A DNA stretch of 63,801 bases, the filler included, from Stramenopiles sp. TOSAG23-6 (lineage: Eukaryota): the NCBI GenBank assembly GCA_900128565.1. It is 10 parts of 10 records of this genome, joined end to end, with 100 filler letters (N's around TTAATTAATTAA, not from the genome) between each part and the next. Parts side by side here need not be neighbours in the genome. Positions count along the whole stretch, not along the records: positions 1 to 9,641 come from LT636361.1; positions 9,742 to 19,358 come from LT636362.1; positions 19,459 to 29,055 come from LT636363.1; positions 29,156 to 38,720 come from LT636364.1; positions 38,821 to 48,352 come from LT636365.1; positions 48,453 to 57,951 come from LT636366.1; 4 more parts are not named here. One strand, given 5' to 3'. Below are positions 1-63,801 of the stretch, piece by piece. The notes under the pieces were generated by a model that ran no database searches, was not told the DNA's origin, and worked only from the letters and a program-made list of their open reading frames with translations. Numbering within the stretch: the stretch's first letter is position 1; each line of letters begins with the position of its first letter. Both the position numbers and the translations under genes were made by a program.

Positions 1-63
1 TTCGTACGAAATTTTGTACCTAACAATTTTTTTTAGATTTTTTTGAAATATTTTTTCCAAAAT

Positions 64-1891
64 CTAATTTTCTTGTAACTGTAATCCTAAATTTAATAGT
101 CTTCTTACACTGTTATCAACTCTAATAAATTTTCTAGCTACTGCATATTCTCTATCTCCATCATCATATTTAATTGAATAACAGTCACCATCAACGGATT
201 TCATAACTACTCCTGTATACCAACGATTATATATTGTGAAAAAATTAAATTTTTTTTTTTTCGATATTATTAGGGTTAGGGTTTAAAAAAAAAGAAATTT
301 GAAATTCATCATGAGAGCACGTACAAGACCTCCATATAAACACCTGACTTTTTCACCTTTTTGAAGTATCTTTGTATCACTGTATAAACCTGCTGCTGCT
401 ACAGCTTCCTGAGTTGATACAATTCGCAATTCATCCAAAAGAGCCCATCCTTCATATTTTGTTAAAAATTTTGAAAATTTTTCTGTTTTTGTTAGGTACA
501 AAATTTACTACGAAAAAAAACAAATTTCAAAAAAAAAATATTGAATTAAAAAACGCGTACAAAATCTTCATTCTTTCCAAAATATCGTAGTTCATACTTG
601 GGTCCCTGAACTGAAGTACGCATTCCAATCACTTCAGCAACTCCATCTGGTCCTTCTACTGAAGTTCCTACTGGTATTGTACGATTAAGTACGATTGGAG
701 ATCGAGAAAAAAGTCGAAGAACGCGAGATTTTTTTGTGTTTTTCGTGTTTTTTGTGGTTTTAGGGTTAGGGTTAGTAGAGTTATTATTTACAATATCCTT
801 CATAAAATTTTCTTGTTCATTTTCATTATTTGTGTCAGTTATAATTGGAGAAATACTATTGCTCACACCTTGGACTGTGGAATCCTTCATTTGATCTTGA
901 CGAATTTCGTGTTTTTCTTTTGCATTTTTAACTGCGAGGTCTCGAAATTTTCTTAATTCTTCAATTTTTCGATCTCTGCGAGTTTCGGCAGGAGAAGGCT
1001 TCGTTGGTGTAGGAGTTGGTGATTGTGATGTTTCATTAATAATTTTCATCAATCTACGAATTTCGCCAATTTCAATAGCATTGAGCTGCTCATCTATAAT
1101 ACATGTATTGTTCACATGAAAAAAAAAAACTTTTGTTAGGTACAAAATGTGCTATAAAAAAAAAATCGAAATTGAAATTGAAAAAAATGAAATATACAAA
1201 CTTCCTTAGATACTGTAGAAAGATTACATGTACGTTGCTCACTTATAAGACTACTTTGTTTTGAGTTAGTTTTGACCTTTTTCAAAATTTTCATTGTTGC
1301 AAGGTCAGAGGTATCATCAACTGTTGAACTTAACATTGTATTTGCAGCGGATTGAGAATTTTTTAACGTTGATGGAGAAATATTTTGTAATAATTTGTCT
1401 TTAACTTCGTCAAATCCTGTACCATAATTTTTTGCCCTGTATAAATTAATATCATGTAAAGACTGTGACTGTATAGCGCTTAATTGCTGATGGAGAATAT
1501 TATTTAATGTAGTTCTACCTTGCTTTTGTATTTTTTGTGGTTGTTTTGTCTTACTATTTCTTCCATTTTTTCTAGGACTAAGTGTGACTGGAGAAAATAG
1601 ACAATCACGTACATTATCACTATGTGTATCAGATGAATGGATAAGTTTTTCTATTTGTTTATTTTTAGCGGGCATATTCTCTGCAACGCTTGTCGGACTA
1701 CTGCAGAATAGACGCGAACCATCTTGAAGCTGAATAAAATCCACGGCTTTGGACCTCACAGCAAAGAATTGGCTCAACCATAAAAGTGGATTTTCTGGTC
1801 TGACGTCACTTAGTTGGGTAAAAGCATTGACTACAGCTGGTACAACGGATGCTACAAGATAACGCCGAGGAGATAGATCATCTGCAGTCAT
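64..1891 (-). CDS. Dpy-30-motif protein with C-terminal Tudor-like domains; 4 exons (1891-1198, 1102-561, 453-325, 228-64), about 509 aa
   Basis: N-terminal RRYLVASVVPAVVNAFTQLSDVRPENPLLWLSQFF fits a Dpy-30 dimerisation motif. Removing three GT..AT elements gives an open frame containing KVRCLYGGL|NRWYTGVV...YSIKYDDGDRE (Tudor-like) and ending at TAG 64-66. Confidence 0.7.
229..324 (-). mobile_element. GT-AT introner-like intron, 96 nt
   Basis: ctt|GTACGT...ttcacaatatAT|aat cgt tgg; phase 0 inside the Tudor-like domain. Confidence 0.7.
454..560 (-). mobile_element. GT-AT introner-like intron, 107 nt
   Basis: ttt|GTACGC...gtacctaac...aaaatAT|gaa gga tgg; restores frame. Confidence 0.7.
1103..1197 (-). 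mobile_element. GT-AT introner-like intron, 95 nt
   Basis: gtt t|GTATAT...gtacctaac...aatacAT|gt att; joins ORFs 1136-1891 and 546-1145 in frame. Confidence 0.7.
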
Positions 1892-2155
1892 TTTATTGAG
1901 ACAATCTAAATAGGAGAGAAAGACTCTGAAAAAAGTGATTTGAGATTGACTTCAATTTGAGAAATTTGAAAACAAAACATTTGAAAAATAATGGTATACG
2001 CTAGACACTATTAGGTATATACAGGTCTCGGTAGTATATCTTACAATATTTATGAAAAAACTATATATTTATTCAATATATATATATATAGGATGTTAAA
2101 CAAGTACAGACAACGTTCTCTTCTTTTACATTGAAGTCTTTTTTTTGTAATCTGT

Positions 2156-3364
2156 TTACACGTAGTGACGGACCTCCGTAGCTTTAGCTACTTCAACTGG
2201 GGAACCATTACTGCCATTTTCGGCTAAATGTCCATTACTGCCTTTTCTGGCTAAATGTCCCACAAAGATCTTATTTTCCGTTGTGGTAAGATATTTAGTC
2301 CTAGTTGGCACAAAAAGCGTATGCCAAGTATATTCTACCAGCGACATGAACAAGTGTAACACAAGACAAATGAACATTATCCATTCGCACAGAGCCGAGA
2401 AATTTACCAAGTCATTATGATGAAGTTGTCCGTATGATCCTTTGCAGTATAAAAAATTATTCGTAGTTGTCATTTTTAAACTGTCATTCATAACCTTTCC
2501 AACATTGAATAAATCTTTGGAAAACAATCCGCTACCTTTTCCTTGTATCTCCAATAAACCTAAGCATAGAATGATAGCATCGAGAATACCGCAAATCCAA
2601 GCTACTATAACTAAGAAAAGATACAATTTTGGATCAAACTTATCGTCTTCAGTAATTTTTAACCTTTGTAGAGCATCCGGAGAGATTCTCCTTCTACTTA
2701 TACGATAAAGAAGTACTGTTCGAATAATTGCCGCAACGCCGGCAAACACAAACAGACATGTTGCGAATGTAACGTGAGTAATCATATAATCATTTTCTGG
2801 GAACGTAATTACCCCTGCGGCTGCAATGAGTGTTAAACTCAGAAACACAGAATGAATAGCGTTAGTACACCCATCTGTATCTTCGAAATAATGTTCATCC
2901 TTTGGATCGACTGACATACGTGACAATCTCAAATATGAGTTCATGGCGAAATGAAACTCAATACAAGAGGGAATTATCATAATTATGCCAACACCCATAC
3001 CGGAAAGAAACAGATATTGTGTAACTCCATAGCCAAGCATCCCAAAGTCACTAATAAATGGCATAAACGCTGTACAACCACGGGCAACCCAAGTTATATA
3101 ACAAGCAATTAGAGTAAGTACGATAATTCCACCACCAATGCTCAAACATATACGCTCGTATTTAATTTCTGATGAATCAGGAACCACATCAACTTCAAGT
3201 TCTTCTTCCTGACCCTGTCTTGCTGCTGTGATTTGCCTCTTCAGATCAGCAATTATGCTTTGGTGTCGCTTGTTCTTTATTTCGCGTATCTTTTCATTAT
3301 GCTTCCTGTGTTCATCGGTAATTTGCCGCTTCAACTGTCGGATGGTAAGTTCCGTGTCAGACAT
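2156..3364 (-). CDS. Frag1/DRAM/Sfk1 (TMEM150-like) multi-pass membrane protein with N-terminal coiled coil
   Basis: MPFISDFG, HVTFA and ALCEW motifs, about six hydrophobic segments; start taken as MSDTELT. Confidence 0.65.
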   Translation of the reverse strand: MSDTELTIRQLKRQITDEHRKHNEKIREIKNKRHQSIIADLKRQITAARQGQEEELEVDVVPDSSEIKYERICLSIGGGIIVLTLIACYITWVARGCTAFMPFISDFGMLGYGVTQYLFLSGMGVGIIMIIPSCIEFHFAMNSYLRLSRMSVDPKDEHYFEDTDGCTNAIHSVFLSLTLIAAAGVITFPENDYMITHVTFATCLFVFAGVAAIIRTVLLYRISRRRISPDALQRLKITEDDKFDPKLYLFLVIVAWICGILDAIILCLGLLEIQGKGSGLFSKDLFNVGKVMNDSLKMTTTNNFLYCKGSYGQLHHNDLVNFSALCEWIMFICLVLHLFMSLVEYTWHTLFVPTRTKYLTTTENKIFVGHLARKGSNGHLAENGSNGSPVEVAKATEVRHYV

Positions 3365-3611
3365 TTTACAACGACAAAATTCTAAAGAGTAACAAATAAA
3401 GAGTAACAAAGATTCAACGAAAGAAACCAAGAATGAAACGGAAGTCAGTAACGTATGGTTTTTTAACCTTCGAAAGCCCATATTTCGTGTCCTTGTTCGT
3501 GTGCACAAATAAATTAAAAATTCGGGCCAACATGACACGATACTACTACGACGTGTAGGTGCCTACTACTATTCATATTATTAACTAAGAATAAATAGCT
3601 AATCGCCCTAA

Positions 3612-5849
3612 ATGAATCTTCAGTATGCAACAATAAAATGTCCCCAAGGTGCTAGAGAAGGTATGAATGTTGCAGTACTTGTGAACGCACAGCGTGTGGT
3701 AGTCACAGTGCCAAAAGGTATAAGACCTGGAATGCCATTTAGAGTGGCTGTACCCCGAGCCCCTCAACAGAAACGAAACTTGAGTATAAAGTGTCCTATG
3801 GGGTCATACCCAGGAAGTCGCATTCAAGTTAAAGCGCCAACAGGAGAAAATCTAGCACTCATTGTTCCACAAGGCGTCATGCCTGGTCAAATGTTTACTA
3901 TTGCGTATACACCAAAAGCGACAATGCAACGAAACCAGTCACGAAATCTTGAATATCAGCGTGTTCAGAAAGAAGCAAATGAGAATCGTAAGCTACTTCA
4001 GCGCGAATATGAAGAACGACAAAATACAATGAAAGAACGAAAACAAGACACTGAGAACCGAACTCGAGAAAGGAAAGAAAGTGCAGATCGAAGATTTGCA
4101 CTGAGACTACAAAAGGAAGAAGAAAGAAAACGAGCCCAGTACCTTCGAGAAAATGCAGTTAGAGAAAAACAACGTTTACGTAAAGAAGCAGAAGCGAAAA
4201 AACAACGTTTACGTAAAGAAGCAGAAGCGAAAAAACAACGTTTACATAAAGAAGCAGAAGCGAAAAAACAACGTTTACGTAAAGAAGCAGAAGCAAAACG
4301 TCGAGCAGCAGAGAAAAAAAGAAAAGATTTGGAAAAAGAAAAAATGGAAAAAATGTACGTGTTGTCTTTTATCATGATTTTTTCCAGATTTTTTTTTTTC
4401 ATACGAAATTTTCATAGAAAACAAAGAAAAAAACAGATTTTGAATGTGGTATCGTTGTAGTACCTTTGTTCATCATGAATGTAAATGTTTTCTTTTTTTT
4501 TAATTTTTTTTTTCTTTTTTGTTTTTTTTCTTTTTTTTCTTAAAAAAAATTTAAAAAAAAAAAAAAATTTTAATTGTATACCTAAACAAAACAATTCTAA
4601 TTTTTGAAATATTTTCCAAAATGTAGTAGACTGAGTGAAATGAAAAGGTTGGAGAGAATGTATGTTTTACTTTTTTTTTTTAACCAAAAAATCGAAATTT
4701 TTTTTTCGTACGAAATTTTGTACCTAACACATTTTTTTAGATTTTTTTGAAATATTTTTCCAAAATACATACGACAAAATGAAGTTGATAAAATAAAACA
4801 TAAATTTCCTGAAAAAAATGAAGCTGAAAAAGAAACAAATAAAAAAACCTTGAATTTTGGTTGGTCTGAGCAGACATCAGAAAAACATAATGGTCGGGTA
4901 TATTACTACAATAAGATTACGAATATATCACAATGGGAGTTTCCAGAAGAATGTCTTGACCCTAACCCTAATGTACCCTAACCCTAACAACCCCTAACCC
5001 TAACAAAAAAATATCATTTTTTTTTTTTTTTACTATAAAAAATTTGTACCTAACAAATTTTCCAAAAAAAAAAAAAAGAAAAAAATATTTTTTTACATAC
5101 ATTTTGAATCGAAAAAAAGTTCTATTTCTTCTACTGGACAACAAGATTTGGAAAAAAAGAAGTCTATAGTTACAATACATACTAATCGTTTCTACAATAG
5201 TATTCAAAACAACCCTAACCCTAATGCTAATCGGTTTCATAATAGTATTCAAAAAAGTCGTATTGGCAGTGCAAACATTTTGAATGATTCACGGAATCAC
5301 GTACAAATAGCGAAAAGGTTTCATAAATCTCCAAGAGACGTTCGTGTAGGTTTTTTTTTTCATACGAAATTTTATAGCTAATATTTTTTTTTTTTTTTTT
5401 CATACGAAATTTTATAGCTAATAATTTTTTTTTTATTTTTTTTTTTGTTGATACGAAATTTTATAGCTAATAATTTTCTTTTTACTTTTTTACTAAAAGA
5501 AACATACATATATATATATATATTGACAATACAGGAACATTTTCACATATCTGATGTGAATTTCGTTGCCGCGCGCTTTCATGTATGCTTTATTTTTTTT
5601 AATTTCGAATTTTTTTTTTTTTGATTTTCGTACGAAATTTTGTACCTAACGAAAACTTTTTTTTTTTTTTTGAAATATTTTTCCAAAATACATAGAAGTT
5701 CTAATGATATACGTAAGCGTGTAGTTGATGCGTGTAAAAATGTATCTAAATTTCATCGTTGTCCAGAAAATGTGAAAAAATATTCATATAGTGTAGAAGA
5801 TGTTTCAAAACGATTTCATCGAGATCCAAAATGTTTGTTAAAATACTAA
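3612..5849 (+). CDS. Multi-exon protein: two N-terminal CP-x-G..G..V.VP.G..PG repeats, coiled coil, WW domain, C-terminal RFH repeats
   Basis: Introns at 4355-4626 (internal structure uncertain), 4660-4770, 4973-5102, 5346-5534 and 5583-5693. The spliced frame contains LNFGWSEQTSEKHNGRVYYYNKITNISQWEFP (WW) and ends at TAA 5847-5849. Confidence 0.65.
4166..4298 (+). repeat. 33-nt coding tandem repeat x4 (KQRLRKEAEAK)
   Basis: aaacaacgtttacgtaaagaagcagaagcgaaa repeated four times with few substitutions. Confidence 0.9.
4660..4770 (+). mobile_element. GT-AT introner-like intron, 111 nt
   Basis: aga at|GTATGT...ttcgtacgaaattttgtacctaac...ccaaaatacAT|a cga caa; near-consensus copy with AT duplicated. 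Confidence 0.8.
5583..5693 (+). mobile_element. GT-AT introner-like intron, 111 nt
   Basis: ttt cat|GTATGC...aatacAT|aga agt restores an RFH-R repeat. Using the AG 2 nt downstream gives CAT AAG TTC TAA (stop). Confidence 0.8.
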
Positions 5850-5961
5850 ATAAAAATTCATGAAAATTTCAGATTTTTTCAGAATAAAAATGAATGAAAA
5901 TTTCAGATTTTTCCAAAATTAAAATGTTAAAATTAAAAAAAAGTTGAAATTGAGTTTATTA

Positions 5962-6774
5962 TCAAGGTTCAACAAAACGAATGTACTCTTTTTTTGAAGG
6001 CAATTCCAAAATGGAAACTTCACCAAACGTTTTTTCGCCAGATTTTGTGGAGACTCCAGGTAACAAAACTGCTTTTTCACCAGGGGTCCAATCGGCTGGT
6101 GTTGCTAGCATTTTCTGTTTTGTCAATTGTAAACTATCAATAACTCTTATGATTTCAGAAAAGTTTCGACCGGTACACGTATTCTGAAGGATATTACAGA
6201 AAAAAAATCGTTAGTTAAAAACGTTTTTAGGGTTTCCAAAACAAAAAAAAATTCAATTCAAGGTTTAAAACAAAAAAAAAATGATATTCAATCTTTAAAA
6301 CGTACTTGCAGGATAGGTAAGCATTAACTTAATCTTTCTATCTGGAGATACAATAAATACTTTGCGTACTGTCAAAGGCAAGCCAACCTCGTCAATATTT
6401 TCTTGGTCAAGCATATCGAGCGAATGAGCGATGGCCCGCGTCGGGTCAGCAAAAATTGGGAAAGTTGGTTTGTAAGTTGTAGCAGCATAGATGTCTTTGA
6501 TCCAAGCTACATGTGAACTAGCATCATTACAAGATAATGCTGCTAGTTTCACACCTCTTTCATCAAAAGAAGGCTGAAGTTTCGCAGCAGAACCCAGCTC
6601 TGTCGTACACACAGGTGTAAAGTCATCAGGATGAGAAAATAAAATTCCCCACGTTGGACTACCTTTAGCATCACTAAACACTTGATACAGTGATAATTTA
6701 CCAAGGCTAGATTCAGCAGAGAAATCCGGGATCTCATCGCCAAGTCGAAGTGTTTTACGGTCAGAAACTGCCAT
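5962..6774 (-). CDS. PRDX6: 1-Cys peroxiredoxin (Prx6 type); exons 6774-6306 and 6176-5962
   Basis: FSHPDDFTPVCTTELG active site; spliced junction gives YPASTGRNFSEIIRVIDSLQLT; C-terminal ATPADWTPG and LPSKKEYIRF. Confidence 0.92.
6177..6305 (-). mobile_element. Family intron with GT...GT ends, 129 nt
   Basis: gca a|GTACGT...aactaac...cagaatacGT|gt acc ggt cga; this register gives the conserved YPASTGRNF. Confidence 0.75.
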
Positions 6775-7060
6775 TGAATGCGTTATGATAGCAAAAATCG
6801 TATCGTTGAAGATTCAATAACGAAAAGTAAAGAAGCCTTAAGAACCTTGGGTCTAAGTAAATTTCTGAGTAATTTAATTGGAATTTTAATTTTCAACGGG
6901 TAGCAGATTTATCGAAATGCCGATGCCGATGCCACGTGTTACGAAGTGACGTCGTCAACTTGTCAAATAACTAGAATACTGACTCTGTGTGGCATTTAGA
7001 CAATTGTTTTGCAAGCTGTACAACATTAAATATTAACTCAGATTGTGGAAGAAATTTACA

Positions 7061-8254
7061 ATGGAGTTTACCACAAAGAATATTTTGGTTGATGATATCT
7101 CAGCTTCATTCGGTGTCATGAATATCTCTCAACAAAGTTCTCAAATTGTTGCAGACGTGCGTGAAAGTGCAAGTCTATTCACGGCAATGGCTCACGCGCC
7201 TGGGGCAAAAGAAGCTCTCGATAACGCTGCACCGATGTTACAGATGCTTGCGAATATGGGAATCGAAAATTCTCCGCAGCAAGTCCTTCACCATGAGTCA
7301 GTAGCCTCATCGGGTTTTGTCCTCTTGGATCCTTTATTTATTGATGAAAAATTCATTGGTGGAAGTGATACACTTACGCAAATAGATATTGAGCTGTTTT
7401 GTGCAGTCTACAATCAAATGGGTTTAGCAACCACAGGTACGGCGCGAATGGCCACATCATTAGGTCGTTGGTTTAATCGTATGACAACACTTTTAAAAGA
7501 AAGATCTCTTCTTGCAGGTACAGTATGTGGCTTTATTCGTATCGGACAGCAAATCGACCAACGCCCAGATTGTGTGGTTGGTGCAGACGCGGCTGTTGAC
7601 GCTACTCGTCGTAACGTTGGTGTGAAGAAGGGTGCAAGTCAACGTGATAAAGAAAAGGCGGCAAAGGAAAGTAACAAGGCAAAGAAACCAAAATTATCAA
7701 AAGAACTAAAAGATCCAAAAGATCCAAACGAAGCAGTAGCTCCAAAAGCTGCCCCACTCAATCTAACTCATGAAAAAGCTAGAGAGCGTCTTTGGGGTAA
7801 ATTGGCTGAAATGGGTATCGTCCCTTATCGAGAGGTAGATCCTGTTCTTGATACTGCAAAACCAGTTGGTCATAGTACTCACAATCTTTTTGTGAAGGAT
7901 AAAAAAACAAAAAAAATGTTTTTAATTACGGCTAAACAGGACACAAAAATTAACTTGAAATCGCTCTCAAAAAAACTCGGTGTCAAAGAACTTCGAATGA
8001 TGAGAATGAACGATAAGAGGAATACAACATATGTTCAAAGAGGATGCATTTCGTGTCTTTCTCTATATAATGATGTATCTGGTGAAATCACTCCAGTATG
8101 GGATAATAAACTTTTGGAAATGAAAACTTTCAAAATCTGTGCTGGTTGTGATGACGCTAATGACCATTCGCAACATAATGTTGTTGATATTTCGCTGGAG
8201 CAGATTCGTGAGTTACTTGCTAGTCATAATATCATTGGAGTTGATTTTGAATAA
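7061..8254 (+). CDS. GST-C-like domain plus YbaK/ProX (PrdX) aminoacyl-tRNA deacylase domain
   Basis: FIGGSDTLTQIDIELF...LGRWFNRM (GST-C-like); HSTHNLFVKDKKTKKMFLI...INLKSLSKKLGVKELR...VQRGCISCLSLYND (ProX-like). Confidence 0.65.
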   Translation: MEFTTKNILVDDISASFGVMNISQQSSQIVADVRESASLFTAMAHAPGAKEALDNAAPMLQMLANMGIENSPQQVLHHESVASSGFVLLDPLFIDEKFIGGSDTLTQIDIELFCAVYNQMGLATTGTARMATSLGRWFNRMTTLLKERSLLAGTVCGFIRIGQQIDQRPDCVVGADAAVDATRRNVGVKKGASQRDKEKAAKESNKAKKPKLSKELKDPKDPNEAVAPKAAPLNLTHEKARERLWGKLAEMGIVPYREVDPVLDTAKPVGHSTHNLFVKDKKTKKMFLITAKQDTKINLKSLSKKLGVKELRMMRMNDKRNTTYVQRGCISCLSLYNDVSGEITPVWDNKLLEMKTFKICAGCDDANDHSQHNVVDISLEQIRELLASHNIIGVDFE

Positions 8255-8341
8255 TGTATACTTTGGATTGAGTTGTTTATATCATCATGAATGAAAATTA
8301 TCTGTGACAATAAATACTTTATTATTTTTTTGATAGTATAA

Positions 8342-9523
8342 TTATTTTTTAATACGCTTAACATTTGCTGTATCATCAAATTCATTGGACAACCTACGTC
8401 GTTTCCTTGGACTAATACGTCTATTTGGACTTGATCTTGATTTTGTTTTTGGACTTGTTTTTGTTTTTGGACTTGTTTTTGTTTTTGTTTTTGGACTTGT
8501 TTTTGCTTTTGTTTTTGGACTTGTTTTTGGGCTTGATTTTGATTTTGTTTTTGGACTTGTTTTTGGGCTTGATTTTGTTTTTGTTTTTGGACTTGTTTTT
8601 GTTTTTGTTTTTGGACTGGATTTTGTTTTTGTTTTTGGACTGGATTTTGTTTTTGTTTTTGGACTTGATTTTGTTTTTGTTTGTGGGCTTGATTTTGTTT
8701 TTGTTTTTGGACTTGTTTTTGTTTTTGTTTTTGGACTTGATTTATTATTTTTCGTATTTATAACTTCTTCTTCGGAAACGAAATTTGTTGTATTTTCTTT
8801 TGATACAATTTTATCACAATTTTTCTTTAATTTACTTTTTTTCTTCTTCCAAGGTTTCATTAACTTATGCGGAAGTGAAGTAAAAACTGGACGAACTTTT
8901 GGATCCTCCAAACCCTCCAATGAATTTTCAACATTATTTCCCTTGTTATTTTTTGTATTTTTTGTATTTTTTGTATTTTTTGTATTCACACCTTGTGACA
9001 CGAAATCTTGAGTCAAAATTTCATTTTTTTCGTTTTTCTCATTTCTATATTGAATAAATTTTGTACTTGTTTCATTTTTATTGGCAAAGATATTGAATTT
9101 CGATGTATCTTGTGATTTTTCACGATACTCATTAAATAATTTCTCTTTTTTTACTTCTTTTAACCGTTGGAAAGAAACGCGCTGAGACATCCTTCTACAC
9201 GACTCATTATAATCTATTTTTGGTGATTTTTCATGATCTTTGACTGGTTTAGGGTTAGGGTTGTCAAAGTTTTCGGATTCAGAAGTTTCTGAGGTTTCAG
9301 ATGATGCTGGCGCAGGTAATTCAATTAATTCCATTGGTTCTACTTCCTCAACTACATCCATATCCATATTAGGGTTATCAATATCTTTCAAATTTAAATT
9401 TGAATTTGAATTTGATTCATTATTTACTAACTTTAATTGATTTCTATTCATAGGAACCGGGCTAGGCATTGAGGTTAAAGAATTAGGGTTATTTTCACAA
9501 TTTAATAATTGCGGCGATTCCGG
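8342..9523 (-). CDS. 3' terminal exon of a low-complexity basic protein with SPK repeats (5' part lost at contig end)
   Basis: Open frame starts directly after element 9524-9639 and ends in an NLS-like PRKRRR...KRIKK. Confidence 0.6.
   Translation of the reverse strand, partial: PESPQLLNCENNPNSLTSMPSPVPMNRNQLKLVNNESNSNSNLNLKDIDNPNMDMDVVEEVEPMELIELPAPASSETSETSESENFDNPNPKPVKDHEKSPKIDYNESCRRMSQRVSFQRLKEVKKEKLFNEYREKSQDTSKFNIFANKNETSTKFIQYRNEKNEKNEILTQDFVSQGVNTKNTKNTKNTKNNKGNNVENSLEGLEDPKVRPVFTSLPHKLMKPWKKKKSKLKKNCDKIVSKENTTNFVSEEEVINTKNNKSSPKTKTKTSPKTKTKSSPQTKTKSSPKTKTKSSPKTKTKSSPKTKTKTSPKTKTKSSPKTSPKTKSKSSPKTSPKTKAKTSPKTKTKTSPKTKTSPKTKSRSSPNRRISPRKRRRLSNEFDDTANVKRIKK
8420..8742 (-). repeat. 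18-24 nt coding tandem repeat (S/T-SPKTKTK)
   Basis: ttttggacttgtttttgtttttg units on the + strand; about 14 SPK/SPQ motifs. Confidence 0.9.
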
Positions 9524-9639
9524 ACGTATTGTGAAAAAATATTTCAAAAAAAAAAAACTCAAATTTGTTAGGTACGAAATTTTTTTACGAAAAAAAACCA
9601 AAAAAAAAAAATTAAATTAGAAATTCATATAAAACATAC
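9524..9639 (-). mobile_element. Family element with GT...GT ends flanked by a GT duplication, 116 nt
   Basis: gt|GTATGT...gtacctaac...ttcacaatacGT|ccg gaa; only 2 upstream exon nt visible before the gap. Confidence 0.6.
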
Positions 9640-9641
9640 AC

Positions 9642-9740
9642 NNNNNNNNNNNNNNNNNNNNNNNNNNNNNNNNNNNNNNNNNNNNTTAATTAATTAANNN
9701 NNNNNNNNNNNNNNNNNNNNNNNNNNNNNNNNNNNNNNNN
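9642..9740. other. Artificial contig linker (N-run TTAATTAATTAA N-run); also at 19359, 29056, 38721, 48353, 57952, 59415, 60878 and 62340
   Basis: Identical spacer with stops in all six frames; flanking contigs are ordered by decreasing length. Confidence 0.97.
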
Positions 9741-9830
9741 NAAAAAAATCTAAAAAAATTTGTTAGGTACAAAATTTTTTTACCAAAAAAAAAAAATATA
9801 TAAATTAAAAATTGAGAAATGAAAACATAC

Positions 9831-11420
9831 GTGCAACATCCCTCAATAAGTCTGCGTTCTGAGTAAAGTTAGAAAGTAGCATGCGTACACGAGCAAAATA
9901 TTCAGTAGATGTTCCATGTATTTTAGAAAAATATTTCAAAAAAAAAAAAATTTTTTTTGGTTTAGGTACAAAATTTTTATAAAAACCAAAAAAAAAAACT
10001 TTCGATTTTTTTTTTTCGGTAAAAAAAAAAAAAAAGTAAAACATACATCATAACGATTAAATATCGCTTTTTCGATCTGTTCTGATAAATATTGGTAATC
10101 ATCTGATTGTCCACCATTTAATTTCTTTTGAAACATTGCGCGTGCCTTCTCTCGACGAGCTTGTTGATCTGCACTGCCTGCTGGTCGGGAAGGTTGTACT
10201 ACTGCCTCTCGTTTTGCTTTTTTATTCGAACGATTATCATGACCATTTTCATTTTTTCTTTTTGTTTTTTGTTGTACAACAGGAGACTCTAAAACTTGCT
10301 CTTTCCAATATCCTCGGAGGGCTTTCGCCATTAATTTAACACTATGTATTTTATAAAAATATTTCAAAAAAAATTCTAAAAAATTTGTTAGGTACAAAAT
10401 TTCGTACAAAAAATAAATTCATACAAAAAAAAAATAATACATACATCATTACTGTGTTTTCTCAAGCTATTAACATGTGACATTACACCAGTCTGGGCCA
10501 AATCTTCAAGTGTAATACCTTGAGTCTTCCACATTTTCTTCATTGCTCGTTTCACTCCCTTTTCGTCACATGTATAGTGAAAAACACGAAATCACATAAA
10601 AAATCGTTAGGTACGACATTTCGTACGAAAACCAAAAAAAAAATTTAGTTAAAAAATTGAAAAAAAAATAAACCATACATGGCACACAAGAGGCAGCTGT
10701 TTTTAAAGCATCGCGTAGAGTAATGAGTTTTTGCCTTCTGTCTTTACTTTCAAGTTTTCTCTTTGCCTCTGCAGCTTCTGCTTCTGCTTTCTTGATTCGT
10801 TTTCGTTCCGCAGCTTTTTCTTGCCTACGTTTCTTTGCTTTCCTCTTATTTTCCGCGATTCTTTTTTTTCGAATATGTATTTTTCAAAAATATTTCAAAA
10901 TTTTTTTACCAAAAAAAAAAAAAATGTTAGGTATACATTTTTCAAAAAAAAAAATAAATTCAATTTCAAATTTAAATTTAAATTTAAATTTAAATTTAAA
11001 AAAATAAAACATACATATTCCTCTTCAGAGTCACTTGACGAAGAACTAGAACTACTTGAACTACTCGATGTATTTTGAAAAAATATTTCAAAAAAAATCT
11101 AAAATTTGTTAGGTACAAAATTTCGTACGAAAAAATAAATAAATTCGAAATTGAAAAAAAATAAAAAAAAATCCAAAATTTGTTAGGTACAAAATTTCGT
11201 ACGAAAAAAAAAATTCAATTTCAAATTTAAAAAAAAAAGCAAAACGTACATGAACTTGAACTACTCGATGAAGAACTTGAATCAGATCTTGGTCGTTTCA
11301 ATGTTTTCTTTTGACCATCATCCATTGGCATATTCGAACTACTCTTTTTCAAATTATTATTTGAAGCATCAAAATCAGAATCATTTTTATCATTTTCATC
11401 ATCGGAAGATTTTTCATTTA
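9831..11420 (-). CDS. TFIIS-like protein (Ser/acidic region, coiled coil, TFIIS N-terminal and TFIIS central domains); partial, at least 6 family introns
   Basis: Removing GT..AT elements 11249-11068, 11014-10875, 10678-10570, 10444-10344 and 10046-9916 gives ITLEDLAQTGVMSHVNSLRKHSND|SVKLMAKALRGYWKEQV and IEKAIFNRYD|GTSTEYFARVRMLLSNF. Confidence 0.75.
10344..10444 (-). mobile_element. GT-AT introner-like intron, 101 nt
   Basis: aat gat|GTATGT...aaaatacAT|agt gtt aaa; inside the TFIIS N-terminal domain; the adjacent AG would frameshift. Confidence 0.85.
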
Positions 11421-11509
11421 TTTCAAAAAAAATCTAAAAAAAATTGTTAGGTACAAAATTTCGTACGAAAAAAAATCGATTTTTTTGTTTAAAAAAAAAT
11501 AAAACATAC

Positions 11510-12596
11510 ATTGCTCAAACTTCGCCAAATCAATATTTGTCATGTTATTTGGTACAACGTCACTATTGGAAGACCCTCGTACTGAATCTGGAAAATTCAC
11601 GAGGTATTTCATTTCATTATTGCTACCCATTGAATTCGTCTCCCATTGCTCAAACTTTGGCGAATCAGTATTTGTTGTGTTATATGATACTAAATCACTG
11701 TGAGACAATCGTATTGATGGCCTTGGATTTGAATTAGAATTCTTTTGATGTGGAAAAGACAAACTACTCTTCCTACGTAATGGATAATTCAAGCTGAATA
11801 GAGAACTCCGTTTCCAAGTATTTGATTTAGGCGACGGACTTCTATTATGAATATGAACAGAATTTCGCGCAACTGCTTTAGTTTGGAAAGCACTACTAGG
11901 GGCAAGAGAATTTCGTGTCATTGTGTTATTTGGCCAATTGGTAAGAGTTAGAGAATTATTTCGCGAACCTTTCGTAGGTGAAGTATTAGCATTTGGGAAA
12001 TCAATGACAAGAGAATTTCGCGAAAATACAGCCGGTTTTCCAGGGATACTTGTACGCAAACTAAAAAGAGAGCCTCGACTATTATTAATGGGAGCAGCTA
12101 AATTACCATATAAACTGTGACGGTAAGAGACGTCTCCTAAAGTACCTTGAAAGTTCATATCAGAAGTTGATATTTTTGACCCCCGACGCACTGCCAAGTA
12201 ATCACTCAGAGACAGTCGTTTAGAACTACTGTGTTTTGCCCTTTTACTTTGAAATTGAGTGCGAGGACGCTTTGTAGTCTGTTTATTACTTTGGTTTGGA
12301 TCAATTTGTCTACTTTTACAACGCTTGGACTCGTGGGCATTAATACACCGAATAGTTTTATACCATTGCTTTTTTAAACGTGCATCGATTGGTGGTTTAA
12401 TTTTACCACCTACTACCCGAGCAGGTGCGCGATAAGTAACACCACAACCATACACACAGTTCACAAAGAACTCCCCGGGACTACCCGGAACGGGGTCAAA
12501 TTTGCGTTGTCTTTTCTTTCGAGCTCCAACGATAATATTTGACTTGGATAGCGACCTTTTATTTGAATGTGCGACACCTGGGTTAGGCTTTTCCAT
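11510..12596 (-). CDS. Putative zinc-binding (C-x3-C...H-x4-C) protein with Ser/Asn-rich tail; 3' end unresolved
   Basis: FFVNCVYGCGVTYRAP...WYKTIRCINAHESKRC; frame ends at a family 5' splice site (caa t|gtatgt) at 11509. Confidence 0.6.
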
Positions 12597-13111
12597 GATT
12601 TGTTACCAAGGAGAACACTGTAAATTGAATCTTGAATGGTGAATATCTACCCTGAATTCATTTGGGACTCGACAAGGTTTATTGGGAGCGCTACTCTGAT
12701 CTTATTACTAGTTGAACGTATAGAACTTCGTTTGCGGAGTTGTAAAAAACGTTATTGGAATTTGGAAAGATATCGATATATCGCTACTACACGAAATCTG
12801 GTCGGCTCTTTTTACACCCAGTGCGCTTCATTTGATTGGACGGACGGCCGCACACTTTAAAGGTCCACACCTGCGTCAACTCTGTCCTCTCCTTCGATAC
12901 GTAAAGTTTTGCTCCCCGTTGAAATCTAGAAACAGAAACGCCTAGCGCTGGATACACCTAGTATTGACAATTGCAGTATGGTTATTTGCTCCAGTATAGC
13001 TGTATTCCGATATATGTATTAGCCGAAGATCGAATCACTTCGAAGAAAGATTCTAGCTATTGATATAGAAGGTTAATTCGAAGTTTTTGCATACGCAGGA
13101 ACAAAGGTGAA

Positions 13112-14059
13112 ATGGTTCAAACCGATAAAACGCTGAAGCCTATAAATGGAACATATAAGCCAGTTAAAAAGAAGTCAAAGAGAGAAGGGCGTGGGATGGC
13201 TAAAGACCGTACCTTTGTTCAAATTCCAAATTCTAATGAAGTGTACATCCACTGTGTTAATGGCTGCGGAGTGAAGTATAGGGTTCCCGCAATACGTGTT
13301 GGTTCGGAAAGTGAAGGTTACGTGTATAAAGCTGCGGCAGAAGAATCCGAGAAGTTACAGTGGCGTACAATACTCCGCCGTTTGAACGGACATGAAACTC
13401 AACGTTGTAAATTGCGTGATAAAAGTAAAGACAAAGGAACGCGTCATCGGAATAAAAACAAGAGAACTCAACTTAGACAAGATAAAGAGACGTCTTCGAA
13501 GTTAAAGAAACGAGGCTGTACACATCTTGCTCCTTCAAATATCGTAAGCGTTTTAGATTCTAGTGGTCTAACGATAAAGCGACCAAACCATAGTGCATCT
13601 TTTCCGCCTAACAAACGATTGCGAATGAACCAGCCCAGAGGAAGCTGGCAGAACAATATGAATAGTTTATCTACTAGTATGTTTAACAACGCGGGCTGCT
13701 TTATCCCAGTCGCTAATAACATCGAATTGAAGACACAGGTACCGAGCTCTTCACTTTCAAGCGCTGCTCAGCAACTGATATATATGTCTTCGAACCCAAT
13801 TAATAACTACAATCCTCCTCAAAATGTTTATGGAAACTCACACGCCGTTTCTCAAGTATTAACGCAAAGTATGAGAAATGGACAAGTGAGATCAAATAAC
13901 TTTAACAATAAGATTCTAACAAATCATTTAAATCTACCATCTGTGTCAAATCCACAAATTATGAAAAACGAAAGTTATTTGGCATTGCAAAGATTTATTG
14001 ACTCTGCTAGCGTTCCTTCTCCTCAATTTTCTTGCTACAATACTATGCTTAAAAAATAA
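13112..14059 (+). CDS. Paralogue of 11510-12596: C-x3-C...H-x4-C domain, basic linker, Asn/Ser/Gln-rich tail
   Basis: YIHCVNGCGVKYRVP...WRTILRRLNGHETQRC; 315-aa intronless ORF. Confidence 0.65.
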   Translation: MVQTDKTLKPINGTYKPVKKKSKREGRGMAKDRTFVQIPNSNEVYIHCVNGCGVKYRVPAIRVGSESEGYVYKAAAEESEKLQWRTILRRLNGHETQRCKLRDKSKDKGTRHRNKNKRTQLRQDKETSSKLKKRGCTHLAPSNIVSVLDSSGLTIKRPNHSASFPPNKRLRMNQPRGSWQNNMNSLSTSMFNNAGCFIPVANNIELKTQVPSSSLSSAAQQLIYMSSNPINNYNPPQNVYGNSHAVSQVLTQSMRNGQVRSNNFNNKILTNHLNLPSVSNPQIMKNESYLALQRFIDSASVPSPQFSCYNTMLKK

Positions 14060-14209
14060 GGAAATACCAAATCCCCTTTCACAAAAGATGAACGTAGACG
14101 AGGATTTGATTGTAATTTTAAAAAACGTCGAATCGGATAGTTTCTTTTTCTTTTGCATTATAAAATTTTAATCATAGTAAATTAAAATTTATAATAACAA
14201 ATACACCAT

Positions 14210-14713
14210 TTAATAATTAGAAACGTTCCCTCCAATTGTCCTCATAGCACCAGATCCATCTGCAATGTCTAGAGTAATTTTATTAGATTCTCCCTGAAAT
14301 GTTTTTCGTAGGTGAGAGTCTAATGTTGCTGGTGGGTTCATTTTTTTCCTTTCTACGCTGTTATTCTCTCCCGAGAAACGTTTGTTATAGTAGAGCCGAT
14401 TAGTTGTAATATTTTCTGCTGCTTGGGGATTCAATTTTTCCCTTTCTTTGCTGGGCTTCTTTAGAGTCGTTTCTGTGTGATTCTTTGGAGTCTTTTCTTC
14501 AGCAGATCCTTGGGATGTATCTGATACGTCATCATTAGCAGATTCGCGAGACTTATCTGCATCTTTAGCATCGTTTTCGGGTTTATCTCCAAGTGTTTTA
14601 GCGACCTCATCGGCGGCTTTCTTTGCAAGAACTTTTCCCTGATTAGTGACATGATCAACAACCAGATAATTTCTGCAATACATTAACTTTTGTAAAAATG
14701 AATTACTAATCAT
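14210..14713 (-). CDS. Hypothetical hydrophilic protein or 3' exon
   Basis: 167-aa ORF with protein-like composition, no recognised motif; start uncertain. Confidence 0.35.
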   Translation of the reverse strand: MISNSFLQKLMYCRNYLVVDHVTNQGKVLAKKAADEVAKTLGDKPENDAKDADKSRESANDDVSDTSQGSAEEKTPKNHTETTLKKPSKEREKLNPQAAENITTNRLYYNKRFSGENNSVERKKMNPPATLDSHLRKTFQGESNKITLDIADGSGAMRTIGGNVSNY

Positions 14714-14739
14714 ATAGTGCTGTTTCTATTGTACGATCT

Positions 14740-16980
14740 TCGATAATAATACAAAATATTTTTTCTCGACTTTGCCAATGTCATGATTGTGGTATACCAA
14801 CTTTGTTATAAATAAATTAACAGTGATATTATGACAAAATAAATCATTATATATATTGTGCAAGGAATTCCAAATACACAGCTTCGTGAATTTTTTCTTC
14901 CGCCACTAGATTATTTATACAATACGATAACTATGCTGAAAATAAATAAACAAGGGTTTTATTTTATTATCATGGTACCTTTTTTATTAATACGAAATAC
15001 TGCACATGATGTTTGTAATATGTCAATATTGTTACAGATAAGTAAAAATAATTCTTGACAAAGGTTGCTTTACTATATACTCACGTGAGATAAATACGAA
15101 ATATTTGATGTCATGATTGTGATATACCAACTTTATCATAAATAAATTAGCATTGCTATTGAGAGAAAATACTTAATCAAAGATATTGGTGAGAGAGTTA
15201 CGAAATATCCCATATAATTTATGCAATACATTAATTATGCTGAAAATAAATAAACAATAGTTTTATTTTATTATCATGGTACCTTTTTTATTAATACGAA
15301 ATACTTGACATGATGTTTGTACTATGTCAATGTTGTTACAGATAAGTAAAAATAATACTTAACAAAGGTTGCTTTACTATATACTCACATGAGGTAAATA
15401 CGAAATATGTAATGTCATAATTGAGATATTCCAACTTTCTTATAAATAAGTTAACATTGCTATTATGAGAAAATATTTTATTATAGATATTGGTGAGAGA
15501 GTTACGAAATATGCAATACGATATACTGAATATCTCAAAAATGTTACAATTGAATACACAGTAATAATATAAATAGAATACACTATGAAAGTATTGTCCT
15601 CGTAATAAATATCAATTACAGAATATAATTTATGCTATACATTAACTATGGTGAAAATAAATAAACAATGGTTTTATTTTATTATCGTGGTATCTTTGCT
15701 AATAATACGAAATACTTCACATGATGTTTGTAATATGTCAATATTGTTACAGATAAGTAAAAATAATACTTAACAAAGGTTGCTTTACTATATACTCACA
15801 TGAGGTAAATACGAAATATGTAATGTCATAATTGAGATATTCCAACTTTCTTATAAATAAGTTAACATTGCTATTATGAGAAAATATTTTATTATAGATA
15901 TTGGTGAGAGAGTTACGAAATATGCAATACGATATACTGAATATCTCAAAAATGTTACAATTGAATACACAGTAATAATATAAATAGAATACACTATGAA
16001 AGTATTGTCCTCATAATAAATATCAATTACACCATACAATTTATGTTATACATTAACTATGGTGAAAATAAATAAACAATGATACTGCCGCATATCTCAT
16101 TGTCGTATTGTCTTTGTCACTAATACGAAGTACTTTATATATTGATTGTAATATAGAAACGTTGCTCCAAATGAGCAGATGGCAAAAACTATCGAATTAT
16201 GAAATTAGCAGAGATCGGTGTATAAAATACTTTAGTTAATGTTTTACATATATCAACAATGCTAGAAATGAATAAGCATACATTAAAAAAATACATTACT
16301 GTGGGATTGAGATTAATAGAAGACACGCCATTTGATATATGCAATAAATTAAAGTTGTCCAAAATAAATAAATAATAAACGTCGACGAAGTTGTTTTCTC
16401 ATCTGATCTCTGATAAAAACAAAATACTCTTTTTCTATATAATGATTGCGATATGTCAACTTTAATACAAATAAGTAAACTACGGTAATCTCCAATAATT
16501 TATCGCCGTAGTTTCTATGATAATAATAGCAAATGCACAAGCATATAAAGATTGTAATGCGTCAACTTTGATACAAATAAGTAAACAGTCTTATCCTTCA
16601 TTGACTTATTACCATAGTTTTTATAATAATAATACAAAATACGGTACCACAATTTAAAGATTGCGATATGTCAAATTTGGTACGAATAAGTGAACGATGG
16701 TACTATCCAATACTTTGTTGACATAACTTCTATAGTAATAATATCTAATACAGGATATAACGATTGCGGTATGTCAACTTTGGTACAAATAAGTAAACAA
16801 CAGTATTGTGCAGTGACTTATTACCATAGTCTCTATATTGATAATAATAATAAATACTCTTTTATAGCCATACCTCCGAGAGAGAGCATATATTGATTGC
16901 GATGTGTAAACTTTGCTACAAATAAGTAAACTACGGTACTCTTCAATGATTTTTGCGATAATTTGTATAATAATACCAAG
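14740..16980. repeat. Degenerate ~105-bp satellite-like array with a ~411-bp higher-order duplication
   Basis: Recurring GATTG(C/T)RATATGTCAAC...AAATAAGTAAAC-like core at about 14783, 15008, 15113, 15310, 15417, 15721, 15828, 16443, 16550, 16659, 16762 and 16894; 15310-15720 nearly identical to 15721-16080. Confidence 0.75.
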
Positions 16981-17633
16981 TACAAACCAGCAGTTATTGG
17001 TGCATGGGTTTCCTTCAATGGGGTAGCTACTAGCAGTATAGTAAACAATGCTTTTATTCCTGCCATTTTTCTGTTATAATGTATTAAATAAAAGTAAAGA
17101 TTGCATGTGTGAGTCAAACCAATATAGCTTTTGAAGGGTTACTGATTCGTATGAGTAATGAACTTACCTTTATATCAAAGTTAAATTTTCAAGCTTCAAT
17201 TACGTACGTATACAAACAAAGATCCTCGCACAAAATTTTTTATTTTTGAAATTTTTGAAATTTTTGAAATTTTTTATTTTTGAAAATTTGAATTTTTTGA
17301 ACACGAAATCGAAATATTTAAATCGAAATGAAATCTAAATCAAATTGAAATCAAATCGGAAAAATTCCTAAACTTGAAAGTTGAGAGTTGATGAAAAAAT
17401 GTTGTTTCAAAAAAACGCCGCATATCCAAAAGATCAATTAGATCTCCACCAAAGTCTCTCGAGAGAGTCGAGACTATCATTTAAAATGACTTTAATTTAA
17501 TGGTCTTTTATTAGTTGTTGTTCAAGACATAGATGACGTAAACGATATTGTCAGTTCCCTTGGGAGAAATAGTATTTTTCTATGTGTATCCGCTGATAAT
17601 TAAAGTCTTTCAAACAATCATATTGTAATAATA

Positions 17634-19299
17634 ATGCAGCCAAAAAACACATCTCAAACACAACAAAAACGAACTTTATCTCGCCCAAAAGTCCATTGTT
17701 TCTGGCTCCCAAAGGAGACAAATATTACATCTGAAAATAGTTTACATATATATCGTTATCCAAGACGAGTTTTCGGTTCTCATAGCGCGGCATCTGTAAT
17801 TAATCGTATTCGCAACAATAAATTGAGAGCTGAAAATAAATCTTCAGTCTTTGACATAAAGTCCGAAAGTAAAGATAATGAAACAAATACATTGGAAACA
17901 TATAATATCAAAACACAAAATCAAAATAACGACATAAAAATGAACAATTTATCAATACGTCGATTGAATTGGTTTTCTTCTCGATCTTCTACGAAATTTG
18001 GTACAAATCTTTTGAAAACGTCTACTTTTCATAACCAAGAAAATATAGTAAATAGCACAAGTACTGAAAGTGAATTAGATCAACGCAACAAAGTTGATAG
18101 TGTTGTGTTCAAACAACTTTATTCTAAAAGCAGCACGGTTCTTGTCGATCTCATCAACTCATTCATACAGTATAAAAATGAATTTAAAAAAATGACAATT
18201 AGTGAAAATTCTGTACTATATGAAAATAAAGCTGAAAATTTTCAACAGACTAAAATCTCTCAAAAAAGTAGTGCTACCGTATTGTTTTCGGGTTATTTAA
18301 AAAAGCAAAGCCGGGGAGATAATCAATGGCATCGCATACTGTATGTTTTATTTTTTTTTCAATTTTGAATTTATTTTTTTCGTACAAAATTTTGTACCTA
18401 ACAATTTTTTTTTGAAATATTTTTCCAAAATACATTTCTGCAACAAATCATCGACGAATACTTCGAACATTTGAAAAACGTTATTTTGAACTAACAAAAA
18501 ATTATCTTTTTTTTTGGAAAAATGAAAAAAAAAAAAATAAACCTGAAATAATATCACTTGAGCTTGGTGTATGTTTTATTTTTTTTTCAAATTCGATTTT
18601 TTTTTCGTACGAAATTTCGTACCTAACAATTTTTTTAGATTTTTTTTTAAATATTTTTCCAAAATACATGCAAGTATCTCCGAGACTTTGGTCCATCACC
18701 ATTTCTTTTTAAAACGTAACGCAGAAAAATTTAGTTTCTTGTTGCATTCACCGCCTGTAGTGAATACTACGAACGGTCAAATTACAACAAAAACTTTATA
18801 CTTGGTTTGTTTATTTTTTTAAATTTCGAATTTATTTTTTTTTTTCATAGGAAATTTTGTACCTAACAAATTTTACAATTTTTTTTTTTTTTCACAATTT
18901 ATGTTTGTCCTTCACAAAAAGATAAAATGAATTGGAAGAAAAATATTTCAAATGTAATAACGTCTTTTCGTGTCAGAAATTCACAAGCCAATAGATCAAA
19001 TAAAACTGAAATGAATGGTACTTTAAATAGTGAAATAATCCCAAAAGTATTTATTGAATGGCTCATGTACGTTTTCAAAATTGAATGTTTTACCTATATA
19101 TTTTTTTCGTAGTACATTTTGTACCTAAGCATTTTTTTTTTTCGGTAAAAAAAATAAAAAATATTTCTTCACAATATATACAGAACATGCAAAAATCACT
19201 TCAAAGCTATTGTTCACTATGGAAAATTCAGATAGATGCTGATATTCTAACACAAGTCATTGATGGTATGAAACGCCAGGTGTATAGAAGAGGAGATGT
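17634..19299 (+). CDS. PH-domain protein, probably followed by a cNMP-binding-like domain; partial, 5 family introns
   Basis: Introns 18341-18435, 18569-18669, 18805-18902 and 19067-19179 (all GT..AT) give FSGYLKKQSRG...FEKRYFELTKNYLFFWKNE...TLYLVCPSQKDKMNWKKNI; frame ends at YRRGDV before the element at 19300. Confidence 0.75.
18569..18669 (+). mobile_element. GT-AT introner-like intron, near-consensus copy, 101 nt
   Basis: ggt|GTATGTTTT...ttcgtacgaaatttcgtacctaac...ttccaaaatacAT|gca agt; phase 0 in the PH domain. Confidence 0.85.
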
Positions 19300-19484
19300 G
19301 TACGTTTTCATTTCAATTTCGAATTTATTTTTTTTTTCGTACGAAATTTTGTACCTAANNNNNNNNNNNNNNNNNNNNNNNNNNNNNNNNNNNNNNNNNN
19401 NNTTAATTAATTAANNNNNNNNNNNNNNNNNNNNNNNNNNNNNNNNNNNNNNNNNNNNTTTTGAAATATTTTTCCAAAATACAT

Positions 19485-20923
19485 GGAGGCTCAAATGGAC
19501 TATGCTGACGATAAAATTAATTCTATTGAGAATGATATTGCACTAGGCATGTACGTTGTTTCATCATGATTTTTTTTTTTTTATGTTTTTGATCTGCATT
19601 TGCATGGCTTTTTTTTTTTTTTTACTATGAATTTTTTTTCGCACGAAATTTTGTACTTAAATAAAAAAGGTTTTTTTTTCACAATATATGAGCCATTCTG
19701 ATGAAATGTTTGCTACATTGGAATCTGCGTCAGAGGAAGACGTTCAACTTCTATCAAAACAATTATTTACTATGGTTGTGGAGAAAGCTGGAAATGAAAG
19801 GAAATTGAAAGCATTAATGGAACAAGAACGAATTATTGCAGATGAAAAAGAACAAGAATTGCAATTTTTAAGGGAAAGTTTACGAAGAATGCAAATTTGT
19901 CATGAAGGACAAATTCTTAATCTACAACGGTCGCTATCGGGTGCGAAATCGCAAATACTAAAATCTCAAGGCACAACACCATATAAACAACTTCATTGTC
20001 GTTTGTCTGTGTTATTAAAACAACAAAAAGAACAAGAACTGATGGATAAGACGATCGATGCCGGAGAGAGAGTTGCTAAATCATTAAAATTTGATGGGAT
20101 AAATGAAAGTGTAATATCGTCAAACGTATCAATTCTCGACGATACAAAATTACAAACTTCAGCATCACAAGTAGATACAGTGCGAAAATTGGATAAGAAG
20201 CAAAGTATGCGTGGATCTTCAATGCATCCACCACCTCCACCACCCCTGCCATTACCAATCACACAAAAAAAACACGAAATGAAACAGTCATCTCTNTATC
20301 CGATGGAACCACCAATGTTACCCTATTCATTGATGGATCAACAAAAGGGAAATATGCCTGTGAAACCGCACGCATTTTCGCGTGTATTAAGTAATGGAAA
20401 TACAAAATCTTCAAAGAATAAAAGATTTGTAGCAAAACCAAATTTACGAGAGGATTTCCGCCGACTGAGCTTAGATGGAGGACATAAAATATCCTCATTG
20501 AATTCGACGGACGATCTTCCTCCCAGGTCACTGACTCCACCAGCTCCTAGCACAGTGAAAAAAGTGAGGCATCATTCTTGTCTTAGAGGTAAACGACATG
20601 TAAATAGTATTCAGAAGAATATATTTGGAGATAAAGAAAATATTCATAAAAATACAAAAAACAAAAAAAAACATCAAGTCGAATTTGATGTAACAACCGA
20701 CACGAATATTCCTGGTATCAAAGAAATCAATTCATATCAACACAAGCATATTAAGCAAATGCTTGTCATTCAACAAAAACGCTTGAATGAGCAAGTGAAG
20801 AACAGTCGTAGAGCTAGAATGACTCAAAGATTGGTTCGAAGGCAGAATAAGAAATTAGTCAACGGGAAATCAAAAGGAGGTGCAAAATTAGTCAACGGGA
20901 AATCAAAAGGAGGTGCAACTTAG
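19485..20923 (+). CDS. Coiled-coil and Pro-rich protein, 3' part; GT-AT intron 19551-19689
   Basis: ggc at|GTACGT...cacaatatAT|g agc joins into ORF 19688-20923; 33-nt duplication at the C-terminus (KLVNGKSKGGA x2). Confidence 0.55.
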
Positions 20924-21233
20924 CCTCAAGTATTTTTTATGATCTCTAGACAAATATTTAGAATGATACTATCTATAAACTATAATAATTACCATAAGTA
21001 AGTAATACATTGTATTTCGAATATAAATGATTTTAAGAATTTCAATATTACATGATGTTTATTTTTTTAAATAAATGTTCATTGTATTAAAAAAAATCAA
21101 TAAAGAATTCTGAACCGCTATATCCTTCAAACCATTGAGAAGGGACAAAAGACTAAAATACTACATATTTGACCACACTGTGACCACACTAGCAAACAAT
21201 TCAATTTAAAACCAACAAAAGGATGCTACAAAT

Positions 21234-22676
21234 TTAATATCTGTAGGTTGCAGGCTTATATGGACCTTGAACTGGAAGGTGAAGATAATCAGCTTGATCT
21301 TGGGTGAGTGTAGTTAACTCAGCCTGTAATTTAGAAAGATGAAGACGAGCAACTTCTTCGTCAAGTTCCTTTGGAAGGTTGTACACTTTACCTCGCTCAT
21401 ATTTTCCTTTACCTCCCTTGTGTTCCCAGAGTTCGATTTGGGCAAGAGTTTGATTAGTAAAAGAACAAGACATAACGAAAGATGGGTGACCAGTAGCACA
21501 TCCAAGATTTAAAAGACGACCTTCAGCAAGAACGATAATTCCGCGTCCGGTTGCTTCATCAACAATCCAACGATCAACCTGAGGCTTGATATTGTTACAT
21601 TTTGCTATTTTTCCAAGCCCAGCCATGTCAATTTCATTATCAAAGTGACCAATGTTTCCAACAATAGCATTGTTCTTCATCTTTGCCATATCAGAAGCCA
21701 TAATAATATCCTTGTTACCAGTACAAGTAATGAAAATGTCAGCAGTTTCAACGACAGATTCCAAACGGACAACTTGGAATCCCTCCATGCAAGCNTGAAG
21801 AGCACAGATCGGATCAACTTCAGTAACATACACGACGCAACCATTAGCCTTCATAGCCATAGCGCAACCCTTTCCTACATCACCATATCCGAGAATAACA
21901 GCGCGTTTTCCTGCAAGCATGACATCTGTCGCGCGCATGATTCCGTCAGGGAGACTGTGCTTACAACCGTAGAGGTTGTCAAACTTAGATTTAGTGACAC
22001 AATCATTAACGTTAATAGCTGGGAAGAGAAGGTCACCAGTTTCTGCCATACGGATAAGACGGTGAACACCAGTGGTGGTTTCCTCTGAGCAACCTTGACA
22101 GTTCTCAGCATAACGGTGCCATCGTTGAGGGTCTTTTGGCAACTCGCGAGCAAGAATGGACAAGACGACTTTCATTTCCTCGTTATCCGTGGTAGCTGGG
22201 TCTGGCATGGTTCCATCTTTAGCATATGCCTTTTCAGCTTTGACACCTTCGTGAATGAGCATGGTCATGTCACCACCATCGTCAACAATAATATCTGGGC
22301 CAAGAAACTTGCCATTGGCATCAGTCCAAGTACAAGCTCGGAGAGTGCACTCCCAGTACTCCTGGAGGGTCTCACCTTTCCAAGCAAAGACTGGAATTCC
22401 AGCAGCAGCAATAGCAGCAGCAGCGTGATCTTGGGTAGAGAAAATGTTACATGAGCACCATCGGATATCTCCCCCGAGTTTCTTAAGAGTTTCGATGAGG
22501 ACAGCGGTTTGGATGGTCATGTGGAGGGAACCAGAAACGCGAGCGCCCTTGAGTGGTTTGCTCTTTCCATACTTTTCAACACATGCCATAAGGCCAGGCA
22601 TCTCAACCTCAGAGAGTTTGATGTCCTTGCGACCGAAGTCAGCAAGGGTAATATCAGCAACTTTGTAATCAGACAT
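21234..22676 (-). CDS. AHCY: S-adenosyl-L-homocysteine hydrolase, with the ~40-aa insertion typical of plant/protist enzymes
   Basis: [70 protein letters not shown] and PYKPATYRY; intronless. Confidence 0.98.
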
Positions 22677-23030
22677 TTTCTGGGATGTGTATTGTGAAAA
22701 TGTGTTTCGATGAAAACGAAGAAGTTCGTGGTTCCACGAGTTTCAGCAAGGGAATATTCCCTTGGTTTCAGGGAAACACAATCAAAATTGCACTGAATCT
22801 ATTTTATTGAAATTTGATTTGATTTGAGATTTCGTGTTACACGCGAATCTCAAATCTAAATCGCGCTTCTTGGATACGATATATAGAAGATACTTTGAGG
22901 ACCTTTTACTACTACTAAGATAATATTATCTTGTATAGTTTGGGATTAACTACATGATGGTTTGCGACAACTCATCACGATATATCTAAGATCAAATTAT
23001 CCGATTATATTTCAAGAGAAAAATGATGAA

Positions 23031-26000
23031 ATGAGTGGTAAAAATTCTCAAAGTATATCCCGAAGCCAAAGCACTCGGCACGAAAAAGAGAGCACAGAGA
23101 ACTCGGACGATCAAGATCGACGAAAGGCTCGAAGTAGTCGAAAACCAAAACGTTATAAGCGTCTAAAACGTATTGGCAAAGGTAGTTTTGGTGCAGTAGA
23201 GCTTGTACAATCTAAAGATGGACAACTATTTGTTATGAAAGTAGTTCAAAATACGACAGAGAGTGTTCAAGGGAAAAAAAAAACGCAGGAAGCTCTAGCT
23301 GAAGCTCGGGTTTTGTCAAAATTAAACCACCCAAATATTGTAGAGTTTAAAGAAGCCTTTCTAACTGGTGGGGGCTCTAAGCTTTGCATTATTATGGCAT
23401 ATTGTGACTCTGGTGATCTCAGTCATCGCATAAAGAAAGCAAGACAACGCAAAATGTTATTTAAAGAGCAGACAGTTTTAGATTGGTTTATACAGATGGT
23501 TCTTGGAGTTCATTATTTACATAGTAATTATATTCTTCACCGTGATTTGAAACCGCAAAACATCTTTCTCACAGAAAACAATAAAGTTGTTAAACTTGGT
23601 GATTTTGGAGTGACACGTGTCTTAGAGCATACCATGGCTATGGCCCAGACTCAAGTTGGTACACCATATTATATGTCTCCTGAATTAGCGAAGAATAAAC
23701 CGTACAACCACAAGACAGATGTCTGGGCATTAGGTTGTATTCTACATGAAATATGTACACTTTCTGTACCCTTTCCGGCAAAGAGTTTTGCAGAACTTGT
23801 CATTAAGATTACTTGCAATGAACCTCTGCCAATACATAGAAAGTATTCAAGTAAAATTCGAAAATTAATCCGAGCAATGCTAATAAAAGACCCAGTTAAA
23901 AGAGCTGATATAACTCAGGTGATGAGATCACCCTATATTCAAAAATGTTTTAAATCTTTTGCATCAAGGTATGCACCGACATCGACCTCACCACGGAATA
24001 CGGAAGACAATAAATCTAATTTGTCCAAATCAAAAAGTGATCATAAATACAATAATAATAAAAAAAAAGATAATGTTCCGCCTAATAAAGTAATTCCTAA
24101 AAGTAATAAAGATGCCGGAAAATCTGGCTCAGTGAACTCGCCAGAAAAACAAAGGCATNGTACAAATAGAAAAAACATAAGAGATACAACAACAATGTTA
24201 AAAAATAATTATAAACAAAAAAATGTAAGTTCTAATCTTGAGAGTAAACGAGACAGGTTAGTACGAGAAAAGCAACATCAAACTGAAACAAGAATGGATG
24301 AAGAAGAATCTAATAGAAATAGTATTATAAAGAAAAAGAGACAGAAACGACGTAGACATAAAAAACATCCGCCAAATACAGATGATGTGGATGATGCTGG
24401 TAATACAAATAGAAAAAAAAGAGATTCGAGAAACAATGCACAATCATTAGATAAAGCAAAAATGCCAAATATATCTGATTTAAAAGTGGACACTGGGAAA
24501 ACTAATACAAAAGGAGGAGATGCAAATACGAATATGCCAGATGATTCGTACAACGAAGCAAAATATAATGGGAATGTAAACAACCATATGCAACCGATGA
24601 AAAACTTGGAAATATCAGATTCGAACAAAAATGGTATTAATAGAATAAATGAAGAAAGATATAACATAAGCTCAATTTTGCACGATAAGAAAATATTACA
24701 ACTTGGAAAAGACCTTGCTAGATCAATTGGGTATGATGGTGACGGAACTTCTACGGAAAGCAGCAATAATAAGCTGAAGAATAATCAAACTAGATCTCCT
24801 CAACGCTCAGCACAATTTCAGGATAATGTAAGAGTTGACACATCAACCGATGAATGTAATGATGAGATACCCACGATAAGCTCCCCCAAAATAAGGCCTT
24901 TACGTAAAAGTTATCAACAAAGTACACATAATATTAAACCAATACTACGATATACAGAGGGAAAAGTTACAAGTCCAAATAGATTTGAAGATAGTAAGTT
25001 TTCAAATTTTGAGGATAGTTTACAAAAGTCGCCGAATACACCAAGGCGACGTCCAAGGAGTGAAGGAAAAACTTCAGATTATTCTCAACATAGACGAGCA
25101 AAAAGTAGAGGAAGAGGTGGACGAGTTACTGGCCATCATGGTCTTATGTCACTTGGAAGAAGACGTTCACCACGCCAATCTAACTTAGAGAGCAAGCATA
25201 ATCGACAAAGAAAACATGATCAAGCAATTGCCGAGGCTAAAATGCAAAGTAAGTCGTTTTCCATGCATCGAGGCTATGAGCAATCCCCAGCTTTGCTTTC
25301 TATTGCGTCTCCTAGAACACGTGCCGCTGCTGCTGCAAGCCAATTGCGAAAGTCGTCCCCTCGCCCCAAGAGTAATTTGCCACGATCTCCCCGTTCTCCA
25401 AATATCATTAAACAATATAGAAATAGACTTCTCAAAAAGAACTTGGAATCTCCGAGACAACTTCAAGGGTCTAGTTTGTCAAGGAATTCCAATGAAGATT
25501 ATCATCGGTCAAATGATCCCAGAAAAGAAAGAAACATGTATAAAGAAAACTTCATCGCATCTAGAGAAAAAAAAACACGCGAAGAAAGAAAAAAACATGA
25601 GTCTCGCTTACGGGAGCAACTTGAACTTGACGCGCTACAACGCGAAGAAGACACGCAAGAGCGATGGTTGCGAAAGGAGCAAAATTTTCAAGATGAAGAA
25701 CTTTTCGTAAACTACAAAGAAGGACATTCAAAGCGAAAATCTACCGAACGAAATTACAAGAAAAAGAAAAGAGACTATAATAAACAAGTTGGGGGGGGTA
25801 ATAAGAAAAAACATCATAGCAAAGATGGCGAAAGGCCTTTTCAAGATTCAAATAGATTTGGGAAGAAACTTCTTCCAGTGAAAAGACCATTAAGAAAAAT
25901 AGAAGATGAACGTAGGGCGATTCATAACAGTAGTAGTAGACCTCACACAGCGGACACAAGTGAGTTAACTGATAGTCAATTAAGAACTTCATTAAGGGAT

Positions 26001-26228
26001 AGTTTAAAAGATTCTTTAGAAAATGGAAGACCGGTAACAACTTCTTCACTCATACGACCATCCGCATTTTTAGCAGGTCTTAATCAGATTGACCTAAAGA
26101 GATTAAGATTAGAAGAGAAACAAAACAATCGTCGTATGTTAGTACGAGAAAATAATAATGTACACACTGGGAACAGAAAAGTTTCACACGCTCGAGTTCG
26201 ATTAAAATCGTTACCTCAAAAATATTAA
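23031..26228 (+). CDS. NIMA-related (NEK) Ser/Thr kinase with a long disordered C-terminus
   Basis: GKGSFG, HRDLKPQNIFL, DFG, GTPYYMSPE and YNHKTDVWALG motifs; intronless. Confidence 0.9.
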   Translation: MSGKNSQSISRSQSTRHEKESTENSDDQDRRKARSSRKPKRYKRLKRIGKGSFGAVELVQSKDGQLFVMKVVQNTTESVQGKKKTQEALAEARVLSKLNHPNIVEFKEAFLTGGGSKLCIIMAYCDSGDLSHRIKKARQRKMLFKEQTVLDWFIQMVLGVHYLHSNYILHRDLKPQNIFLTENNKVVKLGDFGVTRVLEHTMAMAQTQVGTPYYMSPELAKNKPYNHKTDVWALGCILHEICTLSVPFPAKSFAELVIKITCNEPLPIHRKYSSKIRKLIRAMLIKDPVKRADITQVMRSPYIQKCFKSFASRYAPTSTSPRNTEDNKSNLSKSKSDHKYNNNKKKDNVPPNKVIPKSNKDAGKSGSVNSPEKQRHXTNRKNIRDTTTMLKNNYKQKNVSSNLESKRDRLVREKQHQTETRMDEEESNRNSIIKKKRQKRRRHKKHPPNTDDVDDAGNTNRKKRDSRNNAQSLDKAKMPNISDLKVDTGKTNTKGGDANTNMPDDSYNEAKYNGNVNNHMQPMKNLEISDSNKNGINRINEERYNISSILHDKKILQLGKDLARSIGYDGDGTSTESSNNKLKNNQTRSPQRSAQFQDNVRVDTSTDECNDEIPTISSPKIRPLRKSYQQSTHNIKPILRYTEGKVTSPNRFEDSKFSNFEDSLQKSPNTPRRRPRSEGKTSDYSQHRRAKSRGRGGRVTGHHGLMSLGRRRSPRQSNLESKHNRQRKHDQAIAEAKMQSKSFSMHRGYEQSPALLSIASPRTRAAAAASQLRKSSPRPKSNLPRSPRSPNIIKQYRNRLLKKNLESPRQLQGSSLSRNSNEDYHRSNDPRKERNMYKENFIASREKKTREERKKHESRLREQLELDALQREEDTQERWLRKEQNFQDEELFVNYKEGHSKRKSTERNYKKKKRDYNKQVGGGNKKKHHSKDGERPFQDSNRFGKKLLPVKRPLRKIEDERRAIHNSSSRPHTADTSELTDSQLRTSLRDSLKDSLENGRPVTTSSLIRPSAFLAGLNQIDLKRLRLEEKQNNRRMLVRENNNVHTGNRKVSHARVRLKSLPQKY

Positions 26229-26712
26229 GTTCTTGACAATTGTATTTATAAGTTTGAAGTATCTAAAGCATTGATTGTAAATAAGTTTAGTGGAGTATTT
26301 ATTTTCAAATAAAATATTTATGAGTCTCTCGTAGCTATTGGTACCTGTAGCATACTCAACTACAACGCAATCTTTCACTGTAGAGAAAAAAATAGGATTC
26401 ATAAAAATTTTTATGTATTAGCGTATACTCCTATTGCATTCTCTTCAGGACTCTTTATTATCAAATGAAAAATAGAAAACATTGCCAAGAAAAATATATG
26501 GAAAAACACGATGAAAATAACATCAAGAAAGAACAAATCAAAAAAATCAAAAATAATATGGATGGGAAATTGTCGGGTGTGAGGATGCATGAATAGTATA
26601 AAGATTTTCAAAGTAAGATTTTCGAGATTGTTATCATTTAAAGAGGGTGGGCCAATCTAGGCCAATAAAAGGTGAAAATTTTGTACTAAAAAAAAATGAT
26701 TTGTTTGTTTAC

Positions 26713-27864
26713 TTACCGTTCCATTTTATACTCCTCGATTAAATTCATAGAAGAGAGAGTCTTTTTGTCTGTGTTTGTGAGTACATCTGAATTTATCAAT
26801 CCTCTATGTTCAGAATTAAATATACCTCCATCAGTAGAAAAAAATTGCGAACAAAATACACAACATTGTACAGGTTTGTACCAGTGTGGGAACTTCCCAA
26901 ACTTAGGGTTAGGTCTGATTTCTACTCCCCAGGCGAGCCGAACATCCATGATTGCTTTATAAGTTACGACAAACGGAAGATTTATTTCAGCAAACTCTTT
27001 TTCACATAAAGCACAATATTTTTTCTTTTTACTCCGAGCAGTCATCTGTTCACGAAGTTTAGCCTGATCTTTTTGATTCCGTGCTTGTTCTCGTTTTTTT
27101 TCAATTAATGTTTCGTGACCGTGTCTTTCTGAAAAGTTTTCTCGCGCAACTTCAATCGATCTCTTGAGAGAACGCATTCTTATATCCATTGGTATCCAAC
27201 TTTCTTTACTTCGAATATTAAGCGCTTGATTTTGACTCATTATTTTCTGTTGGAGCAATGAATTTGAACTCAAGGGGACACGTGAAGTTGATGAAAGTAA
27301 CCTAGATATTCTCTCATCCTGAAGAATGGAAAGGTCAGCTTCAGCTCTTTCCTTAGCCTCAGTGCGACGGTTTTGTTTTGCTTTATGACCCCGATTTCTA
27401 CGATTTCTACGATTACTATTATCTGCAAGTAAATCTCTACCCGAGTCTAAGTCGACACCAAGAGCTAATAACTGTCTAGCTTTTTCTTCTTGTTGTTTAA
27501 CGCGCCGTTTTCGCATTTGTGTTGTTGGGCTTAGTGGATCTTCTTTGATATTTTTTTTCCTTGGGCTTTGACTCGACTGGCGACTGTTCCGTACACGTTT
27601 ATGAAGCATGTGTATCATACCTTCCATAATAGATATATCAGTGCCATGAAGACTTCGTAAGTTTGCGGATTTAATGTATTCGGTGATACCTAACTTGTGA
27701 GTCATTGAATACCAAGCATCAGTCCTCTCCTGTTCACTTGGCTTTGAACCCGATTGCCTTTTCTGTTCTGCGTCAAAAACTTCAAGCGTCTTTTCTAAAC
27801 CACAACGTTGTAAATATTCCCGTACTAGAGCTCCAGCATATAGGTGAGCCATTCGTCCTTCCAT
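26713..27864 (-). CDS. LisH/FOP-like N-terminus, coiled coil, C-terminal Cys-pair domain
   Basis: ALVREYLQRCGLEKTLEVFDAE (LisH-like); CALC...CVFC. Confidence 0.55.
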   Translation of the reverse strand: MEGRMAHLYAGALVREYLQRCGLEKTLEVFDAEQKRQSGSKPSEQERTDAWYSMTHKLGITEYIKSANLRSLHGTDISIMEGMIHMLHKRVRNSRQSSQSPRKKNIKEDPLSPTTQMRKRRVKQQEEKARQLLALGVDLDSGRDLLADNSNRRNRRNRGHKAKQNRRTEAKERAEADLSILQDERISRLLSSTSRVPLSSNSLLQQKIMSQNQALNIRSKESWIPMDIRMRSLKRSIEVARENFSERHGHETLIEKKREQARNQKDQAKLREQMTARSKKKKYCALCEKEFAEINLPFVVTYKAIMDVRLAWGVEIRPNPKFGKFPHWYKPVQCCVFCSQFFSTDGGIFNSEHRGLINSDVLTNTDKKTLSSMNLIEEYKMER

Positions 27865-28128
27865 ATTTAGAACTTTGCTAAGATGTGATAACAACAAGTA
27901 TGAAGTCAAAATTTGTAACGCTCTTTTTTTTTTTAGATTGACTTGCACCGATACCTGGTACCAAAATTTTGACACGATGTAACCGCTTACTAGGTACGGA
28001 AATTTGGTACAACAAGAACACAAATCTTCTCGGACACAGGTTGCCATAAGGCAAAATGATGTGTACCTCTGGTACCCTAACAAAGTTGTAACCTAATTGG
28101 TGCATGACTAAGTTGAAGCATTAATCCT

Positions 28129-28834
28129 ATGGAGGCTATAAAGAAGAAAGAAATACCAAAGAAGAATATGAAAGGTAAAAGTAAAACAGTTACTTGTGAA
28201 TGTTGCTACTTGCGTCACAAATCTTGTCACAGGACTGATAACAATTCCCCGTGCGATTTCTGCGTCAAAGTAAGTTTCGTCAAATTATTATTTGTATATC
28301 TTGTTTATCATAGCTTCGGCAACAGATCGCCATATTTTTGTTCATCATTTCTCATATATCCTTCCATGGTGCATAAGTAAATTAACCAACTTATAACTTT
28401 TATATTCACACATTCCACAGATGGGAACAAAGTGCATCCCTCACCTTGACCTTCGTAAAAGTAAATCGAAACGGGTTAAATCATCAGGCAAGATAGTAAT
28501 TGAAAAAGGTGATATTATAAACTTTATCCCTGAAACTATTCCTGCTTGTCCTGATTGGGATCAGCGAATTTACGAGCGTTCAGTTCAACTAGTAAAACTC
28601 GCACTCTTTGCAAGAGCAACTCTAGTGTACCTTGTAAAGTCAGGGCGGACCAAGTTAGATGAAGAGATTTATGATGTAGTATGTGATTTCAAAAAATATC
28701 TTCTAGATCAAAAACGACCGGATTTGCTGAGGCTCGTTGATTTAGGTTATCAAATTAAAAACCCTACAATTATTACAATGTTTAAAGATATATCAAATAT
28801 TCGAAATTCGTTAGGTACGAAAAAAAATCGTTAG
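28129..28834 (+). CDS. Zn(II)2Cys6 transcription factor; canonical GT-AG intron 28270-28420; 3' end may be chimeric
   Basis: Spliced TCECCYLRHKSCHRTDNNSPCDFCVK|MGTKCIP; intron GTAAGT...ccacAG is unrelated to the repeat family. Confidence 0.65.
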
Positions 28835-28889
28835 GTACAAAATTTCGTACGAAAAAAAAATCGAATTTGAAAAAAAAATAAAAACATAC

Positions 28890-28994
28890 AAAAGTCCAGA
28901 CATTTGTTTACAATGTTCTTCTCTTTTGTGCAGCTCAGCGCGTAACAATTCAACACGATATTCTTTTTTAGATACATTCTTAATTTGTGATTCT
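28890..28994 (-). CDS. Isolated internal coiled-coil exon between two family elements
   Basis: aatacAT|a gaa tca caa...gga ctt tt|GTATGT; open reading ESQIKNVSKKEYRVELLRAELHKREE. Confidence 0.45.
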
Positions 28995-29155
28995 ATGTAT
29001 TTTGGAAAAATATTTGAAAAAAATCGTTAGGTACAAAATTTCGTACGAAAAAAAANNNNNNNNNNNNNNNNNNNNNNNNNNNNNNNNNNNNNNNNNNNNT
29101 TAATTAATTAANNNNNNNNNNNNNNNNNNNNNNNNNNNNNNNNNNNNNNNNNNNN

Positions 29156-29461
29156 TGATATGATAATGGGAAAAAATTATATTCTTCATTACCAAATATC
29201 GAACGGGCTCTTTTTAAATTTTTATTAAGTACTTTATTTGAGTGTGATATAGTAAATTCGATATTTTTTAATATATGAAAATAGAAATATTGTAACAAAA
29301 AAAATTTAAAAAAAAAAAATTTAAAAAAAAAAAAAATTATAAACATTTGAAAATGATGAAAACGTACAACTTTTATCACCGATTTCGTGCATTTTTGGAA
29401 AATGATTCACTTTTTGATATTTTTGTAGACTTTGATACACGATATAATGTTTACTTGCAGC
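29156..29461 (-). CDS. Tubulin-tyrosine-ligase-like (TTLL) fragment; intron 29367-29232 (GT-AG)
   Basis: Spliced YQKVNHFPKMHEIGDKS|LLNKNLKRARSIFGNEEYNFFPLSY matches the TTLL NHFP...K..L..NL...YNFFP signature. Confidence 0.7.
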
Positions 29462-29557
29462 AAGTATTTTGAAACAATATTTCAAAAAAAAAATCTAAAA
29501 AATTTGTTAGGTACAAAATTTCGTACGAAAAAAAATTTAAAAAAAAATAAAACATAC

Positions 29558-32500
29558 ATGGTCGATATCTCATACAAACATTATTGAATGAAACTGAACC
29601 ATTTTGTGGCCAATTTTGTAATCTATTCAGATTATTATGGGTACTACAAGTAGTAGGATTGATGTTATCATTTGTCAACAACTTTTGATTCATACCTGAT
29701 TTTTCTGATGGTGACAGGCAGCGACGTTTGCGCAACAATGGATCGCTTGGAAATGTCCATTCTGGTTCCTGAGGGATTGCATCACTGGCATAACGAAGTA
29801 GTCTTTCCAATGATGTCAGGCAATTGTTTAGTTGATTGATTATAAAGCAGTAATGCAGTAAAAAATAAGGAATAAGATATGAATAGGTTAATGCTAATGC
29901 GGCACCCGAAGGATTAAATGATTGTCGCTGCATTACAATTATAATGGCTGTTCCGGATGATATGACGGTTGATAAACTGTAACTTGCGGTTTGAGCCCAA
30001 GCTGTTAAAGATAATAATAAAAAGTTTTCCTTATTCCAAGCATCGATGGCAAAATTGAATCTTTTGGAATAATGTATTATGAAAAAATATTTAAAAATCG
30101 ATTTTGTTAGGTACGAAATTTTTATAGTAAAACAAAGAAATTCAAAATTCAAAATTGAAATGAAAACGTACATACAACTCAAGATTCATTGCGCGAATAA
30201 CAACGCGACCACAAACAATTTCACCGAGTATTGATTGTATTGGACTCATTAAGTTATTCCGCTCTCTACCTACTTTACGAGCAGCTCTATTGACTAAAAT
30301 AGTCACATATCCAAAAGCACTGCCTGCAAGCAAAAGAATAGGTGCAATTAGTGGAACAAGAAAAATGACGAGGAAAATCAGCGCAAGTAAGACACATGTA
30401 AATTGCATAAAATTATCAAAGAAGCGCGGAACATTTAAATCGACCATGCTAATATCTGTTGAAAATCGAGATAAAATTCGCCCCGCTGGAGTCTCCTCAT
30501 ACCAACTCATTGGAGCATGTAAAATATTTTTAACACAAATATAATGTAACCTTCTACTACTATTAACTCCAGCGTCTGTAAATAGACTACTAGTGAGTAT
30601 TAGGCTTATCATATAACCTAATGTCAACGCTGCATATGTAAGAATATATGGAAGACTATCTTTAAGATCAATATGTCCTCCATTTTGTTCTTGTTTCTTC
30701 TCAGACCAATTAACCCAATAGGCCAAAAATCTATCGCTTCCAGCCATTAATCCATAGCAAATAGTACATACCAGAACAGCCAATGTCGTTCTAAAATATC
30801 CCATACCTTTTACGTATTGAAAAATAATATCTCTTTGAAATGATCCCTTTTCACGGTGTTGATTTTGGATGAGGCCCAAATGTTCTGTGTCACTTTGTGT
30901 ACAATCCTGCTCTTCTGACGGAGAATTATTTTGCACGGTTTGTGTAGCTCTACTTGATAATTTATCATCGGAACTTTTATCATTTTTCTTATTTTCGTCG
31001 TCTTCAAATGAAAATAATTTCGCAAAATTTTTATTTGATGCATAAAGATTCTTAAAAGAGTCAGTCCCCTCAATTACACCATCATTGATATATATGATTG
31101 AATCAAACTCATACTCTTTTAGTAGATGTAATTGATTCAGTACCATAATAGTGCAAGGTCGTGTTCGATGAACAAATTTAGGTTTGGGTTTACTTGAATC
31201 GATACTTTTTAATTGTGTAGGAGTTTTATGACTACACGCATCAATGCACTTACTATTTTGGTTCAACTTGATTTTGTCTTGAACTTTCGGAGATTCCTCT
31301 AAAATTTGATGTTCAAATATAGCATTTTTAAATATGTGTTGTGCTACACCTGAATCAACAGCGGCTAATGGATCATCAAGTATCAATAAATCTGGTTGAC
31401 TATATAATGCCCTGGCTAATGAAACACGTTGTTTCTGTCCACCACTCAAAGTTACACCGCGTTCTCCAATTTCGGTTTCTTCGAATTTCGGAAGTAATTT
31501 AATATCTTCTGTTAATGCACATGCAGAAATTATATTTTCATAATGTGATTTCTTCATTTCATGATTCATAAGAATATTTTCTTTTAAAGTTCCACTCATT
31601 ATAAAGGGTGTCTGAGGCACATATCCAATATTTATTCGATTAGAAATTGCTTTGCAGGATGAAACTATGGAAATATTTTGGATTGTATTCGTTTTCTGAG
31701 TATTTAGTGTCTCTGTTCTAACAATTTCTAATTCATCCAGAATAGCATTCAGAAAACATGTTTTCCCACAACCAACAGTACCCACAATGGCATATATTTT
31801 TCCTTTTTCAAAATTAATTTTCTTATGACAGAAAAGTGAGAAAGAATTTGTTGTGTATGAACCATCTGATGCACTTCTATTTTGACTCTCTTTAACATCA
31901 ATACAGTCTTTACTACCTGATGTAAACATTGAACTATTCATATCATTTATTGTAGCATTTGTATTATTTACCGACGACGGCCATTTGTATTTTCCAATAA
32001 TTGAAGCTACAATATTTTCCTTTCTTGCTTCATTCGTAAGTTTTGAATCTCGTAATACACCATGATGAATTCTATTTTGATTACTTGTGTATTGTACAGC
32101 TTTACTATTCTCATCTAAAAGAAGGAAATTTCTTACTCTGTCCATCGAAACCATAATTGTGGCAACATGTGTTACGCCTTCAGGAATTAAGATCAGAGGA
32201 AGCCGAAGAGACATAATCACATTTAGAGCTGCGAAAATATCAGCTGCATTCATTGCATTACCCATTAGCGAGTGATAAATAAAGCAAGTAGCGGCAGCGA
32301 TAGGTGGTGACGCCCGACCAAGTTGAACAATGTATTGTGAAAAAATACGCCAAGTTCGAAATTTGTTAGGTACAAAATTTGGTATAAAAACACAAATTAA
32401 AATTCATGATAAAAAAGGTACGTTGTCTGAAGATAAAGTCGGAATTTTTTAATATGCTGACATTCGTTTTCTCTCGCAACTGTCAACAGCTCAAAAAATG

Positions 32501-32563
32501 ACTCCTCCCAAGCACAAAATTTAATAGGCTTTATACCTTGAATAATTTGAGTCATAACACGTA
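29558..32563 (-). CDS. ABCC/MRP transporter, internal part (TMD1 end, NBD1, TMD2, start of NBD2); GT-AT introns 32421-32330 and 30171-30072
   Basis: [61 protein letters not shown] and [18 protein letters not shown]. Confidence 0.9.
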
Positions 32564-32653
32564 ATGTATTTTGGAAAAATATTTCCAAAAAAATCGTTAG
32601 GTACAAAATTTCGTACGAAAAAAAAATCAAATTTGAAAAAAACTAAAACATAC

Positions 32654-33331
32654 ACCCCAGTGAAGTCTTCTATCCATATATTTATGGTGATTTCTTTGTA
32701 CCATGATTGCACTCTTTTTAGTCTTTTTATAATTACTTTGAGCATTCCATTTACGAGTTTGTGTTTGTAACACAAGATTTGCCTTTTTCTTACGTTTATA
32801 TCGCTTTCTTTGTCTTACACCACGTGAGTTTGCTTGTATCAAAGTAGCTGCTTTTCCGTGCAATTTTCTATGAATAAAAGGCCGAGAATGTTTTTGGATA
32901 CACTTTGCCGCATTCTTTCGTCGCATTCGCTTTACTTTGCGATTTCTTTCCCTAGCTCTACGTCTCGCAAGATTAGCTTCGTGAGCGGCAAGCTTTCGTT
33001 TTTCTTCCTCATATTGAGCAGCTATTCTATCAGCTTTTCTTTGTTCTGCTTCAACGTGCATTTTTTGAAGATGTTTTACACGGGAGGCCGCGAAAAGTGT
33101 CGTATTACGATAGGGACCTACTCTTTCTAGTTCACTAGTAAAACCACCATGCCGGCCACTCTTTTCAAAGTCACGGGTACCAGCTGAAGCATCAAGAGAT
33201 GGACTTAAAGTTAACATTGTCCTAACAGAATTATTTGTAGTTATAAATTGTGACTCAAGACGCTTCGGTAACATATTTAATTTGTACAGTCGCTTTTGAG
33301 CCTTAAACTCATTGTACGTGTTGGCTGCCAT
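32654..33331 (-). CDS. IQ-motif coiled-coil protein, 5' exon
   Basis: AAKCIQKHSR, AATLIQANSRG, LQTQTR and SAIMVQRNHH IQ-like motifs; ends at a family 5' splice site. Confidence 0.6.
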
Positions 33332-33662
33332 GAAGAAACCTACCCCAAGAAGCTGGTATGTATTTTGATGACTGTCAACTTTAAAAGATGTAAAAGCTTC
33401 TGGAAATGCGTAACTCAAGACTTTTTAGTGTTATATGTGTCGAGCGTTACATTTTACATTTGTGTTTACCGTATAGTACCGGGTAACTCCATAAATGAAG
33501 AACGGAGAAGTTAATCTAAATCTCAAAAATCGTCAATTTGGTATTCAAAAAAACTTTTTCTTTTAGTCTAAATATTCCCTATTGACAATTTTTAAATTTA
33601 ATCAAATCAAATTTACAAGGATGCTACGTATAAATAGGTACTAGCTAGATAAATATTTTTCT

Positions 33663-34379
33663 TTATTTTTTAGGTATTTTTTTTTTCGGCATTTTTTTTA
33701 CATTTTTCTTTATTTTCTTTGGCATTTTTTTAACAATAAGAGGCTTATACCGACTATTTGGTGTAAAATTCTGTGTATTTTCAGGACAGCGCCTTTTATT
33801 ACATCGTTTTGGTTTTGTGACAGGTCTTGTAATAGATGGGTACAATGAATTTGGCCTACGTTTGACGATTCTTTTTATTACAGACTTTGGTTTAGGTAAA
33901 GACTTGTTTTTTTCCTGTTCAAAATCGTTTTTACATCTCTTGTTGGCAGAGCGTTTTCTATTAAGATGTGCATTATCATCAACTTTGAATTTTTGATTGA
34001 TTCGATTACGGCGCTCGAGAGCTGGGCGCACTAAGTCTTTCCATTTCTTCAGTAATTTGAGTGATAGATTCTCTATTTCTTCCAGTATTGTCTTTTCCTT
34101 TGTTTTTTCAAGATCAGAGCCCAATTTTTTTATGACACTCTTGGGTTTAGAACGATTTCTTTTCACTATTCCCTTTACTATTCGTCCTAATTGGGTACTT
34201 TCAAGTAGTTCCAAGCTGATATATTGTTTAGAAAGTTGCTGTAATGCCTCCAATATTTCCGATTCCAACGTGGCTTCAACGAGCTTCATCTTTAGAGCAA
34301 TGATATCTTCTACAACAACAACTTTACCCAAACGCTCAAGAGGTCCACGTGCACGGTCTGCAGAACGAGATGAAAACAT
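33663..34379 (-). CDS. TFIIS N-terminal (Med26/elongin A-like) domain protein with basic tail
   Basis: ILEALQQLSKQYISLELLESTQLGRIVKGI...SLKLLKKWKDLV. Confidence 0.65.
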   Translation of the reverse strand: MFSSRSADRARGPLERLGKVVVVEDIIALKMKLVEATLESEILEALQQLSKQYISLELLESTQLGRIVKGIVKRNRSKPKSVIKKLGSDLEKTKEKTILEEIENLSLKLLKKWKDLVRPALERRNRINQKFKVDDNAHLNRKRSANKRCKNDFEQEKNKSLPKPKSVIKRIVKRRPNSLYPSITRPVTKPKRCNKRRCPENTQNFTPNSRYKPLIVKKMPKKIKKNVKKMPKKKIPKK

Positions 34380-34714
34380 TTGGCGTAATAAAGTTACTAA
34401 AAATGTCAAAACATTGTCAAATTTACCAAAGGACAATCTTGAAATTTTTGTTTAAACAACAAAATGGGTAGCAGAATTTTTCAAGTGCGACCTTTGAGGA
34501 TGACCGTCGCGACGATGATGAGATGACGTCATTTTATTGATACGTATTATATAATATACAGACCTGCTTGATTTTCTCTGTTCGAGATAATTTTGTTCGA
34601 ATTTGTTGTGGGTACCCAGTACAGTCGTACTAGGTAGTAGCATCATTTACACATAGGAAATATATTATAATATAGCTAGCTAGTGACACAATTAGTTATT
34701 TATTCAGTATTTTC

Positions 34715-35215
34715 ATGATTTCAAGAGAAGAAAAGTATGCTGAATTGAAAAAGGTCTGCACCATACTCTTTTTTGTCGCTTTCTTCGAGTCTATTTTGCT
34801 TATTTTCATTGAGCTTCTAAAGTTGGATACAAGCCCAGACTGTGCACGCTTTTTTATAGCTTTGGGCAGACTAGGTTTGATAAATACGTCAGTGAAACTT
34901 ATTATTTCCTCAGTAATAAGTGCAGTAATCATGCAGTTTTCCAAACATCTTAATGAAATGGTGCTAAATGTTGGAATTCTCTCGCTGTCTTTGTGTTTAC
35001 TTTCTCAATTGTTTGAGTACTATCTCCTAATAAAAATGTTACTATTTGGTCCCAGCGGTATCACATATGCGCTATATTTTTCTAATACAGTAGTTTTTGC
35101 TTCAATTTGTGCTCATGCATTAAAACTTGCAATTCATGTTCGTAAGCAACGTGACATGAATGTTATACCAATCCAGGAATTGAAACTTCTTGATGTTAAA
35201 AAAAATAAAATATAA
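34715..35215 (+). CDS. Small 4-TM membrane protein, unknown function
   Basis: 166-aa ORF with four hydrophobic segments. Confidence 0.45.
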   Translation: MISREEKYAELKKVCTILFFVAFFESILLIFIELLKLDTSPDCARFFIALGRLGLINTSVKLIISSVISAVIMQFSKHLNEMVLNVGILSLSLCLLSQLFEYYLLIKMLLFGPSGITYALYFSNTVVFASICAHALKLAIHVRKQRDMNVIPIQELKLLDVKKNKI

Positions 35216-35324
35216 ATTTATCATTGTACAAAAAAATGGTACAAATCTCACACACAAAAATTTCAAATTTTTTTTTTTCTGTTAGGTATGAAATTTCGTA
35301 CAAAAAAAGAAATACTTTTTCGTT

Positions 35325-37241
35325 TTAAAACACTGGAGATATATCAATATGTTTATCCCAGAAATCACATTGACGCTGACGAAGATCAGCTATAGGTACA
35401 ATACCAATTTCATTTGTGTTAAAACCATCAAATTGAAGTGCAATTTCTTGTGTTGTATTCAAAAATTCCGGCCATATACTGTGATAGTGACCAAATGAGT
35501 TTCTTACTTGAGGTTTTCCCGTCATTGCAAATGTTCTCCACATTGTTGACATTTTCTTAGAAAGTTTTTTTTCTTTTGTTCCATGAATTTGAGATAATGT
35601 TTGACCATGTGGCGCTTTAGTAACATGAAATGTAAATGGAATATCATCTGCATGAGATGCACCTTGACCAGGAGGACTTGCCACTGGTACATGTGAAAAG
35701 TAGTACCAAAATGCTGAAGTTTCGTTCAATTTATTATTAGGAATTGATGAAGAGAACCACCTGGCAGCTCTCCTGGCTGGACAAGTTTCTTCACTATCTG
35801 CTAGTAAATGAATAAGTCCCCAATAATATCTAGAATATTCATCACCTTGATTTCCAGGATTTCGTTGTTCCTCTGGGGGATATAAATCAACTATTTGTGC
35901 TGTTAGGGTTTTATTACCAAATGAGATCATTTCATCTATAAAGTTGAAAAATGTATTGTGAAAAAATATTTTTTACTTCTTGGTATACAAAAATTTGTTA
36001 GGTACAAAAATTTTGTAGTAAAATTTTTTGTTTTTACATTCATGATGAAAAAAAAAATGTTTAGGTACAAAATTTCGTACCAAAAAAAAAACTAAAATAA
36101 AATAAAAATAAAACGTACATTCAGTTTTAGTACAATTTGTATTAAAATCTGGAAATGTGGAATCTTCAGCAACACTTCCTACAATTATAGACACGCCAGG
36201 AGCTCTATACTTTGATCCGCGTTGGGCTAGTTTCCATGGAACATCTAGAAGAGTTACACCATCAATCGTTGGAGAATACCCAGATGATGATTGCGCTTGG
36301 GCTTCTAAAAGCTTCTCTGTTGTGGTGTTGTGTCGAAGACAGTGCAAGACATTTCGATGAGTTTTGCTCTCACAATTAGTATATTTTACTACGCGGTCAA
36401 AATCTTCATTGGTGCTGATCCAATCATTTGATATCCACGTCGCAAATGCACCTGATTGAAGTGAAGCGCGGGAAAATGTACCCCATGAATTTTTACTTAC
36501 TAGATGAACTGAGACACTGCCAGCACCAGCACTCTCCCCACTTAGTAATATTTGACTAGAATCACCACCAAAAGCAGAAATATGTCTTTTTACCCATTGC
36601 ATAGCTAAGCGTTGGTCAAGTATTCCCCAATTACCACTTGATCCTACATCATCAGGGTAAGGGCTATAGTTTTTAATATTCATAGTATTATTTCCAGGAC
36701 CAGCACGTAGAGTCTCTCCACCAAGGAAACCAAATATTCCAAGCCGGTAATTTATAGTAACTATTACAAATCCAGCATCTAATTTATCTGCAAGCTCAAC
36801 CGCAAATGTTCCATTTAGTCTTGCTTCATTACTGGATCCTCCGGTAAAACCACCACCATGAATATATACCATGACAGGTGCAGGAGGTCTAGATCTAGAA
36901 GCCTTTTGAGTGGGACAATAAATGTTTAGGGTTAGGCATGACTCATCAAAGCGAACTCCATCTGGTGGTTTGAAATCAGGCGTTTGCATGCAGCTCGATC
37001 CATATGACGTTGCATTAAATACAGCGTGTCCATATTGATACTCACTGTCCCACGTTTTAGGAATTGGTGGACTGAAACGAACGGGAGGTTCTGCATAAGG
37101 AATTCCTAAAAACATTTCATAATGTGTAGAAGAAAGACCTCGTAATGTACCAATATTAGGTACTTTAACGTCAACGAAAAAGGCACCATTTAAAGAAAAC
37201 CAATTCAAAAGATATAGCAACGTAGAGATCAAAGTTTTCAT
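35325..37241 (-). CDS. Type-B carboxylesterase (secreted); GT-AT intron 36118-35951
   Basis: Signal peptide, FLGIPYAEPP, ESCLTLNI, HGGG, NYRLG, GESAG nucleophile elbow and GASHADDI; gaa t|GTACGT...aatacAT|tt ttc joins the two ORFs. Confidence 0.9.
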
Positions 37242-37524
37242 GCCAAAGTTTTATCACTTTGTTGAGAAGATAAGAATTGCTTATATAGTAAAGTACTTCC
37301 CTCTCATAATAATATAAAGATGAAAATTTAATTGAATGTCAACATCTGTCAACATCATTTTGAATGGGTGGTCAACGTCATTTTTGCCTAGAAAAACTCC
37401 GGACACGTGTTGAAAAAAAAGAGAATAAGCAGCTAGACTAGACTACATATTCTAAAAAGTACACTATTAAACTTAGTTTTTCATCGAAACAAAATATTCC
37501 GCGACAAAATTGCGTGAAATAATA

Positions 37525-38397
37525 ATGATCAAGAATAATCAAAAAGATTCATTTCAATTTGTAGCGACAAAAATAGGTGTATGTATTGTGATATTAGGTG
37601 CTTTGTTGCTTGTGCCACCTCTATCAAAACCAACATTAATAGAATATCCGTGCAATATCCAGAGAATTCAGCAAATAGATTTATCTTGGGAACGTTTCAA
37701 CGACGAGTTCTGGAACAAAGCCCCATTTATTTTGGTGACAGGTGTGGATTATAATGCGGAGCATCGTGAATTTACCTCACGTGAAAATATGATTCGCCGG
37801 TATGGGGACGAACTAGTACAACTTGGAACTGCGAATACGTACACTGGCAGAAAGAGGATAGTTCGCTCATTAGAAGAATATTTTTCATACATGAGTCTAG
37901 ACCAACCTGAAGAGAGAAGAGGAAATGAAACGTACTATCTGTTTGGAGATACGCCAGAACCATTTTGGCAGGAAGTTCTTGAGAAATATAAAGCTCCTAT
38001 TTTCTCCAATCCAAATGTCCCATCACCACCAAGACCAGCGCAACTTTTAGCGAGAACGTTAGCTATAGGTTTTGGAGGTAAATATAGTGGAGTACCATTT
38101 CATACACATGGTCCTGGATGGTCGGAAGTTTTACATGGAAAGAAGCAGTGGTTTCTCGTACCGCATTATTTTGGCCAAGAAAAGGAATCTCAATTTAATT
38201 CATTTGACACCGAAGCGTCTCAGTTCCAGTGGTATCAATCTAATAATTACACAGATTTTGAATTTAATGAAAAAGGGCGACATGAGTTATTTCAGTGTGT
38301 GATTCAACCAGGTGAAGCTCTCTACTTTCCATCACAATGGTTTCATGGTACACTAAATCTTGATCCTTATACAGTGTTTGTTAGTAGCTTCACGTAA
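37525..38397 (+). CDS. JMJD8: JmjC-domain protein, JMJD8-like
   Basis: VQLGTANTYTG, GNETYYLFGD, SGVPFHTHGPGWSEVLHGKKQWFL and PGEALYFPSQWFHGTLNLD. Confidence 0.75.
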   Translation: MIKNNQKDSFQFVATKIGVCIVILGALLLVPPLSKPTLIEYPCNIQRIQQIDLSWERFNDEFWNKAPFILVTGVDYNAEHREFTSRENMIRRYGDELVQLGTANTYTGRKRIVRSLEEYFSYMSLDQPEERRGNETYYLFGDTPEPFWQEVLEKYKAPIFSNPNVPSPPRPAQLLARTLAIGFGGKYSGVPFHTHGPGWSEVLHGKKQWFLVPHYFGQEKESQFNSFDTEASQFQWYQSNNYTDFEFNEKGRHELFQCVIQPGEALYFPSQWFHGTLNLDPYTVFVSSFT

Positions 38398-38556
38398 TTA
38401 TGACAGAAAGAAACTTCTCACGAAAAACAAAAAAATCTAAATAAATTGAAAAACTAGAATTGTTTCATTTTAATTCTCAAAAATCACTGGAACTATATTC
38501 TGTGTTCCCCTTTTAAAATGTAAAAGGGCAAAACTTTTATAAACCAATATGGATGT

Positions 38557-38720
38557 TTACACTGTTGGTGTAGAATACCAATCTTGGAACTCTTCAAAAG
38601 TCAACATACCATCTTCATCAACATCGGCTTCATCAAAGGCTTGGCGGGCAGTAACATCCGCCAGTTCTTCTGGACTGACTCCACCCATACGTTCTAATGT
38701 ACCTGGTTGAGTTTCATACA
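38557..38720 (-). CDS. C-terminal fragment of an EF-hand protein
   Basis: SPEELADVTARQAFDEADVDEDGMLTFEEFQDWY then stop. Confidence 0.7.
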
Positions 38721-38918
38721 NNNNNNNNNNNNNNNNNNNNNNNNNNNNNNNNNNNNNNNNNNNNTTAATTAATTAANNNNNNNNNNNNNNNNNNNNNNNN
38801 NNNNNNNNNNNNNNNNNNNNTAATGTATTTTGTAAAAATATTTCAAAAAAAAAAAAAAAAATTGTTAGGTACAAAATTTTCAAAAAAAAAAAATCATACA
38901 AAAAAAATTAAAACATAC

Positions 38919-39973
38919 ATTGTATCTGTAGGTAAATGACTCTTAATTTTTTCACACTCGAATTCAAATAATTCGATCGCTGAAGAAACAGCAGATTCAG
39001 CTTGGGCATGCATTGCAGATTCCCAAGCATCAGACAATTGAGGGACACCACCCGAATTTATTGCCTCGACATAAGTACGCAATAACGCGACTAATCCAGA
39101 TCCATCTATAGCGGTTCCGGCAACTCGTTTTGGAATTAGATGTTTGAACAATTTTACACGTAAAATTTTGATTTGCTCAAGAAACTCTCTTCGCAAGTTC
39201 TTTGAAAGTTCATCGTGACTCATTTTATCCATATTTTGTAGAGTTTCTTCGTCTTTAGCAGGTAATACTAGTGTATAACAACTACGATCCTGAAAAAATT
39301 TCTTTAACATATTACATGTACGATTCCGAACCATCGTAGCAGCACCAAAGCCATTTTTGTTGCGAAGAGCCTGTTCCATGTAGTCATCAGGCGAAATCGG
39401 ATTCTTCTCCGAATTCTCCAAACGAAGCATGAAGTCACGCAACACCCAAATAAAAGAGGGAGCAATGTCGGAAGAATTAACAAGCATGCCATGCTCATTA
39501 TCCTTACTTAAATTATCTTTCAACAACTTTGACAAACTTCCTACAAACGTAAGCTTTTGTATACTCTTTTCATTGATTGCTGCTGTTGAGTTGTAAATCA
39601 AACGACTCGAGATTAAGGTAGAAAGTGTAAACATTTGATTGTCCATGTCTGTGTTACTGTCTGTTGCTCCGAGACCTTCAGTATCCATTACAAGCACAAC
39701 ACCTTTAGAACCATCGTCAAAAGTGACATCTATTGGTTGATCATATAACCAAATACCTTTAGTACAAGCTTTCACAGTATGTCCTACCTCAAAACAAGGT
39801 CGTTCGAGAAGATGATTCACAAGGAAAGATTTCCCACTACGATATGCCCCAGTGATGGCTACAACAGCTACGTTATCTCGCATACTTGATAAAAATGTGA
39901 CGGCATCCTCATTCACGACAAATTTACCCTCTGCATCATATTGAACAAGACTGATGGATCCTCCCGCAGCCAT
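38919..39973 (-). CDS. Guanylate-binding protein (GBP/atlastin family) GTPase, first exon; followed by GT-AT element 38918-38823
   Basis: GAYRSGKSFL, CTKGIW, DTEG, LIYNS and WVLRDF motifs. Confidence 0.88.
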
Positions 39974-40289
39974 ATTTCTTCAATGATTATTGAATATTTT
40001 AATCTAATCTCAAAATTGTCTATTCCAAATACGTAGTGATTACGAGAGATAGCCGATAAGCGAATATTATATAGCCTAATATTTATATATCCATGGAATG
40101 GATCAGAATTGATCAATCACCGCGAAAAAATGACTTGATCGATGCGCGGGTTTTGCGGTTTGAAAAAAGAGTCAGCTGAGTTATACGTAGTACGCATAAG
40201 CCAAAATAGCTATCCCAGTTAGTGAAAGGGTACCCTTAATTACAACCAACCAACCATTTATTCTCCTTCATTTATTTTTGTACACAATT

Positions 40290-41639
40290 ATGCACATTCG
40301 GTTTAAAAAGAATCATCTAATTGTATTACTTATTGTATTTATGCTATCAAATGCTGGGGTGTGTACAAAAATAACAGAAAAAACAGGTTCTTGTCTGTTT
40401 GGTAATTGCGTTCGTCTTCTGGGTTTATTATTAGGAGCTGGTGCTTCTACTGAAGTTACCAACGACACCTCGAGTTTCACAGAAGACGCCACAAATGTGA
40501 AAATTGAAAGTATATCTGGGAGTATAGCCCAGAGTATGGCCCGAAGTGTCAAAGAACTCAAAGATATACCAAGAATGCCAGCTGATGAAGGGTTGCAACG
40601 CACCGCAACTCCACCATCCTCAAGTTTCGCGTTACGAGAAAGAGGAAGAATACAACGAGAATTCCTAAATAGTCCATATTTGATAAGATCACCAAAACTA
40701 AGGTCTTCGGTTCCATATCCGCTATCCCGCATTTCAAAGCAAACCTTTGCCAACGTAATGAAAAGAAACTCTAAGGGATACACAGGAGATTATATCGAAA
40801 AAATCTTTGAAAAATATGATTTGGACAAAAGTGGGGATATTTCTTATGGAGAGGCAGCATTAGAAAAAACAAATTGTGAATCCAAGCCAAGTTTTTTACA
40901 GTTATTAGGACCATCAACCTTCGAAAAATTAGCTTCTATGAAAGACCCACAAAAGTTAAACTTTATTCGTTTAATTGATATACCGCCTATCTTTGCAAAT
41001 GTTGGTACCCGGGCTGATGTTACTATAAATTCAACTTCGATAGAAGCACTAATGGATTCCGCTGTAAAATTTCGCCAACAGTTTTTTTCGTTTCCCGCTA
41101 AAAACAAAGCTTTAATAAATCGTGTTGTTGAAACCCACATATTCATTTTTAAAGAAATTCCTGGTGCTGAACACACTGAAGATTTGAGGGAATATCTACT
41201 CGGACTTTCGAATGATGTTGTTTGCCCTTTCCTTAAAATGGGTACAATTACCGAAGATATGAAAGTTTTGGAAACTATGAAAGAAAGAATGACTATTCTT
41301 CTGGAATCGATGTTGGATTTGGAACAAATGGTTAGTAAGAAAAGGACCCTTGTTCGTCAAGGTGATCTAGTTGATTTTTTACAACTTCGCGAAGTTGCCA
41401 ACAAAACTTGGAATAAGATACACACAGTAGTTAAAGCAGTTACTGATCAATCTGGAAAAATCTTGAGTTATTTAGAAAGTAAATATAAGAAACGTTATGA
41501 AAAGCAACGCTCGCCTTCAAAGAAAGCGAAGTCAAAGGTAATACTTGAAATAATTCGTGGACAAAAAGTTGCTCATTCTAGATTATTGGATTACACAGAC
41601 ACTGCAAAAAAAAACGAAGAACGAGGCTTGTATGTTTAG
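40290..41639 (+). CDS. Hypothetical secreted or membrane protein with an EF-hand
   Basis: Hydrophobic N-terminus; FEKYDLDKSGDISYGE. Confidence 0.55.
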   Translation: MHIRFKKNHLIVLLIVFMLSNAGVCTKITEKTGSCLFGNCVRLLGLLLGAGASTEVTNDTSSFTEDATNVKIESISGSIAQSMARSVKELKDIPRMPADEGLQRTATPPSSSFALRERGRIQREFLNSPYLIRSPKLRSSVPYPLSRISKQTFANVMKRNSKGYTGDYIEKIFEKYDLDKSGDISYGEAALEKTNCESKPSFLQLLGPSTFEKLASMKDPQKLNFIRLIDIPPIFANVGTRADVTINSTSIEALMDSAVKFRQQFFSFPAKNKALINRVVETHIFIFKEIPGAEHTEDLREYLLGLSNDVVCPFLKMGTITEDMKVLETMKERMTILLESMLDLEQMVSKKRTLVRQGDLVDFLQLREVANKTWNKIHTVVKAVTDQSGKILSYLESKYKKRYEKQRSPSKKAKSKVILEIIRGQKVAHSRLLDYTDTAKKNEERGLYV

Positions 41640-41700
41640 GGTTTGTATGAGATTTGTATGATTAAAAAAATAAATTTATTCATCTAATTATATTTCTACA

Positions 41701-44060
41701 TCATCTAGAATCAAAATCATGTACATTAAATTGTGACGCGAGGCGTAATTGCTGCAGTTGAAGCGTCATGGATTCCACAACCCATATATCTTCACTACTC
41801 CACATAGTCATAGATGACTCTAATTGATCAGCATATTCTTTGTTGTTTCTAGCAAATTTACGCGCTTCACTAAGTGAGTTTAGTAAACCTGTATGAGTAT
41901 TACATGATATATGAGCAGCAATTTCTGTTGTAGCCAATATGGCACCAATACAATTGGCTCCTCGAGTTTTTGTCAGAGTAACAAGAATATTCGTTAGTCT
42001 CGGTAAAAGTGTAGCATGTGCAGTACAAAGTGCATCTGAGACCATGGGTTCATCTTCAATAAGAGCTGGTAAAGCAGGCAATAAAAAACACAATGGATCA
42101 ACTTTTGAAACATCTTGAAGTTTTGATCTTTTTGGGTTCCAGACAAAAAGAAACGGCATTGTTCTATTTACGTGTCCCCGTAATGAATTTGTTTCCTCCG
42201 CCAACCAACGTCCAATTGCTCTAATCGCGGCAACTAGTAAATGTTCTATCGTAGGTGAAAAGACATTTTTACAAACTGAACTTTTTCCGTTCTGCGTTGC
42301 TAACGCATTTTCCCGTTTTTCAAAAACTTTGGCTGCCTCTGATATGAAATCAAATACTAATTCCGCACAATGATTAAGTGTTTTTAGTAAATTATACTGA
42401 GCACCACTAGGAAGAGACGTCCATAGTTCATCACTATTGATATTTTCTTGAATGTTTTCATCATCATTATCTTCTTCTCCGCATAAAAATAAAATAACAA
42501 TCTCCATCGCTGCAAAACAAAACGGTAACATTGTAGTTACACGATTCTCCTGTAATGCGTTTAATAACTTCGGAGGCTCTGCGACGGCAGATACCGTAGA
42601 TTCGGCGGATGTACCATCTGGAACGGGTCTCATAGGTCGTTGCTCTACATTTATAGAATCCCCATCCAAATTGGACTTTTCATCATCTTCTTCATTTTCC
42701 GCTCGGGTTTTCATTATTTTTTCATTTGTTTTTCGCTTTCGCTCCTCCCAAAGCTTAACACTTACAGCGATACTTTCTTCAGATAGAGGATCTAATAAAG
42801 TCTCGGCATCATGTACATGTGAAAGAATATTTACATTCATTATTTTTTGTTAGATACATTTTTTTCATAGTACAAATTTTGGTACAAAAAAAATTACATT
42901 CAATTTTGAAAACGCACATCAAGCACCAGTTTCAAATCTATTGCTACTAATCTGAACCACAATTCAATGAACTGTCCCTTTTGTTCTAGATTAGCTTCTA
43001 GTATCCAAGATTGACCGCATTTTTGTAAAAGAGTTAGAATTAAACATAATGATTTATCTCGAATTCGGATAGGTAAACCACGAATTCTCAGTAATTGTAC
43101 GAGACCACTTCTCAAATTATATGCCCATTCTTTATATGTATGTTTGATTAAATGAATCGGTATAATTTTGACTAAAGTATCCAGAATAGCAAGAAAGGTC
43201 CATTGCATTGGCGTTTCAACATTTGCAAATATAAACACTACCTCATTGAATAAAGAAATGGGCGATTCCGCGCCTTTTGAAAATTGTTCAAAAGAACTGC
43301 GTTGTAATACATCTAATAACAGCATTGAGCCAATAGTGACAACTTCCTGACTTAAAGTATTATTTTCACTAACATTGTTCTCAGGAGATTTCGTATTCAT
43401 TTTATCACCAGAGGATTTCTCTTCCTTTTTTGGATTCTTCTTTCTATTGCTTGATACAGTTATGTTTTTAATCACACGTGATATACTGATAATAAGTGCA
43501 TTAATCGCAGCTGCATTAAGCACACGAAAAGAACAAGCAGGTGAACTTGAGACTAATGAGTTAAGACATACAAAGCAGTCACGCAATATCAGCAGTTCTT
43601 CTTTACAGGTAACAGGTGAATCGTGGACGATTTGTACAATACCTGGAATTATATCTGAAAATAGAGAAGCCACACGTTTATCCTCAAAAAACATAGAAAG
43701 AATATTCAGGGCTGTAGTTTTCTGTTCTTTGTCCTTACTATTAAACATTCGTCGTAGGAAAACTGGACCCATCGCTTTTAAAAGCTGACGGCGCACGTTT
43801 GCCAGAGGGACACCAAACTTGGACTGAAATGAAGATGAAGACTGATCAGTATTGGAAGTATCTGTATTCTCACTTGTACCCGTTGAAGATTCACTTAAAA
43901 ATGGCAGAATATACTTTGCAGCGAAAAGTAGACCGGCAATCTTATGTTCATCTGTACTTCCGCGAAGAAGAAGCAAACACTCTTTGAGAGAGGTTTTAGA
44001 GGCCACGACATTTGGTACTTTTGGTCGTGTCTGAGGCTCTTCATCCTTCGTGCTTCCCAT
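41701..44060 (-). CDS. NCDN: Neurochondrin family protein; GT-AT intron 42917-42811
   Basis: LKECLLLLRGSTDEHKIAGLL, AMGPVFLRRM, AIRAIGRWLAEETNSLR and FLLPAL; gat|GTGCGT...gtacAT|gat joins the ORFs in phase 0 (3' boundary could be 6 nt upstream). Confidence 0.75.
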
Positions 44061-44399
44061 TTTAGATCACGAGATTGTAGCTTTAATAGATTCTCACAGG
44101 AACACCAATTATGGGAACAACACTAGTCAATATTATTACCTTTAGTGATAATAATCTCTCTATTATACTGTATAGGTAATTCGCTGCTTTCGAAAGGTTC
44201 TACCTGGTGGTACAAGTACTAATAGCCTTGTCCGATACAGCCGGCCACTGGACCACTATTTCGATTTTTGCTTTGACATTTTGACACGTGGCTTTCGCTT
44301 TCTTTTTTCTGTTTTTTTTTGATTGGCGTTGGTTGTGTTTTTTTTGTTGATCAAAACAATCATAAATATATTATATAATAATATTTCGTTGTGTAAAAG

Positions 44400-45650
44400 A
44401 TGTCGACAGTCATAATGCGATCATTGGTTTTATTTTTAACATTTGCAGTGGTAACTGCAGTCTCAGTGAGACTTGCAATGAACAAATCTGCGCTTGTGGT
44501 TCCGTTTGCTTCTTCTTTCGTTAATCTCCCACCGTCACCAACTGAAACACCTCCCTTGGACGATTCTGATGTTGCCTTGATACTGAGACGTGTATTCATC
44601 CTTCCAACAAATGCTGTATCTACTAAGAAGTTACCACAAGGCAATATTTTCCATAGACCGAATAAACTTGTTCTATTTGCTATTGATTCCCTGAGTATGG
44701 ATGTGGCACAGGAATTACAACTTGATAACTTATTGTCGGGAACTGCTTTACCTGTTTCATCAGAGAAAAGTCTCTCGACCCAAACTATGGTACGGGACGT
44801 TGCTGATGATTTACGTGTCTATTTCGAAAATGAAGAAGCATTTATCTGTATTTCTGGTTCAATGAGTGTCATGGCTTCTTGCAATTCAAAAAAATCCTAT
44901 CGTTTAATTTCTGAAATTCTGGAGCAAGTTACTGCTGATTCAATCCTTTCTTCAGATCTTTGGGATACTCTGAAAAACAAAGGAGGCTCTATAGATATTA
45001 TAGACAATGAAGTTATTATCCACTCAGCAAATGGCGATTCATTTTACTTATCTTTAAATGATGAAAATCATCGCTTCTTTTTTGAGGAGTTGGCATTACT
45101 TTCTTCTCCAAAAGTGTTTTCTATTTTTGAAGATGCTGTTGGTGAAAATGATAAAATACCTACTTTTGTATATATGAAAGTATCATGCTTATCATCGATG
45201 GAACCATCTGCTCGTCGTGGCGCGGCAGTCTTGCTAGACAGTGCATTCCATGTGATAAAAGGAAAAAATAAGATCAAAACAAAACACGCCATTGATGATG
45301 TTTGGTTGACACTTTTAAACGCTTTTACAACGAATGAATATTCCAACCATAATCCTGTTCGAATATCAGCCACATCTCGTCATTTACTTGCCAAGAAAAA
45401 TACTTTACAAGCAAACAACGGTCTACTAAAAAATTTGGATGCTCCTACACCAACACCTTCTCCAGTGAAAGATTCATTTAAGTTTGACGCAGAGTGGCAA
45501 TCTTTTCAACTCCAATTATGGACAATGATAGGCCTTTTCATTATTGGATACTCTTCTTCATACATGTTATATAATCTAGATTATGGACACGATGACTCTG
45601 GACTTTTTTCAAAGTTTAAGCCAGATAATAGCGACATGGGAAATATGTAG
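44400..45650 (+). CDS. Type I membrane protein resembling renin receptor/V-ATPase accessory protein ATP6AP2
   Basis: Signal peptide; C-terminal FQLQLWTMIGLFIIGYSSSYMLYNLDYGHDDSGLFSKF. Confidence 0.55.
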   Translation: MSTVIMRSLVLFLTFAVVTAVSVRLAMNKSALVVPFASSFVNLPPSPTETPPLDDSDVALILRRVFILPTNAVSTKKLPQGNIFHRPNKLVLFAIDSLSMDVAQELQLDNLLSGTALPVSSEKSLSTQTMVRDVADDLRVYFENEEAFICISGSMSVMASCNSKKSYRLISEILEQVTADSILSSDLWDTLKNKGGSIDIIDNEVIIHSANGDSFYLSLNDENHRFFFEELALLSSPKVFSIFEDAVGENDKIPTFVYMKVSCLSSMEPSARRGAAVLLDSAFHVIKGKNKIKTKHAIDDVWLTLLNAFTTNEYSNHNPVRISATSRHLLAKKNTLQANNGLLKNLDAPTPTPSPVKDSFKFDAEWQSFQLQLWTMIGLFIIGYSSSYMLYNLDYGHDDSGLFSKFKPDNSDMGNM

Positions 45651-45836
45651 ATAAGTTTTAGGTGATTTTTTGGTATGTACGGCGTGTCAATACAATAATT
45701 GTGACTATACAATGGCAAATTCATAAAAAAAAACAATGTAAACTGTTGAAAGTATAGAAGTTATTGTACTAAGAACAAAATAATTTAATTTTCAAATAAA
45801 TAGGGCACAATCACCTTAAAAACAAAAACTCCAATA

Positions 45837-47189
45837 TTACCATGCATCATCTTGTTCAGACTCTGACGTAGACGGAAATAACTCATCCACTGGTATTTCT
45901 TCATTATTGTCTTTTTTCTTCTTCTTCACACTTTTATTAGAGTTACTTTCAGGATATTTCATCTCTAATCTGGCCATATCATTAGCTATCTCCATAGCAC
46001 GACGCACTGCTTTAGGATCAACATCACCACCTACATCACCAATGGCGCTTATAACATCTTCATATACATGATCTTCCACTGTATCGTCACTATTCTCATC
46101 AATCTTGGTCTTTGGAGCCCGGGGAATTTCTATCGCAAACTTTGCAGTTGCTATAAGGTCTTGTACTTCCTTCATAGAAACATCAGCACTTTGACTTTCT
46201 CTCGGTGAAGCGCATCTTCCTATGATATCATGTACAGAGGTATCATCCTTCTCTATATCTTTATTATTGGATATATCACTCTTTCCTACTTCTTTACGAG
46301 GCAAAATTTCCTTTGCATGAGACAGTAAACTATTTGCTTCGTCATTGACTGCTTTAATATCAATGTTATTATTGGATATACTTGGACTCTCACCCATGCT
46401 GTTCAAATCATCTATACTATTCATTGGTTCGTTTTTGTCATGTTGATACTGATTCATATATTTATCAACTATATTTTGACTGCTACAGGTAGAGACGAAC
46501 TCATCCTCTTCACTACTTTCTACAGTTTTTGGCTCCAAGCGAGCAGCATCCAAAGCAGAAGACATCAAAGAATCCACCTGTAATTCTTGAGACCGAGGCT
46601 TTTCTCCTAAGCCAAGAAGCCATCGTTTACGTTCAATTAACAACTTTTCTCGGTCAGCTTTTTCCTCTGCTGTGACACCGCGCATACGATCAAGTCTACC
46701 TTGTATATCGTCTTCAGGAAGTGGACCGCTAGCTCGCAATTCGCTCAAACGAGACTCTAAAGATGCATCATTTACTTCTATTGTAACATCGCCACGAACT
46801 GGTGGTACTGGTAAGAGAGCAGCAAGTTGATCTTTAGTTGAGTTGGCCTTGTGCTGTGCAGCTGTTGCTTTCTTTAGAAATTCGTCACACTTTGTTTTGA
46901 GGAGTAATTTGGTATTTTTGTCCTCAAAAGTTGGAATTAAGCCCAGAAATATTTCTATTGCACCCATATATGCTTTAAAGGCTGCCGACCAATCACTATT
47001 TTTCTCTGCAATTATCGCATCTTTAGCGAGTTGAAATCCAGCATCCATTGTGATTCCAAAATTATCAATAGTTTTCTTCAAATTTTCGATTACTTTTCTT
47101 AATTTTTGTTTTTTCGTTGTTACCGGGATACCGTTTTTTTTTTTCGCTTCGTTTCGAATTCGCAGCCGAGAGAGAGCTTCGTGACTCAA
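45837..47189 (-). CDS. MIT-domain protein with acidic tail (start uncertain)
   Basis: GFQLAKDAIIAEKNSDWSAAFKAYMGAIEIFL...LLKTKCDEFLKKA (MIT-like); LESRLSELR and IQGRLDRMR MIM-like helices. Confidence 0.55.
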   Translation of the reverse strand: MSHEALSRLRIRNEAKKKNGIPVTTKKQKLRKVIENLKKTIDNFGITMDAGFQLAKDAIIAEKNSDWSAAFKAYMGAIEIFLGLIPTFEDKNTKLLLKTKCDEFLKKATAAQHKANSTKDQLAALLPVPPVRGDVTIEVNDASLESRLSELRASGPLPEDDIQGRLDRMRGVTAEEKADREKLLIERKRWLLGLGEKPRSQELQVDSLMSSALDAARLEPKTVESSEEDEFVSTCSSQNIVDKYMNQYQHDKNEPMNSIDDLNSMGESPSISNNNIDIKAVNDEANSLLSHAKEILPRKEVGKSDISNNKDIEKDDTSVHDIIGRCASPRESQSADVSMKEVQDLIATAKFAIEIPRAPKTKIDENSDDTVEDHVYEDVISAIGDVGGDVDPKAVRRAMEIANDMARLEMKYPESNSNKSVKKKKKDNNEEIPVDELFPSTSESEQDDAW

Positions 47190-47319
47190 TATTAAAAGCT
47201 CTGTACTATCTACCTCTTTCTGTACTTCTAAAAAGGGGTGGTCTGTATCTACATCCCTGTTTTTTCTTCCTTCACTTAGACTTACTTTTTAAGTCGTTTG
47301 GTTTTAGTAACTTGTTAAA

Positions 47320-48352
47320 ATGGTAGTCCTTAGCGTGGCAATCGTTACGAAAACTGGGCGCTTGCTCTTGTCTCGACAGTTCATGGATATGACTCGTATT
47401 CGCGTGGAAGGGCTCATGGCAGCTTTCCCAAAGTTGCTTGTCTCTGCTTCAACAAAGCAGCATACGTACTTTGAAACGAATGAGGTTCGTTATGTCTACC
47501 AACCGTTGGAAAATATGTATCTAGTGTTGTTAACTACAAAATCTAGTAATATTGTTGAGGATTTGGAAACATTACGACTCTTATCAAAAGTCGTACCAGA
47601 TACTTGTTTATCCGGTAATGTTTGGCTGAATGAGGAGGTCATTGGCCAGAACGCGTTCGAACTTATATTTGCGATTGATGAGGTTGTTACTTTTGGTGGT
47701 CATCGAATTCAAATAACGTTGCATCAAATAAGAAAAAATTTACTCATGGAATCTCAACAAGAGATGGCTTACGAAGAAGCCCTTGCTGCTAAAGAAGATG
47801 ACGCCCGTGAAGAGTCAAGGAGAAAGGCGGAAACAATAAAACAACGTAAGCTCGATGCAATGGTCCGTAATCAGGGAAGAAGTTCTCCAATGAAAGGTTT
47901 TGGAGGTGGCTTTGGTAACTCAAACAGTAGTGATGGATTCGGTAAGGAAAGTTCTTCAATTAATCGACAAGTTATTCCAAATTACCCTTCGAGAAGCCAA
48001 GCTTTTGAATCTGATGATGAAGAAGAGTATAAACCAAGAAAATCTCGTAAAGGACTTTCACTTGGGAAAAAGAACAAGAAGACCAATTCAGCACTTAAAG
48101 CGTTAGCCGCAGAAGAGGTACGTTTTTATCCTGAATTTTTTACGTAAATTTGTTTTGTACTACATTGTACTACATTTCATACATAACGTTATTTTTTTTA
48201 CTATTTTTACAATACAGGGAATTAATCTTGATCAATCTAAGCCGATGCGTGGGAGAGGAAGTGTAAAGAAAGAACAAATTATTGTCGAAAATGTCAACAA
48301 GGGTGACGTAGAAATTTCCGTGCATGAGAAAATTAGGGTCGCGTGCAACCGT
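47320..48352 (+). CDS. ARCN1: Coatomer subunit delta, partial; family intron 48118-48217 with GT-AG ends
   Basis: MVVLSVAIVTKTGRLLLSRQFMDMTRIRVEGLMAAFPKL...QHTYFETNEVRYVYQPLE...SNIVEDLETLRLL. Confidence 0.93.
48118..48217 (+). mobile_element. Degenerate family intron ending aatacAG (canonical register), with AG duplicated
   Basis: gag|GTACGT...aatacAG|gga att; fixes the register shared with the aatacAT copies. Confidence 0.75.
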
Positions 48353-48505
48353 NNNNNNNNNNNNNNNNNNNNNNNNNNNNNNNNNNNNNNNNNNNNTTAA
48401 TTAATTAANNNNNNNNNNNNNNNNNNNNNNNNNNNNNNNNNNNNNNNNNNNNTTTTGTACCTAACAAATTTTAGTTTTTTTTTGAAATATTTTTCCAAAA
48501 TACAT

Positions 48506-48800
48506 CTATGATTTGCTAAGTAACTCGAGTGGTCTTCCACCATCTGACTCGGATCCTTATTGTGAATTGGAGGTACTCGATTTGTTTTTGCAACATTTAC
48601 AACATAAACTTGATGGCATAATGCCTCCTAGTAAAGATATCTCCAGTTTATTTGGAAATAAAAAATCTGCTGCAATATATCGACAAGGACAGAGAAATAT
48701 TTTAGAAAAGGCTATTGAAGCTGTATATATATCTCAAAATCAATGGCAGGATCGGTATTCAAATGAATTAGACAAACTTGATGTACATCTAGACAAATAA
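48506..48800 (+). CDS. Terminal exon resembling the Rubisco-LSMT substrate-binding tail of SET-domain methyltransferases
   Basis: ELEVLDLFLQHLQHKL...AAIYRQGQRNILEKAI; follows aatacAT at 48505. Confidence 0.5.
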
Positions 48801-48965
48801 ATGAAAAAAAGCAATCAAAAGTCTCTTTATTGTTATTTCGAATATAAAAATACTTTATGTAGTACTTATAGCTAATTGAGATTATTCACAGATTGCAGCT
48901 TACTTTCATAAACCAAAACAAAAAAAACTACCCTAAAAAGCCGCAAGCAACACAAATAATCCATT

Positions 48966-51281
48966 TTACTCTTTATCTTCATCAAGCAATAATACTGAAT
49001 GCTGACCACCGGCACCAATCATTAATACATCACCCGAAATACCATTTACCAATCGAGGTAATTTTTCATCAGATTCTCGTCCATGTATTTTGGAAAAATA
49101 TTTCAAAAAAAAAAAAANTGTTNGGNACAAAANTTCGTATGAAAAATAAATTCGAAATTGAAAAAAAATAAAATATACATGGCCTAGTTGTCCCATATCT
49201 CCAAAACCCCAAGTATACACCGCACCATCTGTAGTTAATGCCATCGAGTGATTTGCACCACACGCAATAGCCTTTGATCGAATAGATGACTCACCAATAT
49301 TTACTATTATTGGATTAGGTTGTCCATATTTCAAAACATTTAGAGGCGACAAACCCAATTGACCACTATCTCCACGTCCAAACGAAAACACTGTACCATC
49401 TGCAGTCAAGGCTAGTGAATGATGAACACCTCCATCAAATGCAACAGCTTTGCCATGTAAAGCCACATCAGGTAATGCAACATGAGCAGGCATAATTTGT
49501 GGAGAATTCTTATTACCAAGACCTAGTTGACCATAATTATTGAGACCCCAAGCATACGCTCGACCACTTCGCATAATCACAAAAGTTCGATAACCACAAC
49601 AAAATACGCGATGTACTTTTCGATCTTGCATCTCACATTTTGCTATTTCTTTTTTTGACATTGTTTTATTTCGCTCTTTATTAGCTAATTTATCTGATTC
49701 ACTTTCAACTCTCTTCCGAAATCCAACTCGATATGGAGCTAGACCATTTTGTTTGTGTCTCTCACTAACTTTCCGAGCTAACTGTCCATGTTCACCATCC
49801 CCCCACACGGCAAGATTGCCTTCTTCATCTAGAGCACACGTATGATGTGCCCCACTAGACACTTGAATGATATGATTATTCATACAAGCGTCTTCTAAAG
49901 GCATTCTTATAGGTCGTGATTGCTTTTCATACTTATCCATCTGATTTTTTTTAAAGCCAATATATCCATTACTATCTTTATACGTACCCCAAGTCCATAC
50001 ATCACCACTAGCCGTCAAAACAACTGTATGACAATCTCCACACTCAACTTGAACGACTATACGTCCTTTGAGACCACCACCGACAATACCAGGAACAGAT
50101 TCTCCACCTGGATACACATTATATTTACGATATAAACGTAAGTAAAGTTCATCAATGTGACCACCTATCTTATATTTTTCAACAATTTTAGTGATTTTCT
50201 TCAAATCTGCTTTTTCAGGAGCAAATTCCGAATAAAATGCCATTAAACGTTGTATAGGATCGCCATTTGAATCACGACCAAGTGCCTCATCATCATTACA
50301 ACCCCAAGTATAGAGTACCCCATGTGCAGAAACAGCAGCGCTATGTATTATGAAAAATATTTTTTTAGTAAAAAGAAATGTTAGGTATGGNGTTTTCATT
50401 AAAAAAAAAAAAAAAAATTGATGATGAAAACGTACATGTAATCCGCCAGCAGCAACATAAGCTATTTTAGAATCATTTTTGTCAAAATATGAAGTTAAAA
50501 CCTGACGAGGTGTTAGTTCTGCCATTGAACCATCTTCGTGGAGAGACTTGCCGTGACCTAATTGGTCACAGTCACCACTACCCCAAGAATATACGGAACC
50601 AGAATGAACAGCAGCACCCAAGTCCACAAATTTCTCATCATTTGTTTTTTTCATTTTTGTAGTCACTTCACTAGAGCTACACTCACTAGCATTATTACTT
50701 GAATCGATTTGTTTTTTATCTACTTTTCGTCGTTTTTTTGACCTTGGGACAGCAGAAGGTAACACAAAATCAACGTCAAATGAGCGTTTTTTTGTAACAT
50801 TGGAAGCCTCATTTTCTTTTTTGTCAGTTGAAGTAGTAGCTGCATTAAAAACTACAGAAGAACCCCCGAAAGACATTGTCCCACCTGCACCAAGAGTGAA
50901 ACCCCCACTTGAAGCAGTAGTTGTTACGTTAGCAGAGGAATCAAAAGAAAAGCCACCAGTCGTTGCTGTTGTGGTGGCATCAGTAGAGCCGAAAGTAAAT
51001 CCAGCAGTTGAGTTACCATTATTCTGAATTTGAGCACTCCCACCAAACGTGAATGCACCACTATTTTGTGAAGTAGTATCTCCTCCACCAAAGTTGAAGG
51101 AAGTCCCACTGGTGGTAGTTTTTGCATCTGCAGAAACAGTGCTTTTATAACCTTGGCGTTCTGCTCCGCAGCTTATACATTTAATACGCTTTGCGTCTCT
51201 ATTTATAGTATTACAAACATGGCATTGCCAGTCACCTTTTTTGCGACCAAATTTAGCGAGGACCTCAGCACTCCACCCCAT
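48966..51281 (-). CDS. RCC1: RCC1 (RanGEF-like) with N-terminal RanBP2-type zinc finger and FG repeats; GT-AT introns 50435-50343 and 49178-49083
   Basis: GDWQCHVCNTINRDAKRIKCISC; FNFGG/FTFGG/FTFGS repeats; RCC1 blades WGSGDCDQLG, WGCNDDEALGR, WGTYKDSNG and WGLNNYGQLG. Confidence 0.85.
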   Translation of the reverse strand: MGWSAEVLAKFGRKKGDWQCHVCNTINRDAKRIKCISCGAERQGYKSTVSADAKTTTSGTSFNFGGGDTTSQNSGAFTFGGSAQIQNNGNSTAGFTFGSTDATTTATTGGFSFDSSANVTTTASSGGFTLGAGGTMSFGGSSVVFNAATTSTDKKENEASNVTKKRSFDVDFVLPSAVPRSKKRRKVDKKQIDSSNNASECSSSEVTTKMKKTNDEKFVDLGAAVHSGSVYSWGSGDCDQLGHGKSLHEDGSMAELTPRQVLTSYFDKNDSKIAYVAAGGLHVRFHHQFFFFFLMKXPYLTFLFTKKIFFIIHSAAVSAHGVLYTWGCNDDEALGRDSNGDPIQRLMAFYSEFAPEKADLKKITKIVEKYKIGGHIDELYLRLYRKYNVYPGGESVPGIVGGGLKGRIVVQVECGDCHTVVLTASGDVWTWGTYKDSNGYIGFKKNQMDKYEKQSRPIRMPLEDACMNNHIIQVSSGAHHTCALDEEGNLAVWGDGEHGQLARKVSERHKQNGLAPYRVGFRKRVESESDKLANKERNKTMSKKEIAKCEMQDRKVHRVFCCGYRTFVIMRSGRAYAWGLNNYGQLGLGNKNSPQIMPAHVALPDVALHGKAVAFDGGVHHSLALTADGTVFSFGRGDSGQLGLSPLNVLKYGQPNPIIVNIGESSIRSKAIACGANHSMALTTDGAVYTWGFGDMGQLGHVYFIFFQFRIYFSYEXLXXTXFFFLKYFSKIHGRESDEKLPRLVNGISGDVLMIGAGGQHSVLLLDEDKE
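49083..49178 (-). mobile_element. GT-AT intron, 96 nt (in frame, hidden inside the ORF)
   Basis: ggc cat|GTATAT...aatacAT|gga cga restores GQLGH|G; contains a few N bases. Confidence 0.85.
50343..50435 (-). mobile_element. GT-AT intron, 93 nt (in frame, hidden inside the ORF)
   Basis: tta cat|GTACGT...atacctaac...aatacAT|agc gct restores VAAGGLH|SAAVS; the AG 2 nt downstream would frameshift. Confidence 0.9.
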
Positions 51282-51545
51282 TGACTTGATTTGGGAAATG
51301 TAGCTCGCGACAGCTAGCAAATTGCAGTAAAGGATCGACGATAACAACTAGGAAAAAAAAAAAGGATGATGTCGCGCGCGAATTTTGACTAACCCTAACC
51401 CTAGCTTAAAATAATAATATGTGGCCACCACCACTGGCCAACACACAAGTCTTCAAGTGAATTGATTGACGAACGCACACACAAAAAAGTTTTTTTTCCT
51501 ATTATTGATATCAAGCGCAGCTATTGTTGAAGCGAATAGAAGTTC

Positions 51546-52230
51546 ATGCGTATAACTTATTTTTTGGCACTTTCATTGTTGCCAAAAGTAATTGCAGATG
51601 AGTTTGATGAATTGAAGTCTCCCAAAGAAAATCCCTTAGAAGAAAGAGAAACTTTATTTCAGATTGAGCATTCACTTGATGGAGACACTTTTGTCAGTAG
51701 AGGTAACTTTTTGGTTGTGGCTACAAATGAAAATGCCATTATAAAGTTTGATAAACCTCACATGATGCAACAAAAAGAACTTCGTCAGTTTGAGCAGCTT
51801 GTTTTCCATCAAAGCTTGTCAGTTGCAGATGGCTCGTTTTACAGAACAGATTTCATTCCACCTCGACGCAAATAGCCACATAGCAAGTATTGAGTATTCA
51901 AATCCATATTTAGGAGAGTGTGATGAAACGAATATGTCACGAGTTCGTTTGCCTAAAAAGAAGAGTGTGAAAATGCGATCCTCTGGAGTGTCACTGTTAC
52001 CTATTGAGGCTCATAGTTTACCACATATTGTGAAAGGAAATATTTTTGTAAAATCATCTGGTATTGATGGTAAAGCTGGGAAAAAGGCAGAAGAAGCTGC
52101 AAAACAAAGTCCTAGTTTTTTGAGAAAATATTGGTATATTTTTGTACCTATGGGCATTCTTTTTGTCCTCAGTAACGCAGTAGATCCGGAGGCACTTGCT
52201 GAAGCTCAAGCGAAAGCGAAGCAAAGTTAA
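51546..52230 (+). CDS. EMC10: ER membrane protein complex subunit 10-like, split by an apparent frameshift or deletion near 51790-51875
   Basis: Signal peptide, IEHSLDGDTFVSRG, ISFHLDANSHIASIEY and C-terminal SFLRKYWYIFVP. Confidence 0.65.
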
Positions 52231-52314
52231 TCTAAACAATAAAAATCTTAGTGATAAAATTCTAAGTGATAAAATTTACATGCTAAAAAAGATACTTTAT
52301 TATTTAAAGTTAAG

Positions 52315-53634
52315 CTAATTGCTCATAACTACTACTTTGTTTTCATTTGTTTCGGTATTACTAGTGTTACTAGTCTCTTCTCTATCTTCATTATCTATAG
52401 ATTCTTCATTATTATACACACAAACAAATCCTGTAACAATTAATACAGCGCCAATTACTTTACACCATAAAAAATCCTTGACGAACGACTTGTTGATAAT
52501 CGCGTCAATCACAAGAGGAGCTGGAATTGTCAGAGATATACCTAATGTTGCGATTGTCGGAGATGTGAGTAACATTGAACGCGCCCAAAAGTAATCCGCA
52601 ATCGCGTTGTTGAAAATGGCACCTCCAATAATTATACCTACAATTTTGAAGGTGAGGAAACTATAATCTTCCCATCCAGCGTAATGAAATGGGATAAAAC
52701 CTATACTGAATATAATAATATTAATCACACCGACAAAGCCAAAAAACAATCCTGTTTCAGCATCTTTGTCTTCTGGAAGCATGTATGTCATCAAGTTACA
52801 GTATACCGCATATAGAAGCGCAGAGAGTACAGCAACTAAATCACCAATAGTAGTTGATTTGCTTCCCTTATTGTCTTTAATCATGTATGGAACAAGAGCA
52901 ACTAAAATTGCACCCCCTAGATTGAGTAATACACCAAAAAACTTTTTCTTATTCAACTTTTCAGCACCCATAAATACTGCAAGAAGACATGTGAATAAAC
53001 CTGAAGTAGTACATAGAAGAGTACTGGAGGAGACACTCGTCAAAGATAAACTTAAGTTATAAGCAAAGTTTGCAGAAAACCAAAATGGTGCTACCACGCA
53101 AGCTGCTTTAAATGCTTGCATAATAGCTTGTTTTTTCTTTTTATCCGCGGTACTACTTGGTGGTGTAGTTGGTACATTTTCTGATATATACTGACCATTA
53201 TCTGGATTCGTTACTTCGTTTGCAGCGTTGAATGCGGTATATGAAGAACGACGAGCTTTCACCTTTGACCGTCGTTTTTGGATATACCTGATAAAGTAAA
53301 TGAAAGGTATGTTCAGAGCGAACGTCGACGTCTGTAACCACGTCAAAAAGTATGGAGTGTTACTTTCCGTATACACAAATACGGTAAGATAACTACAACC
53401 ATTCCATATTACAATGACCCAAAATAGAAAGAAAATACCAAGCAACATATCTGACTTCTTTTTCGACTTTACATCAATTTCTTCCGTGGTAGAACATGTC
53501 GCAAGTTCAGGAACTATAGGATATGCCGCACCAACTTCTAAACTAGCTTCATTTTTTGGATATGTCATATCAGTGTTTTCTGTACTCACTTTTGCACGTG
53601 TATCTATTTGAAGTCCCACTTCCATCATTTGCAT
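52315..53634 (-). CDS. DMT/EamA superfamily transporter, SLC35F5-like
   Basis: PYFLTW, WFSANFAYNLSLSLTSVSSSTLLCTTSGLFT, GDLVAVLSALLYAVY and DYFWARSMLLTSPTIATLGISLTIP. Confidence 0.85.
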   Translation of the reverse strand: MQMMEVGLQIDTRAKVSTENTDMTYPKNEASLEVGAAYPIVPELATCSTTEEIDVKSKKKSDMLLGIFFLFWVIVIWNGCSYLTVFVYTESNTPYFLTWLQTSTFALNIPFIYFIRYIQKRRSKVKARRSSYTAFNAANEVTNPDNGQYISENVPTTPPSSTADKKKKQAIMQAFKAACVVAPFWFSANFAYNLSLSLTSVSSSTLLCTTSGLFTCLLAVFMGAEKLNKKKFFGVLLNLGGAILVALVPYMIKDNKGSKSTTIGDLVAVLSALLYAVYCNLMTYMLPEDKDAETGLFFGFVGVINIIIFSIGFIPFHYAGWEDYSFLTFKIVGIIIGGAIFNNAIADYFWARSMLLTSPTIATLGISLTIPAPLVIDAIINKSFVKDFLWCKVIGAVLIVTGFVCVYNNEESIDNEDREETSNTSNTETNENKVVVMSN

Positions 53635-53860
53635 GGCACGGTAGAGTGAGTTCTGTCTGATTACTATTTGTTTTACGAACGCGCATGAGCACAGAAAAAA
53701 TAGTACAACTGACTGACTTTATGAAGAAAGACAGCAGGTTTGTCAGCAGCTTTTCGTTTTGATTTGACATTTTTTTCACAGAAGAACATCTGATCGCGAT
53801 CATCGTTTTTAACCAACAAAGGTTTATATCAAACACACATGGAAAACTATTTTGATATTC

Positions 53861-54520
53861 ATGTCTAATTTTGCAAATAGAATAGTTTCTTCATTACATC
53901 GTCAGTCATTTGTAAGGAATATTAGTATGACAAAAGCACGCCGAAAAATAAAAGTATATACTAAAACTGGAGACGCAGGTGAGTCTAGTCTGTACAACAT
54001 GGAACGTCTACCTAAAGTTGACCAGTGTTTTTGTGCGCTTGGGGACGCAGATGAACTTAATGCCCATGTTGGGCTAGCACGGGAGCATTGTATCGCGAGT
54101 AAAATAGATTTGGAAGAGAAGCTTGCTGAAATTCAAAGTCGGTTGTTGGATGTTGGCTCAGCAATTGCAACTCCACTTGATACATCAACAGAGACACAAC
54201 TAAAACGGGCTGCTTTTCGTGGAGAGGAACACACAGCCACCCTTGAAGAATGGATAGATACACTTGATAAGGAACTTCCACCCCTGAAAAATTTTATATT
54301 GCCTGGTGGAGGTTTTGCTGCTGCACAGCTACATGTAGCACGAACGGTGTGTCGTCGTGCTGAGCGNCGCGTAGTAGGCTTAGTCAATGAAGGTCGCACT
54401 CCTGCAAGTGTTCGAATATACTTGAATAGACTTAGTGATTTCTTTTTTGTTGCTGCGAGATATGCTACCCAGATTTCAGGTCATCATGAGGTTGTGTATA
54501 AAAAAATAAGACAAAAATAG
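53861..54520 (+). CDS. MMAB: PduO-type ATP:cob(I)alamin adenosyltransferase with a mitochondrial-type presequence
   Basis: KVYTKTGDAGESSL, GDADELNA, FILPGG, LHVARTVCRRAE and YLNRLSDFFFVAAR. Confidence 0.93.
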   Translation: MSNFANRIVSSLHRQSFVRNISMTKARRKIKVYTKTGDAGESSLYNMERLPKVDQCFCALGDADELNAHVGLAREHCIASKIDLEEKLAEIQSRLLDVGSAIATPLDTSTETQLKRAAFRGEEHTATLEEWIDTLDKELPPLKNFILPGGGFAAAQLHVARTVCRRAEXRVVGLVNEGRTPASVRIYLNRLSDFFFVAARYATQISGHHEVVYKKIRQK

Positions 54521-54554
54521 CGTTGATTTCTTTTATTTTTCTTTGGTTTAAAAA

Positions 54555-56719
54555 TTAATAAAGTTTCACCAAAGTGCATAAATCGATCAGAGTATTTGAA
54601 GGTATTTCCCCATTCAGTGCACTCGCCGTACCATTTTTCATCCAAAAAAGAAGTTTTTCACTTGTTTCTTTGTATGCTTGTTTTCGCATCGCCTCCAGAG
54701 TAACTTGATCAAAATCTAAAAAACTCCCTGGAACTTCATTGGGCACAAATCCTAACAGTTTCACATGAGGAAATTCATAACAAGATTGGCGAATTTCAAA
54801 TGATAGTAATGTACGTTGCTGTGTTACTTGCTTATAAAAATTCTGTCATGGGTAGAAATATGGTTGCTAGTGTTGTATAATGTTAGTACAAGATTAGGTT
54901 AGGGTTAGGGTTTAGGGTTGTTGTATAATGTTAGTACAAGATGTTTGACATGTAAAAATTTAAAAAAAGAATTGCTAGTACTGATACGGATTAGAATAGA
55001 ACCTAAACGGTTAAACCCTAACCCGAATGTAAAAATTAAAAAAAAAAAATGCTAGCTAGTACTGATACGTACTAGAATAGATAATCCATCTACACTTGGG
55101 GGAGCGTCTTGGCTTGTGAATTTTTTATACTCTAAAAAAGGCTTACAAGGAACACATTCACCCAGTGGATGCATTATTTTTGTGCCAAACATATCCAATA
55201 TTACATACACAATAATTATGTTTGAAAAATGGATATAACTTGTCCTGTATTGTATGTTGTTGCAAAAATATTTCAAAAAAAATCTAAAAAAAAATGTTAG
55301 GTACAAGTTTTCGTACGAAAAAAAAATCGAAAAAAAAAAACATACATTAATTGTGTCACCAATAAATTGAAAGCCAGAATGTTTCATTGATTGTAAAAAG
55401 GACATTGATGAATGAAACCAAGAAGAAGAACTTTTATTCTCACTCCTTATGTGACTATTCTCATTTCCATAGAATTCATTGTTTTTTTCTATTTTTGTAT
55501 TCGGTACACTAAATTGAGCTTGAAGATTTTGTTCAGATCTTTCATGCATATTTCCTTCCGTGCAACTTAACCAGTGGTTTGATTTTGGTATATTTTTGGG
55601 AGTTTTATCACACACGATTTGTGGTACAAACGAATTTATTTCGTCTAATAAAAGCACCAGTATCGTGAAAAATATTTGAAATTTAAAATTTCATTAGAAA
55701 CGAAATTAAACAAAAAATGAAGGTAAAAAATCATGATAAAAACCCTAACACTACAAAACATGATTAAAACGTACAAGAAGGGTGTCTGCGCCAGATCTTA
55801 TCGCTTGTACAATAGGTGTATTGGTTAGAATACCTCCATCAACAAATTCTATATTACGAACTATATGTGGATAAAATAATGGTGCAATAGCACTGCTAGC
55901 AAATATACCATCTATAATATCTTCATCTTTATCAGTGAACCAAACTGGATATATCGAGAATAAATATTTTGGTTTTATAAAATATTTTGTTAGGTACAAA
56001 ATTTCGTACGAAAAAAACATCGAAATTGGTGAACATTCAATTTTGAATTGAAAACTTACACGAGGAAGACCAACAGGTGTCGCGGAAACATAAAGTGAAA
56101 TATTACTTTCAAAAATTTTCTGAGGATGTACCCACTGACGGTACAAATCATGGCTTTAATAATTATCTCTAGATATATACATTTCGTAATAGTGAGTCAA
56201 ACGATTTATGAAAAAAAAAATATTCTGAGTTGATTTAAATAATAATTTTTGAGAAAATTTCACTTACCCTGGACTCGCATCACAAAACCCGCCATGTTCA
56301 AAGAAAGCAGAACCCATACTGACACTATCTGCTTTATCTAAACAATCGATTCCTAGTGCTGAGTTTATTTTTGACGACGACTTATAAATATTGCTTGGAC
56401 CCTTTATAGCTTTCCAAAATGAAGCGGCTTGACTAATCCCTTTCGAGCACTGATCTTCCTTATTAAATTGTCCTAACATTCCTGCTTGTAGTGCACCGAT
56501 ACTTGAACCAGTAATTATTGACCAAGAATTCCGGAGTATTTCATTTTCACAAATGGCTTGCAACTGGCCTAGTTGAAATGCACCTTTGGACCCCCCGCCA
56601 CTCAAGACTAATCCAACTTTCCCCTTTAGTGTTGCAGCTCGAAAGTGTTTCTCAAATATTTCACCAATAACAAGTTGGAATACACATAGAAGTATGAATG
56701 ATAAACGTACCGTATGCAT
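54555..56719 (-). CDS. Secreted patatin-like phospholipase, multi-exon (introns from 56267, 56059-55949, 55774-55658, 55345-55245, 55072-54843)
   Basis: LVLSGGGSKGAFQLG, GSSIG, ASSAIAPLF and FVDGG; 3' end of the first intron unresolved; probable 1-nt error near 55161. Confidence 0.75.
55658..55774 (-). mobile_element. Family intron with GT...TG ends, 117 nt
   Basis: ctt|GTACGT...ttcacgatacTG|gtg ctt gives GADTLL|VLLLD in phase 0. Confidence 0.6.
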
Positions 56720-56928
56720 TGAAAATGTGAACAAAGAGATGTTTTCCGAATAATTTTATATTTAATTACTACCTTGACCTCGACCTATACCTAAAATACC
56801 TCGAATTCGGAATTCCTCGGATTTTTTTTGACTTGAATTTCGATTTCGATTTCAAAAGAATCTGATGTTTCTGATGTTTCTGATGTTTACCTACATGTAT
56901 CTCTCTCTCCCCCAAAACGGTGACTACA

Positions 56929-57686
56929 ATGTCATTTCCTGCATTTTTACCCATTCTTAAGGGCGTAGTTCATGGTATTACGTATGGTACTAAGGTGCGT
57001 TTACCACATGCATTTGTTATGACTTTTCTTTTTAAATGGGACAAACCTATACTAGAAAATATAAAACGTATTTTAAAAGTGACCTTTGTTCATGCAAGAA
57101 GTCTTGGTTATTTCGTTGGTCTTTACAAATCACTACTGCTACTTGGTCGCATTTGTAACAAAACTGAGCAAGTTGGGTGTAACAAAGTCGGTAATATGAA
57201 CAATATTGTCAATATGTCAAAGATAGATGCAAAAACTTTTATTCCAATTGGAAAAACAACGAATCAACTGCACACAATTGTAGCTGGCGCAGTGGCAGGA
57301 TATTTTGTATGGGGGCACTACACTAGCGTAAATTATCAAATATGTCTTTATCTTATTTCTCGAATATGCGTTGGTGCATTTCGTTTNNNNNNNNNNNNNN
57401 NNNNNNNNNNNNNNNNNNNNNNNNNNNNNNNNTTTGGCCTTTTAGTAAGTTTCGTTTTAAACAAAGTTATCCTGCATTAGCTGCTTTTGTTTGGTCACTG
57501 TCAATGTGGCTTTTCGAGCATAATCCTGGTGTTTTACACGGATCACTACGCAGCTCTATGAAGTATATCTATAGTGATTCAAATAAATATAAAAAATGGC
57601 GTGATTTCTTGCCTTCAGAAGCCGCAATGGTTGTATTGGTTGCAATGATATATCTAAAACGTAATAAACTAAAGGAACTTTTGTAA
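56929..57686 (+). CDS. PXMP4: Peroxisomal membrane protein 4 (Tim17/22/23 family), with an internal N gap
   Basis: LKGVVHGITYGTKVRLPHAFVMTFLF, HARSLGYFVGLYK, SVNYQICLYLISR and SLRSSMKYIYSDSN. Confidence 0.85.
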
Positions 57687-58073
57687 TTTTTTTTATAATT
57701 ACTCAAACTTCTACTTTACTTTCTTGATATTTTCTAGTCCCATGACCACTTTCGTTGTTTGAATTTGAAACCTTTTGAATCAAAGCACAACAACTTTTTC
57801 CTCCAGATACGGCAACTGTTCGTGATATTGCTGTTGGTTGTTCATACCACTGTGGATCATGTATTTTGGAAAAATATTTCAAAAAAAAAACTAAAGTTTG
57901 TTAGGTACAAAATTTCGTACGAAAAAAAAAATCGATTTTTTTGTTAAAAAANNNNNNNNNNNNNNNNNNNNNNNNNNNNNNNNNNNNNNNNNNNNTTAAT
58001 TAATTAANNNNNNNNNNNNNNNNNNNNNNNNNNNNNNNNNNNNNNNNNNNNACCTAGAAGTATTATTGAAATA

Positions 58074-59315
58074 TTATATCAATTTAGTTAATCTCTCTCT
58101 ATCTCTTGTTAAAGATTTTCTTTCATTGAAGTGTGTATCTAGAATAAAATCATCATCATAATTTTGCTCGTCAATTTTAAAATCACTGCTGATATCATCA
58201 AAATGTTTTTGCTTTGATACCTTTCCCGCAGCAGCAATTTCGAGCCACTCTTGGTCATCAGAAAGAGAGTTTGATTTTTTGTATTTATTATCTAATTTAT
58301 CATTATCCATATTACTCAAAATGCGATTCACGAGATCTGTTTTTCGACCACTTTGTTTAAGGCCTTTTTTTTTAAGTTTCTTTTTCAGTTCTGTAACCTT
58401 TAATTCAGAAAGTTTTTCATGTAATGAGAGACGAAAATCATCATTGTCCTGTGAGAATGACTTTTTACTTTTTAATATCCGATTTTTAATTACACCTGTT
58501 TTAGATTGTTTCGTATCTTTTACTAATGAAATCGGTCCACTGCAAGATTTGCTCGTCATTGCATTATTTTCAAAATTATCTACATCTTCAACAACATGTG
58601 CATCGTTATCTTCGACAATATGTGCACCATTGTTGTCCTCAACAGAATGTGCATCATCGTTATCTTCAGCAATATGTTCATCCTCATTATCTTGAAAAGC
58701 ATTCTCTTCAATAATATTCCCACTCTCCAAGAATTCTTCAATGATTCGTTCGACTAATTTAGTTTTTTTACCATTAGAATTTAATCCAATTTGTTTACAA
58801 GCTTCTTTGATTTCTGCTTTTTTTGCATCATTCAAAACTGATCTTACAAATGCCAAAGTTCCGTGGAGCTTCCAGAGCTTTTTTGGTTTACTACTAATAG
58901 TATTATTCGCGATACATGATGTTGTTTTTGAAATTTTCTTTGTTTTTGATTTTTTTTCTGATTTTTTGTATTTTTTAATTTGAATACCTTTCTTTTTCTC
59001 AATATTCACAATAGTTAAAGGTTGATATTCATTCAAACTTACATCACTATCACACGACACATTATCATATATTTGTTTTTCAATGATAGTAGTTTCATCA
59101 TGTGTTTTTAAAGGAAATGGTTTTAACAATTCATCGCCACTATCAGGTAATAATTGTTTGCTGTGCTTCTTTTGTTTTTTTCTTACTCTCTCGTTAGAAT
59201 TTATGCGATCAGACTTGGGCAAAGGAACATTTACCAATTTCTTCTTTCTGGAATTAGTAATTGTAAGCTCACCGCGTCGCTTTCTTTTATGAGAAGATTT
59301 AGAAGAATTAAACAT
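58074..59315 (-). CDS. Lys-rich protein with two SAP domains (fragment)
   Basis: KKAEIKEACKQIGLNSNGKKTKLVERI and LKVTELKKKLKKKGLKQSGRKTDLVNRI. Confidence 0.75.
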   Translation of the reverse strand: MFNSSKSSHKRKRRGELTITNSRKKKLVNVPLPKSDRINSNERVRKKQKKHSKQLLPDSGDELLKPFPLKTHDETTIIEKQIYDNVSCDSDVSLNEYQPLTIVNIEKKKGIQIKKYKKSEKKSKTKKISKTTSCIANNTISSKPKKLWKLHGTLAFVRSVLNDAKKAEIKEACKQIGLNSNGKKTKLVERIIEEFLESGNIIEENAFQDNEDEHIAEDNDDAHSVEDNNGAHIVEDNDAHVVEDVDNFENNAMTSKSCSGPISLVKDTKQSKTGVIKNRILKSKKSFSQDNDDFRLSLHEKLSELKVTELKKKLKKKGLKQSGRKTDLVNRILSNMDNDKLDNKYKKSNSLSDDQEWLEIAAAGKVSKQKHFDDISSDFKIDEQNYDDDFILDTHFNERKSLTRDRERLTKLI

Positions 59316-59638
59316 CGGTTGATACTCACTTTCAGCACTTACTTCATCTATACTCTCAGGACTACTGAAGCCTCCGTCTAAAATACTTGCCTTTGGCGAT
59401 GATATGGGAGATGTNNNNNNNNNNNNNNNNNNNNNNNNNNNNNNNNNNNNNNNNNNNNTTAATTAATTAANNNNNNNNNNNNNNNNNNNNNNNNNNNNNN
59501 NNNNNNNNNNNNNNACCCATAGTGTTCCCTAGAACAGTAACTTCGACAACATATTTTGCCAACGCTGGTCAACTTTATTTTTTCAAAACGATTGCTACAC
59601 CAATCGTTGGATTCGGCGTACTATGTTTTGAACGGCCA

Positions 59639-60691
59639 CTAGCTTTGGAGAAGCAGCTGCAAAATTGATTCGCCTAAGTCATCCAATGGGACAGTTGCGT
59701 CGTGGTCTTCAAGCCAACTCGAACTTTCAAGAAAGTCACTGTCACCGAAACCAAAATGGTGTGATTCGGGCATTAACGGTGTAGATTCAAAGTAAGTGAA
59801 CTGACACGTTTTGGAGATATGCAAAGCCATCACTAATTTGCATTTGCTGCATTTTTTATTTTTATCATGCAATTGAAGCGTCTGTCGTAAGACAGGCACA
59901 TCTACGTTGGGTTTTTTCCACTTTGCCACCAGAGTTGCAAACATGTGAAAAAAAATTGGAATCTGATCCCTGGGTATCAAATTTTCTATAAGTTTTGCTG
60001 CGTCAATCTTATGTGTGACTAAGATGTCTTCTGCGGTCGCAAAGTTATCCGCCCACTCTCGTGAGGTATGAACATTATAAAAAAACGATCCGTGGTGCGA
60101 TATAAAGTAGCAACGCTCTGATGCAGTTACAACATTGAGCTCAACCTTCCTCAACAAACTGTCTGGTACAACATCTAACGAAAAGGTATTGCATTTGATT
60201 GGTGACACTTTTCCTTTAGCGAAAAAATCGTCTAAACTGCTGAATGTTTTATCAGTTCGATCCATTTCGGTGTCGAAAAACATGCTATCGAAATCAACGT
60301 TGCACTTTTGTGCGAATAGAAGAACATCAATCATTGTACTCAAGGATCGTTTTGCCAAGGAAGAGAAGAATATTTGGTGTAAAAGGCAGCTGGTCCCAAA
60401 ATGGTGACTACCATCGGCGTTCCTTACATTTCTACACAACGAAGCTGCAGTTGATAAAGACTGTAGCAGCACATTAGAGCTGCACGCGTTTCGCTTCTTT
60501 TTTGCATTTGCACGATCAGTTTGCCACCTACCGCGCTTACATTTCCCAGTCGGTATACACTTTATCCCCCGTTTAACGCACCTACTACAAGGAGATTTCT
60601 TGTCACACTTCACTTTCTGGCGCCTACATTCGGTGCACGTTCTTGTAATTTCAGAGGGTTCTTTGGCGCTTTTTTTCCTTTTGTTTTTCAT
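59639..60691 (-). CDS. Zn(II)2Cys6 transcription factor with a possible C-terminal PAS-like region
   Basis: RTCTECRRQKVKCDKKSPCSRCVKRGIKC; acidic C-terminus. Confidence 0.85.
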   Translation of the reverse strand: MKNKRKKSAKEPSEITRTCTECRRQKVKCDKKSPCSRCVKRGIKCIPTGKCKRGRWQTDRANAKKKRNACSSNVLLQSLSTAASLCRNVRNADGSHHFGTSCLLHQIFFSSLAKRSLSTMIDVLLFAQKCNVDFDSMFFDTEMDRTDKTFSSLDDFFAKGKVSPIKCNTFSLDVVPDSLLRKVELNVVTASERCYFISHHGSFFYNVHTSREWADNFATAEDILVTHKIDAAKLIENLIPRDQIPIFFHMFATLVAKWKKPNVDVPVLRQTLQLHDKNKKCSKCKLVMALHISKTCQFTYFESTPLMPESHHFGFGDSDFLESSSWLEDHDATVPLDDLGESILQLLLQS

Positions 60692-61080
60692 TGCTATTGT
60701 TTATAGAAAATAAGAGCAACGTTCAGCAGCATGGATGTGCTACCCTGTGCGAATTGTAATCGAAATTAAACTATGTTCGTAGTAAGATTTTCTTGTAGAC
60801 TGCTGCCAAATAATTGCATTTAACTATATACAGTATTGATTTATTGATGTTCTACATTTTATCTACATCGGCATTTGNNNNNNNNNNNNNNNNNNNNNNN
60901 NNNNNNNNNNNNNNNNNNNNNTTAATTAATTAANNNNNNNNNNNNNNNNNNNNNNNNNNNNNNNNNNNNNNNNNNNNAGACCAAGTATTGTGAAAAAAAC
61001 GCAAAAAAAAAAATTAAATCGTTAGGTACAAAATTTCGTATGAAAAAACAATAAAATTAAAATTCATGATGAAAACGTAC

Positions 61081-61802
61081 ATGTCTACAAACATCAATTC
61101 ACCCTTTTCACCACCGACACATATAAAATTTTTCTGGTCGAGAAATGTTATACTTGTTAAACCATTAGGACAATATTTCTTTACTGTAACAATTGACGCA
61201 GGATCTTTGGCATGATTTATATCATATAAAAATATTTTTGAGGATTCACCTACTGTGATAACATGCGTTTGGTAGGGGTTTAACTTCATACATTTCTGAC
61301 CAGTAAAACCAGCATCAATTGGGAGTAGTTGACCATAATTACCCGCACATATACCTTCACGAGTATAGAAAGATAAACGATTTTGAGATAGCGCAAGGAC
61401 ACCGTGTTGAATGGACAAAATTGAGTTGATACTACGTGGAGTTTTTTGGGATTTAACACCTCTCCTTCTCGCAGTTTCAACTGCACAATGACGATCAAAT
61501 GTTTCATTGCGATATGATGTAAGCCGACCATCATGGGAACCTGTCCATATAAGTTCTTGAGTAGTATCTAGTTCTACAGCAGCCACAGGGGAAGTTGCAA
61601 CTGGGTCCACAACCATTTGTGCTGGTGTGACAAACACATTTTGTGCATAAGGATTTCTCCGGGAGCTTCTGCCTCCATTGTAGCTACCTTGATAAGAATT
61701 ATATTGTGAATTTCCGTATCCTTCAGAGTATGTCTTCATATTTTGATTTCCATTCGGAGCACCACGCCGTTGAACATAGGTGCCTTGACCTCGGGCGTAC
61801 AT
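61081..61802 (-). CDS. N-terminal WD40 exon of a PAN2-like deadenylase subunit (fragment)
   Basis: AVELDTTQELIWTGSHDGRLTSY resembles the PAN2 N-terminus; ends at family element 61080-60983. Confidence 0.6.
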
Positions 61803-62193
61803 CCTCCTTCTTACTACACAATACCACCCCTGTGAAGGACAAAGTGGTTTTAAAATTAAATGACAAACTAATCAATGTAGAGTTAATATACTCTTTAATA
61901 TTAATATCTCAACAAGGTCTCCAGTGTGTTTTAATATTTAGCTATTGGTACCTGTAGGTACACCTACTATAACCTAACGTATGTGACGGAGGTTGTTCGC
62001 GTCGTATGCGTATCTTCAAGAAAAAAAAAAAGAGAATCTTGAGTTTTTGAGAGAGAGATCGAGATTAGGGTTAGGGTTAACGTACAAAAAAATACCCTCG
62101 ATTCGGCCTCGAAGTGCAAAGAAAACACGACATTAATATTTTTATTTTTGATATCTAAAATACAAAAATTTTTAAATTTAGTTGAACAATAAA

Positions 62194-62312
62194 TCAGCGA
62201 TACCCTTTGCCACGTTTACCTTTAGTAATGACTTTCCCTTTACTTCCACCATCCCATTCAGGCTTCTGAGGAGCTGGACAAAATTTTTCACCTTTTTTAC
62301 TTACAACAACAC
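62194..62312 (-). CDS. Short terminal exon downstream of a family element
   Basis: acaatatAT|gt gtt gtt...PQKPEWDGGSKGKVITKGKRGKGYR then TGA. Confidence 0.4.
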
Positions 62313-62439
62313 ATATATTGTAAAAAAAATTAAATTCGANNNNNNNNNNNNNNNNNNNNNNNNNNNNNNNNNNNNNNNNNNNNTTAATTAATTAANNNNN
62401 NNNNNNNNNNNNNNNNNNNNNNNNNNNNNNNNNNNNNNN

Positions 62440-63744
62440 TCGGTTTTGCTACTCTCTTTGGCATTACTTCTGGATCCACTTCATCATCTGTTAGTTTTAG
62501 TGGTATTACTCTTTTTGCTGGTTTTGTTGTTGGTGGTGTTGGTGTTGGTGAAGGTGTTGTTGGTGCTTCTGGTTGTGCTGCTGTTGGTACATCATTTACT
62601 AAAAAACAATGTTGAAGATGTGGATCAATTTGTTTTGGACAAAGTAAAAAATCCGGAAGCATTTCGTCTGAATACGTCAAATTTCCATCTTCCGAGTTCT
62701 GCGAAATTATCGAATAAGGAGAATTATTCTTTAAAAACCATTGACCTTGTTCCACTCCCCATATCATTTGCATAATTTCCCCATCTGCCTTTTCGTCAAT
62801 TAATTCATCCAGATATTTGGATTGACAAATTTGTTTCCAAATTTGTAAAAGTGGGATGTGTTCGCGGGTGCGACTACTATATACTTTTGTTGGGTCAAGG
62901 GCAAATTGAACACTTATTGGAAACATGTCCCATAAAAAGTTCATAACTTTAGTAATTTCTTTTACGAGAGTTTGATGTTTTACTAGATAGTCTCGAATGG
63001 CTAGAATATCCCGTTTGATTTGCAACTGCTCTTCTTTTAATGTTTCTCTATCATACGTTAGGTCAATTTGAAATCTATACAAGAGCTGGAAATTTCTTAT
63101 CATCACTTCCTTTTCCGAGCTTCCTTCTACCATTGCACCTATATCATTTTTAAACCACCCCATACAATCTGCAACATTTGGAAACATTCCGACATTGAAA
63201 TCAGAGGCCATTCTAGACACGGAGTCTAAATGAAGTTGTCTAACCCATAACTCTTGTGGTGCTTTGTCATTTTGCATTTGTTTGTACCAACCACCCTCCC
63301 GAATCTGATTGTCTCTTAAATTCTCATCATAGTAGCTGTGGTGATATGTCCTTAGTTGAGAAAGCATTTGCTTATCGTATTTATTTCCCACAAAATCATT
63401 CTTTAGATGACTCTCTGGTATTAACATCTCCATTATTAAAAATACGTCGGTTGGGTTTGGTGACTCATTCATATTGTCATCCACATTTGATAAAATTTCT
63501 TCTCTTGTTTTGGCGTCTCTCCAATTACCCATCCAATCCATGATACGTTTGAAACATTTGGAGGCACTATCATCTTTATTCCCACTTGGTTCATCATGAA
63601 CATGTTCAAAGTATTCTCTAAGTTTATTTCTTCTTAAAAGTTCCTCGGACTCAGAATCGTCATTTTCCAAATTTTTAATGTAGTGATACAACTCGGGGAA
63701 TTTTTCCATAAAATTTTGAATGTTTCTTTCTGTTTCAGACAGTA
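62440..63744 (-). CDS. Internal exon of an unknown protein with a Pro/Thr linker
   Basis: Open frame of more than 430 aa starting after an element that ends aatacGT near 63745. Confidence 0.55.
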
Positions 63745-63801
63745 ACGTATTGTGAAAAAATATTTCAAAAAAAAATCGTTAGGTACAAAATTTCGTACGA
63801 A

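Follow-up and report, generated by a model that had tools for sequence, protein, structure and literature searches.

The window, that is the whole stretch of DNA analysed here (63,801 nt, from Stramenopiles sp. TOSAG23-6, GCA_900128565.1), consists of contigs chained by N-linkers, in an assembly derived from amplified, fragmented DNA. The standard genetic code fits it, and its protein affinities are with stramenopiles. Genes for RCC1, ABC transporter, peroxiredoxin, carboxylesterase, PH-like, TFIIS-N, patatin-like and other proteins host copies of one short element, which is an introner-like intron family in an uncultured, AT-rich marine stramenopile. The 44 copies in the window, placed as introns in genes of the same genome that are not related to one another, fit the description of introners, and all demonstrably lie in sense orientation within genes. 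Both ends are present in 31 copies, in 3 the 3' end is unclear, and contig ends truncate 10, many contigs breaking inside elements.

The 5' end of the element is GTAYGT (31 of 31 complete copies start with GT, mostly as GTATGT or GTACGT, in keeping with the 5' splice site of U2-type introns). A 10-bp palindrome stands directly 5' of the yeast-like branch-like motif GTACCTAAC, spacers are T-rich, and the 3' end is a conserved AATAC followed by two nucleotides. In most copies a CTAAC-type branch motif, recognised by its sequence alone, lies 33-52 nt from the 3' end and is followed by T-rich tails, matching at the motif level the branch motif and pyrimidine tract of U2-type introns. GTACCTAAC is present 31 times where 0.25 would be expected, a count reached in 0 of 100 shuffles, and a profile built from 12 copies gave ~40 more significant matches in the window, confirming the family as genuine and far above chance. 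The first-pass annotation had described about 45 related inserts with a GTAYGT start, a branch-point-like motif and an AATAC-AT end, all of which agrees with the present count and motifs; the inserts are short, as it said, with a range of 90-270 nt in place of its 90-190 nt. Its majority of AT ends (24 AT, 6 AG, 2 GT and 1 TG of 33) also stands, the figures at the motif position now being AT 23, AG 4, GT 1, TG 1 and TT 2 among the 31 complete copies, so that 27 of 31 end in a dinucleotide other than the AG of U2-type GT-AG introns. That the place of the presumed cut in the 3' motif is fixed irrespective of AT, AG, GT or TG had escaped it.

On the plus strand, one gene (3612-5850) holds both AG-ending and AT-ending family members. 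Within these coordinates lie a long member ending in GTAG (4355-4626; AG type, in frame 247/40), GT..AT copies placed by frame at 4660-4770 (111 nt, with an internal AG 13 nt past the branch motif), 4973-5102 (130 nt, its 5' part formed by CCCTAA repeats) and 5583-5693 (111 nt), and a member with three tandem core pieces ending in ATACAG (5346-5534; AG type, in frame 114/29). Further plus-strand GT..AT copies, also placed by frame, are found at 18341-18435 (95 nt, upstream CT, free of AG in the 30 nt that follow it, bounded in addition by contig repeat edges), 18569-18669 (101 nt, in a PH-like domain, upstream GT), 18805-18902 (98 nt, ending TTAT, with a boundary that can slide by a 6-nt repeat), 19067-19179 (113 nt, ending ATAT) and 19551-19689 (139 nt, in frame 28/410), together with a family-like intron ending in ATACAG (48118-48217; AG type, 100 nt, in frame). 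Profile matches on this strand comprise a 5' part cut by a contig end (19300-19358), 3' parts ending in ATACAT at contig starts (19459-19484 and 48453-48504), and a 3' part at the window start (1-62) that is antisense to the 3' end of the adjacent minus-strand gene.

On the minus strand, GT..AT copies occur at 229-324 (96 nt, upstream TT, in frame with 60/54 open codons), 454-560 (107 nt, upstream TT, frame class 0 best) and, placed by frame, 1103-1197 (95 nt), 9916-10046 (131 nt), 10570-10678 (109 nt) and 10875-11014 (140 nt), followed by a double (tandem) copy at 11068-11249 (182 nt; frame and tandem repeat). Others interrupt the TFIIS-N domain (10344-10444, 101 nt), the ABC transmembrane domain (30072-30171, 100 nt), a carboxylesterase gene (35951-36118, 168 nt, with two branch motifs; frame), a neurochondrin-like gene (42811-42917, 107 nt, diverged; frame) and RCC1 repeats (49083-49178, 96 nt, at GQLGH/G; 50343-50435, 93 nt, at GGLH/SAAV), or lie at 32330-32421 (92 nt, upstream AC) and 32564-32655 (92 nt). 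Other ends are seen in a diverged copy in a 1-Cys peroxiredoxin gene (6177-6305, GT..GT, 129 nt, upstream AA), a diverged copy in a patatin-like gene (55658-55774, GT..TG, 117 nt, in frame), an ABC transporter copy ending in ACTT (29462-29557) and a copy ending in ATACAG, or in AT at 55254, with both ends in frame (55245-55345). Complete elements with one flanking exon lost at a contig end are those at 9524-9639 (ending ACGT, upstream exon lost; motif and profile), 38823-38918 (ending ATACAT, downstream exon lost; motif) and 60983-61080 (ending ACTT, downstream exon lost; motif). No clear 3' boundary is seen at 11419-11509, which has no 3' motif, at 28824-28889, a 5' part with a duplicated branch motif, or at 55982-56059, which starts with GTAAGT and whose nearby AG is out of frame. 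Profile matches add a 5' part cut by a contig end (9742-9830), 3' parts ending in ATACAT at contig ends (28995-29055 and 57860-57951), a 3' part ending in ATACGT at the window end (63746-63801), and a core fragment lying just 3' of the carboxylesterase ORF (35279-35312).

Reading frame and homology at the junctions

Of the 24 testable copies, 20 have their best frame class, among three, when exactly the piece from GT to the motif end is removed (binomial p = 6.6e-7), and 7 further copies beyond these 24 are in frame. The four formal misses are 29462-29557, where exact removal is out of frame; 32564-32653, which comes into frame once the 5' site is moved to a GT 2 nt upstream of GTATGT; and 10875-11014 (downstream side) and 55254-55345, which are open in two frames. 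Long conserved ORFs persist on both sides of nearly every copy.

Homology was checked at five junctions (two RCC1, one peroxiredoxin and two ABC transporter). All 8 aligned RCC1 orthologues are without exactly the 31 residues of 50343-50435, and likewise 8 of 8 without exactly the 32 residues of 49083-49178, bearing out the earlier claim that the RCC1 junctions fix the excised length. In the peroxiredoxin gene, exact removal of 129 nt gives the best profile score, and the junction codon formed by cutting at GT encodes a Ser present in 55 of 60 homologues, whereas a cut 1-3 nt upstream gives a Cys present in 0 of 60. For the ABC transporter, exact 100-nt removal of 30072-30171 reaches 418.1 bits, compared with 405.1 when the one in-frame GT-AG option nearby is used, and exact 92-nt removal of 32330-32421 scores 390.9 bits against 387.6 with one codon more or less. 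The TFIIS-N junction claimed earlier was also recovered, a Pfam Med26 match (profile 10-33 of 52) stopping at most 1 residue from the exon end (10445) before intron 10344-10444; the PH, Tudor and WW junctions, claimed to fix the length in the same way, were checked by frame alone. Together, the reading frames and the five homology-checked junctions support an exact length for the putative excised unit, and as a property of the DNA that length is demonstrated.

An AG lies between branch motif and inferred end in 12 of 25 copies and is absent there in 13. The first-pass annotation had pointed to an AG 2 nt past the end at 5693, 10344 and 50343 and held that its use would break the frame; at all three sites the upstream or downstream open frame indeed collapses (open codons 7/50 if used against 55/51, 5/134 against 49/135, and 304/14 against 304/403, respectively). 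No in-frame AG solution was found at the RCC1 and peroxiredoxin junctions, and several copies have no AG within 30 nt downstream, while an in-frame AG is nearby in a few (1103-1197, at +9, and 55245). By frame and score, nearby AGs thus appear to be out of frame or worse-scoring, and the lack of AGs usable in frame is demonstrated at DNA level.

Copy number and contigs across the elements

Read depth over element bins is ~1e3-1e4 times that over unique bins in a DNA run that is possibly the window's own source sample, and likewise ~1e3-1e4 times in a separate seawater metagenome, demonstrating high copy number in DNA and suggesting thousands of copies per genome. This introner-type repeat nature, with thousands of copies, had gone unremarked in the first-pass annotation, whose proposed profile of the element is now available and gave the window matches described above. 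Matching of the contigs of other copies, from both DNA and RNA, stops exactly at 18340/18341 and 18435/18436, and DNA contigs among the rows listed break at elements rather than bridging exon to exon.

Two metatranscriptome runs bear on the RNA check proposed earlier. They yielded exon contigs 150-370 nt long (depth 2-8) that nowhere bridge an element, and the joints listed include none from RNA. The runs also contain element sequence joined to exon flanks, and hence either unspliced transcripts or DNA.

Possible mode of removal and its alternatives

In the reading we favour, to which we give a probability of roughly 0.6, a short, non-coding, mobile introner-like element with a motif-placed GT-AT end is removed by the major spliceosome. 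Many unrelated genes would have received it in their coding exons, in sense orientation, and the major spliceosome would cut each copy out of the pre-mRNA, with the 5' cut before the G of GTAYGT (U2-type 5' splice site) and the 3' cut exactly two bases past ATAC within the 3' motif (..AAATAC and two bases), 33-52 nt beyond the branch motif. The two terminal bases would usually be AT and less often AG, GT or TG; AGs between branch motif and cut point would be ignored, and AG would be dispensable for 3' splice-site choice, with the motif, or the distance from it, fixing the site. A cut at a fixed place in the 3' motif, whatever the last two bases, suggests that the position is set by the motif rather than by recognition of AT, and a GTAYGT-starting intron that mostly ends in AT, not in the near-universal AG, suggests that the splicing machinery may pick intron ends unusually. 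We infer here removal at the RNA level, action of the spliceosome, the branch point and the element's mode of spread. At even odds we place the wider proposition that the major spliceosome routinely joins exons after a non-AG, at a site placed by AAUAC plus two bases, one introner seeding thousands of GT-AT introns beside ordinary GT-AG introns in the same genes; if true, it would imply altered second-step or 3' splice-site recognition (U2AF1, Prp8, Slu7/Prp18 or snRNA changes). The window holds no Rfam match. The earlier proposal that the spliceosome routinely accepts an AT 3' end gains from the fixed excised unit, the 27 of 31 non-AG ends and the nearby AGs unusable in frame, and is held back by the finding of no RNA joint among the joints listed and by 19 of 31 copies in which GT-AT and AT-AC removal yield the same mRNA.

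AT precedes the GT of these 19 copies, compared with 9.8% of all GTs in the window, and the mRNA that both readings share makes GT-AT indistinguishable from an intron that starts two bases upstream of GTAYGT, ends right after ATAC and is spliced as a rare U2-type or U12-type AT-AC intron. A at +1 with C at -1 is a known workable pair, which counts for AT-AC termini; G at +1 with U at -1, which is not the pairing known from introns of the GT-AG or AT-AC kind, counts against GT-AT. Even so, we regard AT-AC termini as unlikely: 12 of 31 copies have no upstream AT, most of them still being in frame at the same excised length; the peroxiredoxin cut 2 nt upstream would give the Cys not found in homologues in place of Ser, favouring a 5' cut at GT; and the conserved GTAYGT would be shifted to +3 to +8, out of step with a 5' splice site. 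U12-type introns have a 5' RTATCCTT motif and a branch motif 10-26 nt from the 3' end, and this class was rejected, as the 5' ends are GTAYGT with no U12-type motif and the distance of 33-52 nt in most copies is too far. Pairing of the intron ends could instead define the cut, with structure-guided and possibly non-spliceosomal removal as in euglenids, hemistasiid diplonemids and Amoebophrya introners. Several non-AG end types (AT, GT, TG) at one fixed position fit this, as do short direct repeats spanning most boundaries, and ATGTAT/ATACAT ends can pair (a mean of 4.8 expected end-to-end pairs against 1.8 with shuffled 3' ends, in 23 copies); precedents exist (PMC7789003, PMC12621601). However, 5 of 7 GTACGT-type copies are at or below ~2 expected end pairs, several near zero (11249 and 36118 are above 4), no compensatory change is seen, GTAC copies still ending in ATAC, and in every copy a strong 5' site of U2 type is retained along with a branch-like motif and T tracts, features absent from those intron classes as described in PMC6221363 and PMC12621601. 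Structure-guided removal is therefore improbable in our view, and the invariant 5' GTAYGT led us to reject membership of the euglenid/diplonemid/Amoebophrya class, which has neither conserved GT-AG borders nor a U1-type 5' site.

Ordinary GT-AG splicing at nearby sites, giving slightly different proteins or partly coding elements, is what standard gene finders assume, and the public ab initio protein P0361 (same ABC gene, 99% identical) accordingly has a GT-AG pair placed around 30072-30171, while 29462-29557 is read through. The few in-frame AGs noted above would also suit it, but P0361's GT-AG option falls 13 bits below exact removal, P0361 drops six in-frame pieces of real exon as well, and the AG survey given above (13 of 25 copies with none past the branch motif, several with none within 30 nt downstream, no in-frame solution at RCC1 and peroxiredoxin) makes this very unlikely. 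We consider it just as far-fetched that the elements are cut from DNA, like ciliate eliminated sequences, or that the genes carrying them are dead or products of faulty assembly. The AT..AT direct repeats and the inverted GTAT/ATAC ends do resemble transposon-derived eliminated sequences, which counts for DNA excision, and the amplified, fragmented source DNA would allow artefacts; against this stand the high depth of the elements in independent seawater metagenomes, the DNA contigs that break at elements with no exon-to-exon bridging among the rows listed, the fit of the standard code with stramenopile affinities, and the conserved ORFs flanking nearly every copy. Internal eliminated sequences of the ciliate type were rejected, the boundaries not being TA, the depth in environmental DNA being high, and no DNA joint across the element appearing among the rows listed.

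Should transcripts confirm motif-placed GT-AT splicing, nature would have provided thousands of near-identical introns in which the 5' splice site and the branch point are canonical but the 3' end is not AG, and with them a clean test bed for 3' splice-site choice. Mass non-canonical splicing would be extended to stramenopiles, and gene models of such genomes would be systematically wrong, as in P0361, the one public model found, which loses pieces of genuine exon and runs on through an element.

Comparison with known systems

Introners are known from Micromonas, Aureococcus, Chrysochromulina, Symbiodinium, Alternaria and others (PMC9860276, PMC12130899), and the element resembles them in its many alike short sense copies in unrelated genes, its marine protist host, its copies in thousands, and the restoration of frame on its removal without change in mRNA length. 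It differs in that described families have GY-AG (or AT-AC) ends, where 27 of 31 complete copies here are non-AG, and in its inverted ends (GTAT/ATAC), which are just 4-6 bp (6 bp with AT included). A target-site duplication is unsupported, upstream AT being independent of 3' AT (Fisher p = 0.65; 29 copies, one of which, 5346, entered the test with a mis-set 3' end). Introner surveys begin with annotated introns and drop unfamiliar-ended families lacking RNA support (PMC12130899); if transcripts confirm the junctions, the family would show that surveys based on GY-AG annotation can overlook whole families. In the portions of the literature consulted, introner-survey supplementary species and family tables aside, no prior report of this element family or of such introns in this lineage was found.

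The earlier statement that mass non-canonical introns are known in few lineages accords with precedents in Fritillaria, Amoebophrya and hemistasiid diplonemids. Amoebophrya A25/A120 shares with the element repeated intronic elements, non-GT-AG ends, boundary direct repeats, pairable ends and a marine protist host (PMC7789003); its introns have no conserved terminal dinucleotides and have inverted repeats of 8-20 nt, whereas in the element GT is invariant, the 5' site and the branch motif are yeast-like, a single 3' dinucleotide dominates and the ends pair weakly. Euglenid and hemistasiid diplonemid introns are alike in their variable non-AG borders and in that base pairing can join the intron ends, but are described as having no U1-complementary 5' site or conserved branch motif, both of which the element has (PMC6221363, PMC12621601).

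AT-AC introns share with the element an excised piece that can be written as AT..AC in the 19 of 31 copies with upstream AT; against placing it with U12-type and U2-type AT-AC introns, it has no U12-type 5' motif, its branch motif lies 33-52 nt from the end, and the peroxiredoxin junction speaks against a shifted cut. The major (modified U2) spliceosome of Fritillaria borealis processes introns with non-AG 3' ends, AU among them, and a link of its non-canonical introns to transposon-derived introns has been proposed (PMC13326754); the element, known here from sequence, resembles these introns in its 3' ends and differs in that its own 5' end is canonical.

Anatomy, census and 3' ends of the family

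The motif GTACCTAAC occurs 31 times in the window (0.25 expected), and a profile built from 12 copies produces about 40 further significant matches there. Inspection of every profile match together with its flanks gives a census of 44 elements, comprising 31 complete copies, 3 whose 3' end is unclear and 10 truncated at contig ends. This confirms the family of non-canonical GT-AT inserts, about 45 in number, described in the first-pass annotation. The 5' half of the element consists of GTAYGT, T-rich spacers and the palindrome TTCGTACGAA, which runs into GTACCTAAC. The 3' half spans 33-52 nt of mostly T after GTACCTAAC and closes with GAAATATTTTTCCAAAATAC or TTTCACAATAC plus two bases. Two subfamilies are distinguishable by their start (GTATGT or GTACGT). 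Compared pairwise, 21 copies 88-116 nt long share a median identity of 67% (range 51-93%), the divergence lying mainly in the T-rich spacers, and tandem or nested double copies are found at 11068-11249, 35951-36118 and 5346-5534.

The last two bases of the 31 complete copies are AT in 23, AG in 4, TT in 2, and GT and TG in one each, bearing out the claim that most copies end in AT; the 7 partial copies with a clear 3' end add 5 AT and 2 GT. The gene at 3612-5850 contains both AG-ending members (4355-4626, 5346-5534) and AT-ending members (4660-4770, 4973-5102, 5583-5693), suggesting that the cut falls at one motif position, whatever the last two bases. An AG lies between the branch motif and the inferred end in 12 of 25 copies, often 10-13 nt past the motif, and is absent from this interval in the other 13; several copies lack an AG within 30 nt downstream. 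An intron-like gap at 56154-56267 (minus strand) starts with GTAAGT, lacks the family core and closes, after 114 nt, with an in-frame AG, so the family seems to occur alongside ordinary GT-AG introns.

Copies of the element contain at least ten of the contig ends, so it is this repeat that breaks up the assembly. Coverage of 9742-19358 was examined in four of the ten listed sequencing runs, the DNA runs X1 and X3 (the latter a seawater metagenome) and the metatranscriptome runs X6 and X8. In X1 and X3 the element bins are 1e3-1e4 times deeper than the unique bins, a rough guide based on summed contig depths, with X1 possibly the window's own source sample. The match to contigs of other copies breaks off precisely at 18340/18341 and 18435/18436.

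Element pieces are also found outside coding sequence, at 1-62 (plus strand, antisense to the 3' end of the adjacent minus-strand gene) and at 35279-35312 (directly beyond the carboxylesterase stop codon). These are possible non-intronic insertions, which, if so, would inform how the element moves. Telomere-like TTAGGG/CCCTAA runs (255-285, 755-780, 4955-5010, 5210-5225, ~54950-55050, ~55730 and ~62070) are present within introns and also in coding sequence, where they encode Asn-Pro repeats, and runs of this type make up the 5' part of one element (4973-5010). A 33-nt coding tandem repeat at 4165-4298 (4.1 copies, 97% matches) encodes a Lys/Arg/Glu-rich repeat, in a gene that is also interrupted by five family introns. 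Further large tandem repeats, with periods of 304, 411 and 106/215 nt, occupy 14913-16081 and 16437-16857 (90-96% and 70-77% matches), a region without long ORFs.

The excised unit

Five junctions are fixed by homology. In the RCC1 gene, the 31 and 32 residues encoded by the elements at 50343-50435 and 49083-49178 (both minus strand) are exactly absent from eight orthologues, in line with the initial claim that RCC1 proteins fix the excised length. For the 1-Cys peroxiredoxin element (6177-6305, minus strand), exact removal of 129 nt scores highest against a profile of 60 homologues. For the ABC transporter (profile of 131 homologues), exact removal of 100 nt (30072-30171) scores 418.1 bits, compared with 405.1 for the one in-frame GT-AG pair nearby, and exact removal of 92 nt (32330-32421) scores 390.9, compared with 387.6 when one codon more or one fewer is removed. 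No excision variant of the ABC transporter element at 29462-29557 yields a recognisable second nucleotide-binding domain. In addition, a Pfam TFIIS-N match ends within one residue of the exon end at 10445, preceding the intron at 10344-10444.

The same unit emerges from reading frames: in 25 copies, 3' offsets were compared for whether they leave long open frames upstream and downstream. Of the three frame classes, removal from GT to the motif end comes out best in 20 of the 24 testable copies (p = 6.6e-7), and 7 additional copies beyond the tested set are in frame. Among the misses, 29462-29557 fails outright, 32564-32653 works with a GT two bases upstream as the 5' site, and two frames are open for 10875-11014 and 55254-55345. 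Where an AG lies two bases past the end (5693, 10344, 50343), its use breaks the frame, as had been claimed from the sequence.

The only same-species public protein found, P0361, is 99% identical to the product of 29454-32265 (minus strand) and is an ab initio gene model, not a transcript. Six in-frame stretches of genuine exon are missing from it, having been wrongly called as GT-AG introns; the model also excises one element between a GT-AG pair and continues through a second element until it meets a stop. Queries of a 5.8-billion-protein set with the RCC1 and peroxiredoxin exons retrieved nothing above 40% and 57% identity, respectively, and no same-species spliced protein.

The RNA contigs of X6 and X8 are short, covering only parts of exons at a depth of 2-8, and among the pieces and joints listed none bridges an element and there is no RNA joint. 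Splicing is therefore inferred rather than seen, and of the original proposal that the spliceosome routinely accepts an AT 3' end, the excised unit and its mostly non-AG end are the parts supported. Both runs also hold element sequence with foreign flanks.

Termini and mode of removal

We favor, with a probability of about 0.6, a family of introners that the major spliceosome excises at a 3' end set by the motif and usually AT. The flanks bring in an alternative, AT-AC termini, since an exonic AT immediately precedes the element in 19 of 31 copies (CAT in 8 of 25), compared with 9.8% for AT before any GT in the window, and for such copies GT..AT and AT..AC excision give an identical product. 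This reading is nevertheless unlikely. At the peroxiredoxin junction, which has an AA flank and an element with GT as its last two bases, a cut at GT gives a Ser found in 55 of 60 homologues, whereas a cut 1-3 bases upstream gives a Cys found in none of the 60. Together with the fixed GTAYGT register and the 12 copies without upstream AT, this favors a 5' cut at GT. A similarly low probability attaches to non-conventional excision guided by structure: the (AT)GTAT and ATAC(AT) ends can pair (4.8 expected end-to-end pairs, compared with 1.8 in controls; 23 copies), but most GTACGT-type copies show little end pairing, and no compensatory change is found at the paired ends. Ordinary GT-AG use, as modelled around one element in P0361, is very improbable given the lower ABC transporter score and the frames broken by downstream AGs, and we give equally little credence to removal at the DNA level or an artefact.

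As to how the elements might insert, an upstream AT and a 3' AT show no association (15/3/8/3, Fisher p = 0.65; 29 rows, with the 3' end of 5346 mis-set), and copies with other 3' dinucleotides have a mostly non-matching upstream flank, so that the AT is not supported as a target-site duplication. The element instead seems to bring its own AT and to lie preferentially after (C)AT. The flank pattern fits insertion without duplication, e.g. by reverse splicing, or a transposon with strong site preference.

Host and comparison with known systems

The window is AT-rich eukaryotic DNA (GC 26-41% per 2-kb window), made up of separate contigs that are linked by N runs around a 12-base linker with a stop in all frames at 9642-9741, 19359-19458, 29056-29155, 38721-38820, 48353-48452, 57387-57432, 57952-58051, 59415-59514, 60878-60977 and 62340-62439. 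Its S-adenosylhomocysteine hydrolase (SAHH) is 92% identical to a EukProt protein and 74-78% identical to named stramenopile proteins (Cafeteria, Phaeomonas, diatoms, oomycetes), indicating a stramenopile host. On these affinities a diplonemid origin is rejected, which was weighed on account of what a 2016 single-cell paper, cited in PMC12621601, reportedly describes. A protein-atlas query offered no taxonomic hint. The highly conserved SAHH gene (21234-22742, minus strand) is free of elements and of any other intron, in contrast to its neighbours with several each or between them; genes with high expression may escape insertion. Near-identical DNA is present in a small DNA data set from 2015, possibly the source of the window, and in 2024 seawater metagenomes, and two seawater metatranscriptome runs contain small shares of near-identical sequence. 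An SAHH-based search of public contigs gave 80 loci, the best being transcript-sized with only 79% DNA identity and none exposing the introns of a relative, and the element's 22-nt core has no exact match in the metagenome contig collection. No Rfam match, and thus no snRNA, was found in the window.

The GC content resembles that of MAST-4A single-cell genomes (33.9%; PMC5269757), a resemblance only. A literature search across openly readable main texts turned up no account of this family, nor any of GT-AT introners or of introners among MAST-type stramenopiles. Introners with GY-AG ends are well documented in marine protists, and the surveys start from annotated introns, dropping families with unfamiliar ends unless supported by RNA (PMC9860276, PMC12130899). 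Mass non-canonical introns are described for hemistasiid diplonemids and euglenids (PMC12621601, PMC6221363) and for Amoebophrya, where they carry inverted as well as direct repeats and lack conserved ends (PMC7789003). In Fritillaria borealis, 3' AU ends exist and are bound by diverged U2AF subunits (PMC13326754).

Follow-up and report, generated by a model that had tools for sequence, protein, structure and literature searches.

A likely high-copy, introner-like family of introns with non-AG 3' ends in Stramenopiles sp. TOSAG23-6

Introduction

Did the repeated introns of Stramenopiles sp. TOSAG23-6 arise from a transposon, or do their ends only look like those of a transposon? The source organism is an AT-rich marine protist that looks uncultured. 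A sequence-only reading took these introns for transposon-derived introners with terminal inverted repeats, a preference for AT targets and a 2-bp target-site duplication that serves as the 3' splice site. The window, which is the whole stretch of DNA analysed (63,801 nucleotides, covering some 64 kb of this genome), consists of separate contigs strung together with linkers of the form N44-TTAATTAATTAA-N44, and therefore an apparent copy at 19300-19484 consists of the halves of two different introns. Both ends were placed for 31 introns of 90-182 nt, and at least nine more copies are truncated (Table 1). The repeat profile was built on 7 seed copies and searched with nhmmer at E <= 0.01. The flank background was the frequency of AT before GTA in ORFs of at least 200 codons, and flank matches were compared with those obtained when the 3' dinucleotides were shuffled 100,000 times.

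Table 1 Introns and partial copies of the family in the window (flank, two exon bases before the donor; paired dinucleotides, flank/3' end)
Positions	Strand	Feature	Flank and 3' end	Remarks
2..62	+	truncated family copy, window start
454..560	-	intron, family copy	TT; ...AAAATAT	frame kept (197 and 56 codons)
1103..1197	-	intron, family copy	TT; ACAT	frame kept (251/184 codons)
4660..4770	+	intron, subfamily A	AT/AT
4973..5102	+	intron, telomere-like repeats at 5' end	AT; ACAT	frame kept (74/92 codons)
5583..5693	+	intron, subfamily A	AT/AT
6177..6305	-	peroxiredoxin intron, diverged copy	AA; ATACGT	homology
9524..9639	-	intron, subfamily A	GT/GT	5' flank is the contig's last 2 bases
9742..9830	-	family copy, 5' part, cut by contig end	AC
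9916..10046	-	intron, subfamily A	AT/AT
10344..10444	-	intron, subfamily A	AT/AT
10570..10678	-	intron, family copy	AT/AT
10875..11014	-	intron, subfamily A	AT/AT	frame only with second-longest downstream ORF
11068..11249	-	intron, internal 74-nt duplication (two cores)	AT/AT
11416..11509	-	intron, truncated 3' block	3' end uncertain	frame not kept at 11416
18341..18435	+	intron, subfamily A	CT; ACAT	no GT/GC-AG alternative
18569..18669	+	intron, subfamily A	GT; ACAT
18805..18902	+	intron, family copy, GTTTGT donor	TG; TTAT
19067..19179	+	intron, subfamily B	AT; ATATAT	AG 4 nt downstream out of frame
19300..19358	+	family copy, 5' part, cut by contig end	GT
19459..19484	+	different copy, 3' part, start of next contig	ACAT
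28800..28889	-	family copy, duplicated branch-site block	TT; 3' end unplaced
28995..29055	-	family copy, 3' part, cut by contig end	ACAT
29462..29557	-	intron, subfamily A	AT; ACTT	frame not kept; in-frame ends after ATAC or ATACTTG
30072..30171	-	intron, subfamily B, ABC transporter	AT/AT	ORFs 744/206 codons
32330..32421	-	intron, subfamily B, ABC transporter	AC; ACAT	no GT/GC-AG alternative
32564..32653	-	intron, subfamily A	GT	frame only with GT two bases upstream as donor
35951..36118	-	intron, two cores, carboxylesterase	AT/AT	ORFs 377/207 codons
38823..38918	-	intron, subfamily A	AT/AT	contig end 2 bases beyond
42817..42917	-	intron, neurochondrin-like gene, donor GTGCGT	AT; CACAT	ORFs 383/371 codons
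48118..48217	+	diverged copy, ordinary GT-AG ends	AG/AG
48453..48505	+	family copy, 3' part, contig start	ACAT
49083..49178	-	intron, subfamily A, RCC1-repeat gene	AT/AT	junction GQLGH-G
50343..50435	-	intron, subfamily B, RCC1-repeat gene	AT/AT	junction GGLH-S; no GT/GC-AG alternative
55245..55345	-	intron, patatin-like gene	AT; 3' end ambiguous	ATAC+AA at 55250, after ATAC at 55247, ACAG at 55245
55658..55774	-	diverged copy, patatin-like gene	TT; ATACTG
55949..56059	-	intron, GTAAGT donor, family core	GT; ATATAT	fits ORFs of 32 and 65 codons
57859..57951	-	family copy, 3' part, cut by contig end	ACAT
60983..61080	-	intron, subfamily B	AT; ACTT	contig end 5 bases beyond
63745..63800	-	family copy, 3' part, window end	ACGT

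Anatomy and copy number of the repeat family

Nearly all introns of the window are copies of a single repeat. The profile finds 39 matches, seeds included, and a 22-nt core occurs 23 times at up to 2 mismatches compared with 0 in 100 shuffles. Each copy starts with a yeast-like donor, GTATGTTTT or GTACGTTTT, carries the core in its middle, the end of which resembles a branch site (...GTACCTAAC), and closes with a T-rich block whose last bases are ...AATAC and a further dinucleotide, mostly AT. The donor GT is present in 31/31 introns. Every placed copy lies sense to its gene, with no antisense case among the 31 complete ones, and no copy was seen outside genes in the window. Two subfamilies, A with GTAT donors and B with GTAC donors, have linked 5' and 3' variants: AAAATAC ends are found in 11 of 16 introns with a GTAT donor versus 1 of 12 with a GTAC donor (Fisher P = 0.002). 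The end blocks of subfamily A depart from consensus at 15 of 384 sites (3.9% per site). Whole blocks are duplicated internally in some copies, such as the 74-nt duplication in 11068..11249, and the two ends pair weakly, with fold z-scores between +0.66 and -2.59. The core is absent from the diverged copies 6177-6305, 48118-48217 and 55658-55774; because all three lie within intact ORFs, the core is dispensable for removal.

Across four public runs, summed depth at the bins that hold copies reaches 204,291 (X1) and 40,307 (X2) versus about 136 and 6.5 alongside. In X1, a DNA run, 1802 of 22,991 contigs map to a 9.5-kb stretch for which a handful would suffice. Six of 20 contig ends lie within 8 nt of a copy, while copies make up 4.7% of the window. 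Searches of the accessible sequence collections gave no match to the core, and a search with the ABC transporter gene found no close relative.

With dozens of almost identical copies of a single short intron in its genes, the protist seems to carry an intron family that copies itself. That so many similar introns occupy unrelated places in genes makes a high-copy introner-like family likely, and this part of the transposon-derived introner proposed from the sequence alone is supported by the core counts, the two subfamilies, the low divergence of subfamily A and the excess of X1 contigs, whereas a MITE with a 2-bp duplication is unproven. We consider it probable that almost every intron of the window belongs to one repeated family of introner-like mobile introns of 90-180 nt, which may spread through either DNA or RNA. 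The copied unit would be identical to the spliced unit, new copies would preferentially land behind ...(A)T, and the spliceosome would set the 3' cut at an ...ATAC-N-T/G motif instead of YAG.

Splice boundaries

Among 28 testable introns, 22 stay in frame once the GT...ATAC+2 unit is removed (1/3 expected, P = 1.2e-6), and two further introns of the 28 fit with the second-longest ORF. Other boundaries are needed in the remaining 4/28 (11509, 29557, 32653 and 55345). Cryptic exonic sites provide some GT/GC-AG alternative in 25 of the 28, and three introns (18341, 32421 and 50435) have no in-frame, stop-free alternative of this type.

Aligned to human PRDX6, exon 1 of the peroxiredoxin gene reaches residue 151 and exon 2 resumes at residue 153, with the split codon A-GT encoding Ser. 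A TGR[NSD] motif is present in 102 of the 120 best peroxiredoxin homologues and is preceded by YPAS or YPAT in 102/102; the alternative GC...CAG cut would read YP-NTC-TGRNF. A textbook pyrimidine tract with CAG, 7 nt upstream of the end ATACGT of intron 6177-6305, is skipped. Both junctions of the RCC1 gene, GQLGH-G and GGLH-S, read as in other repeats of the same protein. Because ORFs and protein homology need GT...ATAC+2 units to be removed, the 3' ends are not AG. Frames and protein motifs together show that the 3' end is AT (also GT, TT, TG and AG) and not the nearest AG. For most single introns, the non-AG end is predicted from likeness to the proven ones, and the 18 introns with equal flanks fit more than one cut register. 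In one metatranscriptome run, contigs end at the copies, and none of the 15 matches listed contains a joint across an intron.

Flanking dinucleotides and terminal repeats

Among the 31 introns, the dinucleotide that follows ATAC (or its variant) is AT 24 times, GT, TT and AG twice each and TG once. On the exon side, the dinucleotide next to the donor GT is AT in 19, GT in 4, TT in 3 and AA, CT, TG, AC and AG in 1 each, and position -1 of the exon is T in 27/31. AT precedes the donor far more often than in the background (62/649, 9.6%; binomial P = 1.9e-12). Both dinucleotides are equal in 18/31 introns, namely 16 AT/AT, GT/GT at 9524-9639 and AG/AG at 48118-48217, which reproduces the earlier count of 18. 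The GT/GT case lies at a contig edge, where two known bases are followed by N, and the AG/AG copy has diverged and has the usual GT-AG ends. Both matches are as expected of a real duplication.

These flanks raise the alternative that GTAT...ATAC is a non-autonomous DNA transposon (MITE), which inserts at AT and duplicates it, the second copy becoming the intron end. The 18 matches, the excess of AT before the donor, the short inverted repeat ATGTATGTT / AAAATACAT (9 nt at 89%) and the frame restored by unit removal in 22/28 introns all speak for it, and some published introners take a splice site from a duplication, as described in the available portions of PMC9860276 and PMC11282704. However, shuffling yields a mean of 15.25 matches with P(>=18) = 0.077, which at n = 31 has weak power and is not proof of absence. 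Since 18 matches are about what two separate AT biases give, a target-site duplication is not shown; the sequence-only reading had named a lack of covariation beyond the AT bias as a refuting result, and at this P value the claimed 2-bp duplication is not supported in its stated form. The 3' AT is retained in 8 of 12 introns with a non-AT 5' flank, and the exon -2 base of subfamily A is not A in 4 of 12 copies, compared with 3.9% divergence within the element.

The inverted repeat fares no better. GTAT(G)TTTT and AAAATAC are complementary in 11/31 introns, all of subfamily A. Only GTA/TAC complementarity is left in the GTAC... subfamily, which multiplied all the same, and the repeat is too short for a MITE (4-9 nt, flank AT included in the best 9 nt) and coincides with the splice junctions. 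The exclusively sense, genic copies also argue against a MITE, as does the lack of a transposase among the 40 ORFs of the window, on which both analyses agree. The 2-bp duplications of known transposon superfamilies are TA, unlike the AT flank seen here. A MITE that duplicates its AT target is unlikely. The seeming inverted repeat (AT-GTAT...ATACAT) and duplication are apparently two splice-junction consensuses that are mutually reverse complementary by chance, and here they are indistinguishable from transposon ends and a transposon footprint.

Alternative cuts and origins

A further alternative concerns the cut and not the origin: the AT-flanked introns may be AT...AC introns (ATGTATG...AATAC) removed by an AT-AC-like or minor-type spliceosome. 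The 16 AT/AT introns yield an identical product whether read as GT...AT or AT...AC. Spliceosomes tolerate intron ends with a first A and a last C, and a few U12-type introns have GT-AT ends; both fit such a cut, as does the branch-like CCTAAC, which is close to the U12 consensus. However, 12/31 introns lack AT before GT, so that their first two bases would be arbitrary under this cut, while GT is invariant. A peroxiredoxin cut shifted two bases to the left gives Cys, whereas the homologues have Ser or Thr in 102/102. The donor is GTATGT and not RTATCCTT, and the branch-like motif, as counted on the sequences, lies 32-42 nt from the 3' end, a distance too great for U12-type introns. We regard an AT...AC cut as quite improbable.

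It is still harder to reconcile the data with ordinary immobile introns, whose likeness would reflect unusually long splicing signals under selection without any copying. The conserved blocks do occupy the places of donor, branch site and acceptor, GTAYGTTTT and ATAC+2 are retained in diverged introns, and the orientation is sense throughout. However, about 60 conserved positions per intron far exceed known signals, the three coreless introns reside in intact genes, the linked end variants of the subfamilies are not compensatory, whole blocks are internally duplicated, and contigs break at the copies. This explanation is very improbable.

Elimination at the DNA level, as of the dinucleotide-bounded IESs of ciliates, would suit short, AT-rich elements with inverted ends, exact removal and repeated dinucleotide borders in many copies, but it is scarcely credible given 31/31 sense copies with a donor and a branch-like motif, an AT flank rather than TA, long ORFs in the standard code and no DNA contig spanning a removed copy among the joints listed.

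Comparison with known systems

The mobile-intron family favoured here shares features with several systems. U12-type introns with rare GT-AT ends also start with GT, end with AT and have an acceptor not defined by AG, but their donor and branch-to-acceptor distance differ. Fungal introner-like or direct-insertion elements likewise have no demonstrable duplication or inverted repeat in the available part of PMC9860276, show a strong gene bias and have a copied unit that equals the spliced unit. Unlike the present family, they have canonical GT-AG ends without such a dinucleotide preference.

The MITE-like introners of Micromonas pusilla and Aureococcus anophagefferens are short, almost identical introns that occur by the thousand at unrelated sites in the genes of these marine protists. 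They resemble the TOSAG23-6 family in that removal restores the coding sequence and one splice site possibly comes from the insertion site (PMC11282704 and PMC9860276, in part). They have clear locus-variable 3-8 bp duplications, defined inverted repeats and canonical GT/GC-AG ends, whereas in TOSAG23-6 the flank match is an AT consensus only, the 4-9 nt inverted repeat is limited to a single subfamily and the introns have a non-AG 3' end.

In Amoebophrya (Syndiniales), some of the non-canonical introns are introner elements. These too are repeated and lack GT-AG ends, and they have brief direct repeats over the exon/intron borders, inverted ends able to pair and, in the portion available, no internal transposase (PMC7789003). 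Their inverted repeats of 8-20 nt, direct repeats of 3-5 nt and lack of fixed terminal dinucleotides differ from the invariant GT, strong donor and branch motif, weak end pairing and one dominant 3' motif in TOSAG23-6.

The AG-AC and AG-AT introns of the tunicate Fritillaria borealis share non-AG 3' ends (...AC/...AT) and a pre-intron exon motif repeated at the 3' end, and the available text of PMC11282704 proposes for them a MITE origin and a spliceosome tolerant of such ends. Their donor is not GT and their host is an animal, whereas TOSAG23-6 has a perfect GTAYGT donor and a single dominant family.

Intron copies, consensus and subfamilies

A profile built from seven seed copies finds 39 matches in the window at E <= 0.01, the seeds counted (nhmmer), and the 22-nt core of the intron family occurs 23 times with at most two mismatches, versus none in 100 shuffles. 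Both ends can be placed for 31 introns, which are 90-182 nt long with 10-25% G+C, and at least nine further family introns are cut off by contig or window ends. ABC, RCC1, esterase, patatin and neurochondrin genes, among others, carry such copies. As is characteristic of introners, many of the introns resemble one another from end to end although their gene positions are unrelated. No intron clearly unrelated to the family is seen in the window: the diverged introns (peroxiredoxin 6177-6305, 48118 and 55774) still have family blocks in common, and introns lacking the core are still present in intact genes. The exact core has no match in metagenome_contigs, genome_contigs or viral_contigs. No description of the family was found in a partial coverage of the literature on introners with duplications, GT-AT introns, the branch-like motif and single-cell stramenopile genomes, and one may be in print.

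The donor consensus of the family is GTATGTTTTA. Among the 31 introns, GT is invariant and is followed by A (29/31), T or C, G (27/31) and TTTT. The 3' end carries AATAC at positions -7 to -3 (26-30 of 31 per position), and the last two intron bases are A in 26 and T in 28 copies. Variants at the two ends are linked (11/5 versus 1/11; Fisher P = 0.002) and define a subfamily with a GTAT donor and an AAAATAC 3' block and a second, GTAC-donor subfamily with the ends GTACGTTTTC ... TTTTCA(C/T)AATAC. The end blocks of the most uniform subfamily (n = 12) deviate from their consensus at 15 of 384 sites (3.9%). Whole blocks are duplicated inside several copies, as unequal recombination between copies, or a fusion of adjacent ones, might produce. 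Ten sites match the motif TTCATCATGAATG with at most two mismatches where 4.8 are expected; 3 of 100 shuffles reach 10, and the excess is marginal. The motif lies in the 5' part of GTAC-donor introns and also directly after two gene ends.

Gene content and make-up of the contigs

The G+C content ranges from 26 to 41% across the window, and long ORFs are found under the standard code. The genes are eukaryotic and include a protein kinase, an ABC transporter, RCC1 repeats, S-adenosylhomocysteine hydrolase, a 1-Cys peroxiredoxin, a carboxylesterase, a guanylate-binding protein, neurochondrin and patatin, among others. For the S-adenosylhomocysteine hydrolase, identity is 90% with one EukProt protein, 89% with one JGI protein and about 72-76% with stramenopile proteins. 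The 719-aa exon of the ABC gene matches only two loci (33% and 26% identity), both set aside as orthologous loci for an empty-site comparison. Sequencing runs containing stretches of the window come from one coded organism and from seawater metagenomes.

The window is divided by ten N-blocks, nine with the form N44-TTAATTAATTAA-N44, into a series of separate contigs. Which contigs stand side by side across a linker is biologically meaningless. Contig sizes decrease roughly along the window, from about 9.6 kb each to about 1.36 kb each. Single N bases stand within otherwise good sequence, four of them inside one intron copy, and the consensus quality of the assembly is low in places. One ORF-poor stretch of tandem repeats looks satellite-like and is without family copies. 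Telomere-like CCCTAACCCTAA occurs 13 times with at most one mismatch (0.08 expected in the window); several of these sites lie inside ORFs, where they encode Asn-Pro-Asn-Pro, and three consecutive units span the exon/intron border at 4973. An Rfam scan of the window finds no snRNA and no other RNA family.

Positions of features in the window
Feature	Positions	Description
Linkers	9642-9741, 19359-19458, 29056-29155, 38721-38820, 48353-48452, 57952-58051, 59415-59514, 60878-60977, 62340-62439	N44-TTAATTAATTAA-N44
N-block	57387-57432	N46
Single N bases	49118-49133, 50391, 20296, 21795, 24159, 54367	
Internal block duplication	11090-11236	74 nt twice
Internal block duplication	5351-5491	three units
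Internal block duplications	28804-28842, 35951-36118	with the two above, introns holding two or three cores
TTCATCATGAATG	4469, 8281, 36037, 61061	six weaker sites in addition
CCCTAACCCTAA	270, 760, 4960-5003, 5213, 9249, 26903, 36926, 51393, 54899, 55016, 62065	telomere-like
Tandem repeats	14913-16857	304- and 411-nt units (90-96% alike), 106- and 215-nt units
Coding repeat	8424-8743	low complexity; 24-nt unit x13.6 in a 424-aa ORF, minus strand
Coding repeat	4165-4298	low complexity; 33-nt unit x4.1, 97% identity

Position of the intron ends

When introns are taken from GT to the second base after ATAC, the reading frame is kept in 22 of 28 testable introns, three introns adjoining N being excluded, where one third is expected (P = 1.2e-6). 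Two of the six failures (11014 and 56059, named like all single-coordinate introns by the donor end) fit when the second-longest ORF is used, and the other four (11509, 29557, 32653 and 55345) require other ends. Because cryptic sites provide some in-frame, stop-free GT-AG or GC-AG alternative for 25 of the 28, leaving only 18341, 32421 and 50435 with none, ORF logic alone is insufficient.

The ends are settled, as judged from homology, by two conserved proteins, the peroxiredoxin and the product of the RCC1-repeat gene. Exon 1 of the peroxiredoxin, whose closest homologue is 57% identical, aligns to human PRDX6 through residue 151 (...YPA) and exon 2 from residue 153 (TGRNF...), so that exactly one residue is split by the intron. 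With the ends GT...ATACGT, the split codon is A/GT (the slash marking the junction here and below), which encodes Ser. The motif TGR(N/S/D) is present in 102 of the best 120 peroxiredoxin homologues, the remaining 18 not fitting the search pattern, and is preceded in all 102 by YPAS (91) or YPAT (11). With the sole canonical alternative, GC...CAG, the product is YP-NTC-TGRNF; shifting the cut leftwards by two bases yields Cys. In this intron, a pyrimidine tract, a CAG and an ACTAAC branch site of textbook form are present. Since homology fixes its ends, the intron runs past the tract and the CAG to an ATACGT end 7 nt beyond. Its first four bases (GTAC) recur as the first four of the next exon. 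In the RCC1-repeat gene, junction 1 reads ...GDMGQLGH/GRESDEKLP... and mirrors the gene's own repeat GDCDQLGHGKS..., and junction 2 reads ...AAGGLH/SAAVSAHGVLYTWG... and mirrors its own repeat GANHSMALTTDGAVYTWG. The carboxylesterase is uninformative, since alignments to solved structures end 13-29 residues before the junction and resume at least 47 after it.

In 18 introns with equal flanks, the sequence agrees equally with GT...AT and with AT...AC two bases to the left; GT...NN is favoured by the peroxiredoxin and by the invariance of GT. Contigs from the public metatranscriptome run X7 and three DNA runs over 29160-38700 stop at the copies and are uninformative on splicing, and the 15 joints listed there (186 more exist) are repeat-to-repeat jumps. 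The non-AG acceptor would be the more surprising result of this analysis, its weight depending on RNA confirmation.

Proposed inverted repeat and target-site duplication

The sequence-only reading ascribed to the family a terminal inverted repeat and a 2-bp target-site duplication. The best inverted repeat, ATGTATGTT / AAAATACAT, is 9 nt long at 89% with the flank AT counted in. The pair GTAT...AAAATAC is found in only 11 of the 31 introns, and the second subfamily retains just GTA/TAC. The inverted repeat is unproven. What resembles one appears to be the 5' junction (AT/GTAT) and the 3' junction (ATAC AT/), which are mutual reverse complements. End-to-end pairing in RNA is rejected as its main cause, because folds of six copies are weak (a 4-bp GUAU/AUAC helix in three of six minimum-energy structures; z-scores from +0.66 to only -2.59) and no change at the 3' end compensates for a C at donor position 4.

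The flank count behind the proposed duplication is reproduced exactly: in 18 of 31 introns the dinucleotide after ATAC is identical to the exon dinucleotide preceding GT (16 AT, one GT and one AG). Such matches are largely expected from two biases. AT precedes the donor in 19 of 31 introns versus 62 of 649 (9.6%) positions before GTA in long ORFs (P = 1.9e-12), exon position -1 is T in 27, and the 3' dinucleotide is AT in 24. Because the 3' AT is almost fixed, two independent AT biases alone predict 15.25 matches. The observed 18 thus show no covariation beyond the AT bias (P = 0.077; 100,000 shuffles), as far as 31 copies show, and such a lack of covariation was among the outcomes that the sequence-only reading named as refuting. 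Flank matches occur in two of the seven introns that do not end in AT; one is a GT match whose flank is the final two bases of a contig, and the other is an AG match in a diverged copy with ordinary GT-AG ends. Eight of the 12 introns with a non-AT flank nonetheless end in AT. Flank base -2 departs from A in 4 of 12 copies of the most uniform subfamily, a departure too frequent for a young AT duplication when the end blocks differ at only 3.9% of sites. A 2-bp duplication is unproven. Matching patterns across a family cannot separate duplication from insertion preference, according to the available part of Gozashti et al. (PMC9860276), and the present AT/AT pattern is a case in which the two are inseparable.

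Probable mobility and spread

Several lines of evidence favour copying over long splicing signals as the source of the likeness among copies: the linked end variants, the internal block duplications, the core-less introns in intact genes, contig breaks and depths in public runs. Six of 20 contig ends lie within 8 nt of a match, though matches make up 4.7% of the window. The summed depth of copy-holding bins is hundreds to thousands of times that of adjoining bins; it is not a copy number and indicates only very many copies. Of 22,991 contigs from the public DNA run X1, 1802 map onto the 9.5-kb stretch 29160-38700. A 5764-nt X1 contig over 29555-32565 has 28 base differences and three gaps and retains both introns inside, so a second allele, strain or paralogue has the same introns.

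An introner-like origin of the family, the part of the sequence-only reading that stands, is likely; the inverted repeat and duplication attached to it do not share that standing. Similarity among copies stops at the last intron base (seen in the loose ends at 32564). The copied and the spliced unit would be one and the same, in agreement with the intron unit itself having inserted behind ...(A)T, and such an insertion may have used a DNA or an RNA route. A cut-and-paste MITE should show well-defined inverted repeats, a duplication specific to each locus, insertions in either orientation and also between genes, and a partner element with a transposase. The pure form of this explanation, a MITE with an AT duplication, is improbable. 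Matching flanks, at 18 of 31 versus 15.25 expected and 2 of 7 among non-AT ends, are what it offers for a locus-specific duplication. Terminal inverted repeats that reach about 10 bp and are shared across the family are not found, and all 31 complete copies are sense relative to the ORFs on either side. No copies are seen outside genes in the window, which is gene-dense and gives limited power. As had been noted from the sequence, the window has no transposase, none being found in the 40 ORFs that reach 150 aa.

A broader reading is put forward tentatively and at somewhat less than even odds. Almost all introns would derive from one mobile intron. The spliceosome would no longer read AG and would cut two bases after ATAC (at AT, GT, TT or TG), even past a perfect pyrimidine tract and CAG. 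The 5' and 3' junctions are mirror images. Invader and splicing machinery would each have changed the other, and it may be the excised intron itself by which the family spreads, not cut-and-paste.

Implications

Bursts of intron gain are currently best explained by introners, and their movement and the tolerance of the spliceosome for them are open questions. Here, one family seems to stand behind nearly every intron seen, with the textbook donor and branch site kept and the AG acceptor abandoned. If confirmed by RNA, the family would be a clean natural system in which to study how a 3' splice site is chosen without AG and would test whether an intron family can spread without transposon inverted repeats and duplication. 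Gene finders restricted to GT-AG will mis-annotate nearly every split gene of the organism, and assemblers break at family copies.

Comparison with known intron classes

U12-type introns have the donor consensus RTATCCTT and the branch site TCCTTAAC 10-26 nt from the acceptor. The family does not fit them: its donor is GTATGTTTTA, 32-42 nt separate its branch-like GTACCTAAC from the 3' end, and no snRNA is found in the window. Internal eliminated sequences of the ciliate type are TA-bounded, orientation-free and removed from DNA; here the flank is AT, and all copies are sense with a donor and a branch motif.

Other systems resemble the family in part, as far as the available portions of their descriptions go. 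Introners of Micromonas and Aureococcus have duplications, inverted repeats and canonical ends. Amoebophrya introner elements have non-canonical ends, direct repeats and inverted repeats (PMC7789003), and AG-AC and AG-AT introns of Fritillaria repeat an exon motif at the 3' end (PMC11282704). Fungal elements are gene-biased with neither a duplication nor an inverted-repeat footprint, and direct-insertion introners have also been described (PMC9860276). Non-canonical introns of diplonemids have G/C-rich inverted ends (PMC12621601) and do not resemble the present family. In contrast to the Micromonas and Aureococcus, Amoebophrya, Fritillaria and fungal elements, the present family combines a perfect GTAYGT donor, a CTAAC-type branch motif and a fixed non-AG acceptor motif. 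Unlike these four, it also seems to monopolise the introns.
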